Assembly (NCBI GenBank): GCA_965235115.1
Contig: OZ249447.1
Coordinates: 14,198,001-14,262,000 of the forward strand
Origin: Laetmonice hystrix
Taxonomy: Eukaryota
Length of the DNA: 64,000 nt
Direction: 5' to 3'
Shown here: piece after piece, positions 1 to 64,000 of the stretch
Numbering within the stretch: position 1 is the first letter of the stretch
Layout of the letters: each line of letters begins with the position of its first letter
Notes under the pieces: model-generated
Told to the model about the DNA's origin: nothing
Database searches by the model: none
Seen by the model: only the letters and a program-made list of their open reading frames with translations
Program-made: the position numbers and the translations under genes

Positions 1-242
1 AGTTAAAAGTTTTTATAATTCTCTAAGTAGTAATTTGATATAATTGTGAAAGGATTTTAACCAGATTCAAGAAACCAGTTCATACACCACTGAACAGTAA
101 TAAACATGACCCTCGGGTACTTATAAATGACAAAGGTCCCACATATATCATGGACCGTCTGTGGAGAATGCTTATATAACCAGTAATTCAGTGTCCGAGA
201 CAAAACCCAGATATCCATGTACCATAACTTTCCTTTTGTCAG

Positions 243-1225
243 ATTACTATTGGAAAGCTGTTTGCGTCTCTGATGCCCTCACTGCCAGTCGACAGACTTG
301 ACTGTAGCGCCATAAGTAGAGACCCAGAAGTGGTAAGGACAGTGTGTTTGGAACGTTTGGATATTTGGGATTTACAAAGGGTCCTTGAATTTCATAGTAT
401 TTAACTTAAGCAATCTCGGGACGCCTCAAACAAGGAAAATTAGCCCCATAAAACGTATATAATCTATTGCTGTTGAACTCGTCACTGTCCAAGTCAGGCA
501 TTGATGGTGAAATGTTCGCTTCCATGACAGGTAAAGAAGTACACAGAGGATCCATTGGTTTACCATGGCGGTATGAGACTGAGGTATGCAACCTGAGAAA
601 TTGACTTCAGTAGAATTCAGTGCTGTAATATTAACATAGAACCAGTTACATGTCAGATTGAGTGAGGAGACGAGGTCTGTGCTTTCTGCCTCTGGGTCTG
701 CTGCCTATTTCACAGTTTTAAAAAGAAAAGAAAGAAAATCCACCAAAGTTTGAGTTTCTGGATCTTTACGGTTGACTCTGTGTATTTAGGTGGGGTATGT
801 GTATGCTGGAGACGCTGGATGAAATCAAGGGTCGGCTGAAGGAGGTAGAGATTGCAATGCTCATCATCCAGGGTGAGAAGGACAAGTTGTGTGAGTGCTC
901 CGGGGCAGAGTTACTGTATGAAAGGGCTTCCAGTACGGATAAAAAGCTCACGGTAAGTCGACGTAGAACCGGTATTACATCTCTATGGTCGTGGCAGGCG
1001 CCAGTTAGGGGGCTTTTATGTTAACACCCTTTTAACAGTATTATCTCTCTTTTTTTTTATTTTTTTGTACTCCTGGACAACTCTATTACAAAGAATTGAT
1101 TTGAAATGTTTTTGTTACCGTGTCAGGTGTATCCCGAGGCCTTCCACCAAGTTCACAACGAGCCAGACGGGGTTGGAATACAAGCTGTTGATGAAATAAC
1201 CTCATGGATTCAGGAGAGGCTGTAA
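243..1225 (+). CDS. MGLL: Monoglyceride lipase-like alpha/beta hydrolase, paralog A (5'-partial; last 4 exons)
   Basis: GT-AG exons 243-332, 531-583, 790-952 and 1127-1225 join in frame: ITIGKLFASLMPSLPVDRLDCSAISRDPEV / VKKYTEDPLVYHGGMRLR / WGMCMLETL...IIQGEKDKLCE...DKKLT / VYPEAFHQVHNEPDG...WIQERL*. Catalytic Asp (QGEKD) and His (AFHQVHNE) motifs match the MGLL family. Upstream exons lie outside the window. Confidence 0.9.
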
Positions 1226-3922
1226 CCATTCATGTGATCTTCTACATAAGAAGAAGGCAGAGTGGTTGATTGTCATATTCAATAACAACCCTCGTATGAT
1301 TAAGGACTGATTGTCAAATGTAAAGTAATGGGGTCTTTGGACATCATATTGTTTGGAGATTTAAAAAGAGTAACTCTATCTTTTAGTGTTATTAACGCAC
1401 TATTTGCGCAATGAGCTACACGTAGGTTACATGGTTGCACATAATGTGGTTTGAAGACTTCAGCAGATTACATGAGGAAGTGGTAGTTTAGAAAAGAAAG
1501 ATTCTTACTAATGTCAGTGACCATAGTATTTTTTAACTGGAATATAATGTTTTTTACAGCGGGAACAGGGACCAAACAGTAAGGATACAACTAACAGGGT
1601 ATAACTGAGACGGTCACGCAAACAGATCACTTCTCATTTTGATAAATCCGTGTATACACGGCTACTGCAGACAACACTGAACTTGTGTGACCTGAATGAT
1701 ATGATCAATTGCTTTAACTAGAATACAAAAAAATAACTTGGCGTTTCCTTGTGATTCCGTGTTTAGAAACTGAGGTATCCTGGTGTGAACAGGGCCTAAC
1801 ATCTGGGTAAGAACTTGTTCGCCTTCCTGCCTTTAAGTGTCACCAAATGTAGCCAGGCCAGCATTGTTATCACATTATCAAAAATATTTGTTTCATTTGT
1901 CACCAACATCACCATCTTCCTCACAAGACAATGAACGGCTCGTCATTACTTCCTTTTCTTTACTGATGAATTTACCATATGTTTCACGCATTCATAAAAT
2001 CGTCGCCATTGAGCAAAATCATTGAATATAAGTAATGGGTAGGCATTTGCAGCTAAATAGTAGGCCTAATTCCTACAGGTCCCACTTATAATATTGGCAG
2101 AAAACAATGACGTCAGAGATTGGCATATTGTATAAATGTCGTAAGTATAAGCCCTATCGTGATAAGGACTTTTTCAGGACTTCTTTTCACAAGATTACGA
2201 ATATCTCCATTGGGTAACTGTTGGTTAGAATACCTATACACTCCTATTATCACAATTTTATACCTGCTGTCGTTTAACCTTCTTGTTAAAATAACGCAAT
2301 GCAGCTGAATCTTGTATTTTTCTACTCCATTCCATTTGAGTGCCTCATTGGGAATATAGCATTATACATGTTGTATATGGATGTAAAGCTTGATATATCA
2401 GCGATTGTTTCCACATGTTGGATGGAAGGGTGTCTGGTATTGTGTATAAACATCGGTGTTGTGACCATTTATTATTCGGTCATCGACTAGATACAGTACA
2501 GTACAGCTGAAGTATCGTGGATTTTAGTTACCACCCCAAAAAGGTGGGAGTTGGTATTTAAGTTGTACTTGAGACATACGTGCATCGGAAACAGCTAGTT
2601 GAGAGAGATACACAGCTGATTCTACTATTACCATGATATATGAATGAATTGACCATGCATGTTTTTACTTTTATGCTCAACAACGAACAGCCTGCCTGTT
2701 TTGGTGGTGCACTGTTTTTATACTTGAACAGAGATATCAGTTATTGTACTTGTACCGATTCTTCTTGCGTAACATGCATTTCTGTTGAATCCACATATTG
2801 TGATACCGGTACGGTTTGTATATATATATGAGGTACCATTTATGCCAAAACTTTATGCCACTCAGTATTTAAACAAAAGACGGTGGGAGAGCAGCGCTGC
2901 ACTTCAGTGTGGGAATCTCAGGGGGATTTGACGGTTTGTAATCTATTGTTGTCGATTGTGTCGGAGTCAAGATATAGTGGAACTTTAGAAGGGAAAACAT
3001 CATCTGTAGTAAGTGTATAGTAAGTGCACCTACCATGCTTGGCAGTCGCTAGAAACGTACGAGTCAGTAAACCAGTTAACATAAGGACTAGGCAGTGAGA
3101 TTCTGCTGCAATGGCAGGGTTTTCAGTGGTCCTTTAGGCTTTCCCTGTAGGCTTATGTTATTCAACGTCATATTGAACCAAGATTTCGACATCCTTTTTT
3201 TACTAGAACGAACGTGTGGGAAAGTGTCAGGTATGTGTGTAAAGTGTGTGTTTTCAAAAAATAAGAAAACAAAATGCAATATTATGTTTATTGCCTTTGG
3301 AGAAGTTCTACATATACAAAGATATAACACTTTATTATTAATCGCTGTAATCTTGGGAAATAAAATGGAGGAGAATTGGATACACATAGACCTGTTGACT
3401 TCGCGTGTTTAATTGATTACCCACAACGGTATGACTACCGTATACGGCATAATTATATATAGGCCTATATTGGTAGGCCTATATTGGGAAGAAATAGAAC
3501 GGTTATCAATTTGTAAATGGTATGTCAGGATAAACGGCACAACCTTTTGGACGACTGGTACATTAGGTAAAATACCATGATGCAGAAATACTTGGGCCTA
3601 ACAATGTTTGATAACTTGGAGTTGGATGATTAATACGCTTATTATGATTAGTTACGTGCCGTTGATCCCAGACGATTGATGGGCCTATTATAACTACCCA
3701 GTCTGAACGTAGGCCTACCGCTTACGTATTTCGGTTTTCCCCAGTCTGATGATCTGAGAGGGTTAACTTTAATCAAGGGTAGACCCCAAACCCCCACAGA
3801 GGCCTACCGTGCCGGGCAAGGGGGGGGGGGGGGGGGGGGGTTCCACGGCAAGGGCAAAGGAACGGGGGTTAGATATAGCCTACCAGCTGCACGTATGCTA
3901 TGGCTATAGTCCCCTTGTGACC

Positions 3923-3981
3923 ACGCACCCTATATATGGAGGGAGTTACACAGTGTAACCCCCTCCATGTATAGGGTGCGT
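3923..3981. repeat. 29-bp-arm inverted repeat with 1-nt loop
   Basis: ACGCACCCTATATATGGAGGGAGTTACAC-A-GTGTAACCCCCTCCATGTATAGGGTGCGT; 27/29 arm positions are complementary. Confidence 0.85.
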
Positions 3982-4615
3982 AGAGAGTGGAGTCCATAGA
4001 AAAGAACAGGTTTGTTACGTTCTTTGTTAATTAGTGGACCAGTCGGCTCACGTCCAAACAAGTACAGCACCCCAAGCCACGCCCTTCTGTGGTGACGCCA
4101 GACAGGGTGACGGGACGACTGTGGGTCTTTACTAGGGGATTACACTTCATGCATACCCCACTAATAGGCTAAGTACCACTAGACTAGTATAGCACCCAGC
4201 AGTCGGTCTCCAACATGTATGGGCAATATCTTGCGAGTCACAAGCCGCGGATATAGACTCTATCCAGCTGGCAACCTGTGGCTGTGTGTGGGAATGAGAC
4301 TGTGAGCGTCACCGTGACTTCCTCCTGCCCCCACTATACAAACAAGGTATACGTCTCGCTGCAGCCGTCCCCCCCCCCCCCTCCAAACCTACATATACGG
4401 CGCTCAGGATTGGCTGACACAGAGGGAGACAAACTTTCTGGCCAATGACGCCTTTGCTCATAAAAGGGCAATGGCCTAAAGCGCTCGGTTTTCACGTGTA
4501 CAATCTTGACGGGAGTTTGTGATGGTGGTGGTTGTGGCGTCATACGTACTTGGAACTCCTAGAAGTTAGTTCACCATCGGAGACAAATGCGGGCTGGACA
4601 CTTTAGGATAGCATT

Positions 4616-7600
4616 ATGAGTTTTAAGAAAAAGTCCTTAGAGGACTTGCCAAACTTTACAAATGCACGTCATCAACGTTTATTTTGTAAATATTGGAATC
4701 CGAAGTTGGAGGACGAAGATGAAGCGCCGAGGTCAGTAGTCAACAAGTGTTTCTAGGTCAGCGGTACTTGAGATGCAGAAGGGGGTCACTCACTCGTATG
4801 ATCTTAAATTACAAAATTAGACGCCAACACTATAAGTGGGCGCTACAGATATGTGGCTGGGGTTATTTGTGTATTTGTTTTGTGGTTGTGGTTGGTTCTC
4901 AAAGTGACCCTGAGATCTTTATACAAACAGGACGGACACCACTTAGTCCACTATTATATACGTGACAGTTTACACTGCCCCCTGGTACATCACCGATCAC
5001 ACAGACTGGGTGGGTGTTTACTAACACTACCGTTAGCCAGTGGCAGTGTATTAACAGTGGCCTCTCGCAAGACAGTTATATAACATAATCCTACAAAGGC
5101 TCCAGGAATTCCAGCCTATATCTAGGTCAGATTTTTCCACTAAAGCCGAGGAGGAAAAACAAAAGGTGATTGTCAAAAGAGATGAGATATCACCAAATTA
5201 TACACGTGCCATCACCATTAATATATAATAGACGGGTTATGTCTGTACAAAATTCAATATAGAAAATAAATTTCATGCATTATTTAAAAATTCCTTGATC
5301 ATTTAATATTACAAATATCATATAACTCAAGGAACCCGCCATGGAATGGCTGATTTGTGTCCATAGAGTTATTTTAATTATATATCTCCAATTGCAATTG
5401 ATCAGAAGTAGTGCTTTTTAATTGCAGCCAGAAGCAGTTGATACTGTCTAAGTTCATGAAATGTCTTCCTTTATTTTATACTAGGGCCCTAGTGTTTATT
5501 GTGCATGGGTTTGCTGAACACTGCGAGTGGTATAATCACATGGCAGAACCTCTGGCAGACAGAGGGGTTCTTGTTGCTGCCCATGATCATGGTAAGTATA
5601 ACCTTAATAGTGAGGCCGAAGTAATAAAGCATAGGTATTTTCTGCTAGGCCATGTTTCAGGCCTGTAGCCAAGAGGAGGGTGGGTTGGACCCCCCCCCCC
5701 CCCAATAGTGGACAGAGAACAATGCCACTCTTTATTTCAAAAAATCAGAAACACTTGTTCCTTCTATTAAAATACATAATATTATATATATGTAATGTGT
5801 TTGACTTAGTGTAGCACATGACCTTAAGCACTGTAATATTATGGTAGCTAAATCACCAAGTCAAGTGATTATTATCCTTGCATAAACCATTCTAGACTTC
5901 CAGACAGGAGTTTGATGAGAAAGAAACGGTGCCTTATGTATGGGAAATTGCGGCATATTCAAATATACGACTTTGATTTGTAGATTTATCCTAGCTTTAA
6001 TGGAAATGCCCCCAGGCCAGCACAGCCTGTCATCAGGTTTATGCCCTGTGATATGACGTGCCTAAGTAGTAAAATCATGACATATGGTCACCTTCAGTCG
6101 GTCATGGGAAGAGTGAGGGACAGCGAGCACAGGTAGAACACTTTGAAGACTACATAGACGACTTGCTTCATCATGTTGCTATAGTACAGACATCATATCG
6201 TCACATCCCAACATTCTTAATAGGTCACTCAGTGGTAGGTTGTTACACTTGCATGTTCTATATTTTTGTAGTTTTGAAAGCACAGTAAAGCAGCTGTTGA
6301 ATTAGTGGTAGGATTTCATAGCGATTGATATGTATTGTGAGTGGATTAAATATCAATTAAACATCTTTAGGCGCACAAGGTTTAATTTTTAGGGCATAGA
6401 TTTAGATGGCAGAAGTACTGTCAAACAGTAGCTTCAAAGGCAGTTGAGAGTTCAGTTATCACACCAAGTGCCACATAAGGAACATTAAGTTACAGCTGTT
6501 AAAAGGCAGTACATGTATAGAGTATTTTAATAGTCCTGTCACTCTAGATCTAGCATGTGGTTTTATTACAGGGAGGAACGATAGCACTGAAGACTGTCCT
6601 CAAAAAGCCAGATCTCTTCCGGGGAATTGTTGTTATTGGTCCCACAGTACTGAGTAACAGTGAGGCAGTGCCACCCTGGAAGGTAGGGAAATACATGTCA
6701 AACTAGATTTCAAATATTGTGGAAAAGGCAAGGGCGAGGAAACATTGCTTCTCTGCCAAATTTTAATACTGTTGTAGTTACAAAGTGGAAACTTTCCTTT
6801 GAGTGCAGTTTTATAATGTTGCACATGTGATTTTGATGTGTTTTTCCCCCTCAGTCTATTTTTTTTTCTTAGTAGATTGTAGTGTAGCCTACTTCTGTAA
6901 TGTCATGATATGTCAAACAGAATTTATTTCCATGGTAATACCAACTTTTGACAGAACGTGTGATGGATGTAAGAATCTTTTGAGTATCTTGAGTTTGTCT
7001 TGCTACTCCATTCAGTTGATTACTTTATTTTTATTCTTTATGTATGTGCAAAGTATTTCATCATGTCTTTGTAGATAACATTGGGGAAAATTGTAGCATC
7101 AGTCCTGCCATCATTACCCATTGAGAAACTTGATCCTGTGTTTATTAGTAAAGATCCAGAAGTGGTAAGTTTGCTAGAGATTTAAAACGAAATGGTGACA
7201 GTGCTTCAGAGGTAACTAAAAATTAGTAGGGTGATTGTATAAGAACATATATGTTAACAGAAGTAAATAATCTTGTGGAACAAGTCATGGAAATTATCTG
7301 TTCCACAATTTCACCTATTTAAAAAAAAATTATGTATGAAAGAAAATCATTATCTCAGCCAACGGCCATCTCCAGCTATTCCATGTCATGTCTGAGACCC
7401 ACTTATATATGGGTAACTGGTACTTGCTGATAGGCCAACTTTGAGTTTATATCATTGTATTAACATATTTCTAAATTTTATTTTATTGAATATATTTTAT
7501 ATTTGTCAATTGCCAATATATATGTTCGTTAAGGTATATTACTGAGAGGAATGTGTTCTCAGATAACCTCAGGCAAGCAAATGGTAGTGAATGGGTGAAT

Positions 7601-8577
7601 AAGGTTAAATGAAAACCGATTATCTGTTACAGGTAAAACGATATGCTAGCGACCCACTTGTCTACCATGGAGGAATGAGAACAAGGTACGGCTCGCGAAG
7701 ATTCCCCATGTATTTCAATCATATATTACCTGAAGAACACAGTAAATTCATACCTTGTAGCATCTCTGTTTTAAGGTGGGGCCTGTGCCTACTGCACACA
7801 TTGGAGGAACTCCAGCCACAATACTGCAACATTCGGACACCGTTGCTGATCATTCAAGGGGAAGACGACAAAATTTGTCATGTATCTGGGGCAGAAATGT
7901 TATGTGCTGAGGCAGCTTGTCAAGACAAGATCCTGTCAGTGAGTATTTCTCTCAATCCTGATTGATATAACGTTGTTGATATACCCCTGTAGCATAGAAT
8001 GATTGATATAACGTTGATATACCCCAATAAAGCATGACTGATTGATATAACGTTGATATACCCCCATAGCATATAGAATGATCGATATAACGTTGATATA
8101 CCCCCGTAGCATAGAATGATTGATATAACGTTGATATACCCCCATAGCATAGAATGATTGATATACTGTTGATATACCCCCAAAGCATAGAATGATTGAT
8201 ATAACGTTGATATACCCCCATAGCATAGAATGATTGATATAATGTTGATATACCCCAATAAAGCATAGAATGATTGATATAACGTTGATATACCCCCGTA
8301 GCATAGAATGATTGATAAAACGTTGATATACCCCCGTAGCATAGAATGATTGATATAATGTTGATATAACTTAGAACATTTTTTCATGGTGAGTTTTGTG
8401 CCAGGTTGGTCAGGTTACAAGGATCCTTTTTTTCATTCCTCTGATAATTAAGTCAATAATATTTCCATCTCTTTTCAGATATACCCAGGATCGTACCATC
8501 AAGTTCACAATGAGCCTGAGGGGGTTGGAACCACCGCCATCTTGGAGGTTGTCACATGGATTGTCAATAGATGCTAA
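4616..8577 (+). CDS. MGLL: Monoglyceride lipase-like alpha/beta hydrolase, paralog B (complete, 8 exons, 291 aa)
   Basis: Exons 4616-4731, 5485-5591, 6098-6234, 6572-6682, 7075-7164, 7633-7685, 7776-7938 and 8479-8577 total 876 nt with consistent phases. Motifs: RLFCKYWNP, ALVFIVHGFAEH, AHDHVGHGKSEG, nucleophile elbow GHSVGG, QGEDDKIC (Asp), YHQVHNE (His). The last four exon sizes (90, 53, 163, 99) equal those of paralog A. Confidence 0.93.
7961..8368. repeat. Intronic minisatellite, ~38-bp unit, ~11 copies
   Basis: Unit ATTGATATAACGTTGATATACCCCCATAGCATAGAATG with variants. It starts about 22 nt after the donor at 7939, in the last intron of MGLL-B. Confidence 0.95.
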
Positions 8578-9440
8578 TGAAACATGTTCAAATATCTCAC
8601 CTCAATAGCTACTCATCCCTTCATCTTGTGCATGAGGCAGTAACTGATAACCTAATTGGACTGACAAAATGAGTAATTTGGCCTCCTAATTGTTCATGAT
8701 CTGAATGTTGAGCAGGTCACAGGGTGTGGTCTGTATGTTGTTTGAGGTTTCACTTGTAACAAGAAAATACCATATTGAACATACCCAGATAAGTAATGGA
8801 AAATACTCACGTGTAAATAGACATAATGTATTTGTGTTGGGAAGGTACAGTTATGCTGAATTCACATTACTCATTCATTACTCATTACAAGTAATGCTGA
8901 TACATGCAAGAACACCAATGTATATGAACAGCGTCATTTTCTCATTCTCGAATCTTCCCAAAATAATACTCTTCAGAGTCAGTCAAGAAAAATCTTCCCA
9001 TGAGATAGTATGAATAACTATTTTTGTACAGTGTTTATATGTGTTATCATATATTTGATAAGTCATGTCATAAGTATATTCATTCTGTGCAATGCAGCTT
9101 TTTATAGGTGTGTTTTTGTTACTACATGTACATGAGATTCTTTTTTAACAGATTTAGTAAAACATTTAATCATAAATCCATCTGGATATTTTAATGTTAT
9201 TATATACAATTGAACTGATGTACATAAAGGCTTGTGAAGTTAGTAAAATGCATAAATTATAATTATCTGACCCACAATGGGACTGTAATAATCGGTATAC
9301 CTGCTGGGGAACCTAGATTTGTTAGCACATTTTGTTGTGAACCCATGCCAAATGTTATCTTTCTTCACACCAAGTGGGACTCAGCTATTGATGAGGCAGC
9401 AGAGCAGATCTGAAGGAAGAAGCCGTTTTTTATCGAGTAT

Positions 9441-9758
9441 GCCTATACGGCACACATGTACATTAGGAAGGGGAAGGTATACTAGTCTTGTGGAACAGTA
9501 GGCCTACGGCACGCATGTACAGTGGGAAGGGAATATTACTTGTGTACGGCACGCATGTATACAGTGGGAAGGGGATGGTACTTGTGGAACAGTAGGCCTA
9601 CGGCACGCATGTACAATGGGAAGGGGAAGATACTTGTGGAACAGTAGTCCGGCATGCATGCACAGTGGGAAGGGGAAGGTACAGTGTACTTGTGGAACAG
9701 TAGGGGCCTATGGCACGTATGTACAGTGGGAAGGGGATAGTACTTATGGAACAATAGG
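9441..9758. repeat. Degenerate minisatellite, ~50-60-bp unit, ~6 copies
   Basis: TACTTGTGGAACAGTAGGCCTACGGCACGCATGTACAGTGGGAAGGGGA recurs with indels. Confidence 0.85.
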
Positions 9759-11812
9759 CGTACACACAGAACCAACAACAAACACATAATGAAGAGTCAT
9801 GTACGGGATACACAGTATCACCAACCACACAACGGGGGTGGAACTAATTTATACACAGTCTGTATAATACAAGGTATATCACCAAGCACACAAAACGGGG
9901 GTGGTACTATAGTCTGTATAATATACACAGTGTTAACGGGGGGTGGAGGGGGAGGGGGTACTAATTTATACAGAGTCTCATAAAAAAACGCATGGTATGT
10001 GACGGGCATGCATATAGCGGAACGGATCCAGATCGAGTGTCGCGATAGAATTGGTCCCTATATCAGATTGTGGCTGAGTAACTCCAGAAACACCAGTTGA
10101 CCCTGGCATCTCCAGGCTCCCATAAACAAACCAAGGCATGAAAAACTTTAGTGGTTGGCTCAGGATTTATACACTCGTTGTTTGGGTTTATCTTGAATAT
10201 TGTATTTTGATGTGAATGTTTATACCGGTTAATGCGCATGCACCATGCCTCCATGTAAGCTTGGTGTCCGTGCTCCTCGAACGTGAGCATAGGATTCTCA
10301 ACAGACTTCTGAAGTTAAGTTTCGTTTGAAGACTGCTTCCACAATGAAAAGTTACAGTGAATTATGGCGAACCCATGAGTTCCCTTACATGGTCACATTG
10401 CCAAAAAAAAGTCGCCTTATCTTTGAAAGGAGGTCCTTGAAATCAATTGAAAACAGTGTAGATAAGCGCGGAACACACTGTGTATAGGCCTAGATAAAGT
10501 ATATAAGTGTGGAACCAATTGTAGATCTGAGTGATCTGTTTGAGAAAACTGATCCTGCCCAGCACAACAGTTTCTGTTGAGGAATGAACTATGTTATCTG
10601 TAGCACCATATCTTAATTCATGCAGTTGTTTGTTAATGTTTTTTACTTTTTTTCATCGTTAATACCTTTGTCATGCAAAGTGCAGTGTCACACTATAAAA
10701 GCCACTTTGTGTTTTCTGTTAGATGTACTTCTCCATAACCTGCTTTTAAAATAGATTCTGCCTTTTTTACAAATATATTCTGTATTCAGTAGTATGTGCA
10801 GGACCGTCAGGATGTTTTTATATTGTTTTTAGAGATTACAATATTTTATACATCCGTCTAAGATGAAAAATGTCTGTATAGGCCTAAAAAGAAAGTTTAT
10901 GGTTTAAAAGATATACTGAAGATACACACATCAATGCAGGGGTACTGGAATAGGAGAAAGTGCCACACCCAGCCACACCCCCTGCAGTATCAAAGTCACC
11001 CCCTATAAACACTCCCCTGTCAGGCTTTCCCTGCCTGGCCTTATGCTAAACTTTCAATAGCTTGAACACTTCTGTGATGCACCGCGAGGTATACATTTTT
11101 GTATGGTCCCGTCTTTGACTGACAATAATCCCTATTAAAGGGTGTTACGACGTTGTAAGACTTTTACAAGATTGCAGGATGGTTAAATTTGTCAGGCCAT
11201 AAAGATTCCTTTCAACTTGGGAAAGAAAACTTTTGTTATTAAGACCATATTTTGTAAATGTGATTGTCTTTTATATTCTGACATGCCAGTGAAGTTTCTC
11301 GTTTTATCAGTGCTAAAAGCATTCTAGTTCTCGACTGAAAATAAAATATTATATCATGACCGGATGCCTGTCTCATGTCTGTTAATTCAACACCTATGAA
11401 GAAATACCGATATTTCACGTTTCATGGATATATAAACGGATCAATCTGTATTGAAAAATACCGGACACTGAAATAGCCTACGTTGTACATAATATACGCA
11501 CTAAGCCGATTTATTTTGATTATCAAGGATTTATTTTGACTGAAATTCAAATACACGTACTTTCAATTGTAAATTTGTAACTTCAATATCAGTTGCAAGT
11601 GCGAAGAGGAGGCAGTTGCCGCCAGTGACTCTGGGCTAGTGAAATCTAGAAGCAAATAGTATAATTTTATAGAATACATTCCACAATCCATGTATTCAGG
11701 CAAGTCGGACTTTTACCAATGCCATGGAGACTCCTTCAGTGGTTATTAAAACTAAGAAGATGCTGACACTGGATACAATGTACATTAAGTGTAGCAACTG
11801 GCAACCGGGCCG

Positions 11813-11915
11813 AACTGGATACATTGTATCCAGTTTATTACTAACCAAACTGGACACATTGTATCCAGTTTATTAGTAACCAAACTGGACACATTGTATC
11901 CCGTTTATTAGTAAC
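11813..11915. repeat. Three tandem 35-bp units, each with an 11-bp-arm palindrome
   Basis: AACTGGATACA-T-TGTATCCAGTT followed by TATTACTAACCA, repeated 3 times with few changes. Confidence 0.85.
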
Positions 11916-12114
11916 TTGTAATCCAAAATGTGTCTACCTACACACCTCGGGTAGCACATTGTCAAGTACTTTCCTCAATTTAGGTGGGGGGGGGGGGGGG
12001 GGGGTCATTTAATACTTTAAGAAGTAAATTTATGGGGGTACACACTGCCCTACTGGTTATCGGTACCTTTATTAACCAGTCGCCTTCGAATTCGTGTGAG
12101 TAGTTCGTCATTGC

Positions 12115-12285
12115 CAGTGGCCGATTTAGGGGGGGGGGCAGCCCCCCCCCGAAATTTTTCAAAATCAGGGTCCCCCCATACTGATTGACCCTTGCCCCTT
12201 ATGTCAGGTAGCTATGGATCCATTCATTCACCCATACATCTGTGCCCCCCCCCCCACCTGAAGAAAAATCCTGGATCCGCCCCTG
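12115..12285. mobile_element. Short MITE-like element, CAG...CTG termini, probable 5-bp TSD
   Basis: 5' end CAGTGGCCGATTTAGG versus reverse complement of the 3' end CAGGGGCGGATCCAGG (12/16). Flanks ATTGC / ATTGG. Internal G and C runs. Confidence 0.55.
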
Positions 12286-12390
12286 ATTGGCTATTGTAAA
12301 TGCTAATACACCTGAGCACCGTTTGCCCAAAACAAAAGTTAAAATTCATGTACAGTATCAGCCTTCCAGCAAGACGGGGCTGATCATAAT

Positions 12391-13781
12391 GGGCCATATG
12401 AATAAAAACTAGCATATGCTTTTACTACAAATTTTCAAGCAAATGCTTGGTCCGGTATGAATAAAACCAAGCAAATGCTTGGAAAAATGAAGCATATGCT
12501 ACTAGTAGAAGCAAATGCTTTTTAGTACCAACCTTTTGCTACAAAATGTAGCAAATGCTTGGATCGGTATGAATAAAGTAGCATAAGCCATTTACTTGGT
12601 AGTATATGCTTGGAATTTTCAAGGTAGGGTCAGACGTGGCTTGGGTTTTGAAGCAAGTGGTCAGAGTACTTTGCTATGGCTGCATTTATGCACGTTCGCG
12701 CTGAAAAGTTGTACATGCCTCGAAAGACATGTCGGCCAGGAACCTATCGAACATTTTACCGGTTCGACGAGGAGAACGTTGAGTGGTTGGCTAGTCATTT
12801 TTTGCCGGAGTCTTCAGAAACGCGCGGTGGATGTCTCTCAAACAAGGAAAAGATGGAGACTTTCTTCGTTACTTGGCGGATCCTGGATTTCAAGTTGGTG
12901 TTGGGGAGGACAAGGGTATACACCAGTCAACGGTGTGTAAAACATTCGCGAACGTCCTTACCCACGTTGTGGCAAAAGCTCAAATTTGGATTAAGTTTCC
13001 AGCAACCTTGCAGGATATATTAAGACAGGCCCAGCAACTGTGGCAAACTGAAAATGAAATACCAGGTGCAGTCGGTGCCATAGACTGTACGTATGTTAAA
13101 TTTTGAAGCCGGGTGGACGACAGGGGCATGGAGATGAATACATAAACAGAAAAGGTACAACGTCTATTAATGTGCAGGCGACATGTGATGCAATGGGCAT
13201 GATTTACTAGTGTTGATGCAAATTGGCCTGGCTCCGTGCATGATAGTAGGATCTGAAAGAATTCCGACGTTGGCCATGCCATGATCCACTCTCGCCATAG
13301 AGGCTTTCTTCTCGGTGATGAAGGATACGGGATAGCCCCATGGTTGATTACACCTTACAGCGATCCAGTTCTTCCTTTGGAAAGGACCTTCAACAAGATT
13401 CATTCTAAGGAAAGGGTTATCATAGAACGATGCTTTGGTCAAGTGAAAAGGCGCTTCCCAATTTTGAATGGGCGAGTTAGACTTCGACTGGTAAAAGTAC
13501 CAAGTGTAATTGTTGCCTGTTTCATGCTTCATAATATTGCCAAATACTTGGAGGACAAAGAATGGAACGATCGCTCTTGCACCCAGTGATCCCATTCAGG
13601 CGAAATTTGACATGGAAGTATTACCATCTAGCAAATGCTTGGAGTGTCAAGCAAAGCATTTGCAGCAAAAGGTCGCATTTATTCATATGAAACCAAGCAT
13701 TACCTTATACTTCGAGCAAATGCTGCTTCTACTTTTAAGCATTTGCTAGGAAGCATATGCTAGTTTTTATTCATATGGCCC
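12391..13781 (+). mobile_element. PIF/Harbinger-type DNA transposon, defective 1,391-bp copy
   Basis: Perfect 30-bp TIRs GGGCCATATGAATAAAAACTAGCATATGCT (12391-12420 and 13752-13781). Subterminal AGCAAATGCTT and TATGAATAAA repeats at both ends. Flanked by AT...AT. Carries a DDE_Tnp_4-type transposase remnant. Confidence 0.92.
12676..13589 (+). pseudogene. HARBI1-like (DDE_Tnp_4) transposase pseudogene
   Basis: Fragments across frames: FLRYLADPGFQ...GIHQSTVCK (HTH-like), GAIDCTYV (D), EYINRKG..SINVQATCD, WPGSVHDSRI, LLGDEGY (D), RVIIERCFGQVKRRFPIL (E), ACFMLHN. Frameshifts near 12862, 13100 and 13203; in-frame TGA near 13255 where Trp is expected. Confidence 0.9.
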
Positions 13782-15197
13782 ATTGGCTAGGTTTGTCCTA
13801 GTTAGACCAGTCAGTTCTCCGCTTCGCTGCACAGAGAGCTGCGCTAGGGGGTTGAGAAAGCTAGCCACTCTTGTATGCAGTGCTGACATCTAGAGTCAAC
13901 AATGAGCATGGCAACAGCCTTCCAACGGAAGTTGAATTCTACCAGAAAAAGATCGACAACACCAAAGAGCAGAAAGAAATAATTTTTACTTTTTATTATT
14001 CTGTCATTGGCTCAAGGTGCCGACAGAGTGCGCTTTCCACAAAGTAAACGGCACCATGCAGTGACCCTTTAATAATATTCTGGTGCTACTGTCTCTCTTC
14101 GCCTTTAATTAAACCTTAACCCACAAAACCTTCAGTAGGCCTAGTTATTAATCATAAGACTTTTTTTGGAGGGGGGGGGGGTATTTATTTTTTCAATATC
14201 AAAATGTGCTTAGTCAGCATACATGTAGGCCTATATCATATGGTAGCATCCCTGACCTAGAGCTTTACTGTAGATTTCATCGACCTTGATCAAAAGTTAC
14301 CAAGAATTATTGTATCATCAAGTTGATATAATCCATAATATCCACAATAATTGATGTCAGTTACACTCATTTACATAGCGCCAGCTCTTTGGTTCTCTTC
14401 GATATTCTGAATGTTTCAGTATACCCTTGTGTCCAAATATGACATGATTGGCATTCACACTGAGGTACAGGATAAAACCCAAGAAATGTTATCATTTATC
14501 TGTTTAAGAAAAAGTCACCCTCTAAAATTAAACTTACAAACAATAATTGTTCATTTTTTTGCCTTAACTTGGCTTAAGTGTAAGCTGGCAAGTGGGCAAG
14601 TGTAGAGGCAAAAAACAAAAAAAAACAAAAAAACTGTGCGCTTTATCATAATACACGGACTGACTTAAAACTGGATTTGAGATGACATATAAATAATTTT
14701 TATACCACATTCCATGTTCACACAATCGCTAGGCATTGCCCTTGTCACCTGCATGAAGCTGCCATACATCCATATACATTAAATTACATTCATTGCTGCA
14801 ATATTATATGCATGGAATTTTGTCTTACACAAAAATGGACTCCTATTACAAGTTCTAAATAAATTAGGACTATGATTTCAGCATTATAGCATGCAAACAT
14901 TTGACCTGTGATCATATGACGTTAGAATCCATGTTCCAATTGCCATGTTTCAGGATTCACATGGCCACAATATCCCCAAATTGGTGTCAAGAGCACCCTA
15001 CCATAATTATTAACCTTCATTCAGACATGTTTCAAATCAGGGTGAAAATCTTTCAATGATTTATACATAAACTAAAACAAATAAAAAGTCGTTCAAGCTA
15101 TTCTCACCATTTCCAGTTTAGCAATGGTACAACTTACATCTCTTTGTATAAAAATTGCATAGAATGAAAAATTAGATATTACTGAATCTAAGGCCCT

Positions 15198-16508
15198 TCA
15201 AATCACACCTAGATCCTTTAACATTGCTTTCTGCCTAGAGCTAACCATAACTTCAATGTTTTTAGGAAGATGCCAACATGACTCCATTGTTGGTGTGACA
15301 AAGAAAGCCTTGCGTTCATGCTCTCCTGGCTTGGTCAGATGTACTGTCCAGCCCATCGGCAGCTCCGCATCCTCAATGCGGAGTCCACACTCACATGTGT
15401 CTGTGTAACCTGCAGCCTCACTTTGAGCCAGTTGTGCAATCAATTCGGCGGAATGGTCAAAGTCTGTGTCCCGTACCTGAGCGTACCGTATAGAGATGTA
15501 GTGTGGAAGTGGTGGAGGTGGTCGCATCTCTGGCCTGCATGGCATGGTCCAGCTCGGGCTCCATCCTTTCTTCTCTAATGTCAATATGTCAAAGTCTTTA
15601 AAATGGAGAGGTTTTGTCAGACATACCTTTGAGATATTTTCACGGTTTGGAACTTCATATTCACTGTAATGTTTGATGAGGTCTGCAACTGTGTTAAATT
15701 TCTTATTTGTTAGAAAATATATCCCCTTGTGAGTTCCAATGTTGATGTGTTTTACACCGCCTCCTTGACTGCGAATACAAAAAAAGAGAAAAGCATCATA
15801 TAATATGAACTTTATTTTAGGTACAAAAATTAATTAAAAAATGATGACTAAGTTAAGGTAAGATGTACAGCATAAATGATAAGCTTATCTGGAGAAGGTA
15901 TATTGTGACTTTTATTCAGGGGACAGAACACTTGCTATAGTAGAGTGCTATGAATGCCATAATCTAGAGTCACATTCAGGAAGACTTCAAGCTCTACCCC
16001 AACTTCATATCACTTAAATACTTACATAACAGAGATTGTGAGAGAGCCCAGTCGTCTAACACTGTTACGTACAATAAAGCACCCATCTTGGTCAATATAT
16101 GGACTCAGAAAGCTAACTACCTGAAAATATACATAACATATTAATTATTTTCAAATTAATACTTATTAGACCACTTATTATTATTATTTTTAAACAAACC
16201 TGAAGTAATCCGATTGATTGTTGATGACTGGGGATCTGCAATAATTAATTTTGTATGACCATTTATTACCATTTACAATAAAAATGTTATAAAGAGTGCA
16301 TTACCAAATTATTCTATCTCAAGGGGGGGGGGGGTCCCCCTTAGGCTCTAATGGCTCACGCTATAGTCCATACTAATCTAGGTCTTTGCACTGCCCTAAT
16401 TCTTACTTCATCAATGGTTTTCAAGTTTGGGAAGTAGTAAGGCAGGCACTTGATGTCCTCAGATACTTGTCCCATGTCATCATCAGGTTGATGCTTCCTC
16501 TCCTCCAT
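15198..16508 (-). CDS. SH2 domain + proline-rich segment + C-terminal WW domain adaptor (3 coding exons, 255 aa)
   Basis: Minus-strand exons 16508-16407, 16120-16026 and 15768-15198 with GT-AG boundaries and matching phases. SH2 hallmarks: LPYYFPNL, DGCFIVRNS (FLVRES-type Arg), LTISV, VKHINI, KFNTVADLIKHYS, VCLTKPL. Then RPPPPLPHY and LPMGWTVHLT...AFFVTPTMESCWHLP (W...W..P). An in-frame TGA upstream in the same exon supports the ATG at 16508. Confidence 0.85.
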
Positions 16509-19089
16509 GACATGAGCTGCATCCACTGGGGTAGATCTATGGCAGCACCAATGACTATGTCAATATTGAGTGGAAAATCTTAGACCTGCAATTAGAGAAT
16601 TTAGCAGCATACTATAAGGGGCAGACCAGTTTATATGGAGGGGGGGGGGCTATTTTTTTTGGAAAAAATTAATCTGTTCACCAAACACAGGAAAACAATA
16701 TAAAAAAAAGTTTGTGTAAAAAAACTACATTTGTATATAGTATAGTCGGAATAGTCGAAACATAGCAAGAATCAGATTTGCAATACCTACTCTATAGCTG
16801 TACGTGCTTCAACTTCAAGTATCATTCATGCCATCATGGCACTGGTACAAATTAATAACCCTACATATATACTTTGGATCCGTTATTTCTTGGATTTGGC
16901 TTCCTCTGCATGTGTCCGGTTGCAATATCCAACATGCTGACATAATAATGTCTCTTATCAAAATAAATTCTTACTCTTAGAATTAGGTCTATCCAGTGAG
17001 TCGGCATGTCACTAAGAAAGCAGCCAGGACTGGCAGGAGAGAGTATAGCGACTGTATTATAGTATGTGTGTGATAGGTGTGAACTTACCGACTTCAGTGG
17101 TTCAGTAACAGCTGTGGTAAGTCAGTGATGTATGAGAGAAGAGATAGACACCTCTCGTCATTGACACGGTCCTCCTAAAATTTTGTGAATCATGCAGTTC
17201 ATCCAAACCGGCTGTGCAAAGTGTCGATTCACTGGTGAAAGTGTAAAGACTTCCTCGTCCCCAGTTCTGCTCCGTCCTCGGAGGCCACGGTTCATGCAAC
17301 TTGGCACACTTTCTCGCAGGACTGTTTGGGATACATGTACCGACATGCAGATTATCCCACCTTGTGTGTCAGTGGGGCTGATACCAAAAATATATATGTG
17401 TGGCCTCAGAATTAATTTCCCATATTACCGGTAAAAAGTGAAATGCTAAATAAATAAATAAATAAATAAATAGAGTCAATGTCATTCATATTGCCCACCA
17501 TCTCTCTGTCTCGATCTCTTTCTCTTCTCGTGCTCTCCTCGATGGGGGCACTATCATAATATAACCCGGGCCCAGATATCATGGCAGACATTATAATATG
17601 CTCATATATAATTAATGACTGCGCCAAGTTCAACCTGGTGTAGTTAAGTATATCAATCCATATAAATTTATGTTCCATTATTTTGACACTTTTTCTTGGC
17701 CTGATCAGATCTTTTTTTCTAATGGAACAGGTCTCGTCAGGGCTACATTGTTACATATGAGGCCATTTTCGTGGTAAAGTTTTAGGTATTGACTACAAGA
17801 TGATGTTCAAGATCATGTAGGCCTACTATACTTCAGTTCAGATAAGTATACATGTATGTAGTGAAAGGGCCCACGTGCGTGCCTTTTCACATGTTTACGC
17901 ATACATAGGCGTACCTATCAACCCTTGCATATAGGAGGCAACTTGCATGTCACCTCTTATATTCCTTCCCGGCTTAATGGGCTATCCCAAATGAGTGAGT
18001 GCACCTGCTGGTCACATGACCTCGTGTTTCCCCCAACAACAACCAAAACGAGGACTAAACAACTCCACACAGCGCCGTGTTTTCGGCAATGTCCAAGCAA
18101 ACGCGAGAATTTCACATTAACCAAGTAAAGGTAAGAGGTTGGAAAACTTACTTAAGGAACAGGATGGGAGTTTGATATGGAGGCACTAATTTATTTATCT
18201 GATTTTGAAATGTTCAAAATGATTGCTATGTGTGAGATGTATTGTTGACATTTTGACGGGTCGTTATGGATGATGAGGCGGGCCGGTACCCCGCTGCTAC
18301 CCCGGGTGGCCGGCCGAGAGTTGCCGGGGCCCGAGCGCGGAGTATCCCAGCCGATCGGCCGATCACAGACCCCCTCTCTCCAGTCGGCCCTTCCATACAG
18401 GTGTACGGACCGGGGGGGATAGATTTACGACCTCCGGAGACAAAATTAGTTTTCATCATTGGTTTCTGTGCCGAAGTGCCCGAAAGCACACATGCCCCCC
18501 CCCCGCCTCCTTTACCCCTGCAGGTGCCGAGTCGGGCTGAAGACAGGTGTTTTTAGACCCAGTCGTGACGAGAAAAACACGCTGTCACAAAATTAAGTTC
18601 AATCTTGAGCAAGTTAATAATAAGACAAAAAGGACGAAACAAAGACTCGCGATCTGATGACATCGATCCTGGATTTAAAATGTTACGTTGTAGATTTCAA
18701 CATGTTCTATCAAATATTATATACGATAAAATGGTGGTGGTGGTGGTGGGGGGGGGGGGGGGTGTCTTTTACTCTTGGAGCTATAAAACACCTGGTCGTT
18801 TGATGTCTTTTGACGTGTAATACTTCTGTATGACATAATAACCCTGACCGTGCAGTGCATACAAGATACGATATAAGCGGTGGGCCAGCCAGGTATATGT
18901 GTATATAAGGTCGACCGCTTTCACACTATTGTACCATAAACGGTATGCATGGGTAACACTTGACCCCTGCATGTGGGCCTATACTTACATCATCGTGTAA
19001 TCCAGAGAGCCACAAGTCTCTATAGCTCATTGAACCCCTCCAATATCTGCCATCAGTGGAGCTTCTATTTAAACTGGGAATGGTAAAAA

Positions 19090-19103
19090 GTTGCCATGGT
19101 AAC
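19090..19103. promoter_or_regulatory. RFX X-box motif
   Basis: GTTGCCATGGTAAC fits the RFX consensus GTNRCC(N0-3)RGYAAC. It lies about 2.3 kb upstream of the large gene's ATG, and a candidate 5'UTR donor (CAG|GTACGA) follows at 19251. Function is inferred. Confidence 0.6.
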
Positions 19104-21365
19104 GCCAGCATTGCCAGTATAATCAACCTATTTTAAAAAAAACGCGCTGTATGTCAACTGTAAACTGTATAGGTACCCCCCCCCCTCACCATCCCCCATG
19201 CATTTTACGAGTTTCACCCAGGAAAAGACGTCTATACCCCTGACGATACAGGTACGAGCGAATGTCACTTTCAACGTGGTTTCCTCTATAATGATATGAC
19301 ATAGACCCAGGACGCGGAAATCGAAGGGAGGGGGGGGGGGGGGCCCTACGCCACCTCCACATAATAATATACTCTCATAGCAGAAAAAGGAGTGTGGCGC
19401 AAACCGAACCTTTTGTACCGGCTATCTTTGAGCAGAGCGTGGAGAATTATTATAGCCAAACGTGAGATTGCATGGGTGGCTGTGGCTGGAATAGGGCAAT
19501 TGGTTTCAGCAACCCACATCTCCCAATTCCTGTGGGCTTTGCTAATCGATTATCCTTGTTATGTGTAGTGCTGCCATCTTATCCGAAATGTCAGGGTTTA
19601 GTGCATTTTGTTAGTTTTCACTGGCTCGCTCGGTTCTGAAATCAGGCTGAGTGTACCTGGGCACCAGGTGCAGGCTTAATGTTGTCTTTGGCGGGCCGTT
19701 CACACACGGAGGTGATCGAGAGCATGTAAATTAAATTAGATCTACCAATACCTGCAGCTGGTCTCTACGGACAAACTCAAACTTGATTAATCTTCTCTCA
19801 TTTAAATTACAACCTATATAGGTAATTAGACACTTGAAATATTATGTAGGCCTATGCATTTTAGATCTATTATTCATGACTTCCCTCAGGAATTCAGCCA
19901 GATTAAGAAAAATAGGCGGATATAGTTTTCCAAGTTCTGTAATCGAACTCAATGCTGAAGTTTAATTCAATGGGTATGATTTATTAATATAGATTGATAG
20001 AGTAGGGAGGGGTCCAGAGAGCGTTGGGGTCGAGCAGATGGTCCGTGTCATCATGAAGGTGTGGATGCCGCCACACAATGGGACCTTTGGCATAATTATG
20101 TCAATACATGTATGCGTCAAATGAAGATGGCACTGAAGGGTTGATTAAAAATTTATCAAATCGAGTCAGTCTGTTGCTGATCTGTTTCTGAAGAAAATTT
20201 TGTTGTTTTGGGTTGAAATGGAGGATTCTAAAAAAAATGTTGTACTTAATGTTGGGAAATATTGTATTACAGGGGTTATAGGCCCTATCATTATTGGGCC
20301 ACAACGTGATCTGCAGATCCGCACCATGGTTGGAATATAACTTTATATTGGTGATCTGTATAGAGGGGCCAGAATACTGCTGGGTGATTTTGAGAGAATC
20401 TGAGCATCATACCGCCTGGTCTATTTATATCAGACATATATGTTCTGTGTGATCGAAAATATCCGGTAAACAAGTCGTGAATCAGTGCGCTCAACATGCA
20501 GGAACATGCACGAACTCAAGACATTAGCGAGAACTCGGCACAGCTAGCAATCCAAGTATCCATATGACACTGGTGGGATTTACACTGTGCGTAACCGGCT
20601 ATTTTGGAGGGAAGCTCCATGCTGATATAGAAGTCTGGGATTTGAAGGTATTAATGTAGCAGAAGGTGGTGTGCAACAGGAAAATCTCTCCCCGGACCAT
20701 ATACCGGTTTAGTGTTCGGTTTAGGTTGGTTAGGGATGTGAAGTGGTAGACCCTGAAGAAGTAGGAAGAACGAATTTTAACGGTCTATATTGGTACACCC
20801 GTATTTAAATAGGAAATAGGACCATCTATCAAAAAGACTCAAGGAAGGGGAGTATATAGGATAACTATCACCCATACTCATATATGGTCCTGGCGAACTA
20901 TTATATGCTATTGACTCAAAATTGGATTACGTTTATACTGAAAATTACAGTCAAATACATATTATAATAGAGGGCTTTTTATATAGCACAACATGTATAT
21001 CAATAAAATCCATTCTGTTGTGTGCTTAGCTGGTCATAACAATAGTGTTTCCTTGGTGCAATTGATGTTTGTCGGTATGCACCGTAACATCCCACCAGCA
21101 TAGTGTTTCTTTTGTATAAAAACACCACTGGTAGTATTATGTAGGGCCTATATACCCACGTTTGATGACACGAGTTGCACTTTGAAGAATTGTAAGTAAT
21201 TTAAGATAAAGGTCGAGCTTATAGATTAGATATCTTTTTGCGATAAATCAGGGCAAAAAAAAACAACCTTCCCTCAGCTCCCAAATAAAATAGGTAAATT
21301 TGTTTTCCGTCATTTCCCTGTTGAACAGCCGTACCAGACTCGGACGATCCCAAGTGATTAACAGA

Positions 21366-24300
21366 ATGGGCGCTGGGGCGTCAGTGGATGAACAGGGAGG
21401 TGAGGCGGCTAGCGGCGCCGGTCGTCCGCCGACCGCTGTCACCAGCCGCCCGCCGAGTACGGCAGGGTCGGTGAGAGTCACACCAGTCGGCAGCAGAGCT
21501 CCCTCCCGCAGGGCTAGTGTCTCCAGTACGGCCACCTGGAGGTCTGCCTTCAGGAGTGGTAGCATCAACCAAGTGGGACTGAGAAAACTGCGTGCTGCCG
21601 CACTGGGTGAGTGGAGTTGAAAAAAGTTTGATCGAGGAATTCACCCACTTTTTATCATGCTTTGTTGTACATGTATACGCATTTCATAATTTAGTAAGGT
21701 GTATATCTTAGGAGAAATTGCTTCCAGCTATTTATTTGACTTTGAATTCCCTATTTGAAATGAAAGTTATGGATACTGGCCAAAGACTGATACCAGATAT
21801 TTTTTATAGGGCGGAAGAGTGCAGTGACTGTCACAATAGATAAGACTGGATTCTCACTACAGCACATCCGCATCTGTGAAGGTCAAGTAAGTACAGTCAC
21901 TTGAGTTATAGTTTAGATAACGATGGGAGAACGCCCCTCAAGACAATCGGAGATCAGCAGAATAAAGAGCATATAGACTAGATGCGGTCCCCAGTTGGAG
22001 AAAAAAGACTTTTTTCAGTCTGACTTTGTAAATGAACAAAACGACAAACACTATTTTGTATATGGTGGATCTAATGAGCATTGACTGAGGCATAACCTAA
22101 TACAAATGTATAATGTTTTGCACCAATCTATTATTTTCTATGACTTATACCAGAATATATCTGAAAGCAATTTCAGGAGATTTCTTTCCCAGTCATCCAC
22201 CAAGATTAAAATCTTATAATTTTACAAGAAGTGTCCATAGGTTAAAGGCAGTATTTGTTGTTGTTGCACAGGTTGTCTCTTTTACCTGGAACGACCAGGA
22301 AAGCCAGGGTTATAACGTGACGCAGGTGATACATGACGGTGAGCAGTACCGACCGGTCCCAGGCGGGTTCAATAGTGGGGCGGTGTGTCGGAGGGGTGGC
22401 TTCCAGCAACAGTTCAACCTCAAAGGGGAGTACAAGTTTGTCAGGTGAGTGGATTCTAGTACCTACTTACAACAACGCTGATTAGTATATACAAGAACAA
22501 GAATTAATACCATGACTTAAATCAGGGTATTTATGCTGAATTCCTCCATACGATGTATACATGATTGTGTATATATATATGCTGCAATCATCAAAGTTTG
22601 CCTCCTCTGTACTCCTCAGGCTGAAAGCAGCCATAGCTTTTGGTCTCTCCCCATAAAACCACAGAGATCAATAAGGGTCATCAATAATCTATCAATGGCA
22701 ATCAGGAATGTGTAAGGCAGGAAAGGGGAGCATGTACACGCAGCTTGTTGTTGGCAGGCCTACAGTCGGGTATACCTGACTGGGGTGTGCAAGAACTTGC
22801 CTGGCATGGTATGAGTACATACAGGCTTGGTTTAGTACATCGGTTGACACGGCTGGCACTGTAGGAATACATGGCTGGGCTTGTCTGACTAAATGACTAG
22901 CACTGTGGGAAGGGTAGGAGTACATGCAAGTAGGCCTATACTCGATGTATTATATTGTATATACTGTATCTGTGGAACACATGATATATATCTGTGGAAC
23001 ACACGATGGCACAGTTAAAGTGGAACAGACATCACAATTAACAGGAAATTTTGTACCAGATTGTAATTTGTCGTTGTTCTGTAAAGGAACGGTTGTTGTA
23101 CAACAACGTGAACTGTCTGTAATCCGTGATCAAAATGACCAATTCTCCCGGCCATCTGTCTGCCAGTCGCCTTCCTGCCAGAGCCCATCCGCCCGCCATG
23201 GATGCTATACGTCATCACGGGCAGCGCGCGATTCAAATTGTCCATATTTTTTTTTATCTTGGACACGTCTATACAACTAGAGATCTATCTAGATCAGTAA
23301 AGGTGCCTATGTGATGTCTGTCACACCCTGATAAGAGCTAGAGTAGGCCTATATCAAAGCGTAATTCGGTCTTAGCGACCGGCTCCAAATCTTGTACATT
23401 GTACAAGGGGTGGGTAGAGGGGCCCAGGGTGGAGTTAGGTATGTTTGGTTTGAACCCTTCTAGCAGAAATAAAATTACTTAGTGAGGGGAGGGGGGTGCA
23501 ACCACCGTACCCCCTCTTCTGGATCCGCACTGATATGGGACAACCTAAGGGCATGGCTAGCATTTTCCTCTATAGCCACTGTGGACTGGACCTATACCAA
23601 ATAAAGAAACCAAATAAATTTGACCAATGTAGAGTAAGACTTGTTTGCCCGTCTGCGTCCACAGTGCCGGGATACGGGTGACGCCTCTGACGGTCGAGGT
23701 GTTTGGACTGAAGGATGTAGAGGCTGAACTCAATGATGAAGGCTTTGCGCCTAAGATCATCCGTATAGATGAAGGTAGTGCCGTGATGTGGAAATGGACG
23801 GGCTGCAGTATCCCACACACCATCAACGAGGTCCGATACAATCACAAGCGAGGAGCCATGGTCCAGAAGGAAGTCGCAGAAAGGTACCTCAACAATCGGG
23901 GTTCCACAGGATTTATTGTGGATCTGCCTTCTTTAATGTGAACCTCACCAAAGCTATCCAGTTCAAACGTTCCTCAATTTCTGTTCCATGGCTTATTACA
24001 GTGCTTACGGTACACAAGGATAATGGTTACGGTACACTTGGATAATTTGGATGTGAAATCTTTTTTCTTCAGGCCAATTCCAACAAAGGCAGGAAGCTTC
24101 AGGAAAGATTTTCCGTGAGTATACACGAAACCTTGGAACCATTCTTACTTGAATATGACTCAATTGCTATCATAATCTTGTTTTGCACATTATTACATTA
24201 ACAATGTTCATATACATGTTACAATGAATGCCATGTGTGTCCTTCCAGGAAGCCGGGAATTTTCTATTTTCAAACAGAAGGAACTAGTACAGGGATAATG

Positions 24301-27300
24301 CACACGTGTATTGTACATGTCCGTGAACGACAGCGAGAATACAGAGTTGAAATCCTCGACCGATCATTTAATTCTCCTATTATGGTCATTGAGGAGGGAG
24401 ACCGCATCTGGTGGACCTGGAACAAAGAAAAGGTAGAGTTTTAATATCCGATGATAAATAAATCAAAGATTTTCAAAGGTCCTGAAATGATGTGATCTTT
24501 AATATAGATCATGGTAGTAGGTTCAAGAATTATACAGAGCCTAGAACTTAAATGAAGTGAGATATAATCTTCGTTCAGTATAACAACAAGTGCTAATAGA
24601 TGATAGGTAATATAATGGATAATGTTCCAATCTTTCCATTTTACAGTGTAAAAAGCTGCACTGTGTTTATCAAATTGAGCCCGCTCCGTTATCTCACCCT
24701 GTGGAGGAGTCTTACAAGGTAAGTCTGTTAGCAGTGACTTACCCCGGTAGGTGTTTGTCGGGACTTTTTAGGAAATATTACCAAGTAGTAGAAGTCAGCG
24801 AGTTGTTCGTACATGTTATATTTTGTCATTTTGTATTACAGCCTCTCAAAAACGGGTTCAAGTGGCCCCAGCCAAGGTAAAGTGTTGCTTGACCTTATTA
24901 AATCAAGTCTTTTAGTTTTCCCACAGCAGAATATCAAACAATAAGCTAATGGATCTATATGTACATATTATTTTGATACTTTCAGCAAGTGTGGTCTCAT
25001 GTCGTGGGAGTTTTACGAGCCAGGGGTTTTCTACTTCTCTGATCATAATTTTGACGAGGCAGCTGAATACATAGGAACGATCATCGTCAAGCCTAAACAA
25101 CGAGATCATTTCATAGAAATCTCTGCCGAGGGGTTCACTCCAGGTAAGGGAGCGGCTGCTGTATGTCGTGAAAAGGTGAAGTTTTGTTAGAATATAACAT
25201 TCCTCACACAGGGTTCTATCTGTGCCTTATAAAGATAAAAACTTGTGATTCTTTTCAGACATGTTAATAAGGGTTATATTCTTCCAGATATCGTGTATGC
25301 TGAAACCGGGGACCGTATTTGGTGGACGTGGGCATCAGACGACAGGACAACACCTCAATTCACACTCAGGGAAATCGACAAGTGTTTGAGTCCAATAGCC
25401 AGTCGGGTTACCATTGAGGAGGAAAACATAGGTAAATGCTCTCAAAACATTTAGGTCTTCTTAAAGGTAAACTAGCTAAAAATTCGACAGTCGGTGGTCT
25501 TTAAACACACTAATTTTGTATGGTAATTAGAGTCCTTAACTATAGATGCTGCCTTTAACTAATACTCATTTCGGGTATATTTCTTGCAAAATGTGCGGGT
25601 GAAATAAGATATTTTGCATTGAACTGAAAAGGGTGATCGTCGTTTACCCGGTTTGTTTTGGTTTTTGGTCATAAAACGCAGGAAAACGATGATATCTGTA
25701 TCTAATTTAAGATAGATATCTTCTCTGTGATATATTGACCAACAACTAGATGGTCATAATAAGAGTTGTAAATATTTTTCAAAACTTTCTGCACATTAAC
25801 ATATTTTACCTTCCTTCTCCTATAGCTATAGCTCCACCGCCCTAGGTAATTTAAATAATTCCTATATTCTGTCTTGTTCTATAAAAAGAAAAGAACCAGT
25901 TTATTCATATACATCATGTAACTGCCAGGGGAGGGCTCCTACATGGACGACGGCCTTGAGAGTATGAAGGTCCAAGTCGGGCTGGAGACGGTCCAGCTCG
26001 GCAGTATTGGAGTGTATACTTACTGTCTGGCTGACACCGACCAGCGGTCTATCGCTTCGTGCTCCATCGTCTCAGCGCCAGGATCTAGGGTAAGGAAATA
26101 CCGGTCCGCGCTCTACCGGCAAATTTACATCAAAACACAGAAAGCTAACACAATGTATTCATATCAATAAAGACATCTGGGAAGTCGTACAGCAATGATA
26201 TAGAACGGATAGGATTTCTTTCATTAGACAGACTCATGGTTTGTTATAGTTTTGTCCTGTTTAAAGACATACCTAACGGTTCAAGACATTGATAGTGAGA
26301 CCGAGTACTGTACAACATGTATGTTGAGACGTTATTGGCCAACGTTTTATTGTGTGTCCTTACAGAACCATACAGTTCACGTTACGGACACGGGCTTTGA
26401 GCCAAAGGTTGTTACAATCCACCCCCGGGACAGAGTGTGGTGGGTGTGGCAGGACGCCAAACGACAACACAACATCATTCAGGTAGTGTACCCTTCGCTT
26501 CTCCTGCTCATCAAAGATATTAACAACAAGGAAGACCAGTGAACTCTTATCGCATGAGATCATGGATTTTTTACCAGTGAAAGGAATGAAGATTTAAAAA
26601 AGTGATGATTTAATGCTGTTAATAGACGATAGACGAAAGACGATAGTAAAATTCTCGGACAAATAACGTTTGCAAAAGTTAGCTATTTATGTAATCCTTA
26701 CGTTATATTGGCTTTATTGATGATTCCGCTAGACTTAGTAGTCCACTCTGATTTGACCATCTGAAAATCGCGTCAACTTGCCGTCCCTCGTTATAATACA
26801 CGTGGAGTCTATAGTTCTGTTTGTGTCCACCAGGTGTCTCACCAAGGCAAGCACATCAGCGGCGGTTTCTGCAGTGGGTCGGTTTCAGACTGTCCGTCCG
26901 CCTTCACTAATCAGTTCGACCTTCCTGGGGTCTACTACTATATAAGTAACAACCTGGCCAAGTCATTCGGTGCTGTGGTTGTCTCCTCACAGCCTCAGGT
27001 AATCATTACACGAGCACAGGGTGGGTCTTGCATGCCTGGACGATGGCGGAACGCACAAATGTTGATTCAGAAAATGTTTCAAGAAAGTTTTACTTTGCTT
27101 TCCACTTGCTTTAGAGTTTTGTTTTTGGTTGACAGGTACATGAGGTTCAGCTGAACAGCGCAAGCATAACGCCCGATCCTGTCATCGTATCGACCAACGA
27201 TGTTGTGGTGTGGACTTTCAAAGGTCTGCGGAACTATGACGTACAGCAGATGTCAACAGTTGACAAGCTGCTCGATATACAGATGGGCTCTCCTGCACTC

Positions 27301-30300
27301 CACCATGCTAGGTCAGCAACATTCACCACTTTTTGAGGGTTTATCCAGGAGCAACAGACTGGAATTTAATGCCTTTTTGATGACAAGAAATATCATTCCC
27401 TTTAACAGTAGTCGCAAATTGTTCAAGAATTGAAGGGTGTTTTTTCTTCACAGACGGACATTGAATCGATTGTTCACAGAGAAGGGAGTGTACCATTTTA
27501 CAAGCAAATCTTTTCTTAAATCAACAAAGGTAAGTACAGGTTGTCCATCTTATGATGAATTTTTCTACTCAGTTAGACTGTGGTAACCGTTTAAACTTTC
27601 AGCTGTAAATACTTCAGCTCCTAGACTCTCTCCCAAACTGTGTGGTGGTCCATGTATAATTGTGAAATGGTTTTGGAAGGGAGAGCAGCGAAGTGATGAG
27701 TCTAGGATCAGTTCCATCCTGGTTGACGAGTCCAGTGACAGTGTAGTGGTCAGAGTCAGTTCACAGGGATTCCAACCTAAGACCACCAATATCACCAAGG
27801 TCAGTGACATTCAGATAACCTCATGCATTAGGTACCAAAAAACAAAGGTTCTGATATTAATAACGTATTGTGGGGCTGATGTTTACGTTTCTACCTTGGT
27901 TTTCAGGGTCAAAGTGTTCTCTGGACGTGGAAGGAATCAGGGGAGGAGGCCCACAACATTATCAACGTCAATCCTCCGGAGAGCGACGTGAGTCCCCCCT
28001 CCCACCCACTCCACCCCGATATGTCGTACAGAATTTGAACTTTAAACATCCTGGAAGTTCTTGTCGGGATAATGAGAAAACTGGGTGGATATTTGTTTCA
28101 GTCGCCTCTGAGCATCATCCAGGGCGGTCAGTCGTTTAACAGCGGTCGGCCTGTGGCCAGGAATAGCTTTCTCTACACCTTTGACGAGTCCGGCTCATAC
28201 TGCGTGGCCTCCCAGGGTGCACCTGGCTTTGCTGGCTCAGTCAAGGTCCTCAAAGGCAGTAAGTGTCGAGGTCAATGCGAGCTTAGTCCTAGTGGGTACT
28301 TAAATGGGGTCATATATTAATTTAGGGAATTGCTTACGAATATATTTCTTTCTGGCGTCAAGTTGTGTAATTTGTTTCTGGGGAGATGTGACGGTGCGTG
28401 CACTAACAACACAAGTATTCATACCGTTATGACCTAAAGACTTGTCATGACGTTGGTCACATGTCCTAACCTGCAGCTTTGATCTTCTGTTAGGTACAAG
28501 AACGACCACGCCATTTGTGTCAGGACGTGGTAGTAAGACAGGAGGAACCGTGGAGAAAAACTACACAATTCACCTGGAGTGTGAGACTCCAGGCAGCAGT
28601 ATTTTCTACACTCTGGATGGGTCATCACCCGACCTCAGCCGGGGCGCTGTTAAAGTAGGTGTTCACCCTGGAAATGGTAAAAGAATTCATTAACCCTTAG
28701 CGCTTACGTTGTTGGTAGACCCTACAGAGGTTCACTGACCTAAACGTATAGGTCTACTGTTAATATACTTGTATATTTCTTCCTCAGTTGTACAAGCCAG
28801 ACAAAGGAATCTGTCTGCGACAGTCTGGTCTATGTGTGCTGCGCGCCATCGCCACGTCAAAGAGCGCGCTCAACAGTGACGTCATGACGTCCAAACGATT
28901 CTGGGTGCTGCAAGGTGACGAGGACAACGCGTCTATCTCCTCTGGAGAGCCTGAGCAGGTCCCCGCCTCGGATAATGTAAGGGGTTACCATAAACATTCT
29001 TGTCATACTCAAGTCGGTGTTGATATTGTACTTGTATGACGACAAACAAAACACAAAAACAGACGTTTTAAGAATGAGTGACTGAAGCCATGTTTTCTGT
29101 ACCTTCAGGGGGCGTCCTGGCAGTGGTGGCAGAGCGCACCTGTTATCAAGGGTTGTTTTACAACGCCTGGTGTGATGGAGATTTTCTGGGAACAACCCCC
29201 CAAGGAATCACTTAACCTGGTCAAAGGGTACCAGGTACGTCTTCCTCCCCAAACCCCACCACAAATATATAAAAACCTGGCTTGGTGATTTATATACTTC
29301 TGATTCCGATGATTATAGATGACTTGAAAATTTCGGTTTACCTGTTCTAAAAATAAAGTTCACCTTATTCGCATGTTCTGCTGAGCTCTGGATCGCTATG
29401 GAATGAACGACTGTTCATGGATGTGTAGTCAAAGTATTACTGGTTCGATTGTCGGTTTGACAGTGACTTTTATTGTAGGTGTTTTTGAATGGTGTGACGT
29501 ATTGTGAAGTCTTCCCTGTACAACACAACTCGGTGAACATCGCCGGGCTGGCTGGTGGTCACCTGTATGAGGTGGTGGTCGAGGTCTACCCACGGGACAC
29601 CATGTACCTTCCACACAAGTCCAATAAACTAGTATGCAACTTCTTACTTCCGAATTTCTCTATTTAGAATTTGATGTGATGCCTAGAGTTCTTATAAAGT
29701 TGTTTGAATGTTCCTAAATGAAGGTTTTTATTATGTGAATGTACTGGAATGTCCCGCTAATGCATGCCCGTATGTTTAGGTCACATTCGGTTGTTGACTG
29801 TTTTGATGTTTTCCCTCCAGGTGATGAAGTGCCCTAAGACGACAGGTACTGGAGGACCTCTGTTGTCCATGGAGAGGACAGAAAAGCCAGATGTGCTGGC
29901 TATTGTGTGGATGGCCATCTCTACCCCAGACAGTCCCATCAAGGGTTATCGGGTTTACTTGAATGGACAGATGTGTGGCAGCCAGGTATAGGTTATATAT
30001 GTTTAGGTCTCCAGTAGTCTTAACAAACCATTAGCATTTCTCAACCCTTCGTAAGTTCTTGTGTAGCTTTTTTGAGGGGAAATTAAATTCAGATTTGATT
30101 TGGGGTGTGTGTATGTGAAGGAAGCCGATATAATTGATATGGTTTTATAACTTGGTGATATTAGACGTGTGAAGACATCTGAATGCAATATTTGTCGTGT
30201 TTGTAGGTGGTTCCCGATGAAAACAGTGACCGATGTAAAGTCGTTATTGAGGGTTGTAACCTGGAGAGTGTCTATCGTATCGTTGTGGCTGCCATTCCTA

Positions 30301-33300
30301 CAGGTACGTCTTACATAGTCAGAACTAGAGGTCTTACATAGTCAGAACCAGAGGTCTTACATAGTCAGAACCAGAGGTCTTACATAGTCAGAACCAGAGG
30401 TCTTACATAGTCAGAACCAGAGGTCTTACATAGTCAGAACCAGAGGTCTACCTGTGGTTGAATACATAGTCAGAACCAGAGGTCTACCTGTGGTTGAATA
30501 CATAGTCAGAACCAGAGGTCTACCTGTGGTTGAATACATAGTCAGAACCAGAGGTCTTACATAGTCAGAACCAGAGGTCTACCTGTGGTTGAATACATAG
30601 TCAGAACCAGAGGTCTTACATAGTCAGAACCAGAGGTCTGCCTGTGGTTGAATACATAGTCAGAACCAGAGGTCTTACATAGTCAGAACCAGAGGTCTGC
30701 CTGTGGTTGAATACATAGTCAGAACCAGAGGTCTTACATAGTCAGAACCAGAGGTCTTACATAGTCAGAACCAGAGGTCTACCTGTGGTTGAATACATAG
30801 TCAGAACCAGGTAATAAGAACCAGAACTAGGGGAGTGGCGGTGGCCTAGTGGGCATGGATGTCGACACCTTATGCTATGCGAATGGGTGCAGTAATCTTA
30901 GGGCCTGGGTTCGATTCCTGTAGAGGACTATACAACTTTTCTCTTTAGGGACATTGTCAAAGTAATTGGGTTACCCCTGATGCCCGTGCATTTCAAAAGA
31001 ACAATATAGTCAGAACCAGAGGTCTACCTGTGGTTGAGTACATAGCCAGAACCAGAGGTCTACCTGTGGTTGAATACATAGTCAGAACCCGAGGTCTACC
31101 TGTGGTTGAATACATAGTCAGAACCAGAGGTCTACCTGTGGTTGAATACCATACACACATACTTCAAGGAGTAATTCTCTCAGGCTCCAGGTGCCATTAG
31201 CTTTAATTTTCCCCCCTGCGTTGAAGGTAGTGAACGCCGTGAAGATGGCCCCGATGCCGACACGGCATGGAACCACCATTACTCACTCTCTCACTTGAAC
31301 GTAGTGAAACTCTCCCACCAGTGCTATATACTATACTGTAGAGGATACAGTATTTCTGTCATGAGCCATGATTTAGTATCGTTACACCTGATGATTTCAG
31401 ATGGCAGGGGACAGAAAATGTCCAATGAGATAGAAGTGACGTTACCGTTAGACTCGAGTCACATTCGTCTACCACCAGCCGAGTTACGTGTCGATGATGA
31501 TGACCTCTATCAGGAGTACATTGAAGTGACGGAAGGTTCAGGGTCAGTGGATACAGGTAAGTCTCTCCATTCATTATCCTCAAACACTGGGTACCATGTC
31601 TGATGTTCATGTATCAGAATGATGATGAGACCGCATTTGAGAAGGTCTTTCTTTTGTTATGGAAGGAATTGCAGTGACCAAATGGATTGATTGCATGAAA
31701 AGTATGCATGTATGCATACAGCGGCTCCTTGATTCACCCGCATAACTGCATTGAGAACTTCTAGATCTTGTGAGGAGTCATTGAATACAAATATCTACCC
31801 GGTAACAAGGACAGAATCATGACAGAAGATTGAAACTAGATATAAACTGGTTTGGTACACAGCTTGGCTTGATGCTCATGGTGCATGAAGGGAGCTGACA
31901 ACAATTCTATCCTTTTTTAACTTTGTCTTGTTTTGACTATTGTATATCTGCACAGGTGACATGAGAAGCTTGCTAAACCGAGGATATGTTAACCAACTAG
32001 GTACATTATTGATTTTGTACCTGCCGAATGCCAAGGCAAATCTTAGACCCATAATGTGAACGTGGTGTATTCGTTTTTATCTTTAACCTTTAATTCACAA
32101 AATAATTTGTTGACTACATCTGGAGGTTTTTGGTACCTCCTCTGGGACAAGACTTTCCTTTTAATATATATATCACATATTTGCATGTCAATATACTGTA
32201 TTTCATTATTGATATTTGCTATTTTGCAGTGTTGTAATTAATATCAGTTCAGTTCAGAAAATGTGTATTTCATATTAAATACTCTTTCTGTTGTTATTAT
32301 CTGTGGCGCAGGATCTCTTGCTCAGAAACCAACCATAGAACCGATGACCTTTGACCTAAAACAGAATGAGGTTGGGTTTGAAGGGGCAGGTTAGTTTTGT
32401 TACTATGGCAATGCAAGTCATTGTCAAGGTAACACTACTTAATTGCTTGCATCACCATATAACAATCTATAGATTATAATTTTAGGGAAAACATCTTATA
32501 AATTCAAGCGCTAGAACTCGAACAGTGCATATAAATCGTTTCAGCCCGCTTTAAAACCTACTACCCTTTCTTGGTATAACAACTTCCCTACCTTTCCCAA
32601 GTGTATTGGCTTTTCTGTGACGTACCTAGTCACTGTGACCCTATCTGTGACGTACCTGGTCACGGTGACCCTGCCTGTGACGTACCTCGTCAATGTGATC
32701 CTATCTGTGACGTACCTGGTGACTGTGACCCTATATATGTGACGTACCTGGTGACTGTGACCCTATCTGTGATGTACCTGGTGACTATGGCCCTATATGT
32801 GACGTACCCCGTTTATGTGATCCTATCTGTGACGTACCTGTTCACTCTGACCCGATCTGTGACGTACCTGGTGACTGTGACCCTATCTGTGACGTACCTG
32901 GTCACTGTGACCCTGCCTGTGACGTAACTCGTCACTGTGACCCTATCTGTGACGTACCTGCAATCACTGTGACCCTATCTGTGACGTGGATTCTTCAGGC
33001 TACCCTTTGTATGATAAATCTTCTCCATGTCAGCCTATCTATAAAGTCCTTTCTCCCTGTAATCCCTATCTTCGACGTGTCCAATCTGTCCCATATCTAG
33101 AGCTGAAATCAGTCGGCACCAGTTCTAGAACGCTTTGTAGCATTGAAGTTGTAACTTTTGAGAGTTAGGTTATTGCTTCACACTAACATCACCTTTGGTA
33201 GAAACCAATGGAGTTTCAGACCAAAGTTCTCGAATTACCTTTACATATTCTACTAAATCACTCCGAGAAAATATATTTCCTTATTAAATTTATTCCATCC

Positions 33301-36300
33301 ACGGAATTGTTTTTTAATCGCTCAGCCAGTCACTAAGACTTTAGGAGCGGTTGAAAGTGTGTTTGTTCCTGCTTTTTAATTGGCTATCTTAAGATTTTTT
33401 GGAGAAATTGATGCTTTCAACTAGCTTAAAAAAATAATCGGTAATACAACGAATTGGTACACGAATTTGAAAGTGAATGTAGATTGACGGAATTCACATG
33501 TTAACATACTTTGACCTAGTTCACATGATAATATTCACGGTCACAACACGTGTTTAGTCTTCATTTTTGTACTTTTTCCTTGAAATAACACTTTTGAGAA
33601 CAATCATATGCTAAGATACGAGTTAAAATGTAAAATCGATTTCTTATTATGGTCTTTATATTGAAACTTCTCTAAAATATATAAGAAAATAGAAATCACT
33701 TTTTAAAAGTTACCATTATAATGAAATAAGTATCTTCTTTGGAAAGCTCTCTGTGAAATGCTCAAGTATGTGCCGATACAAGTATAATATAAAAAGTTTG
33801 TGGTGCCGGCCTACATACCGTTGTTTGCAGGCTAATTAATATATTAATATATATGATATTGGTTTGTACCGTAACCATTTGTACCGCTCCCTTCATGCGG
33901 TATACGAGAGCAGTATATTGGGATGGTAATGTTGCAGAGATGACTATGATGGGAAACCCTGTGAGTAGTCAGGCCGACTATGGCATTGATGGGTATGAGC
34001 AGGACTACCTCGTCTCGTCAGACACTGGGGGTGGCTACCATGGCCTGGCAGACATTGAGGAGACCTCACAAAATGAGGAAGAGGAGGAAGATGATGGCAT
34101 GGAGGGAGGAGGGGAAACGACTGATGAAATTGATGCCGAACGTTATGCATCTATTAGTGCAGGCCAAGCTATAGGGCAGGCGGTGCAGCCACTGCGGTCA
34201 TCCACAGGGTCTATGGGAAGGATGAGTCCGGGACCGGGTTCAGTTGGTGCTCAACAGATGGCATCAGTGGCTGCGATGCCCCCAGGTGGACTGCTGCCAC
34301 ATCCGCCTACGTCCTCCGTCAACCAGATGGCGGGCCAGTATGCGGGGAGCCACAGGACCTCAATGGTGGAGCCACCTGGTGATCAAGCGCAGCAGCTGCC
34401 GCAGACTTTGACGCACGTGAACCAAGGCCATGTCATGCAGTACCCACCGGCCATGCCGACCCATACCCAGCACGTCACCGGCCTGCCACCTACCGGGCAA
34501 CAACAGCGACAGCAGTCTCAGCCTAGAACCCAATCTGTGGGGGAAACTGAGCAAATGCCACCAGTGTCCCCTGGTGATGTAATCCAAAAGACAAAGTCCG
34601 TTGACCAGAGTCGTCAGTATATTGAAGGGGTTGCCTACAAAGCTCACAAGCCGGGGGCTGCAGCATCAGGTCCTGACCATGCACTTGGAATGATTGATGC
34701 TACTCAAGGTAACGCCGACCTAAGACCTGCCTGCATGGCCTGACCTTGTAAGACTTTTGCTGAGATGTAGCAGACTTTGCTGACATGTATAGCAGTTCGC
34801 ATGGCCCGGAGTGTGCGTGTCGCATGCCTGTAGGTTTTCCCTCGTAGTCCACAATTTGATCTGTATTATTGTATTATATGGTTATTTCGATATTTTTACC
34901 TTCGCATATATATATTATGTGCTTTTTCCTAATCTTTAAGCCGAGAGTGTCACGTCTATCAAGAGATGTTGATGACCTTTCTTGGTGGCCCATCAGAGAT
35001 AAATTAGGTAAACATATCATCATGAGAAAAAAACCATCGTCTCTATTCCATTTTGCCGCAGATTTTACAAAATCTTCAAAACGAAGTAATCAGAGGCAGC
35101 ATTCTATAGTAGTTAAGGACTACCAGTATCATACAAACGTATTTTTATGATACCGCTTTCAGGATTTTTTAGGGTTACCTTCTCTATAATAGAAAAATGT
35201 TATTTAGGAGTAGGTACTCAAGGGATAACGACATTGGCTCATTTTATTTTTATGTCTCGTTTCGTTGAAATAATAGGGACAAGTACACGATTTATTTCAT
35301 TTACGCTGACAAATAGCGAGCATGATTTCCGTTGCATGTGGATAAGGAAGTATTACCAATCCTGGAAATGGCTGTTCAGTAAGACACATCTAGAGCATTC
35401 TCTCACCGAACTCCCCAAATAGAAGAATGCAAATGCAAAGACTCCTTTGCATAGTTACACTCCCTTGTACTGAACTTTACGGGAAGTCGCATGGTTACAG
35501 ATTAAGAGGTTCAGTGTCAACATAAGTATCATAGAATCGTTTATGTTAGGTGTATTCAGAAGAATTTTGAAGTTTGTTTAATAGTTACAACCAAAGCTTC
35601 GTTTGAATAAACTGTACCTGGTAAAGGTTTTTTCGAAACGTCAGAACATGTCGACACTTTGTACCCCCTACACTGTTCTCTACATACCTCCTATGCCTAC
35701 AAGCAATGACCTCTGGTTCACGTTCAAACCTACCAAGGTCCTTGGACCAACAAGATGAAAACGGTTGCGGACGCCACACGTGTCCTGAAGTACATTAAAC
35801 CGGACTGCTCGGACCTCCAACATCTAGGCAGACAGCCAGGAGAGCCCCCTGGTGGTGTTGAGGTGGAGGTACAGGAGGACAGTCCGGATGAGACAGCAGA
35901 CAGTCTGTCCCACCAGTCGGGTACGTCAGGGTCTGTCAGCTCGAGGACTACTCTCATTCACACCTCCGGCACACCTGGAGCATGACATCTTCAAACACCT
36001 CACACCTTCCAATACCATTACTCTTCAATATGTCCGGCACATAGAGGATATCAAGTTTTTTATTTTGTTTCCTGCATCAAGGGAAGTTATCATTTTGCTG
36101 ACTCAGATTGCCAGCGCGGTTTTTGAATGTTCCTTTGGTTTGTGTGAATACATTTTTAGAAAAGGTTTTTGCCCTTTTCCCCAGTTTATGCACTGAATAT
36201 TTTGAATATTTATGAATCTTACCAGCACATTCAATTGTGGTGTGACACACGCCTTTTTATTGCTTCAAGGTGTGTTCTCGTTGTCAGCTACGTTGGTTAG

Positions 36301-39300
36301 TATTAAGGCCATCTCCCAGATTAGTGACATACATTATATTTGAATGTCTCAGAGATGCTTTCACACCTTTTGTCTGTCGACAACCTGTACCACACTGTGT
36401 ACATGGTTACTAAGCTATGCGAGCCCTCTCAGGCAGTCGCAACGTCTGCTGGTGGACACAAGAGTAATTTTGACTCGCGTGGATGTTTTCGTTAAATTAT
36501 TGGAAATAAGCCAAAATTAGACGCCATTATGGATTATACACGACAACGAAAATTGTGACAGTATTAGGTCTGCCTAAGTTGACCATGTTTGGCTCGTGCT
36601 CCGTACTTCAACCTTGCCTTAGGTTGTTGTTACCTGTTTACTGAGTGCTGACTAGTCTATATCAAAAGGAAGGAATACGTTAGGACTTGGAGATCCGACT
36701 TGATTGATCTGTGATCCTAGACCACTTTAAAGACGACACATCAACATCTTAACATGGCTGCAAGTCGGCGGTACATCGGAAATATCAATGACAATATTAG
36801 GATTCATGGAACATCCGTCTACAGCAAGGTGGCTGTGAGAAACTTACGGAAGGCGAACATTTCTTACAGGAGAGGACCCTGGTGTTTAGATGGTCGGTGT
36901 CTTTCTGTCAACCAGTCATTTTTCTAGCCACTAAGAAATCCCAGCATGCCTTACGATGTCCGTCTTGTTGTGTTTGCTCTATGGAAGCATTTGCCTTTCT
37001 TTATACCTGATTGTGCCTTTATGCTGTAGTCATAAGCCTGTTTCAAATTAATTCCTTTTCAGAAATATTGATACGCTTTGACATCCGCCAGGTGGTGTAA
37101 TTGGCATGATTGCAAAGACTATAGGCCTACTATAAACAATACCATATAAACATGATCCGATTGCCGGGCTATTCAGGACATAAAGGCAATGCAAACAATG
37201 CGTTATATGCGCTCTTTGATCTTATAACTCCCATAATTGTCCATAAATCTGTCCCACTCGGTGTGAACAGTATACACAAAGGGTATAGAACTTTTAACAG
37301 AAGATAGATTAACCGAACATTATTACGTTTGCCCTTAATATTGATGTTTTAGATTGATCAAGGAACCTTGATTGATCTGACAAATATTCAGTTGGTCCAC
37401 CAGAAGTGTTTTAACCAAGTGTTTGACGTTGTGACGTAGGTAAGAAGAAGAGGAGGCGGCGGAGGACATCGGCTGTGGTCGAGGTACAGGACTCGGCCCA
37501 CCTCCGGTATGAGGGCGGGGAGCAGGACAGTCACAAACCCGAGGTGACGGCTGCCGTCTCGGCCGTGCCCGTTCTGGGACACCAACACGGACAGGTATAT
37601 ATACCAACACTCAATAACTCATTCATATATAAAAGAGATAGAGCACTGAAGCCAGGTTTTGAAACTGATTTATTGTTTTACGAGTCAAATATTTTAAACA
37701 TCCTAGAAGTTTGAATTCGGTAGCTACAGGCCTCGACGCTTGGAACTGAAAGAAGTGATCTTGATGCAGAATCTCTAGGCCGTTTTTTTGGTAGTCATAG
37801 GATCTGACGGTGACCTATTGACGTTGTTGACCTGTTTGGTAGGACCAGTTCTTGCCTGCCCCGGTCGTGTCGGCCGATAACCGCGGGACGGACTCGGTAC
37901 GCATCAGGTGGACGTACGAAAGGACGGCAGAGCCACTCTACCGACTGCTGGTCAATGTGGTCAACGTCGTCGGCAAAAAGTTCCATACCACTGTCAACAG
38001 TGACATCAGGTAAGGACAAGATGGGCCCGTGGGAATTCGGCATATTTGTACTATTGTAATCCCGTTCATCCGATCAAACTGGTACATTTTGATAACTTTA
38101 CACTATATCAATACAACACAATCGTTTAATGACGTGATGCCCCCTGGTGGCAGCTTTGAGTGTTTGCAGGATGACGTTGACGGGACGTCAACGTCAGCTG
38201 TGCAGCACTGTTGGAACGTGACGTCAGGACCACACGTGGACATCCAGGGACTGGTGCCCGGCACTTACTATGAGTAAATATATCCACCTGATAGTCTGTA
38301 GAGCTTGGTTCAGCTAAACTCGATGGTGTTTGTCTGAAAGGGACTTTTCCATTTTGCTTTCAGACCCCTTGGGCTGTAATCAAATGCATAATATGCTGAC
38401 ATATCATCCCAGTTAAATTCTCCGTGTACATTTTGCAAAAGAAGTTTTTCTTTAATTGCAGCATCTTTGTGGTTGCTAACTATGCCTTGGTGAATGCCAA
38501 GACTCCCACAGAGCTCCAAGCTAAGTCAGACCCCATCCGATACCGGACCTTGGGCCCGCCGCCAGCCCCCGTGCTCAGACCCTCCGCCTCCGACCTCTAT
38601 CAGGTAGGTCAATCCTTACTCGGCTCTCAATCCTGGCATGTCAACAAAATGGACCACCATCATACGCTCTCTTTGTCACATTGCCCTTCTGATATTTCTG
38701 ATGCCTAATTTATTCGACGTTATCCCGCTAGGTGACGCTAGCGTGGGAATCTTCTCCCAGCCACAAGGACGTTGCCGTGGTGGGTTACAAAATCCTGGTA
38801 GATAGCAAACAGTTGGGTACCCTGCTGAGTGTGACCACTCAGAAAACCACCATAGACAACCTACAGCCTGGGACCTCTATCAATGTGAACGTTGTGGCTG
38901 TCACTGAACATCCTGTCGGTAACAGTGACCCATCCAACACGGTAAAAGTGGTCTGTCCGGCCCGGCCTCCTCCCCCTGCCATCTCACAACAACCGTCCTA
39001 CAAACGGGGATGTGTCATCGTGGGCTGGGACAAATCGAACCCGGGACAGGCCGTGCCCTTCGGGGAGGATATCATTGTCTACAGGTAACTCCTGCAAAAA
39101 ATATCTCTACTTGGGGGGAAAAACTCCACTGATCCATTCATTTGCATGTACTGTTAATGGTATCATCTCACAGTTAAAGCCAACATGAACTGACCTATCC
39201 CTAACCTGGACTTATATATCCAACACCTTGCTAAATTCTTTTGTTTCCGTCGGTTTTCAGGATATTTGTTGAGAACTCATGGCATGGCGAGGCCAAGTCG

Positions 39301-42300
39301 AATTCAACATGTAATCGTAATGGTTATCAGTATTACCTGACTGATCTTAGCCCAGGACAATCTTATGACATTAATGTTCGCGTAAGTATACAAATTCTTT
39401 CAGTCCTGACAAAGCTTTATTAAAGACTATAAGAATAAGGAAAGTCTCGGCTCTTCCAATTGATGGGGTATTAAAGTATAATTGTTAAACTGGAGGACAC
39501 CATCCCGTGTGATTTAGATTGAATTCTGTCTGATATATATTGACGATTGTTGATGTTGTGCTCCTCCCGTAGTCGTACGCTGGCCAGTTGAAGGTGGACC
39601 CGCAGGCAGACAAGGTGTTCTGTATTAGTGAGAGCGTAGAGTCGAACACAGTGCCGGTAATGTGCCCTGCCCCTCCCCGCTCACCTTGCCTCCGAGTGGA
39701 GGGCATGCACGCAGACGGTATCGACATCACCTGGGAAATGCCGCAACAGTTTGGCGACGCTGTCATGTCGGTAAGTAATCCAAGGCGAAAAGACATCTCT
39801 GGCATGTTGGTCCAAAGATCAATCAGCTCCGTATGGACAGCACCTTTATAATGTCTATAACCACTAGAGTAAGAGTGACAATTGACGGTTATTTTCTTGC
39901 CATATTGTAGGGTTACCAGCTGATGAAGGACGGCAAACTGTACGGCTCCATCATGCCTCCTGACGTCCACTCCCTCCGTATCAAGGACGTAACGCTAGGT
40001 GAGAGGGTGGAGCTCCAGATCCTGGCCCTCACTGACCATCCCGTGGGCAGGGACCTCAGGAAGGAGGTCAAGGACAAGGACAAGGAGGGCGACGGCGACT
40101 CCGGTGTAGGAACGGCAACAATGGCCACCGAGGACAACAAGGACGCTTCTTCAACAGGTTAGGAGACATTCATTTTTCACGTTTGTCCTGTGCACCATTT
40201 CGGCTAAGCAAACTGTGGACGGAGACTGTAGAATCCTAACAGTGATGAACAAGAACAGAATAGGATGAGAATGTTGCCAAAGTTTACTCTTCAGGAGCTA
40301 GCATATGACATTCATAACGGATGTTTCCTGCAGGGTACCAGGACATCTACATTGGCGACCGGTACTCGGCTTGTCGGCCTGGACCCAAACTGGTGGTTCT
40401 CTACACGGGTCTGGTGATGGCTCCGGCCAAGGTGTGGTGTGAGAGAGTCACCGGTCACTCGGCTATGATCGTCTGGGAGAGAGGTGGGTGTTAGATAGGA
40501 TAATGGCGTCTGCACTCCAGTTAGATTGGAACATAAGACATTGCATGTCTGATGTAGAGAAACACTATAGAGACAGCAGGTGGACGTGAAGCAGCTCCGA
40601 GTGATAATGTTTGTGTGTTCTGATTGTGTCTACAGCTGAGAAGGCCAAGGCTCACTATATCCAGGCGGAGAGTTTCCAGGTGACTTGGTGGACCAAGGAC
40701 GCCTCCGACGATGACATCAACAGCCAGGCCACCAAGGGTAAGCAACTCGCTCTAACTCCTCTCCCAAGGGGAGAGGAGCGGCAAGTGCAGGTCCCATAAT
40801 ACTATCAGCAATCCCATGTCTGATAACGTAATACGTTATCAGACATGGGATAACGATTTTACTATTTGGTTCTCAAAACGAGGCTACCAAGTGACGTCCG
40901 GTGACGTCAAACATGTAATACAGGAAATATCAGCGCTGGGACGTTCAACCCTCGATCAACCCCCTTGTACAGCTTTAGATTGAGAAAGAACTGACCAATC
41001 AGTATTCTTTAGAACCGAATAGCCTAATTTGTTTAATTATGGGGCAGTAGGCCTACTTCTTTAATACGGACCTGTGACCAGTGTACTGATGTGTAGATAT
41101 GATGCCTGTTTCAGATGATCATCTCCTAGTGACGGGCTTGAAGCCAAACGTCACCTACAATGTGGTTGTTGAGGCGCGAAAGATGCAGGCTTACTCTGCC
41201 ATTCACGGTAAGTTGTGATGTACTCAACCTTTGCCTTATACACTGCATGCATTTTAGTGTTTCCATGTCAAATGTGGCTAGAAAACTCCATTCTACTTGA
41301 TTTCTTGATTTCAGAGGGCGACCTCCCCGTTGATGACGGTTATGGCAATCTGTTTATCCTTGCTGGGAAGTCGGAACAGCTGACGGTCAAGACAGCCCGA
41401 CCACCATCTGCTCCGACTAATCTGGGCATCACGGCTACAACCTGCAGCTGTATACAGGTGGCATGGGATCCGCCCGTCGAGGTTGGCGTAGAGGTTCTAG
41501 GTGAGCAACAGTTTCATACAACTCTGGTCGTCTTTAAGGAGGTCAGAAGAAGAGGGGTCCATCTACACATCTGGTGTGAGGTCCTCTGTTGCTTTGATAT
41601 AGGCCTAACTATCCACATCCTTTTCAGGGGTTCATGTTGATCTTGTGACAGGATGTTGCATAGATCTATTCCAGGTGCACACCTCTTTAGGTTGTGTCTT
41701 GAATTCATATTTCCAGGTGTACGCGTTGATGCGGTTGCTATGAACTCCCAGGCCCACCAGAAACACTCAGCCGTCGAGGTAACACCAGATAAAACCTCTG
41801 CGACGGTGGAAAACCTCCACGAAAAGACCGAGTACCTCCTCACGGTTACCTTGGTAACGGAGGAGTACTTTGAGCAGCTTCCAGAGGGCTCTGAGTTACG
41901 CTTCAAACGGGCCCTCCCGGAAACCAAGGCGCCACCCGACGACCCATGGCTGCCGAGCAGTTGTATGATCGCCATGACGTCAGGAACGGACGCCCCCACT
42001 GACGTCAAGGTCACCTCCACCACGGTAAACAGCCTGACAGTGACGTGGGCGCCCCCTGTCGTGTACGGATCGAACCGTCTCCTGGGCACGGTGGTACGAT
42101 GGGCAGACAGCAAGGTTCAGGATGACGACGACAACTCGCTGGCACACCACCGCAGTATCACAGCCGACTCCAACCAAGCCCTTCTCGAGGACCTCTACCC
42201 TGGCATCCTGTACCGAGTGGTAGTGGAGGCAGTGGTTAGCGTGAAGACTGTCATAGACAGCGATAAACACGACCCCGAGTCGGAGAAACGTAATCGGAGG

Positions 42301-45300
42301 ACGACCCACGTGCTATCGGCGCCGTGCCTGGTGCGCACGCGTGCTCCGTGCGAGGCGCCCTGCCCCCTGGTGACAGCTTACTCCACTGACTCCATCCAGC
42401 TCTACTGGGAGCGCCCCCTGTTGTATACCGTCGTCGGCAAGGACGGTAATGGCAACCCCAAGTACCTGAAAATGTCGCTAGAGGGCTACAGGTTGGAGAT
42501 CAACGGGAAACCTCACATGAAGCTGATGTCGGCGGCACAGAGCTGTACACTGGTGAAGTGTCGGCCTGGCAAAACCTATCAGATTGTACTTGTAGCTCTT
42601 ACATGCACAGACGACGTCAAACGGGAACGGAAACGCAGAGTAAATATCCTTCAACGGCGTTCTGTTTTAAAGGCAGGGTAAACACCCACGGCAAATAAGG
42701 TTTCGTAGACCAAATGAAACACCAGCATTTACCTCAGGGCAATAAATGACACAATTTTTGCCTACATTGTCTGAATGAAATAATTAACGTGTAACTGCCC
42801 GATGTGTGACGCAACTGGTTCTGCTTGTGTGTTCAACACCTCGGACGTTTACAAACGTTGGGACTCCAAACATCGTGTAGACAAGGTCTGTGAGCAGAGT
42901 AACACGTAATGTTACGCAATACGCCGCGGTGTGCAGCATTCGGCTCTGATGAACACACAAGAAGGTCAAGGTCAGAATCAGCGGCGTCATACATCGGGCG
43001 GTTACACGTTAATTACTTCATTCTGACAACGTAATTGTGGCATTTATTGCCCTGAGTTAAATGCTGGTGTTTCATTTGGTCTATGAAACCTTATTTGCTG
43101 TGGGTGTTTACCCTCCCTTTAAACAGTTCAAATTGTATGCAAATTAGGCCTACCTGTATTAAGGCCAATAAGGGAGGTGTTCTTCTGATTAAATCCTGCT
43201 TGTGTTTTATATTGACAGGATAAGGAGTCCTTTAATTCTTCCTACAATAACAACAATAACAACAGTAGCAGTGTTGGCACCAAGGAATGGGATAACTCCT
43301 CCAATGATGAGGTCAATGACGAATCTCCATCAGAACCTTTAGTAGTGTCATTACCTCCCGAGAGAGACGGTAGGTGACACTTTCATCCTACCTCTTTACA
43401 ATAATACTTGATATGTTTGTGTTTAGAAAGCGATTCCCCGGTGGCGTTGTATGTAGTCAGCCTGTATACAGTTGTCCATGTAAACATTTGTGAGGGTTGG
43501 TCATTTATTGTGTTGTTCCCTTCAGATTTTCTCTCCGATTTGAACGCCAACTTTGCGGCGCCCTCTGGCGGTATGTCAGGAGAAACGTATTCCGGGGATG
43601 TGCACGTGGAGTGGGGTGTTCAGGGAACTAAGAACAATATTGACCAGTTCACAGTCACCTGGCACTGCTCACTGGACGGGTCTGTCCAGCGAAAGGTGGT
43701 CAACTCATCCACAAGGATATGTTCTATCCCGGTGGGAAATCAAAAGTGAGTATGTTAGGTATCGAGTGGGTCCTTGAAATCTACAAAAGTCTTGAAATAA
43801 AAGCGCGGTCAAAAGTCCTTAAAGAATCAATGGAAATTTATTTTTTCTGTAGATAGTCCTTCAGCGTGAAAAATGGTCAGAAAGATTGATTGGTATTCCT
43901 GGATTTTTCAATGTAAGGTTGAGGCCAGATGAATATTTTGATGACTTTTGTATCCCGAAGGACCATCAAAGCATGGTCTATATTGACTTGAGATGTGTAA
44001 AGTTTGCTTTGCGGTTTCTCAGTAAGTTTAGAGAGTCCTGAATGCCAAATAAACTTTTGCCAGCTTTAGAAAGCGCTGATGTTTTGGCGGTTTCCTTTGG
44101 ATATGGTTGCTGAAGAGGTGTTTGGCTGTCACCACTGTCCAGACATCCTGCTTCACAATTAACTGCCAATTTTGCCATCAGTATGCGAGTCCGGGACGAG
44201 TCGCTGATAGAGATAATAGAGAGGGTTTTTGTTCGGTCCTGTCTGCTAGGTGTGTGTACGACGTGACAGTGGAGCCGGAGAAGAATGGCGACTCAATAAG
44301 GACGGACTGTCAGAAGGTACAGGTGGTCATTCCCGGGTCGCCTGATCCCCCGGAGATCTGGATGAGATCTGTATACAAAGACGAGTTCATCATAGAGTGG
44401 GGCGAGCCGCGACTATACGGTGTCAGGGTACAGGGCTATCAGGTGAGGCTTTAGCAGGATTTCCAACGCCTATCCTTCGTCTGGCTTTAGTTTGTGTTTT
44501 TCTAGGTGATGGAAATCGTGGTCTTTAATAATTAGGCAACACCCAGAAGAGGCGGGAGCTTCTAATACGCCTTCCGTCCGTACGTACGTCCGTGGACACT
44601 GTTAGTTTGAGATCATATGTCGGAAATGGTGCAAGATATTAACGCAATAGTTACTATTTATTAGTGACTGAGAGAAAGTCATATATGTCCTTTCCTTTCT
44701 CAAGGTCATGCATATTTTCAATAGCATGTACCTCCAAAACAGTTGAAAATACCGAGGTAATCTTGCATGAAACATTGCATAAAGATCAAGGACAGTCTAA
44801 GACAGTCTAAGGATGAGGCAGGTCAAACAGATTTTTATATCATGCAAAATGGCCGCTTGGTGGCCTTGAATATAAACACATTTGGAGCAATAATTCGGAC
44901 ACAATCATCTAGATTTATTTCAAACTTGGTGACATGAGAAGGCATATGAGCGGCAGCAAGCGTGCCAATTTATTTTGTGTTCAGGTTAAATATAAGTGAA
45001 AAAGGTAACCATATACTTTCTATTGTGAGAAGTCATGTTAAGTTTCATATGGCAAGGACATTTTCGACAATTCATACCTCGAAAACACTTCAAGATAACC
45101 ACTTAGTACAAATGATGGATGGAGACATAGTATGAAGTTTCTTTGTGACTCATGTATTAAAGATGTTCTCACATGGACTGTATATCAAAAACACACATAG
45201 TACACAGACCCACACATTATTAGTCCCTACCCAGTTATTTACAGTCACTAGTTTATAAGGCGTGGAAAGTTTGCCTTGCTAAGGTCAGGTTTCTGGGGAA

Positions 45301-48300
45301 AACAATCTGCAGTTTGCTTCTAGGCAGCGCCTTTTTATGCCTTTGAATGTAAAAACCAGTAGATATATAAAAATATGCTCTTACGGACTGGTCATGTCTG
45401 CAATCTTCTTGCTTCCGCAACCCAAACAAAAACCCAGCAGTAATGTGTTTGTATTTTTCATTCTCAGGTTTATCTAAATGGCAAAAAGGTAGGAAACCAG
45501 CTGAGTAGCTCCCACAGAAAGGCCGTCATCCCGTGTAAACCCAAGCGTTGTTACAAGGTAAACTTGGTGGCTCTCAGCACAGACGCTAACTACGCCGACT
45601 CGGAGCTGTCCAACACTTTGATGATCACACCAGGCAGTGAGGGAGTGCGGTATATCGAGGGGTCGCCACTCAATGTGACCGAGCAGGACCTGGGGCCGGA
45701 TGACGACGGCGGGATCGAGCTGCCGGCCAGGGTGGTCAAGGTGACCGACACCTCCGTCCAACTGGACTGGGCTCCTTACAACGAGGTGGACGGGGTGGCT
45801 TACTACAGGGTGACGTGGAGCAGTGTGGCTCAGCCGGCTGTACGTATACTCCATCCAGTCTGTCACGTATAGACAGGGCAAAACCCGGGGAATGGGAAGG
45901 TTCAGGGGGTAGGAACTCCTATAGAACCGACTTGACTTTTTTCTGATTCCTTGAATTGATGCTTTTCTTCCTTTACCGACTTTCCCCCTTGGACCCCCCC
46001 CCCCCGCCCCCCAACATCTTGCTTAACATGTCAGTCTAATTACACCTACAGTATGGATCAACCGGCACAGATAGTATTCAGGGATGAAAGTTTTCAGGAA
46101 ATTTCCTGAAATCAGGAAATTTGAAAAAATCCCCCCCCCCCAAGAAATAACACCGAAAAAAGGAAATAGGCCTAGATCTATAGGCAAAAGAGGTAGGCCT
46201 AAGCCAAGGCTAAGTATTGCCCTGGACTGTGTGGTGGGCAATTTTATTTGTTAATATCAAATGAAACAATATCCCCTTCCAGGACGTTTTTTAATACCAT
46301 GCAGCTCAATATATCTCTACCTGCCAAAGTTCGTTTATAGATGGGGATATTAGAGTGTCTTAAACCCGTCCAGTGTCACGGGTGCCGCCATGCATAGGCC
46401 GGTCTGCCGGGGGTGCTGGTGTAGCTGTGGTCACATCGCTCACATAGACCGGCCCGCGTGGGCTGACTTCTACCGGCACGCGGTGGCGTCTGTCCCGTCT
46501 GGCAGGCACGGCCCCGTGTCGCTGTGGTGAGAGCGACTCACCTCAGGTAATGACTTCAGGCAAAACTGATGGTCAGGCAGCTGCGAAGCCCGTTGATTCA
46601 GGCTTGCCATTATGCCATATCCATGCGCGAGTTTTGCCTGAGCGCTCACTTAGTGAACGAGACTATAGTATAGACAGACCAGTCTGTCTAGTCCCGGCGT
46701 TGGCGATAGTGATTAGGCTGACGAACTACGCACCATCACAATGTCACTCCTCACAGGAAACTTGGTCAATTTAGTTCTATGAATCTGCCTAGTATATATG
46801 TCAGTAAGTTCTCATAATGTTTTCTTGCATATAAATTTGAGGATAATGGCATTACGTAAGTGGTTTTCACTGAAGTTTTGGGGTTGTCAGGACTTTTCAT
46901 TACATTTGTCGATCAGTGCAGGTGTCCTGATAAGACCGGAAGTGACAATAATATTCACAACATGAGTGGCAGGGCTGAACCACTCGACTCAGCGACTGTG
47001 TTGCTTGGCTGAGAGCCGCTGAGGGTCGTGACTGCTGAGGGTCAAGACTGATGGACAGCCTGTGTGGTTAGTCTAACACATGGAAGCTGTTTGACAACGT
47101 AATCGGGTGCATTTTGGACGCTAAAAGCCGATTGGATTCCAATGTTGGAGAGAGACGGCAGAGCCAGGCAGAGGTTGACAGCGAGTGACAGGCAAGCAAC
47201 AGCCTTGAACAGGGGCATGGACTGATGAGTGATGGAGTCTATCCATCAAATTTGCAGGGGTGGGGGGTGGCGACTAAATACTGAGGGCTAGGCCCTATAA
47301 TATTATAATAGCTAGGAGGCCTTATCGGATCATGATTGTCTGCTGTTCCTAGCCTGACTTTTTTTAAGGGGGGGGGGGGGGGGTAAGCCTTGGATGTGCG
47401 CATGAACAAATATTAATTATGGACATTGGCCCCCGCTGCTCCCCCCGGTCAGAATTTCAGGAAATTTTACAGCTGGCCACTTTCATCCCTGAGTATTACA
47501 ATTACAATGCATTATAATGAAGTACATTATAATATATGTGGTAGGAGAGGGAGGTGAAGCTGCCATCGGGTGAGAAGAGTTGTGTCCTACACAAGTGTTT
47601 CCCAGGAACCAATCATTTCCTGCGTGTGTTTGCCATGGGCCGAGATGAGAGGATACTGGATGTATCCCGACAGCTCACCGTACAGACCTGTGCCCCACCC
47701 GACACCCCGGTCGTGACTATCAGGTGAGGCACGCTCAACCTGTCAGTAAGACTGACCCAGTGGAACTGTCCGTGTTACCCGATACCCCTAATCTGATATT
47801 GTAAATGAACTGTCAGGCCAGGGCAAAAAGTAGCCGACCATTCTGTGCCACTGAAGGCAAGGATGTGAAGTGAATGAAGGTTAGCTTTCCATTTTGTGGC
47901 ACTGAATAATAGCCAACTGGTCATTTTGTAGCAAAGAGAGCCACTTTTCTATTTGGGGGCATTGAAGAGCAGCTTTTCTTTTTGTGGCATCGAGAGCCTG
48001 TTTCCCATTGTGTTTCAATGAGAGCCAACGTTCTAACATTATATTGCATTGACAGCCAGCTTTCCATTTTGTGTCAGGGCTTGTAACTTCCGTTACATCG
48101 CCATCCAGTGGGAGAAGCCGACGACGTACGGCGACACGTTGGTGACTGGTTACAAGGTGTACGTGAACGGTGTGGTGGAGTCGATCGTTGGACCAGACCA
48201 CAGCTCCTTCTCCTTCACCCAGGGCCACTGGTGCCGGGAGTATGCCTTCCAGGTCCAGGTATGACGACCGTCATTCTATATAACAACAAGAAAAAGGTTT

Positions 48301-51300
48301 AATCTCAGTCGTGTAGCAGAATGCAAACATAAAACTGAGGGATATTGAATTTGTAAAGGAACTCCAAAGAAACAAGAATGGATGAGATATTTTCCATTGA
48401 TGTTCAAACTGATCTGCGTGTAAGTGGACTGAGACAAAGGTTTTGTGTTTGTGTGTAGGCTCTAACAGCGAGTGAGAAGTTAAACAGCAAGCCGTCAGAC
48501 GCGCTAGTTGTGACGTGGCCGGGGGTACAACCACCCATCCTCCGCCGGGTACCTGCCGTGTCTGGGAACTCGATCAAGGTCACCTGGGACACACCAGCCA
48601 CCACGGACGGTATCAAGATCAAGATGTACAAGGTAGAATCTAGTTTTAACATCTTATCCAGAATCTGCCAGTCACACTTGAAGATTTGATAAAACCATAA
48701 GCTTTAATCCAGTGGTTCCTGATATAGCGGTATCCCACGAGATCTCTTTGAAATCGAGCGGGTTTCAAGACATCTTTCTTCAAGTGTCTCCCATGGAATG
48801 TGTATTAATATTTACAGATAATAGAAGGTTAAGTTGAAAGCAGATCGTAATCCTAAATTTAAGCCTGAGACTAATTTCAAGATTGCCTTTGGTCAGGTGT
48901 TGTGTGTGGAGGAGGAGAGCCAGCAGACGGTACAAGTCATCAGTCCCATCCATCCCAACACCACCGAGGCCGAACTTCAAAACCTCAAGGCTGGATCCTA
49001 CTTGATATACGCTGAAGTACACGTACGTACAGTAGTAGAAAGTATCGTTCAATAGTCGATTTAGATCAAGAGACGGCATAGATAAACCTACAAATGCCAA
49101 TATCCCTGTCGAATTTAGCGGCCCTAATCAGTTTTGTGAACACGTGGGAATTTGTGTTCGGAGAAAGGACTGTTTGATCTTTGAGACTGCCAGGAAATGT
49201 ATGGAATACGGAGATATTGCCTTTGACAGTCGATCGTTTGTGACAATGATCTGCTAATAACATGTTCAGGTTCATGGAACCAATGACATCGTCAAGTCGG
49301 AGGTCCTGAAGATTACACCGACCTTGACACCAGATGCGCCCCACATCGCCGTCACTGTCATTGGTTTGGAAGAGCGCCGACAGGTGGAGAAAGTAACCTG
49401 TGACCTCATTAACAAACGTGACAGGTGCGACATTTTGAGGTCAACCTTGTCAGTTGAGCTTGTCAATTGTGCGTTTGTTAGGCGGAAACTAACCCAGATA
49501 TCGTGACACCTTAACCTAGATGTAATAAAAAGTATTTCTGGAACAATCATCGTCAATTTGACGGTTTTAATCTCGTGAGTATGACAATCTAATTAAAATT
49601 AGATCTTGGTATTCTGCTTCTCGGCTGTGCTCATGCGAAATAACTAAGATCTAATTTTAATTAGATTGGTGAATATGGGTACTTATATTCCAGCTCTATC
49701 CACAGCTGTACAATCTTTTCATAAATTTACGTATTTTCATAAAGTTGTTATTATGTTCACATGTGGCTATTTTTTCTATTGATATTTTTATTCCCCCCTC
49801 TTCTAAGGCTCATAAATTTCTTAACAAATCGCGAAGTGACACAGACTCTGCGAGCAACAGACGAGAACCAGTTGATCGGGAAGGTGACAGAGGACCTCGC
49901 TCACATTGAGGACATGCTGGACGACTGCCTGGCCTCTCTGAGTCACTACACAGGTAAGGTACCGGACCTCTCTAAGTCACTACACAGGTAGGGTACCGGA
50001 CCTCTCTCAGTCATTACACAGGTAGGGTACCGGACCTCTCTAAGTCACTACACAGGTAGGGTACCGGACCTCTCTCAGTCACTACACAGGTAGGGTACCG
50101 GACCTCTCTCAGTCATTACACAGGTAGGGTACCGGACCTCTCTAAGTCACTACACAGGTAGGGTACCGGACCTCTCTCAGTCACTACACAGGTAGGGTAC
50201 CGGACCTCTCTCAGTCATTACACAGGTAGGGTACCGGACCTCTCTAAGTCACTACACAGGTAGGGTACCGGACCTCTCTCAGTCACTACACAGGTAGGGT
50301 ACCGGACCTCTCTCAGTCATTACACAGGTAGGGTACCGGACCTCTCTAAGTCACTACACAGGTAGGGTACCGGACCTCTCTCAGTCACTACACAGGTAGG
50401 GTACCGGACCTCTCTCAGTCACTACACAGGTAGGGTACCGGACCTCTCTCAGTCACTACACAGGTAGGGTACCGGACCTCTCTCAGTCACTACACAGGTA
50501 GGGTACCGGACCTCTCTCAGTCACTACACAGGTAGGGTACCGGACCTCTCTCAGTCACTACACAGGTAGGGTACCGGACCTCTCTAAGTCACTACACAGG
50601 TAGGGTACCGGACCTCTCAGTCACTACACAGGTAGGGTACCGGAACTCTCTCAGTCACTACACAGGTAGGGTACCAGACCTCTCTCAGTCACTACACAGG
50701 TAGGGTACCGGACCTCTCTCAGTCACTACACAGATAGGGTACCGGACCTCTCTCAGTCACTACACAGGTAGGTTACCGGACCTCTCTCAGTCACTACACA
50801 GGTAGGGTACCGGACCTCTCTCAGTCACTACACAGGTAGGGTACCAGACGTCTCAGTCACTACACAGGTAGGGTACCGGACCTCTCTCAGTCATTACACA
50901 GGTAGGGTACCGGACCTCTCTCAGTCACTACACAGGTAGGGTACCGGACCTCTCTCAGTCACTACACAGATAGGGTACCGGACCTCTCTCAGTCACTACA
51001 CAGGTAGGGTACCGGACCTCTCTCAGTCACTACACAGGTAGGGTACCAGACGTCTCAGTCACTACACAGGTAGGGTACCGGACCTCTCTCAGTCATTACA
51101 CAGGTAGGGTACCGGACCTCTCTCAGTCACTACACAGGTAGGGTACCAGACCTCTCTCAGTCACTACACAGGTAGGGTACCGGACCTCTCTCAGTCACTA
51201 CACAGGGTACCGGGCCTCTCTCAGTCACTACACAGGTAGGGTACCGGACCTCTCAGTCACTACACAGGTATGATACCGGACCTCTCTCAGTCACTACACA

Positions 51301-54300
51301 GGTAGGGTATCGGACCTCTCTCAGTCACTACACAGGTACGGTACCGGACCTCTCTCAGTCACTACACAGGTAGGGTACCAGACGTCTCAGTCACTACACA
51401 GGTAGGGTACCGGACCTCTCTCAGTCACTACACAGGTAGGGTACCGGACCTCTCTCAGTCACTACACAGGTAGGGTACCGGACCTCTCTCAGTCACTACA
51501 CAGGTAGGGTACCGGACCTCTCTCAGTCACTACACAGGTAGGGTACCGGACCTCTCTCAGTCACTACACAGGTAGGGTACCGGACCTCTCTCAGTCACTA
51601 CACAGGTAGGGTACCGGACCTCTCTAAGTCACTACACAGGTAGGGTACCGGACCTCTCAGTCACTACACAGGTAGGGTACCGGAACTCTCTCAGTCACTA
51701 CACAGGTAGGGTACCAGACCTCTCTCAGTCACTACACAGGTAGGGTACCGGACCTCTCTCAGTCACTACACAGATAGGGTACCGGACCTCTCTCAGTCAC
51801 TACACAGGTAGGTTACCGGACCTCTCTCAGTCACTACACAGGTAGGGTACCGGACCTCTCTCAGTCACTACACAGGTAGGGTACCAGACGTCTCAGTCAC
51901 TACACAGGTAGGGTACCGGACCTCTCTCAGTCATTACACAGGTAGGGTACCGGACCTCTCTCAGTCACTACACAGGTAGGGTACCGGACCTCTCTCAGTC
52001 ACTACACAGATAGGGTACCGGACCTCTCTCAGTCACTACACAGGTAGGGTACCGGACCTCTCTCAGTCACTACACAGGTAGGGTACCAGACGTCTCAGTC
52101 ACTACACAGGTAGGGTACCGGACCTCTCTCAGTCATTACACAGGTAGGGTACCGGACCTCTCTCAGTCACTACACAGGTAGGGTACCAGACCTCTCTCAG
52201 TCACTACACAGGTAGGGTACCGGACCTCTCTCAGTCACTACACAGGGTACCGGGCCTCTCTCAGTCACTACACAGGTAGGGTACCGGACCTCTCAGTCAC
52301 TACACAGGTATGATACCGGACCTCTCTCAGTCACTACACAGGTAGGGTACCGGACCTCTCTCAGTCACTACACAGGTACGGTACCGGACCTCTCTCAGTC
52401 ACTACACAGGTAGGGTACCAGACGTCTCAGTCACTACACAGGTAGGGTACCGGACCTCTCTCAGTCACTACACAGGTAGGGTACCAGACGTCTCAGTCAC
52501 TACACAGGTACGGTACCGGACCTCTCTCAGTCACTACACAGGTAGGGTACCAGACGTCTCAGTCACTACACAGGTAGGGTACCGGACCTCTCTCAGTCAC
52601 TACACAGGTAGGGTACCAGACGTCTCAGTCATTACACAGGTAGGGTACCGGACCTCTCTCAGTCACTACACAGGTAGGGTACCGGACCTCTCTCAGTCAC
52701 TACACAGGTAGGGTACCGGACCTCTCTCAGTCACTACACAGGTAGGGTACCAGACGTCTCAGTCACTACACAGGTAGGGTACCGGACCTCTCTCAGTCAC
52801 TACACAGGTAGGGTACCAGACCTCTCTCAGTCACTACACAGGTAGGGTACCGGACCTCTCTCAGTCACTACACAGGGTACCGGACCTCTCTCAGTCACTA
52901 CATAGGTAGGGTACCGGACCTCTCAGTCACTACACAGGTATGATACCGGACCTCTCTCAGTCACTACACAGGTAGGGTACCGGACCTCTCTCAGTCACTA
53001 CACAGGTACGGTACCGGACCTCTCTCAGTCACTACACAGGTAGGGTACCAGACGTCTCAGTCACTACACAGGTACGGTACCGGACCTCTCTCAGTCACTA
53101 CACAGATAGGGTACCGGACCTCTCTCAGTCACTACACAGGTAGGGTACCGGACCTCTCTTAGTCACTACACAGGTAGGGTACCGGACCTCTCTCAGTCAC
53201 TACACAGGTAGGGTACCGGACCTCTCTCAGTCACTACACAGAGTACCGGACCTCTCAGTCACTACACAGGTACGGTACCGGACCTCTCTCGGTATAAATC
53301 GAAGTAAAGTAAATAAGAATGGTTCCTGCAGCATACTTTATGTCTTATTCTATTTTTCTTGTCTTAGGTCATCTCCTGGCACACGTGAGTTGGACATGTC
53401 CCCAGAGTAACCCTGATATAAAGGTCACAGGGTACAAAGTTCTGGTGGACGGAAAGCAGTATGGAACCACCCTACATGCTGGCGTACAGAATGTCCGAGT
53501 CAAGGTAAGCACTTCGCAGATTCAAAGAGCTCTGGTATATGCGTACATGTAGTATTGGTACCGGTAGAGGGACATTTACTAATTAGTAGATTCATATATT
53601 GTTACATTCAATAGTAAATTACTTGACGGTCCATATATATTTAGAAAATTATTTCATACATTGTGGATGGCAAAACATTTTTGTTAAAGGGAGTCGTAAA
53701 ATTCATTTTTTTCGATTTATGGCAGTCTTAGAAACATATGATTCGCATACCTTGGACTCCCGCCAGTAACATCATGTGAGACTGTTATGGCCCAGCGACC
53801 AGTATTTAGTAAGGAAAATATGCCAAATCTCTCGCAAATACGTAGCTCAGAATTAGCGAACGGCCCACAGGATATTTGAGTTGGCCGCGGTCGGGCGATG
53901 ATCACGCGTGATCACGCGACTTCCGGGTGTGGAAGGGAATCTCCCTCTAGTCTAGCGTTGACCTAAATACCGCATGTACACCCGGAAGTCACGTGATCAC
54001 GCGTCATCATCGCCCGACCGCGGCCAACTCAAATATCCTGTGGGCCGCTCGCTAATTCTGAGCTACGTATTTGCGAGAGATTTGGCATATTTTCCTTACT
54101 AAATACTGGTCGCTGGGCCATAACAGTCTCACATGATGTTACTGGGAGTCCAAGGTATGCGAATTATAATGTTTCTAAGACTGCCATAAATCGAAAAAAA
54201 TGAATTTTACGACTCCCTTTAAGGTCATACGCTCCCTTACCTCATAACTTAATAACATAATGAGATTTATTGCTAGTCTTTTAGCCAATGGTCAGAAATT

Positions 54301-56679
54301 TTTCTTCTGCATTGATTGCTATTCGAGATAGATATTGATAAAGGGCGTGTTCATTTCTATTCTATTATTGCCATGGTTTATTTTGACCACTGGTAAGGAG
54401 ACGGCTAGAGAGTGAATAATTTCGGTAACTTTCAGCTCGGTCTGCAGCAGCCCAGTCACCGCCTCAGTATGGTGTCTGTCAGCGACCACCCCCACACCAC
54501 CAGCGTTCAGTCAAATATTGTCGAGTTATTGACCGACCCCTTCAAGCCCTTCTCATTTTTCTCATATCTGGATTCCACGTAAGTATCATATTATCTGTTT
54601 CAAATCCAGTTACATTTGTACTTGAAACGGAATGTAATTCCTTTTTCCTTTTCAAACAAAATACCCCAAAACACATGGACGCTGTCTAAGTAGAGGACTG
54701 AGTGATTGTATTTAGGGAATTGATCGGTGTTTCTCGGCCAGGGGTCCCAGAACCAGCGGCCTGTACTCGCAGACGTTGGCCCAGGAGCGTAAATCCCGTC
54801 GCCCTATCAACCAGGGCCTCCTGAAGCGGCATGTACCGCCTCCTGCAGCCGCCGTCATGGACGTGTTTGAGGGCGAGTACCACCCTCTATTCCCGCCCTC
54901 GGGACCTCGCAGCACAACGGCGCTCCTCTTCTGGGCCAAGTGGTCAGTCGTTTCTGATTACTGTCATTCCATTTTCCATTTACAAAACTGAAACTCATTG
55001 GTTATGGTCAAAGGGCAGCCAATATATTCGACAGTTAAGGTTTCTTGTGCATGACCTTTTCTCATATTTACTATTTTGGCCTCAAGCTTTCTTATAAAAG
55101 AAGAATTATCGCACAAATCTTTCAGAAGATTCTGGATAATTACCGCGTATATAAAGACTTTGTGACGGAACATTATTTCTCTCTTTGATGTTTTATTACA
55201 TAGGAACCCGGCCTCAAGGAAGGCACTTGGATGGTTTGTCAGGTTCGCCAAAAGTAACTCGGCCCAGAATGAGTTTATAGCCGTGGCCTGCACTGCACAC
55301 GACCCAACAGCCAATGACCGGCAAGAGTTGGTGCACGTGATCACAGAGAATGGTTGGCGGGATGACAAGTGTGTGCGTCACGTGACCAGCCATTGTGCTT
55401 CCCCCAGCACTATAGGCTCGGAGTATGTGAAAAGTACGTATTGAAGGATCAGTCTTTTGGGATGCATACGATCTGCGGAATCGTGCATAAAGAGTACACG
55501 TTTTTTAATTATGGCTTCTAAAGTTACAAATACAACACGAGACGGTACTTTTGTCTGGATTGGTCCAGGAGCGTAAATATTGCATACGTAGGTTTGATTT
55601 CGATTTTCACGTTTTTTTGTGTTCAGGCCGTAATGGTGACGTTTCTAATGAGCCGTCGTCTGACGTCGCCGATCTGTTTGGTATTGTTGGTGTCCCAATG
55701 ATTGTCCTCGTACACCCGGGAGGTAAGCGGATATTCGGCGTCACTAATTTTGAATAGTCCCATTTGTAAATCACTTCCATGTAGGTATAGAGTGTCGTGT
55801 ATGGAGGAAACCATACTGGGGTATTCGGGCGATGATGTTAATGTAAACAAAGGTGTTATTGTTATAGCAGCCGATATTGCCGACACTATATTTAGTAACA
55901 CCCCCACTGTCAGTAATTAGGTGTGATCAAGAGGCTTATTTTGTGGAGGAATCGGCTTATATTTGTGCACTCTGTTTATATTTGTGCACTCTGTTTATAT
56001 TTGTGCACTCTGTTTATATTTGTGCACTCTGTTTATATTCGTGCACTCTGTTTATATTTGTGCACTTTGTTTATATTTGTGCTCTCTGTTTTGTTTCCTC
56101 AGATTATATTGCGTGGAAGGGTCGCTACTGTGCCTTCGATTACATCTCCTACGAGAACGTATTGAAATATGTTTTTGCGCAGGCGTCAGGACAAGGGGCC
56201 TCGCCTCCCGATCCTTGGGACACAAACATTGATGTGGACGCGCTTGGTGAGTAATTCTCATTAATAAATTCATAATTATAACAAAATGAAAACCACCTGT
56301 AATTTATAGCTGCACTGTCGCAGCGGGACGCGTCATTTAAAAAAACAACTTCTTTTCTACCAAAGATGGCGTTTCAAAACGAGGCCTGAGTGAGTCCCAG
56401 ATGTTGATTCATCGACCAACAAACAACATGCGACTTGGAGGCGGTAATACTTCCACCGTACACATGAACGGTAACCGACCCACCTCGGCCAAAAAACCTC
56501 TCTTCCGGAAATCTAGCGGAAAGAAGTCGAAAGATAAACTGTCGATTAGCACGCGGCCTTTCTCCGCGTCAGGGGCCATACGGAGTCCGTACGCTACCAA
56601 CGTCCTGGCCGAGGAAGGGTTAATAGCTGGACCGAAGAGACGAGCCAAATCGGGAAAGAAACTCAATGGCAACTATTGA
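21366..56679 (+). CDS. Very large modular protein (~3,540 aa, ~59 exons): myristoylation motif, 7 cupredoxin-like repeats, CHB_HEX_C/Fn3-associated-type domain, ~16 FN3 domains, degenerate thioredoxin-like domain
   Basis: Hand-spliced, phase-consistent GT-AG exons: 21366-21606, 21810-21886, 22272-22444, 23665-23883, 24073-24114, 24249-24432, 24647-24718, 24842-24876, 24986-25143, 25288-25431, 25929-26089, 26366-26482, 26834-26998, 27136-27311, 27454-27529, 27689-27799, 27907-27987, 28102-28258, 28494-28654, 28788-28976, 29109-29234, 29479-29631, 29821-29985, 30207-30303, 31401-31556, 31956-32000, 32312-32389, 33938-34708, 35738-35920, 37440-37594, 37843-38009, 38154-38273, 38462-38603, 38732-39084, 39261-39381, 39573-39770, 39911-40157, 40334-40483, 40636-40737, 41115-41207, 41315-41500, 41717-42639, 43219-43369, 43526-43745, 44250-44442, 45468-45839, 47545-47723, 48078-48258, 48459-48632, 48897-49016, 49270-49424, 49808-49953, 53368-53504, 54436-54578, 54742-54942, 55204-55433, 55627-55722, 56103-56246, 56366-56679 (10,626 nt, no internal stop). 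Weakest junctions are the acceptors at 27689 and 35738; linkage across 33938-37440 is less certain than the domain exons. Confidence 0.82.
21810..28258 (+). other. Exons encoding seven tandem cupredoxin/plastocyanin-like repeats
   Basis: A recurrent pattern V.(I/V)...GF.P..(I/V).I..GD.(V/I).W.W....H(N/T)(I/V)...F...G.Y.(Y/F) is seen seven times, e.g. VHVTDTGFEPKVVTIHPRDRVWWVWQDAKRQHNII...FDLPGVYYY. Confidence 0.72.
28494..28976 (+). other. Exons encoding a chitobiase/beta-hexosaminidase C-terminal (Fn3-associated)-type domain
   Basis: TTPFVSG...IHLECETPGSSIFYTLDGSSP...LYKPDKGICL...LRAIATSK..LNSDVMT matches the TP...IYYTLDGS.P...Y...I.....A.A....S.V pattern. Confidence 0.7.
30308..31148. repeat. 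Intronic minisatellite of interspersed 23-bp and 36-bp units, interrupted at ~30811-31005
   Basis: GTCTTACATAGTCAGAACCAGAG (23) and GTCTACCTGTGGTTGAATACATAGTCAGAACCAGAG (36). It begins 4 nt after the donor at 30304. Confidence 0.95.
30830..31005 (+). mobile_element. tRNA-derived SINE-like insertion
   Basis: A-box-like GGTGGCCTAGTGG (~30840-30852) and B-box GGTTCGATTCC (30908-30918), followed by non-tRNA sequence and an A-rich end. No CCA or acceptor-stem closure seen; TSD not evident. Confidence 0.6.
32615..32986. repeat. Intronic minisatellite, 30-bp unit, ~12 copies
   Basis: Unit CTGTGACGTACCTGGTCACTGTGACCCTAT with point variants; CTGTGAC occurs twice per unit. Confidence 0.93.
40811..40851. 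repeat. Perfect 20-bp-arm palindrome with 1-nt loop
   Basis: ATCCCATGTCTGATAACGTA-A-TACGTTATCAGACATGGGAT. Confidence 0.9.
42671..43118. mobile_element. MITE with ~140-bp TIRs and TTAA TSD (Kolobok-like termini)
   Basis: TTAA|AGGCAGGGTAAACACCC...GGGTGTTTACCCTCCCT|TTAA; arms about 42671-42812 and 42984-43118 are near reverse complements. Confidence 0.82.
44531..45342 (+). mobile_element. Possible Helentron-associated (DINE-1/HINE-like) non-autonomous element
   Basis: CCGTCCGTACGTACGTCCGT microsatellite near the 5' end, a short inverted pair ACGCCTT / AAGGCGT, and a terminal mini-hairpin AGGC-AGC-GCCT followed by a T-run. Boundaries are approximate. Confidence 0.35.
49585..49668. repeat. 23-bp perfect inverted repeat with 38-bp spacer
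   Basis: CAATCTAATTAAAATTAGATCTT ... AAGATCTAATTTTAATTAGATTG; each arm is itself nearly palindromic. Confidence 0.8.
49933..53290 (+). repeat. ~3.35-kb tandem array, 34-bp unit (~100 copies) made of exon 3' end plus splice donor
   Basis: Unit CCTCTCTCAGTCACTACACAG|GTAGGGTACCGGA. The first 21 nt match the exon end CCTCTCTGAGTCACTACACAG (20/21) and the last 13 nt match the intron start GTAAGGTACCGGA (12/13). Confidence 0.97.
53688..54218. mobile_element. Long-palindrome MITE (531 bp, ~243-bp arms) with TTAA TSD (Kolobok-like termini)
   Basis: TTAA|AGGGAGTCGTAAAATTCA...TGAATTTTACGACTCCCT|TTAA; arms about 53688-53930 and 53979-54218 are near-perfect reverse complements with a ~48-bp spacer. Confidence 0.9.
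54742..56246 (+). other. Exons encoding a thioredoxin-like domain lacking CxxC
   Basis: TALLFWAKWNPASRKAL aligns to the V.L.FWA.WCxxCR pattern. VADLFGIVGVPMIVLVHPGG aligns to the cis-Pro segment pattern A..FGV.GIP...LID..G. Confidence 0.68.
55958..56090. repeat. Intronic minisatellite, 19-bp unit, ~7 copies
   Basis: TTATATTTGTGCACTCTGT repeated; it ends at the polypyrimidine tract of the acceptor at 56102. Confidence 0.92.
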
Positions 56680-58132
56680 TGCATTGTTTTTTTAGCCCCC
56701 CCCCACACACACACAAATATTTAAAAATCCCACAATCTTCCAGGCCGCTCACACGTTCTGTTAGCTCGGTATAATGTACAGTGTGTGAGTATATATTTTG
56801 TATGTAGTACGTGTTTATGTATATAATATTTTACCGTTGATACATAACAGGGTTATTGTTATCTTTCATGAATCTCCCTCATACCAAGTAGTTCACACAT
56901 ATATAGTTTCAGGAGTAGTTAGAGATCTGTTGTAACAAAATGAAGTCAGTCCTGTTAAGAGAAGGTATCTCAGATGGAGTACTACATTTAACCAGTATCA
57001 CGTACATACTCCCCATAGTCCAGTATCGAGTTGAATTAAGCAGTCTCGTCAGTACAAGTTTGAGCTTGTTTGTACAAAGGTATATTTTTAAACTGATGTA
57101 GTAAAACCCAGTGTTGTTAGAAATACTACTTACTGGCAATAGATAAGCTTACTATATGTATACAAAAATCTCCTAAGATAAGACTGCAGAATATGTAGGG
57201 AAAACGGAGGAGGTTTTCTTCAACGGTTTACAACCATGTATTTTCAATCACTGTATGGGATTGCGAATGATTGATGGTTTATTACATGTATAGGGCACAC
57301 TGCATACAAGTGATAACGGACAGACTGAGTTGCTTCCTTTGTATTTTCAGTTCTATGATATTCTAAGTCAGTACACTGTGATGTCCCGCTCAGATATGAC
57401 GTTATTCTCATTTTTCATGATGTAAACGACTCGGCGCAGTGTTGTGATATTGTATACAGGTAGAGACAACTGGTCGAGTATCAAAGTATCAAAGCGTTGA
57501 TATATATATACATGTGTATGTGATATAACTTCTCTTCTCGGATTCGGGTAAACCCCACAGTTTGAATGGAAGCTTTTCATTTGGTAGAACCTCGCACTGC
57601 TGTATATTAATCCAGGATTTGCACCAAACGCTCAATGTAAATTCAGAATCTCATGTAGGCCTACACATTCAATCTGTGATCTTTATGACAAGAGAAATTG
57701 ATGTACATAATTATGTTAGAATATTTCATATTCCCAAAGAAGTGATTTACATGGAAGCATTACCATACATATTATTATATTTTCCAGCACATTCGCACCG
57801 GCGAAGGCTCCCCAGGGGGGTCGTCGACTCGTAATTTAAATATATAATAGAAATAGTTGCACCTAATTAGAGTTACTTATCGTTCGGCGTTAGATTATAA
57901 ATGAGGACCAATATCCAATCCCAGGAATTCCATTGCTGAATTATGCGTGTCCATTAGTTCCACTTTACGGACATGGAGGAGGGGTTATTCTGAAACCACA
58001 GTATCAGTCAATGCGACTCTTCCTATGTGTGGTTTTGTTTCTGTTCAATCGTTTCTGTTCTCTTGTTATGAGCTTATACGAATGTATTCATGCACATGTA
58101 TTCATCGCTTGGGGTGAGTATATATCAACGAT

Positions 58133-58308
58133 CAGGGGTGTAGCCAGGGGGCGTGGCCCCCCCCCCCCATCCCAAACTTACATATAGGTTTATAAAACAA
58201 AGCTGTTATATTAGTGAAATTCTGGGGATATGCGCATGTGCGCTGTTCCAGATTGGTTGCCGGACCTCTCCCCCCCCCCGCCCCCATTAAATCCTGGCGA
58301 CACGCCTG
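58133..58308. mobile_element. 176-bp MITE, CAGG...CCTG termini, 5-bp TSD ACGAT
   Basis: ACGAT|CAGGGGTGTAGCCAGG ... CCTGGCGACACGCCTG|ACGAT; TIRs match 14/16. Confidence 0.8.
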
Positions 58309-58336
58309 ACGATGTAGGCGTACAACTCAACTTTGT

Positions 58337-58755
58337 GTTTCACTCGTGCGAGGAATCTTCCTTGAGGATAGAGCTCCGTGATTGGTCGAGAATAGAGCTC
58401 CGTGATTGGTCGGAAATAGAGCTCCGTGATTGGTCGGCAGGGAGGACGGCGCTCGAGATTTGACCTACTTACAGGCTTCCGAGTCGTTTTGACCGGAACC
58501 GTTTCACTCGTGCGAGGAATCTTTCTTGAGAATAGAGCTCCATGATTGGTCGGGAGAGAGGACGGCACTCGAGGTTTGACCTACATACAAGCTTCCGAGT
58601 CGTTTTGACCAGAACCGTTTCACTCGTGCGAGGAATCTTTCTTAGAATAGAGCTCCGTGATTGGTCGGAAATAGAGCTCCGTGATTGGTCGGGAATAGAG
58701 CTCCGTGATTGGTCGGGAGAGAGGACGGCGCTCGAGGTTTGACCGGAACCGTTTT
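58337..58755. repeat. Nested repeat: three larger blocks holding 3, 1 and 3 copies of a 24-bp unit
   Basis: Block start GTTTCACTCGTGCGAGGAATCTT, unit TAGAGCTCCGTGATTGGTCGGAAA, block end AGGACGGC(G/A)CTCGAG(A/G)TTTGACC. Confidence 0.88.
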
Positions 58756-59337
58756 CTACCGAATCAATTCCTTGATATACACAATAACAAACGCTGCATG
58801 CCATAAAAAATACACACCATTTACGTAATGTTTCTTATTTAATCATCTTGTCAATACAAGTAACAAGGAATGTATTGTCAGTTCAACACAAACATGACCA
58901 CTGTGGAGGTGACTGCGCCTAGAGCAGAGTTACGTCATTATACCATACATAATAGACGCCTCGTTTATTATGCATATGATTGGTCATAAGAGAGTGACGT
59001 AGTTACACATGGCAGGTACTTGTTGACAGACAAATGATGATAGCTAGGATGCATGCCTAATAATATTATAAACATGCTCTCATCTTTAACAAACTATGTA
59101 CATGCATGTATAATAAAAATTTCCATGTTTAAACCTGGTTTCTTTGTCTGTTTCTGCCCTGCCTGATAACACTTAAAGAAACCCACGACTATATCTTATT
59201 TCAGTGACTTCAAAATAAAGACATGGGCTGTAAGGTGAGATACCGCATCGAGCGATTTCCCCTCTCACGACAGCCAGCCCTTTTTCACCGGAGAAAAGAT
59301 CGCTTCCCTTTGCTTTAATACTGTGTAGCATATGTAC

Positions 59338-61001
59338 GGGGGCGGTTCTCAAGACGGTTCAGCACGGTTAAAAACCGTGCTGAACCGCCCAAAATGACGG
59401 CGGTGGGACCCAAATTCCTAGGTCAAAACACGGTGTGTAGAAGGTGGGGATGCGGTTGTCTGCGCTCAATGAAGGTCAAGATTACCGCGCTTTTCCGCAT
59501 CATCACCGTGTGACCACCTCCCTAAACCGTATAACCACCGCACATTACCGCTATACATTTGTCATCCGTGCTTCAACCGTAGTGAGCCGGTTAAAGCAGG
59601 CCTCACACGGGAACGGTTTTGAAGGCGGTTCAGCACGGTTCAAAACGTCAAATGACATCGCCCAGACACTGTGAGGGTGTGAGGGTGAGGCCTGTTAAAG
59701 GAGAAGTCCAGTCAAAAATCACATTTGGACAGCTGCAAGGCCTCTATATACACTCACCTTTCAGAGTAGTGGTTGGAAATAAATGTCCCCCTATTCCAAG
59801 AAGTCATAAGCTGAACAGACAACCCTGTCAAAATCGCTGGCTTCAGCGGCGCAGCCATTTGTTGCTATTGGGCTGGCCAGAAGTGACGTTCCGGGGCTAA
59901 TCTATTGCATGCCGGGGCTAGGCTAGACTAGACTAAAGTAAAGGCAGCCGAGGCGGGTCGGCAACTCAATGGGGGTCAGTCCCACAGTCACAGTCACAAC
60001 AGGAGTCTGACACTGCCAGCACCCGCCCGCGGTGACGGGTCGGAGTCAGGGCCCGCCCCCCCCCCCGGCCCAGTGGCAGTGGACCTCCGTCAACATCGCA
60101 TCTCTGAGCGGGACGAATTGAATTCAGGCTGCCGAAACCCACGGCTGGAGCTTGCCCAGATCCGTGTCCACCCTGACTGACATCGGTAGGCTTAATTCCT
60201 AGCCATTCCTCATCACTATGATCTATGGTTTTCGTCTATGTTCTAACAAATTTTGCTTATAAGCTGTCAACGTTAACGCTGCCTTTCGAATCGCTCAACG
60301 CAACAGGTGCGTCAGTTTTTCGTTCCTCCCAAACTGGAGAGCAGTGGTCGGAGCATGCGCAATGTGAGATTAGCCCAAGGAGCAGACGCTATGGCGGCCA
60401 CCAGCAGCGGAGTAGGTTCTAAGCAGGCTCCGGCACTAAAGTGCTTATATCTTAACTATTTTAGCACCAATTGTGTTCAAATTTTTTTTAATTGCTTAGA
60501 ACATCACCGCCTGTGTGCCTGGCCTGTACAGACTGGCGGTGGACTTTTCTTTTAAGGTGATGCGGTTGTCCGCACTCAATGAAGGTCAAGATTATCGAAC
60601 TTCCACATCATCACCGTGTGACCTTCCAAAACCATGTAACCACCGCACATTACCGCGGCTATACATTGTCAACCGTGCTTCAACCGACTGAACTGCAACA
60701 CAACGCAGTTGTGTTTTACCCTGTTGTGACCTACTAGCTACCTAGTTATTATATCACCTTGTTGCCACCTACTTCCACCTTCGCTATCCATTTTAAGCGG
60801 TTCTGAAGAGTTGTGAAAGGTGACAACAAGGCAGCTTGCACGTTTTTGAGAATCGCCGTAAAATTTTCAAACATTTTGAAAATCCCGCGGTTTCAAAAAC
60901 GGGGTGGCGGTCAATGGCGAACACCTTCACGGTGTCTGGGTGACGTCATTGAGGTTCACCACGGTTTTGAACCGTGCTGAACCGCCTTCAAACCCGCCCC
61001 C
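59338..61001. mobile_element. Foldback-like non-autonomous element with 40-bp TIRs and internal repeats
   Basis: GGGGGCGGTTCTCAAGACGGTTCAGCACGGTTAAAAACCG versus the reverse complement of the right end (35/40). A ~135-bp direct repeat lies at about 59443-59580 and 60555-60690. No TSD or coding capacity seen. Confidence 0.6.
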
Positions 61002-63205
61002 ATGTGAGGGTTCCTGTTGCCTTTTCTACCAGCGTCCCTCGCTCGCGTCCGGTACAACGAAAAGGTGACTCGTATATTTAGAGTTGAATCAACTCGTTGT
61101 AATCTGTTAGCTAATACGTAAAGTCGTAGGGCAATTCCCAGTGTCTAGCTTTTCAAAGTGTATTTTTATTCTAGTTTAAATTCGATGGATTGCAAAACGA
61201 CCTTCCCACACTGATAACACCAATAGGCCTTTTTTCTTCGGAAAGCATGTAGTGCATGTTTACAAAATATTCATTAGCCTTTCATCTGAGGTTCAATGAC
61301 CTAACGTTCAGTGAGCCGCGCCCAGGTATAGACACAGTAGGAGGGGGGTACAATATGTACTATATACACGGCTTCCTTCGATATTAATGCAGCCTGACGT
61401 AGGATCACTGACAAGTTCAGCGTGTCGTCCCAGATTAATTACAAAGCACACTCTAGGAGAATATCCCCTCGGAGCACCCCCCCACCCCACCCCCACCCCC
61501 CACCCCACCCCCACCCCCCCACCCCACCCCGGCCCTGCTCCTGGCGTTTCTCCTAGCAGCCCAACGTTTTCATTTCCGCCAGGCGTATTAAAGAACGTGT
61601 CCTGGCCTCAAGGAGATCACGTGGGGAGAAGTAATGTGGAGAATCATGTCCATCTGAACTGAACGGTTGCCTCCAGCTGCACAATATTTTCGTGACGCTG
61701 ACCAGATGTAACTGAAAGCCTGTGGCATGCACCGGTCTGCGAGGGAAACGTTGGGCTAGGAAAGAAATTAGAAACATTTTTAGAACCCTTAGGCAGCGTT
61801 CATTATCTATACCGGGGCCGCTAATTTCCAAGCGGCCACTTGTACTAAAACCACGCCCCACTGAATTCCGTGACCAAAATCACGACCCTCCCCCCCCTTC
61901 TGCTGGTGAACTAAAATAATACAATGCAGCTCGCAAAGCGAGCTCTATGACAACACGTGTGTATATAGACAAGGGGGGCCAATATCAATCCACGCCTCCC
62001 GTACAATTGTCGTCACGTAAAACTGGAACCGGAAACCCCATGGAGCAAAATTCATGGAGGGTGACTCCTGCAGAGGTTGTGACAATCGGAATGACCGAGC
62101 CATTTACAGTTTACTTTGCTTTCGGGAAATAGACTCGGATAGTAAAAGTGTAGAAATTCGACGGACATTTAACGGGAATCTGCCGGATGTGTGGTGTGGT
62201 CTCTGATCCGACCGATTGAAAATAGAGTGCAGTCGATTCCTTCCATGGAGACTGAGAAGGGTACGTACACACCCTTCGCACTCTCCCCTCTATACTAGCG
62301 CCATACAGTCATGGAAACACATGTGATTTTCAACTTGTAGGCCTACAATCGCACCAACCCTTCGAGAATATTGATGGGGTTGGATAGGAAGAAAAGTAAA
62401 AGAAAACAGTGGTTCGTATAGGTATTGATCTATACCATCAGTGGTATAGAAAATACTGAAGTTGTTGATGTTGAGGGTTGAGTATGGATCAACCTCACAG
62501 AATTGATAGTTCTTTGATATCCTACAACTTGTTGGCCCCCAACTTGCTCATGTAGGCATTTAAGTTAGAAAATTGTTGTTACTCGTCCCAGTGTATATTT
62601 ATGACGCGACTTGTGATTTGGGCTTGAATCGCAAGGGGTTCTACAGTTCATGACCTTTAGTACACAGCAATCCTAAGTATACTTCTGATTCAGCAGGCAT
62701 TGCTGGCAAATATTTCCTGGCCGATTTCTTGGTAAGATATGCCTCCGTCATTATTCACCTGGCAAGGATGCTGCCACGTCATGATCAGTAGAACACAGGG
62801 TGAATAGGCCTACGTTCATAATGCTGAAGAGGAAGCCCCTATCAGCTTTCGGCATTCTGTGGAAAGTGGTGAGGCATTCAGAGATTTACAGATCGACGGG
62901 AGATGTTCAATGACAAAGTGCATCACTAACTGTTAGTGAACCACTACTATAGTCTGGCTGAGGATTGTGCCCTGTGGCTGTCTCAAGTGAAGTGGATACA
63001 TAAATTTGAAAACATCCTCTGAGCTGACGCATTGCCTCCTGCATAATGTGTGCATGTGGAAGCATTGCTATTTTGTGAACATCAAACTGGTACAGTCTAG
63101 GAAAGTTCTATGAACCTTTCTATAGGAGAGCTCTCGCCTGCATTGATTAGAATCTACCCCTGTGCCCTATCGTAGTGTGAGTTATCCTGACTCCCAAACA
63201 GCGAA

Positions 63206-63504
63206 CTACTCGGTCCAGGAATCGGATTGGAAACCGTTTTGTGAAGCGCACCAGTTGCCTGTAGCCTGCCTGCCAGTGGTGAAGGGTTCTGGGATGCTGG
63301 GATGCATGCCTGTATGCATGGACCAACAGACGCTCGGCCGGACGGTCAACCAAGCGGCATTAAATGTCCCAGTGTGATCGGCGTAGGCCACCTCTAGATC
63401 GGCTAGCTGCACGGCGGCCAGTGAACGCCGGGCTGGGTTCAGTCTGCGCGTTGGAAAGAGACGGTTTACTTCACCACTACTGCCAAGACTGGGGAGATGG
63501 TTAA
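63206..63504 (-). CDS. Possible terminal coding exon of a minus-strand gene starting beyond the window; product unknown
   Basis: Acceptor CCTACCTCCAG, then a 99-codon open frame ending in TAG (NHLPSLGSSGEVNRLFPTRRLNPARRSL...GFQSDSWTE*), more GC-rich than its flanks. No recognised motif. Confidence 0.38.
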
Positions 63505-64000
63505 CTGGAGGTAGGCATTGCATTTTTTAATCAAGGGTTTACAGGATTTGGGAGCATTTGAAATTATTTATACATACAAAATTCTAAGAAATTTATACTT
63601 CATTATCGAACGAAGCGTTGAGCCAATAGGATCATGTTGGGATAATGATTAACATTAATGTTTGCTCCTTACTGCAATACATTCTTTTGTATTTGATGCA
63701 TTAGTCCACTTTAAAGGCGGCTAGGTTCGAATAGAACTCTAGGAGCAAGTTTAATATCTATAGATAACATGAAATTAAAGAACATGGCCGTACGCAAGAA
63801 CATTTATGAATGGCTTAACTTACTACCTAGCCTAGATTTAAGGTTAGGTACGTTTGGTATTCAAGTTTAATTAAATTTTATTGTGCTTGGCCAGAGAAAT
63901 AAGGGCCATTCTCCAAAAAGGACAAAGGGCTAGAAAATTCTGACTTTCCGGCGACTGCTGAATAGGCGTAAATCCACGGATTGGGCTAATCTCGAGACCA

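What the first reader, a model, noticed from the sequence alone, without database searches (positions are those of the whole stretch)
21366..56679. Giant myristoylated cupredoxin-FN3-thioredoxin protein: candidate undescribed ciliary scaffold
Seen: one open spliced frame of about 3,540 aa. It begins MGAGAS (M-G-x-x-x-S) in a strong Kozak context, and I see no signal peptide or transmembrane segment. It has 7 cupredoxin-like repeats, a CHB_HEX_C-type domain, about 16 FN3 domains, a thioredoxin-like domain, and a basic tail with RPTSAK and RPFSAS. Known: N-myristoylation with UNC119 delivery targets proteins to cilia; intracellular FN3 arrays occur in scaffolds such as RIM-binding proteins; a CHB_HEX_C-type domain occurs in the cilia-linked DZANK1. 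I do not recognise this architecture as a named gene. Both redox-type folds appear to have lost their catalytic ligands. Inference: a membrane-anchored, elongated structural or adaptor protein of cilia or flagella.
Basis: partly seen in the sequence, partly recalled or inferred. Interest (0 to 1): 0.82.

Follow-up and report, generated by a model that had tools for sequence, protein, structure and literature searches.

The report
Giant lipid-anchored beta-sandwich scaffold protein gene
This is a real, single-copy gene for a roughly 3,500-residue protein conserved as an uncharacterised protein in molluscs, annelids, nemerteans, brachiopods, echinoderms and hemichordates; it looks like a membrane-tethered structural rod, and the proposed link to cilia is plausible but untested.

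Summary
My homology-guided model has 55 GT-AG coding exons (21366-56679, + strand) and about 3,517 aa. It starts MGAGAS in an A(-3)/G(+4) context.

Confirmed parts:
- seven cupredoxin-like repeats;
- a CHB_HEX_C_1 domain;
- 15 detectable FN3 domains, with room for two more;
- a roughly 370-aa non-conserved spacer;
- a TlpA/ResA-type thioredoxin-like domain;
- a basic tail with RPTSAK and RPFSAS.

Full-length collinear orthologues of 3,200-4,000 aa exist in at least 25 species of Spiralia and Ambulacraria. All are annotated as uncharacterised, and no paper was found. None turned up in chordates, arthropods, nematodes or cnidarians.

The N-terminal MG[TSAN]GAS is conserved. It fits the published small-residue motif of high-affinity UNC119 cargo.

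The copper ligands are lost: Cys to Ser, His to Leu, Met deleted. The thioredoxin site reads N-P-A-S here. Most orthologues instead keep a monothiol W-C-x-x-S plus an upstream Cys/His cluster. This genome and Dimorphilus lack both.

No RNA data could be obtained, so one-gene continuity rests on orthologues, splice phase and codon bias. Ciliary localisation remains inference.

The parts
21366..21606 (+). Coding exon 1 (aa 1-81). Start codon with A at -3 and G at +4, then MGAGAS and a Ser/Pro/Arg/Gly-rich segment without a hydrophobic core. Ends at a gtgagt donor.
   Evidence: In-frame codon bias is the best of the three sense frames (0.264); one antisense frame scores level (0.268). The N-terminal MG[TSAN]GAS is conserved in orthologues.
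21810..28258 (+). Exons 2-16 (aa 81-803): seven tandem cupredoxin-like repeats at aa 85-166, 180-266, 284-372, 390-487, 505-584, 599-677 and 704-789.
   Evidence: Family-trained repeat profile, E-values 1e-15 to 1e-30. Orthologue profile hits are collinear. Pfam Cupredoxin_1 and Copper-bind hit orthologues. The repeat profile hits blue copper proteins in the PDB, E = 5.6e-6. The structure model has pLDDT 89.6 and Foldseek returns cupredoxin proteins.
28494..29012 (+). Exons 17-18 (aa 803-931): CHB_HEX_C_1 / Fn3_assoc-type domain followed by a short acidic stretch. The 3' end of exon 18 may be 28976 instead of 29012.
   Evidence: Pfam on window:28496-28654 gives CHB_HEX_C_1 at 34.3 bits (cut-off 22) and Fn3_assoc at 27.8 bits. 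The same domains hit orthologues. Junction scoring.
29109..31556 (+). Exons 19-23 (aa 932-1164): two FN3 domains (aa 947-1009 and 1038-1108) and a conserved segment ending at a gtaagt donor.
33938..34708 (+). Exon 24 (aa 1164-1421): spacer rich in acidic residues, Gln, Pro and Gly, with no detectable homology. It lies inside a 316-codon open frame (33793-34740).
   Evidence: Splice phase is compatible with exon 23. In-frame codon bias is +0.152 per codon, against a maximum of -0.089 in 2,000 intron samples. The only listed indel variant inside it is 9 bases, so in frame. No Pfam hit. No transcript evidence.
35738..35920 (+). Exon 25 (aa 1421-1482): spacer continued. Predicted from phase, splice sites and codon bias only.
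37440..37594 (+). Exon 26 (aa 1482-1533): basic KKKRRRRR patch and the end of the spacer. Its length (155 nt, remainder 2) restores the frame between the two conserved halves.
37843..49022 (+). Exons 27-46 (aa 1534-2999): the main FN3 array, with 12 units detected. It includes the 923-nt exon 41717-42639.
   Evidence: Pfam fn3 on window exons, 70.4 and 27.7 bits. Family FN3 profile. Collinear orthologue profile hits and junction scoring.
49270..49953 (+). Exons 47-48 (aa 3000-3100): a conserved non-FN3 segment between FN3 units.
   Evidence: the consensus shows a conserved LEERRQLE-type stretch.
49954..53367 (+). Intron 48, filled with tandem repeats. It is not coding in this model.
   Evidence: Repetitive open frames. 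High G+C at 50-54 kb. Junction 49953/53368 is the best-scoring one. Noted earlier by the scan as s1-317230.
53368..54578 (+). Exons 49-50 (aa 3100-3193): the last FN3 unit, then the segment that carries a Cys/His cluster in most orthologues but not here.
54751..55722 (+). Exons 51-53 (aa 3193-3366): thioredoxin-like domain. The active-site position reads F-W-A-K-W-N-P-A-S across intron 54943-55203. The cis-Pro loop G-V-P-M is present. The acceptor may be 54742 instead of 54751, and junction 55433/55627 has the alternative 55426/55569.
   Evidence: Orthologue structure model and fold searches. Profile search of the PDB.
56103..56679 (+). Exons 54-55 (aa 3366-3517 plus the stop codon at 56677-56679): basic tail with RPTSAK, L-S-I-S-T-R-P-F-S-A-S and S-P-Y.
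   Evidence: The tail motifs [IL]S[VI]xxRP[YF]SA and RPxS are conserved across phyla.
32614..32987 (.). Intronic 30-bp minisatellite of 12.3 copies. It is open in all three frames and is excluded from the coding model.
   Evidence: Raised contig depth at this place.

Best explanation
The region is one single-copy gene. It is the orthologue of an unnamed giant protein family of Spiralia and Ambulacraria.

The product is cytosolic and is most likely N-myristoylated on Gly2, so one end sits on a membrane. The rest is a largely non-catalytic string of about 25 beta-sandwich modules: 7 copper-less cupredoxin-like repeats, 1 CHB_HEX_C domain and 15-17 FN3 domains. A roughly 370-residue disordered spacer interrupts this string. 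The protein ends in a thioredoxin-fold head and a basic tail with conserved Arg(-3) serine sites.

It would work as a long membrane-to-partner tether or adaptor, of the order of 100 nm if extended. The C-terminal thioredoxin-like head and phosphorylatable tail would be the partner-binding end.

Shown: gene structure by homology, domain folds, loss of ligands, and conservation of the N- and C-terminal motifs.

Inferred: myristoylation, cytosolic topology, tether function and physical length.
For: One gene:
- Orthologue profile hits are collinear from profile position 45 to 3431.
- At least 25 full-length orthologues of 3,200-4,000 aa contain both halves.
- The three spacer exons are phase-compatible and show codon bias in the predicted frame.
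- The gene is single copy in the 627-Mb assembly.

Lipid anchor: MG[TSAN]GAS is at the N-terminus of 18 of 28 family models. It is internal, after non-conserved acidic extensions, in 4 more.

No signal peptide or membrane span is apparent.

Non-catalytic modules:
- The alignment to plastocyanin shows Cys to Ser, His to Leu and Met deleted.
- The thioredoxin site reads N-P-A-S here.

Folds.

Conserved tail motifs.
Against: - No transcript evidence for this species. No RNA run was listed, and the three runs that hold the locus are DNA.
- The spacer exons have no homologues.
- Some RefSeq mollusc models extend the N-terminus upstream of the MGxGAS. Such isoforms could not be myristoylated. In the window the frame is open upstream to an acceptor at 21329.
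- Most orthologues keep a monothiol CxxS and a Cys/His cluster, so the family may have a redox or metal-dependent activity that a purely structural reading ignores.
- No expression, localisation or interaction data exist for any member.
Confidence: 0.6

Rival explanations
1. The myristoylated protein is delivered by UNC119 and released by ARL3 into cilia or flagella. There it links the ciliary membrane to the axoneme or organises a periodic structure.
For: - Residues 3-5 are small in all orthologues (T/S/A/N, then G, then A). This is the published requirement for high-affinity UNC119A cargo, which ARL3 releases at the cilium or the immune synapse (PMC8246649).
- The window's first six residues fit this pattern.
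- All taxa holding the gene have ciliated epidermis or ciliary bands. They include the compact-genome Dimorphilus and Intoshia, which nevertheless keep a gene of more than 3,000 aa. The biology of these taxa is from general knowledge.
Against: - No localisation, expression or proteome evidence was found.
- No orthologue was detected in chordates or cnidarians, which also have motile cilia.
- The same motif also directs cargo to non-ciliary sites.
- Foldseek hits to ciliary central-apparatus chains have TM of only 0.13-0.14 and reflect generic beta-sandwich arrays.
Confidence: 0.3
2. The protein is an active redox or metal-handling (copper or zinc) protein. The thioredoxin-like, Sco/TlpA-type head and the Cys/His cluster would bind or transfer a metal or form mixed disulfides. 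The cupredoxin-like repeats would take part.
For: - W-C-x-x-S and an upstream C-x-H-x2-H...G-C-C cluster are conserved in 17 of 19 orthologues.
- The structural neighbours are TlpA, ResA, StoA, SCO2 and MauD. TlpA acts on copper proteins.
- The first copper-ligand His (H-N motif) is kept in four of the seven repeats in the window; it is invariant or nearly so across orthologues in repeats 3, 5 and 7.
Against: - In this genome both the Cys and the Cys/His cluster are absent, and no hidden exon supplies them. The gene nevertheless stays intact and otherwise conserved.
- Three of the four type-1 copper ligands are lost in the repeats.
- A CxxS site cannot complete a dithiol-disulfide exchange cycle.
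Confidence: 0.1
3. The model merges two genes: an N-terminal cupredoxin/CHB_HEX_C/FN3 gene ending near 31556, and a C-terminal FN3/thioredoxin gene starting near 37440-37843.
For: - The 6.3-kb interval 31556-37843 has no homology to any orthologue.
- There is no RNA evidence.
- Fragmentary models of the C-terminal half alone exist in Lingula and Dimorphilus.
Against: - Every near-complete orthologue model joins both halves through a non-conserved spacer of similar length.
- The direct junction would shift the frame, and the predicted spacer exons restore it exactly.
- The spacer exons carry in-frame codon bias.
- The N-terminal and C-terminal motifs co-occur across phyla.
Confidence: 0.08
4. 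It is a secreted or cell-surface adhesion protein. FN3, cupredoxin (ephrin-like), CHB_HEX_C and TlpA-type domains are typical of extracellular or periplasmic proteins.
For: The domain types are mostly known from extracellular or bacterial surface proteins.
Against: - There is no hydrophobic N-terminal or internal segment.
- The conserved start is M-G-x-G-A-S.
- The spacer and the tail are highly charged and carry basophilic-kinase-type serine motifs.
Confidence: 0.04

Closest known systems
Unnamed orthologous family, for example Owenia fusiformis 'unnamed protein product' (P0167), Haliotis rufescens LOC124136325 (P0169), Ptychodera flava XP_070557721 (P0005) and Strongylocentrotus purpuratus LOC577931 (P0164)
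   Same: - Full-length collinear homology: 51% identity to Owenia, 46% to Haliotis, 37% to Ptychodera and 30-33% to echinoderms over about 3,100 aligned residues.
- The same seven repeats, CHB_HEX_C domain, FN3 array, thioredoxin-like domain, N-terminal MGxGAS and tail motifs.
   Different: This genome's copy, like that of Dimorphilus, lacks the W-C-x-x-S cysteine and the upstream Cys/His cluster. The spacer is not alignable.
Type-1 blue copper proteins (plastocyanin, amicyanin, pseudoazurin; Pfam Copper-bind and Cupredoxin_1)
   Same: The repeat profile matches them by sequence at E = 5.6e-6 to 1e-4 over the whole domain. The fold match is supported. The first ligand His in an H-N motif is kept in several repeats.
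   Different: - The Cys, second His and Met ligands are replaced or deleted.
- There are seven tandem copies inside a cytosolic giant protein.
- No copper site is expected.
TlpA/ResA/StoA/DsbE-type thioredoxin-like proteins (AhpC-TSA/Redoxin clan)
   Same: Best structural matches: Foldseek E of about 2e-7, TM by target 0.6-0.79. Swiss-Prot models and Atlas clusters agree. The beta-alpha-beta core, the F-W-x-x-W lead-in and the cis-Pro loop are present.
   Different: - No CxxC. Orthologues have CxxS and this genome has N-P-A-S.
- An inserted low-confidence loop.
- Eukaryotic and cytosolic, and fused to an FN3 rod.
Intracellular FN3-array scaffolds (RIM-binding proteins; titin/obscurin-type muscle giants)
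   Same: Long cytosolic arrays of FN3 modules acting as rulers or adaptors (general knowledge). The Pfam Ig_RIMBP2 model scores on several units.
   Different: Pfam scans of orthologues found no SH3, Ig or kinase domains. The cupredoxin, CHB_HEX_C and thioredoxin modules and the lipid-anchor motif are not found in those families.
High-affinity myristoylated UNC119 cargo (NPHP3, GNAT1, LCK)
   Same: Gly2 followed by small residues at positions 3-5 and Ser6. The motif rule is taken from PMC8246649.
   Different: There is only a sequence-motif resemblance. Neither myristoylation nor UNC119 binding has been tested, and the rest of the protein is unrelated.

Membership tests
Unnamed Spiralia/Ambulacraria giant protein family (LOC577931-like) | Collinear homology over the whole length | tested here: met
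   Profile hits are in order from position 45 to 3431 of 3449. Identity to orthologues is 30-51% over about 3,100 columns.
Unnamed Spiralia/Ambulacraria giant protein family (LOC577931-like) | N-terminal M-G-[TSAN]-G-A-S and C-terminal R-P-[YF]-S-A tail motif | tested here: met
   MGAGAS at 21366. L-S-I-S-T-R-P-F-S-A-S in the last exon. Orthologue comparison.
Unnamed Spiralia/Ambulacraria giant protein family (LOC577931-like) | Monothiol W-C-x-x-S in the thioredoxin-like domain plus an upstream Cys/His cluster (present in 17 of 19 orthologues) | tested here: not met
   W-N-P-A-S here, and the cluster is absent. No alternative exon lies in the 172-bp intron. The same double loss occurs in Dimorphilus P0174, so this is a lineage variant and not an exclusion.
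Type-1 copper cupredoxins | Cupredoxin beta-sandwich with detectable sequence similarity | tested here: met
   PDB profile hits to a blue copper protein, plastocyanin and amicyanin. Pfam hits on orthologues. Foldseek results.
Type-1 copper cupredoxins | His-Cys-His-Met copper ligand set | tested here: not met
   In the alignment to plastocyanin, Cys becomes Ser, His becomes Leu and the Met lies in a deleted stretch. Only the first His is kept.
Thioredoxin superfamily, TlpA/ResA-like | Thioredoxin fold with a cis-Pro loop | tested here: met
   Tested on the closest orthologue (P0167:2959-3181): pLDDT 77, Foldseek E of about 2e-7. The window sequence aligns without an indel at F-W-x-x-W and has G-V-P-M at the cis-Pro loop.
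Thioredoxin superfamily, TlpA/ResA-like | CxxC redox-active site | tested here: not met
   N-P-A-S in the window and C-x-x-S in orthologues.
N-myristoylated, UNC119 high-affinity cargo | Gly2, small residues at positions 3-5 and Ser/Thr at position 6 | tested here: met
   The window reads M-G-A-G-A-S and orthologues read M-G-[TSAN]-G-A-S. The rule is from PMC8246649.
N-myristoylated, UNC119 high-affinity cargo | Actual myristoylation, UNC119 binding and ARL3-specific release | not testable with these tools
   This needs biochemical assays.
Ciliary or flagellar structural proteins | Presence in cilia (proteome, localisation) or a phyletic profile matching motile cilia | tested here: inconclusive
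   Found only in Spiralia and Ambulacraria. None was detected in chordates or cnidarians. No literature or proteome mention was found.
RIM-binding proteins | SH3 domains flanking FN3 units | tested here: not met
   Pfam scans of two full-length orthologues returned no SH3 domain.

The most novel reading that the evidence does not exclude
The family would be a previously unrecognised, UNC119/ARL3-delivered tether between the ciliary membrane and the axoneme, or a ruler roughly 100 nm long. It would be specific to the locomotory multiciliated epithelia and larval ciliary bands of Spiralia and Ambulacraria.

It would have been built in an early bilaterian from bacterial-type surface modules (Cupredoxin_1, CHB_HEX_C, TlpA-like redoxin). 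Its C-terminal Cys/His cluster and monothiol thioredoxin would form one redox- or metal-sensing switch. That switch has been lost as a unit in this lineage and in Dimorphilus.
Probability: 0.2. Interest if true: 0.75.

Novelty: new variant of a known kind. Interest (0 to 1): 0.55.

Why it matters
A protein of about 3,500 residues is kept single-copy and collinear across at least seven animal phyla (orthologue protein models from Mollusca, Annelida, Nemertea, Brachiopoda, Orthonectida, Echinodermata and Hemichordata). Even very small genomes such as Dimorphilus and Intoshia keep it. It must therefore do something important.

It has no name, no paper and no orthologue in the standard model animals, which is probably why it has escaped study.

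It combines an invariant lipid-anchor motif with degenerate redox folds used as building blocks. This gives a concrete case of how enzyme folds are recruited as structural modules.

If the ciliary reading is right, it would be a lineage-specific component of the ciliary bands that drive marine larvae. The co-loss of the cysteine and the Cys/His cluster offers a natural experiment on what the C-terminal module does.

Tried and rejected
**RNA evidence.** Two run searches listed no RNA library. The three runs that hold the locus cover introns evenly and show no splice joints, so they are DNA. That used the single read-laying run.

**Gene models.** Four dynamic-programming models gave 3,011 to 4,333 aa. 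They either invented micro-exons, ran into introns or skipped the spacer. I replaced them with per-junction scoring against an orthologue profile.

**Minisatellite.** An apparent exon at 32630-32918 was rejected because it lies in a 30-bp minisatellite that is open in all frames.

**Pfam on single exons.** This found no cupredoxin or thioredoxin family, because the exons are shorter than the domains. Those two assignments rest on orthologues and on self-built profiles.

**ESM Atlas.** The feature search scored below any useful level, 0.76, with a bacterial Copper-bind cluster as best hit.

**Literature.** Searches for twelve orthologue locus names and for domain-word combinations found nothing relevant.

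**DZANK1.** The claim that DZANK1 has a CHB_HEX_C domain could not be checked.

**N-terminal extensions.** The extensions in Haliotis, Babylonia and Mytilus models are not conserved between genera and have no counterpart in the window.

**Foldseek hits to ciliary chains.** Hits to ciliary central-apparatus chains were set aside as generic beta-sandwich arrays, with TM of 0.13-0.14.

**Not done.**
- A complex prediction with UNC119, because no acceptable UNC119 sequence was available and a lipid cannot be modelled.
Full report
**What is in the sequence**

The + strand between 21.3 and 56.7 kb holds many short open frames of coding character. The ATG at 21366 sits in the context aacagaATGg and opens M-G-A-G-A-S. 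The exon ends at a gtgagt donor at 21607.

Pfam finds fn3 directly on window exons: 70.4 bits on 41719-42639 and 27.7 bits on 38732-39085. It finds CHB_HEX_C_1 on 28496-28654 at 34.3 bits against a cut-off of 22.

**Relatives**

An exhaustive HMMER search with the largest exon returned full-length proteins of about 3,000-3,700 aa. They come from Ptychodera, Bulinus, Anneissia and Intoshia, with fragmentary models from Lingula and Dimorphilus.

Two further searches collected at least 25 near-complete orthologues of 3,200-4,000 aa. They come from gastropods, bivalves, annelids (Owenia, Dimorphilus), a nemertean (Lineus), hemichordates, sea stars, sea urchins and crinoids.

- All are annotated 'uncharacterized', 'hypothetical' or only 'fibronectin type-III domain-containing'.
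- AFDB clusters add two more unnamed members.
- No chordate, arthropod, nematode or cnidarian orthologue appeared. The next hits are generic FN3 proteins such as tenascin.
- Literature searches with twelve locus names and with domain words found nothing.

**Gene model**

A profile built from 19 orthologues hits the window's open frames strictly in order. It runs from profile position 45 at 21815 to position 3431 at 56589. There is a single hole, profile 1116-1452, which corresponds to window 31556-37843.

I enumerated every GT/AG pair around each pair of neighbouring hits and scored the joined peptides against the profile. Most junctions had one clear winner.

The upstream block has 23 exons and leaves one base over. 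The downstream block has 29 exons and is in frame. A direct join would therefore shift the frame.

Three exons in the hole restore the frame exactly: 33938-34708, 35738-35920 and 37440-37594.

- They have canonical splice sites.
- Exon 33938-34708 lies in a 316-codon open frame.
- All three show positive codon bias only in the predicted frame: +0.15, +0.31 and +0.43 per codon. The maximum in 2,000 intron samples was -0.09.
- The only listed indel variant inside exon 24 is 9 bases long. Indels outside exons are 1, 2 or 14 bases.

The full model has 55 exons, 10,554 nt and 3,517 aa:

- Exons 1-23: 21366-21606, 21810-21886, 22272-22444, 23665-23937, 24249-24432, 24647-24750, 24986-25143, 25288-25431, 25929-26089, 26366-26482, 26834-26998, 27136-27311, 27454-27529, 27680-27799, 27907-27987, 28102-28258, 28494-28654, 28788-29012, 29109-29234, 29479-29631, 29821-29985, 30207-30303, 31401-31556.
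- Exons 24-26 (spacer): 33938-34708, 35738-35920, 37440-37594.
- Exons 27-55: 37843-38009, 38154-38273, 38462-38603, 38732-39084, 39261-39381, 39573-39770, 39911-40157, 40334-40483, 40636-40737, 41115-41207, 41315-41500, 41717-42639, 43219-43369, 43526-43745, 44250-44442, 45468-45839, 47545-47723, 48078-48258, 48459-48632, 48897-49022, 49270-49424, 49808-49953, 53368-53504, 54436-54578, 54751-54942, 55204-55433, 55627-55722, 56103-56246, 56366-56679.

Uncertain by a few codons are the junctions 23937/24249, 24750/24986, 29012/29109, 54578/54751 and 55433/55627.

No RNA library could be found, and the runs that hold the locus are genomic. The spacer exons and the one-gene claim therefore rest on orthologues, phase and codon bias.

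The gene is single copy in the 627-Mb assembly.

**Domains**

*Cupredoxin-like repeats.* A repeat profile grown from the family finds exactly seven units in the model, at aa 85-789. It also finds seven in each of 18 orthologue models; the N-terminally truncated Owenia model shows six.

- Pfam scores Cupredoxin_1 and Copper-bind on orthologues.
- A profile of the repeat hits a blue copper protein (E = 5.6e-6), plastocyanins and amicyanins in the PDB.
- An AlphaFold2 model of repeats 5-7 plus CHB_HEX_C has pLDDT 89.6.
- Foldseek returns nitrite reductase, multicopper oxidases, ceruloplasmin and factor VIII, and in AFDB blue-copper, uclacyanin, CuA and EfeO-type proteins.
- In the printed alignment the first ligand His (H-N motif) is retained. 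The ligand Cys aligns with Ser, the second His aligns with Leu, and the Met falls in a deleted stretch.

*FN3.* A family-trained FN3 profile finds 15 units. Gaps at aa 2453-2623 and 2998-3096 could each hold one more.

*Thioredoxin-like domain.* The C-terminal domain was modelled on the Owenia orthologue (pLDDT 77, pTM 0.78).

- Its best structural matches are TlpA, StoA, ResA, DsbE, MauD and SCO2-type thioredoxin folds.
- The profile also hits thioredoxins and glutaredoxins by sequence.

Across intron 54943-55203 the window reads F-W-A-K-W-N-P-A-S-R-K. In 17 of 19 orthologues the same columns read F-W-T-x-W-C-x-x-S, and the cis-Pro loop G-V-P-T is kept (G-V-P-M here).

About 60 residues upstream, the same 17 orthologues carry a Cys/His cluster of the form F-Y-C-x-H-x2-H...G-C-C. 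The window and Dimorphilus lack both elements. The 172-bp intron hides no exon that could supply them.

The two elements are thus lost together, which suggests they act as one site. The thioredoxin module is 'dead' in this lineage but probably not in the family.

**Ends of the protein**

M-G-[TSAN]-G-A-S opens 18 of 28 family models. In four mollusc models it is internal, behind acidic low-complexity extensions. Those extensions are not conserved between genera and are absent from the window.

Conservation of the Met itself argues that it is the ancestral start.

Positions 3-5 are always small. This is the published rule for high-affinity UNC119A cargo, which ARL3 releases at cilia or the immune synapse (PMC8246649).

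The tail motifs [IL]-S-[VI]-x-x-R-P-[YF]-S-A and R-P-x-S are conserved from molluscs to echinoderms. Both have Arg at -3, the pattern of basophilic kinase sites; that reading is an inference.

No hydrophobic segment suggests a signal peptide or a membrane span. The top hydropathy window is the thioredoxin cis-Pro strand.

**Interpretation**

The best-supported reading is a cytosolic, lipid-anchored, mainly structural rod.

- It has roughly 25 beta-sandwich modules with a disordered spacer.
- Its conserved C-terminal head and tail engage a partner.
- If fully extended it would span on the order of 100 nm. This is an inference from about 4 nm per module.

The ciliary version of this idea is reasonable for three reasons: the UNC119-type N-terminus, the fact that all holders of the gene have ciliated epithelia, and retention of the gene in the miniature genomes of Dimorphilus and Intoshia.

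It has no direct support. It is weakened by the absence of detectable orthologues in chordates and cnidarians.

An active redox or metal role for the C-terminal module is possible in other species but unlikely here.

**Verdict**

- The structural interpretation is supported.
- The ciliary localisation is open.
- The gene is an unstudied, widely conserved family, not a named one.

Noticed in passing
window 54560-54578, 54751-54790 and 54930-55215: The monothiol W-C-x-x-S cysteine and an upstream Cys/His cluster (C-x-H-x2-H...G-C-C) are conserved in 17 of 19 orthologues. Both are missing here and in Dimorphilus P0174. The joint loss suggests they form one functional site.
   Followed up: partly
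window 32614-32987: A 30-bp minisatellite of 12.3 copies at 82% match inside intron 23. It is open in all three frames and has raised contig depth, so it mimics an exon in naive gene models.
   Followed up: yes
window 49954-53367: Intron 48 is almost entirely G+C-rich tandem repeats that translate into repeated GTGPLSVTTQ-like frames. The scan already noted it (s1-317230) as copies of an exon end plus donor. They could act as decoy or alternative donors.
   Followed up: no
window 5402-5665, 6073-6285, 7609-7962 (+ strand): Exons of an upstream alpha/beta-hydrolase gene. Pfam Hydrolase_4 scores 38-45 bits per exon. It looks like a monoglyceride-lipase-type enzyme.
   Followed up: partly
window 12587-13586 (+ strand): Open frames of a Harbinger/PIF-type transposase (DDE_Tnp_4, 64 bits) lie between the hydrolase gene and the giant gene.
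   Followed up: partly
Orthologues P0169, P0170, P0178, P0172 (Haliotis, Babylonia, Mytilus): These RefSeq models place 75-613 acidic low-complexity residues in front of an internal M-G-x-G-A-S. They are either alternative first exons that would abolish myristoylation or annotation over-extensions. The extensions are not conserved between genera.
   Followed up: partly
Whole gene; orthologue P0167 (Owenia), P0174 (Dimorphilus): The window's product is closest to the annelid Owenia (51% identity). It shares a P-P-S-G-P lead-in to the thioredoxin site with the two annelids only. The genome is therefore probably an annelid's. This is a guess from one gene.
   Followed up: no
window 32100-38050: The three DNA runs of one sample show dense heterozygosity, with SNPs every 50-150 bases and many small indels. 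The individual or population is highly polymorphic.
   Followed up: no
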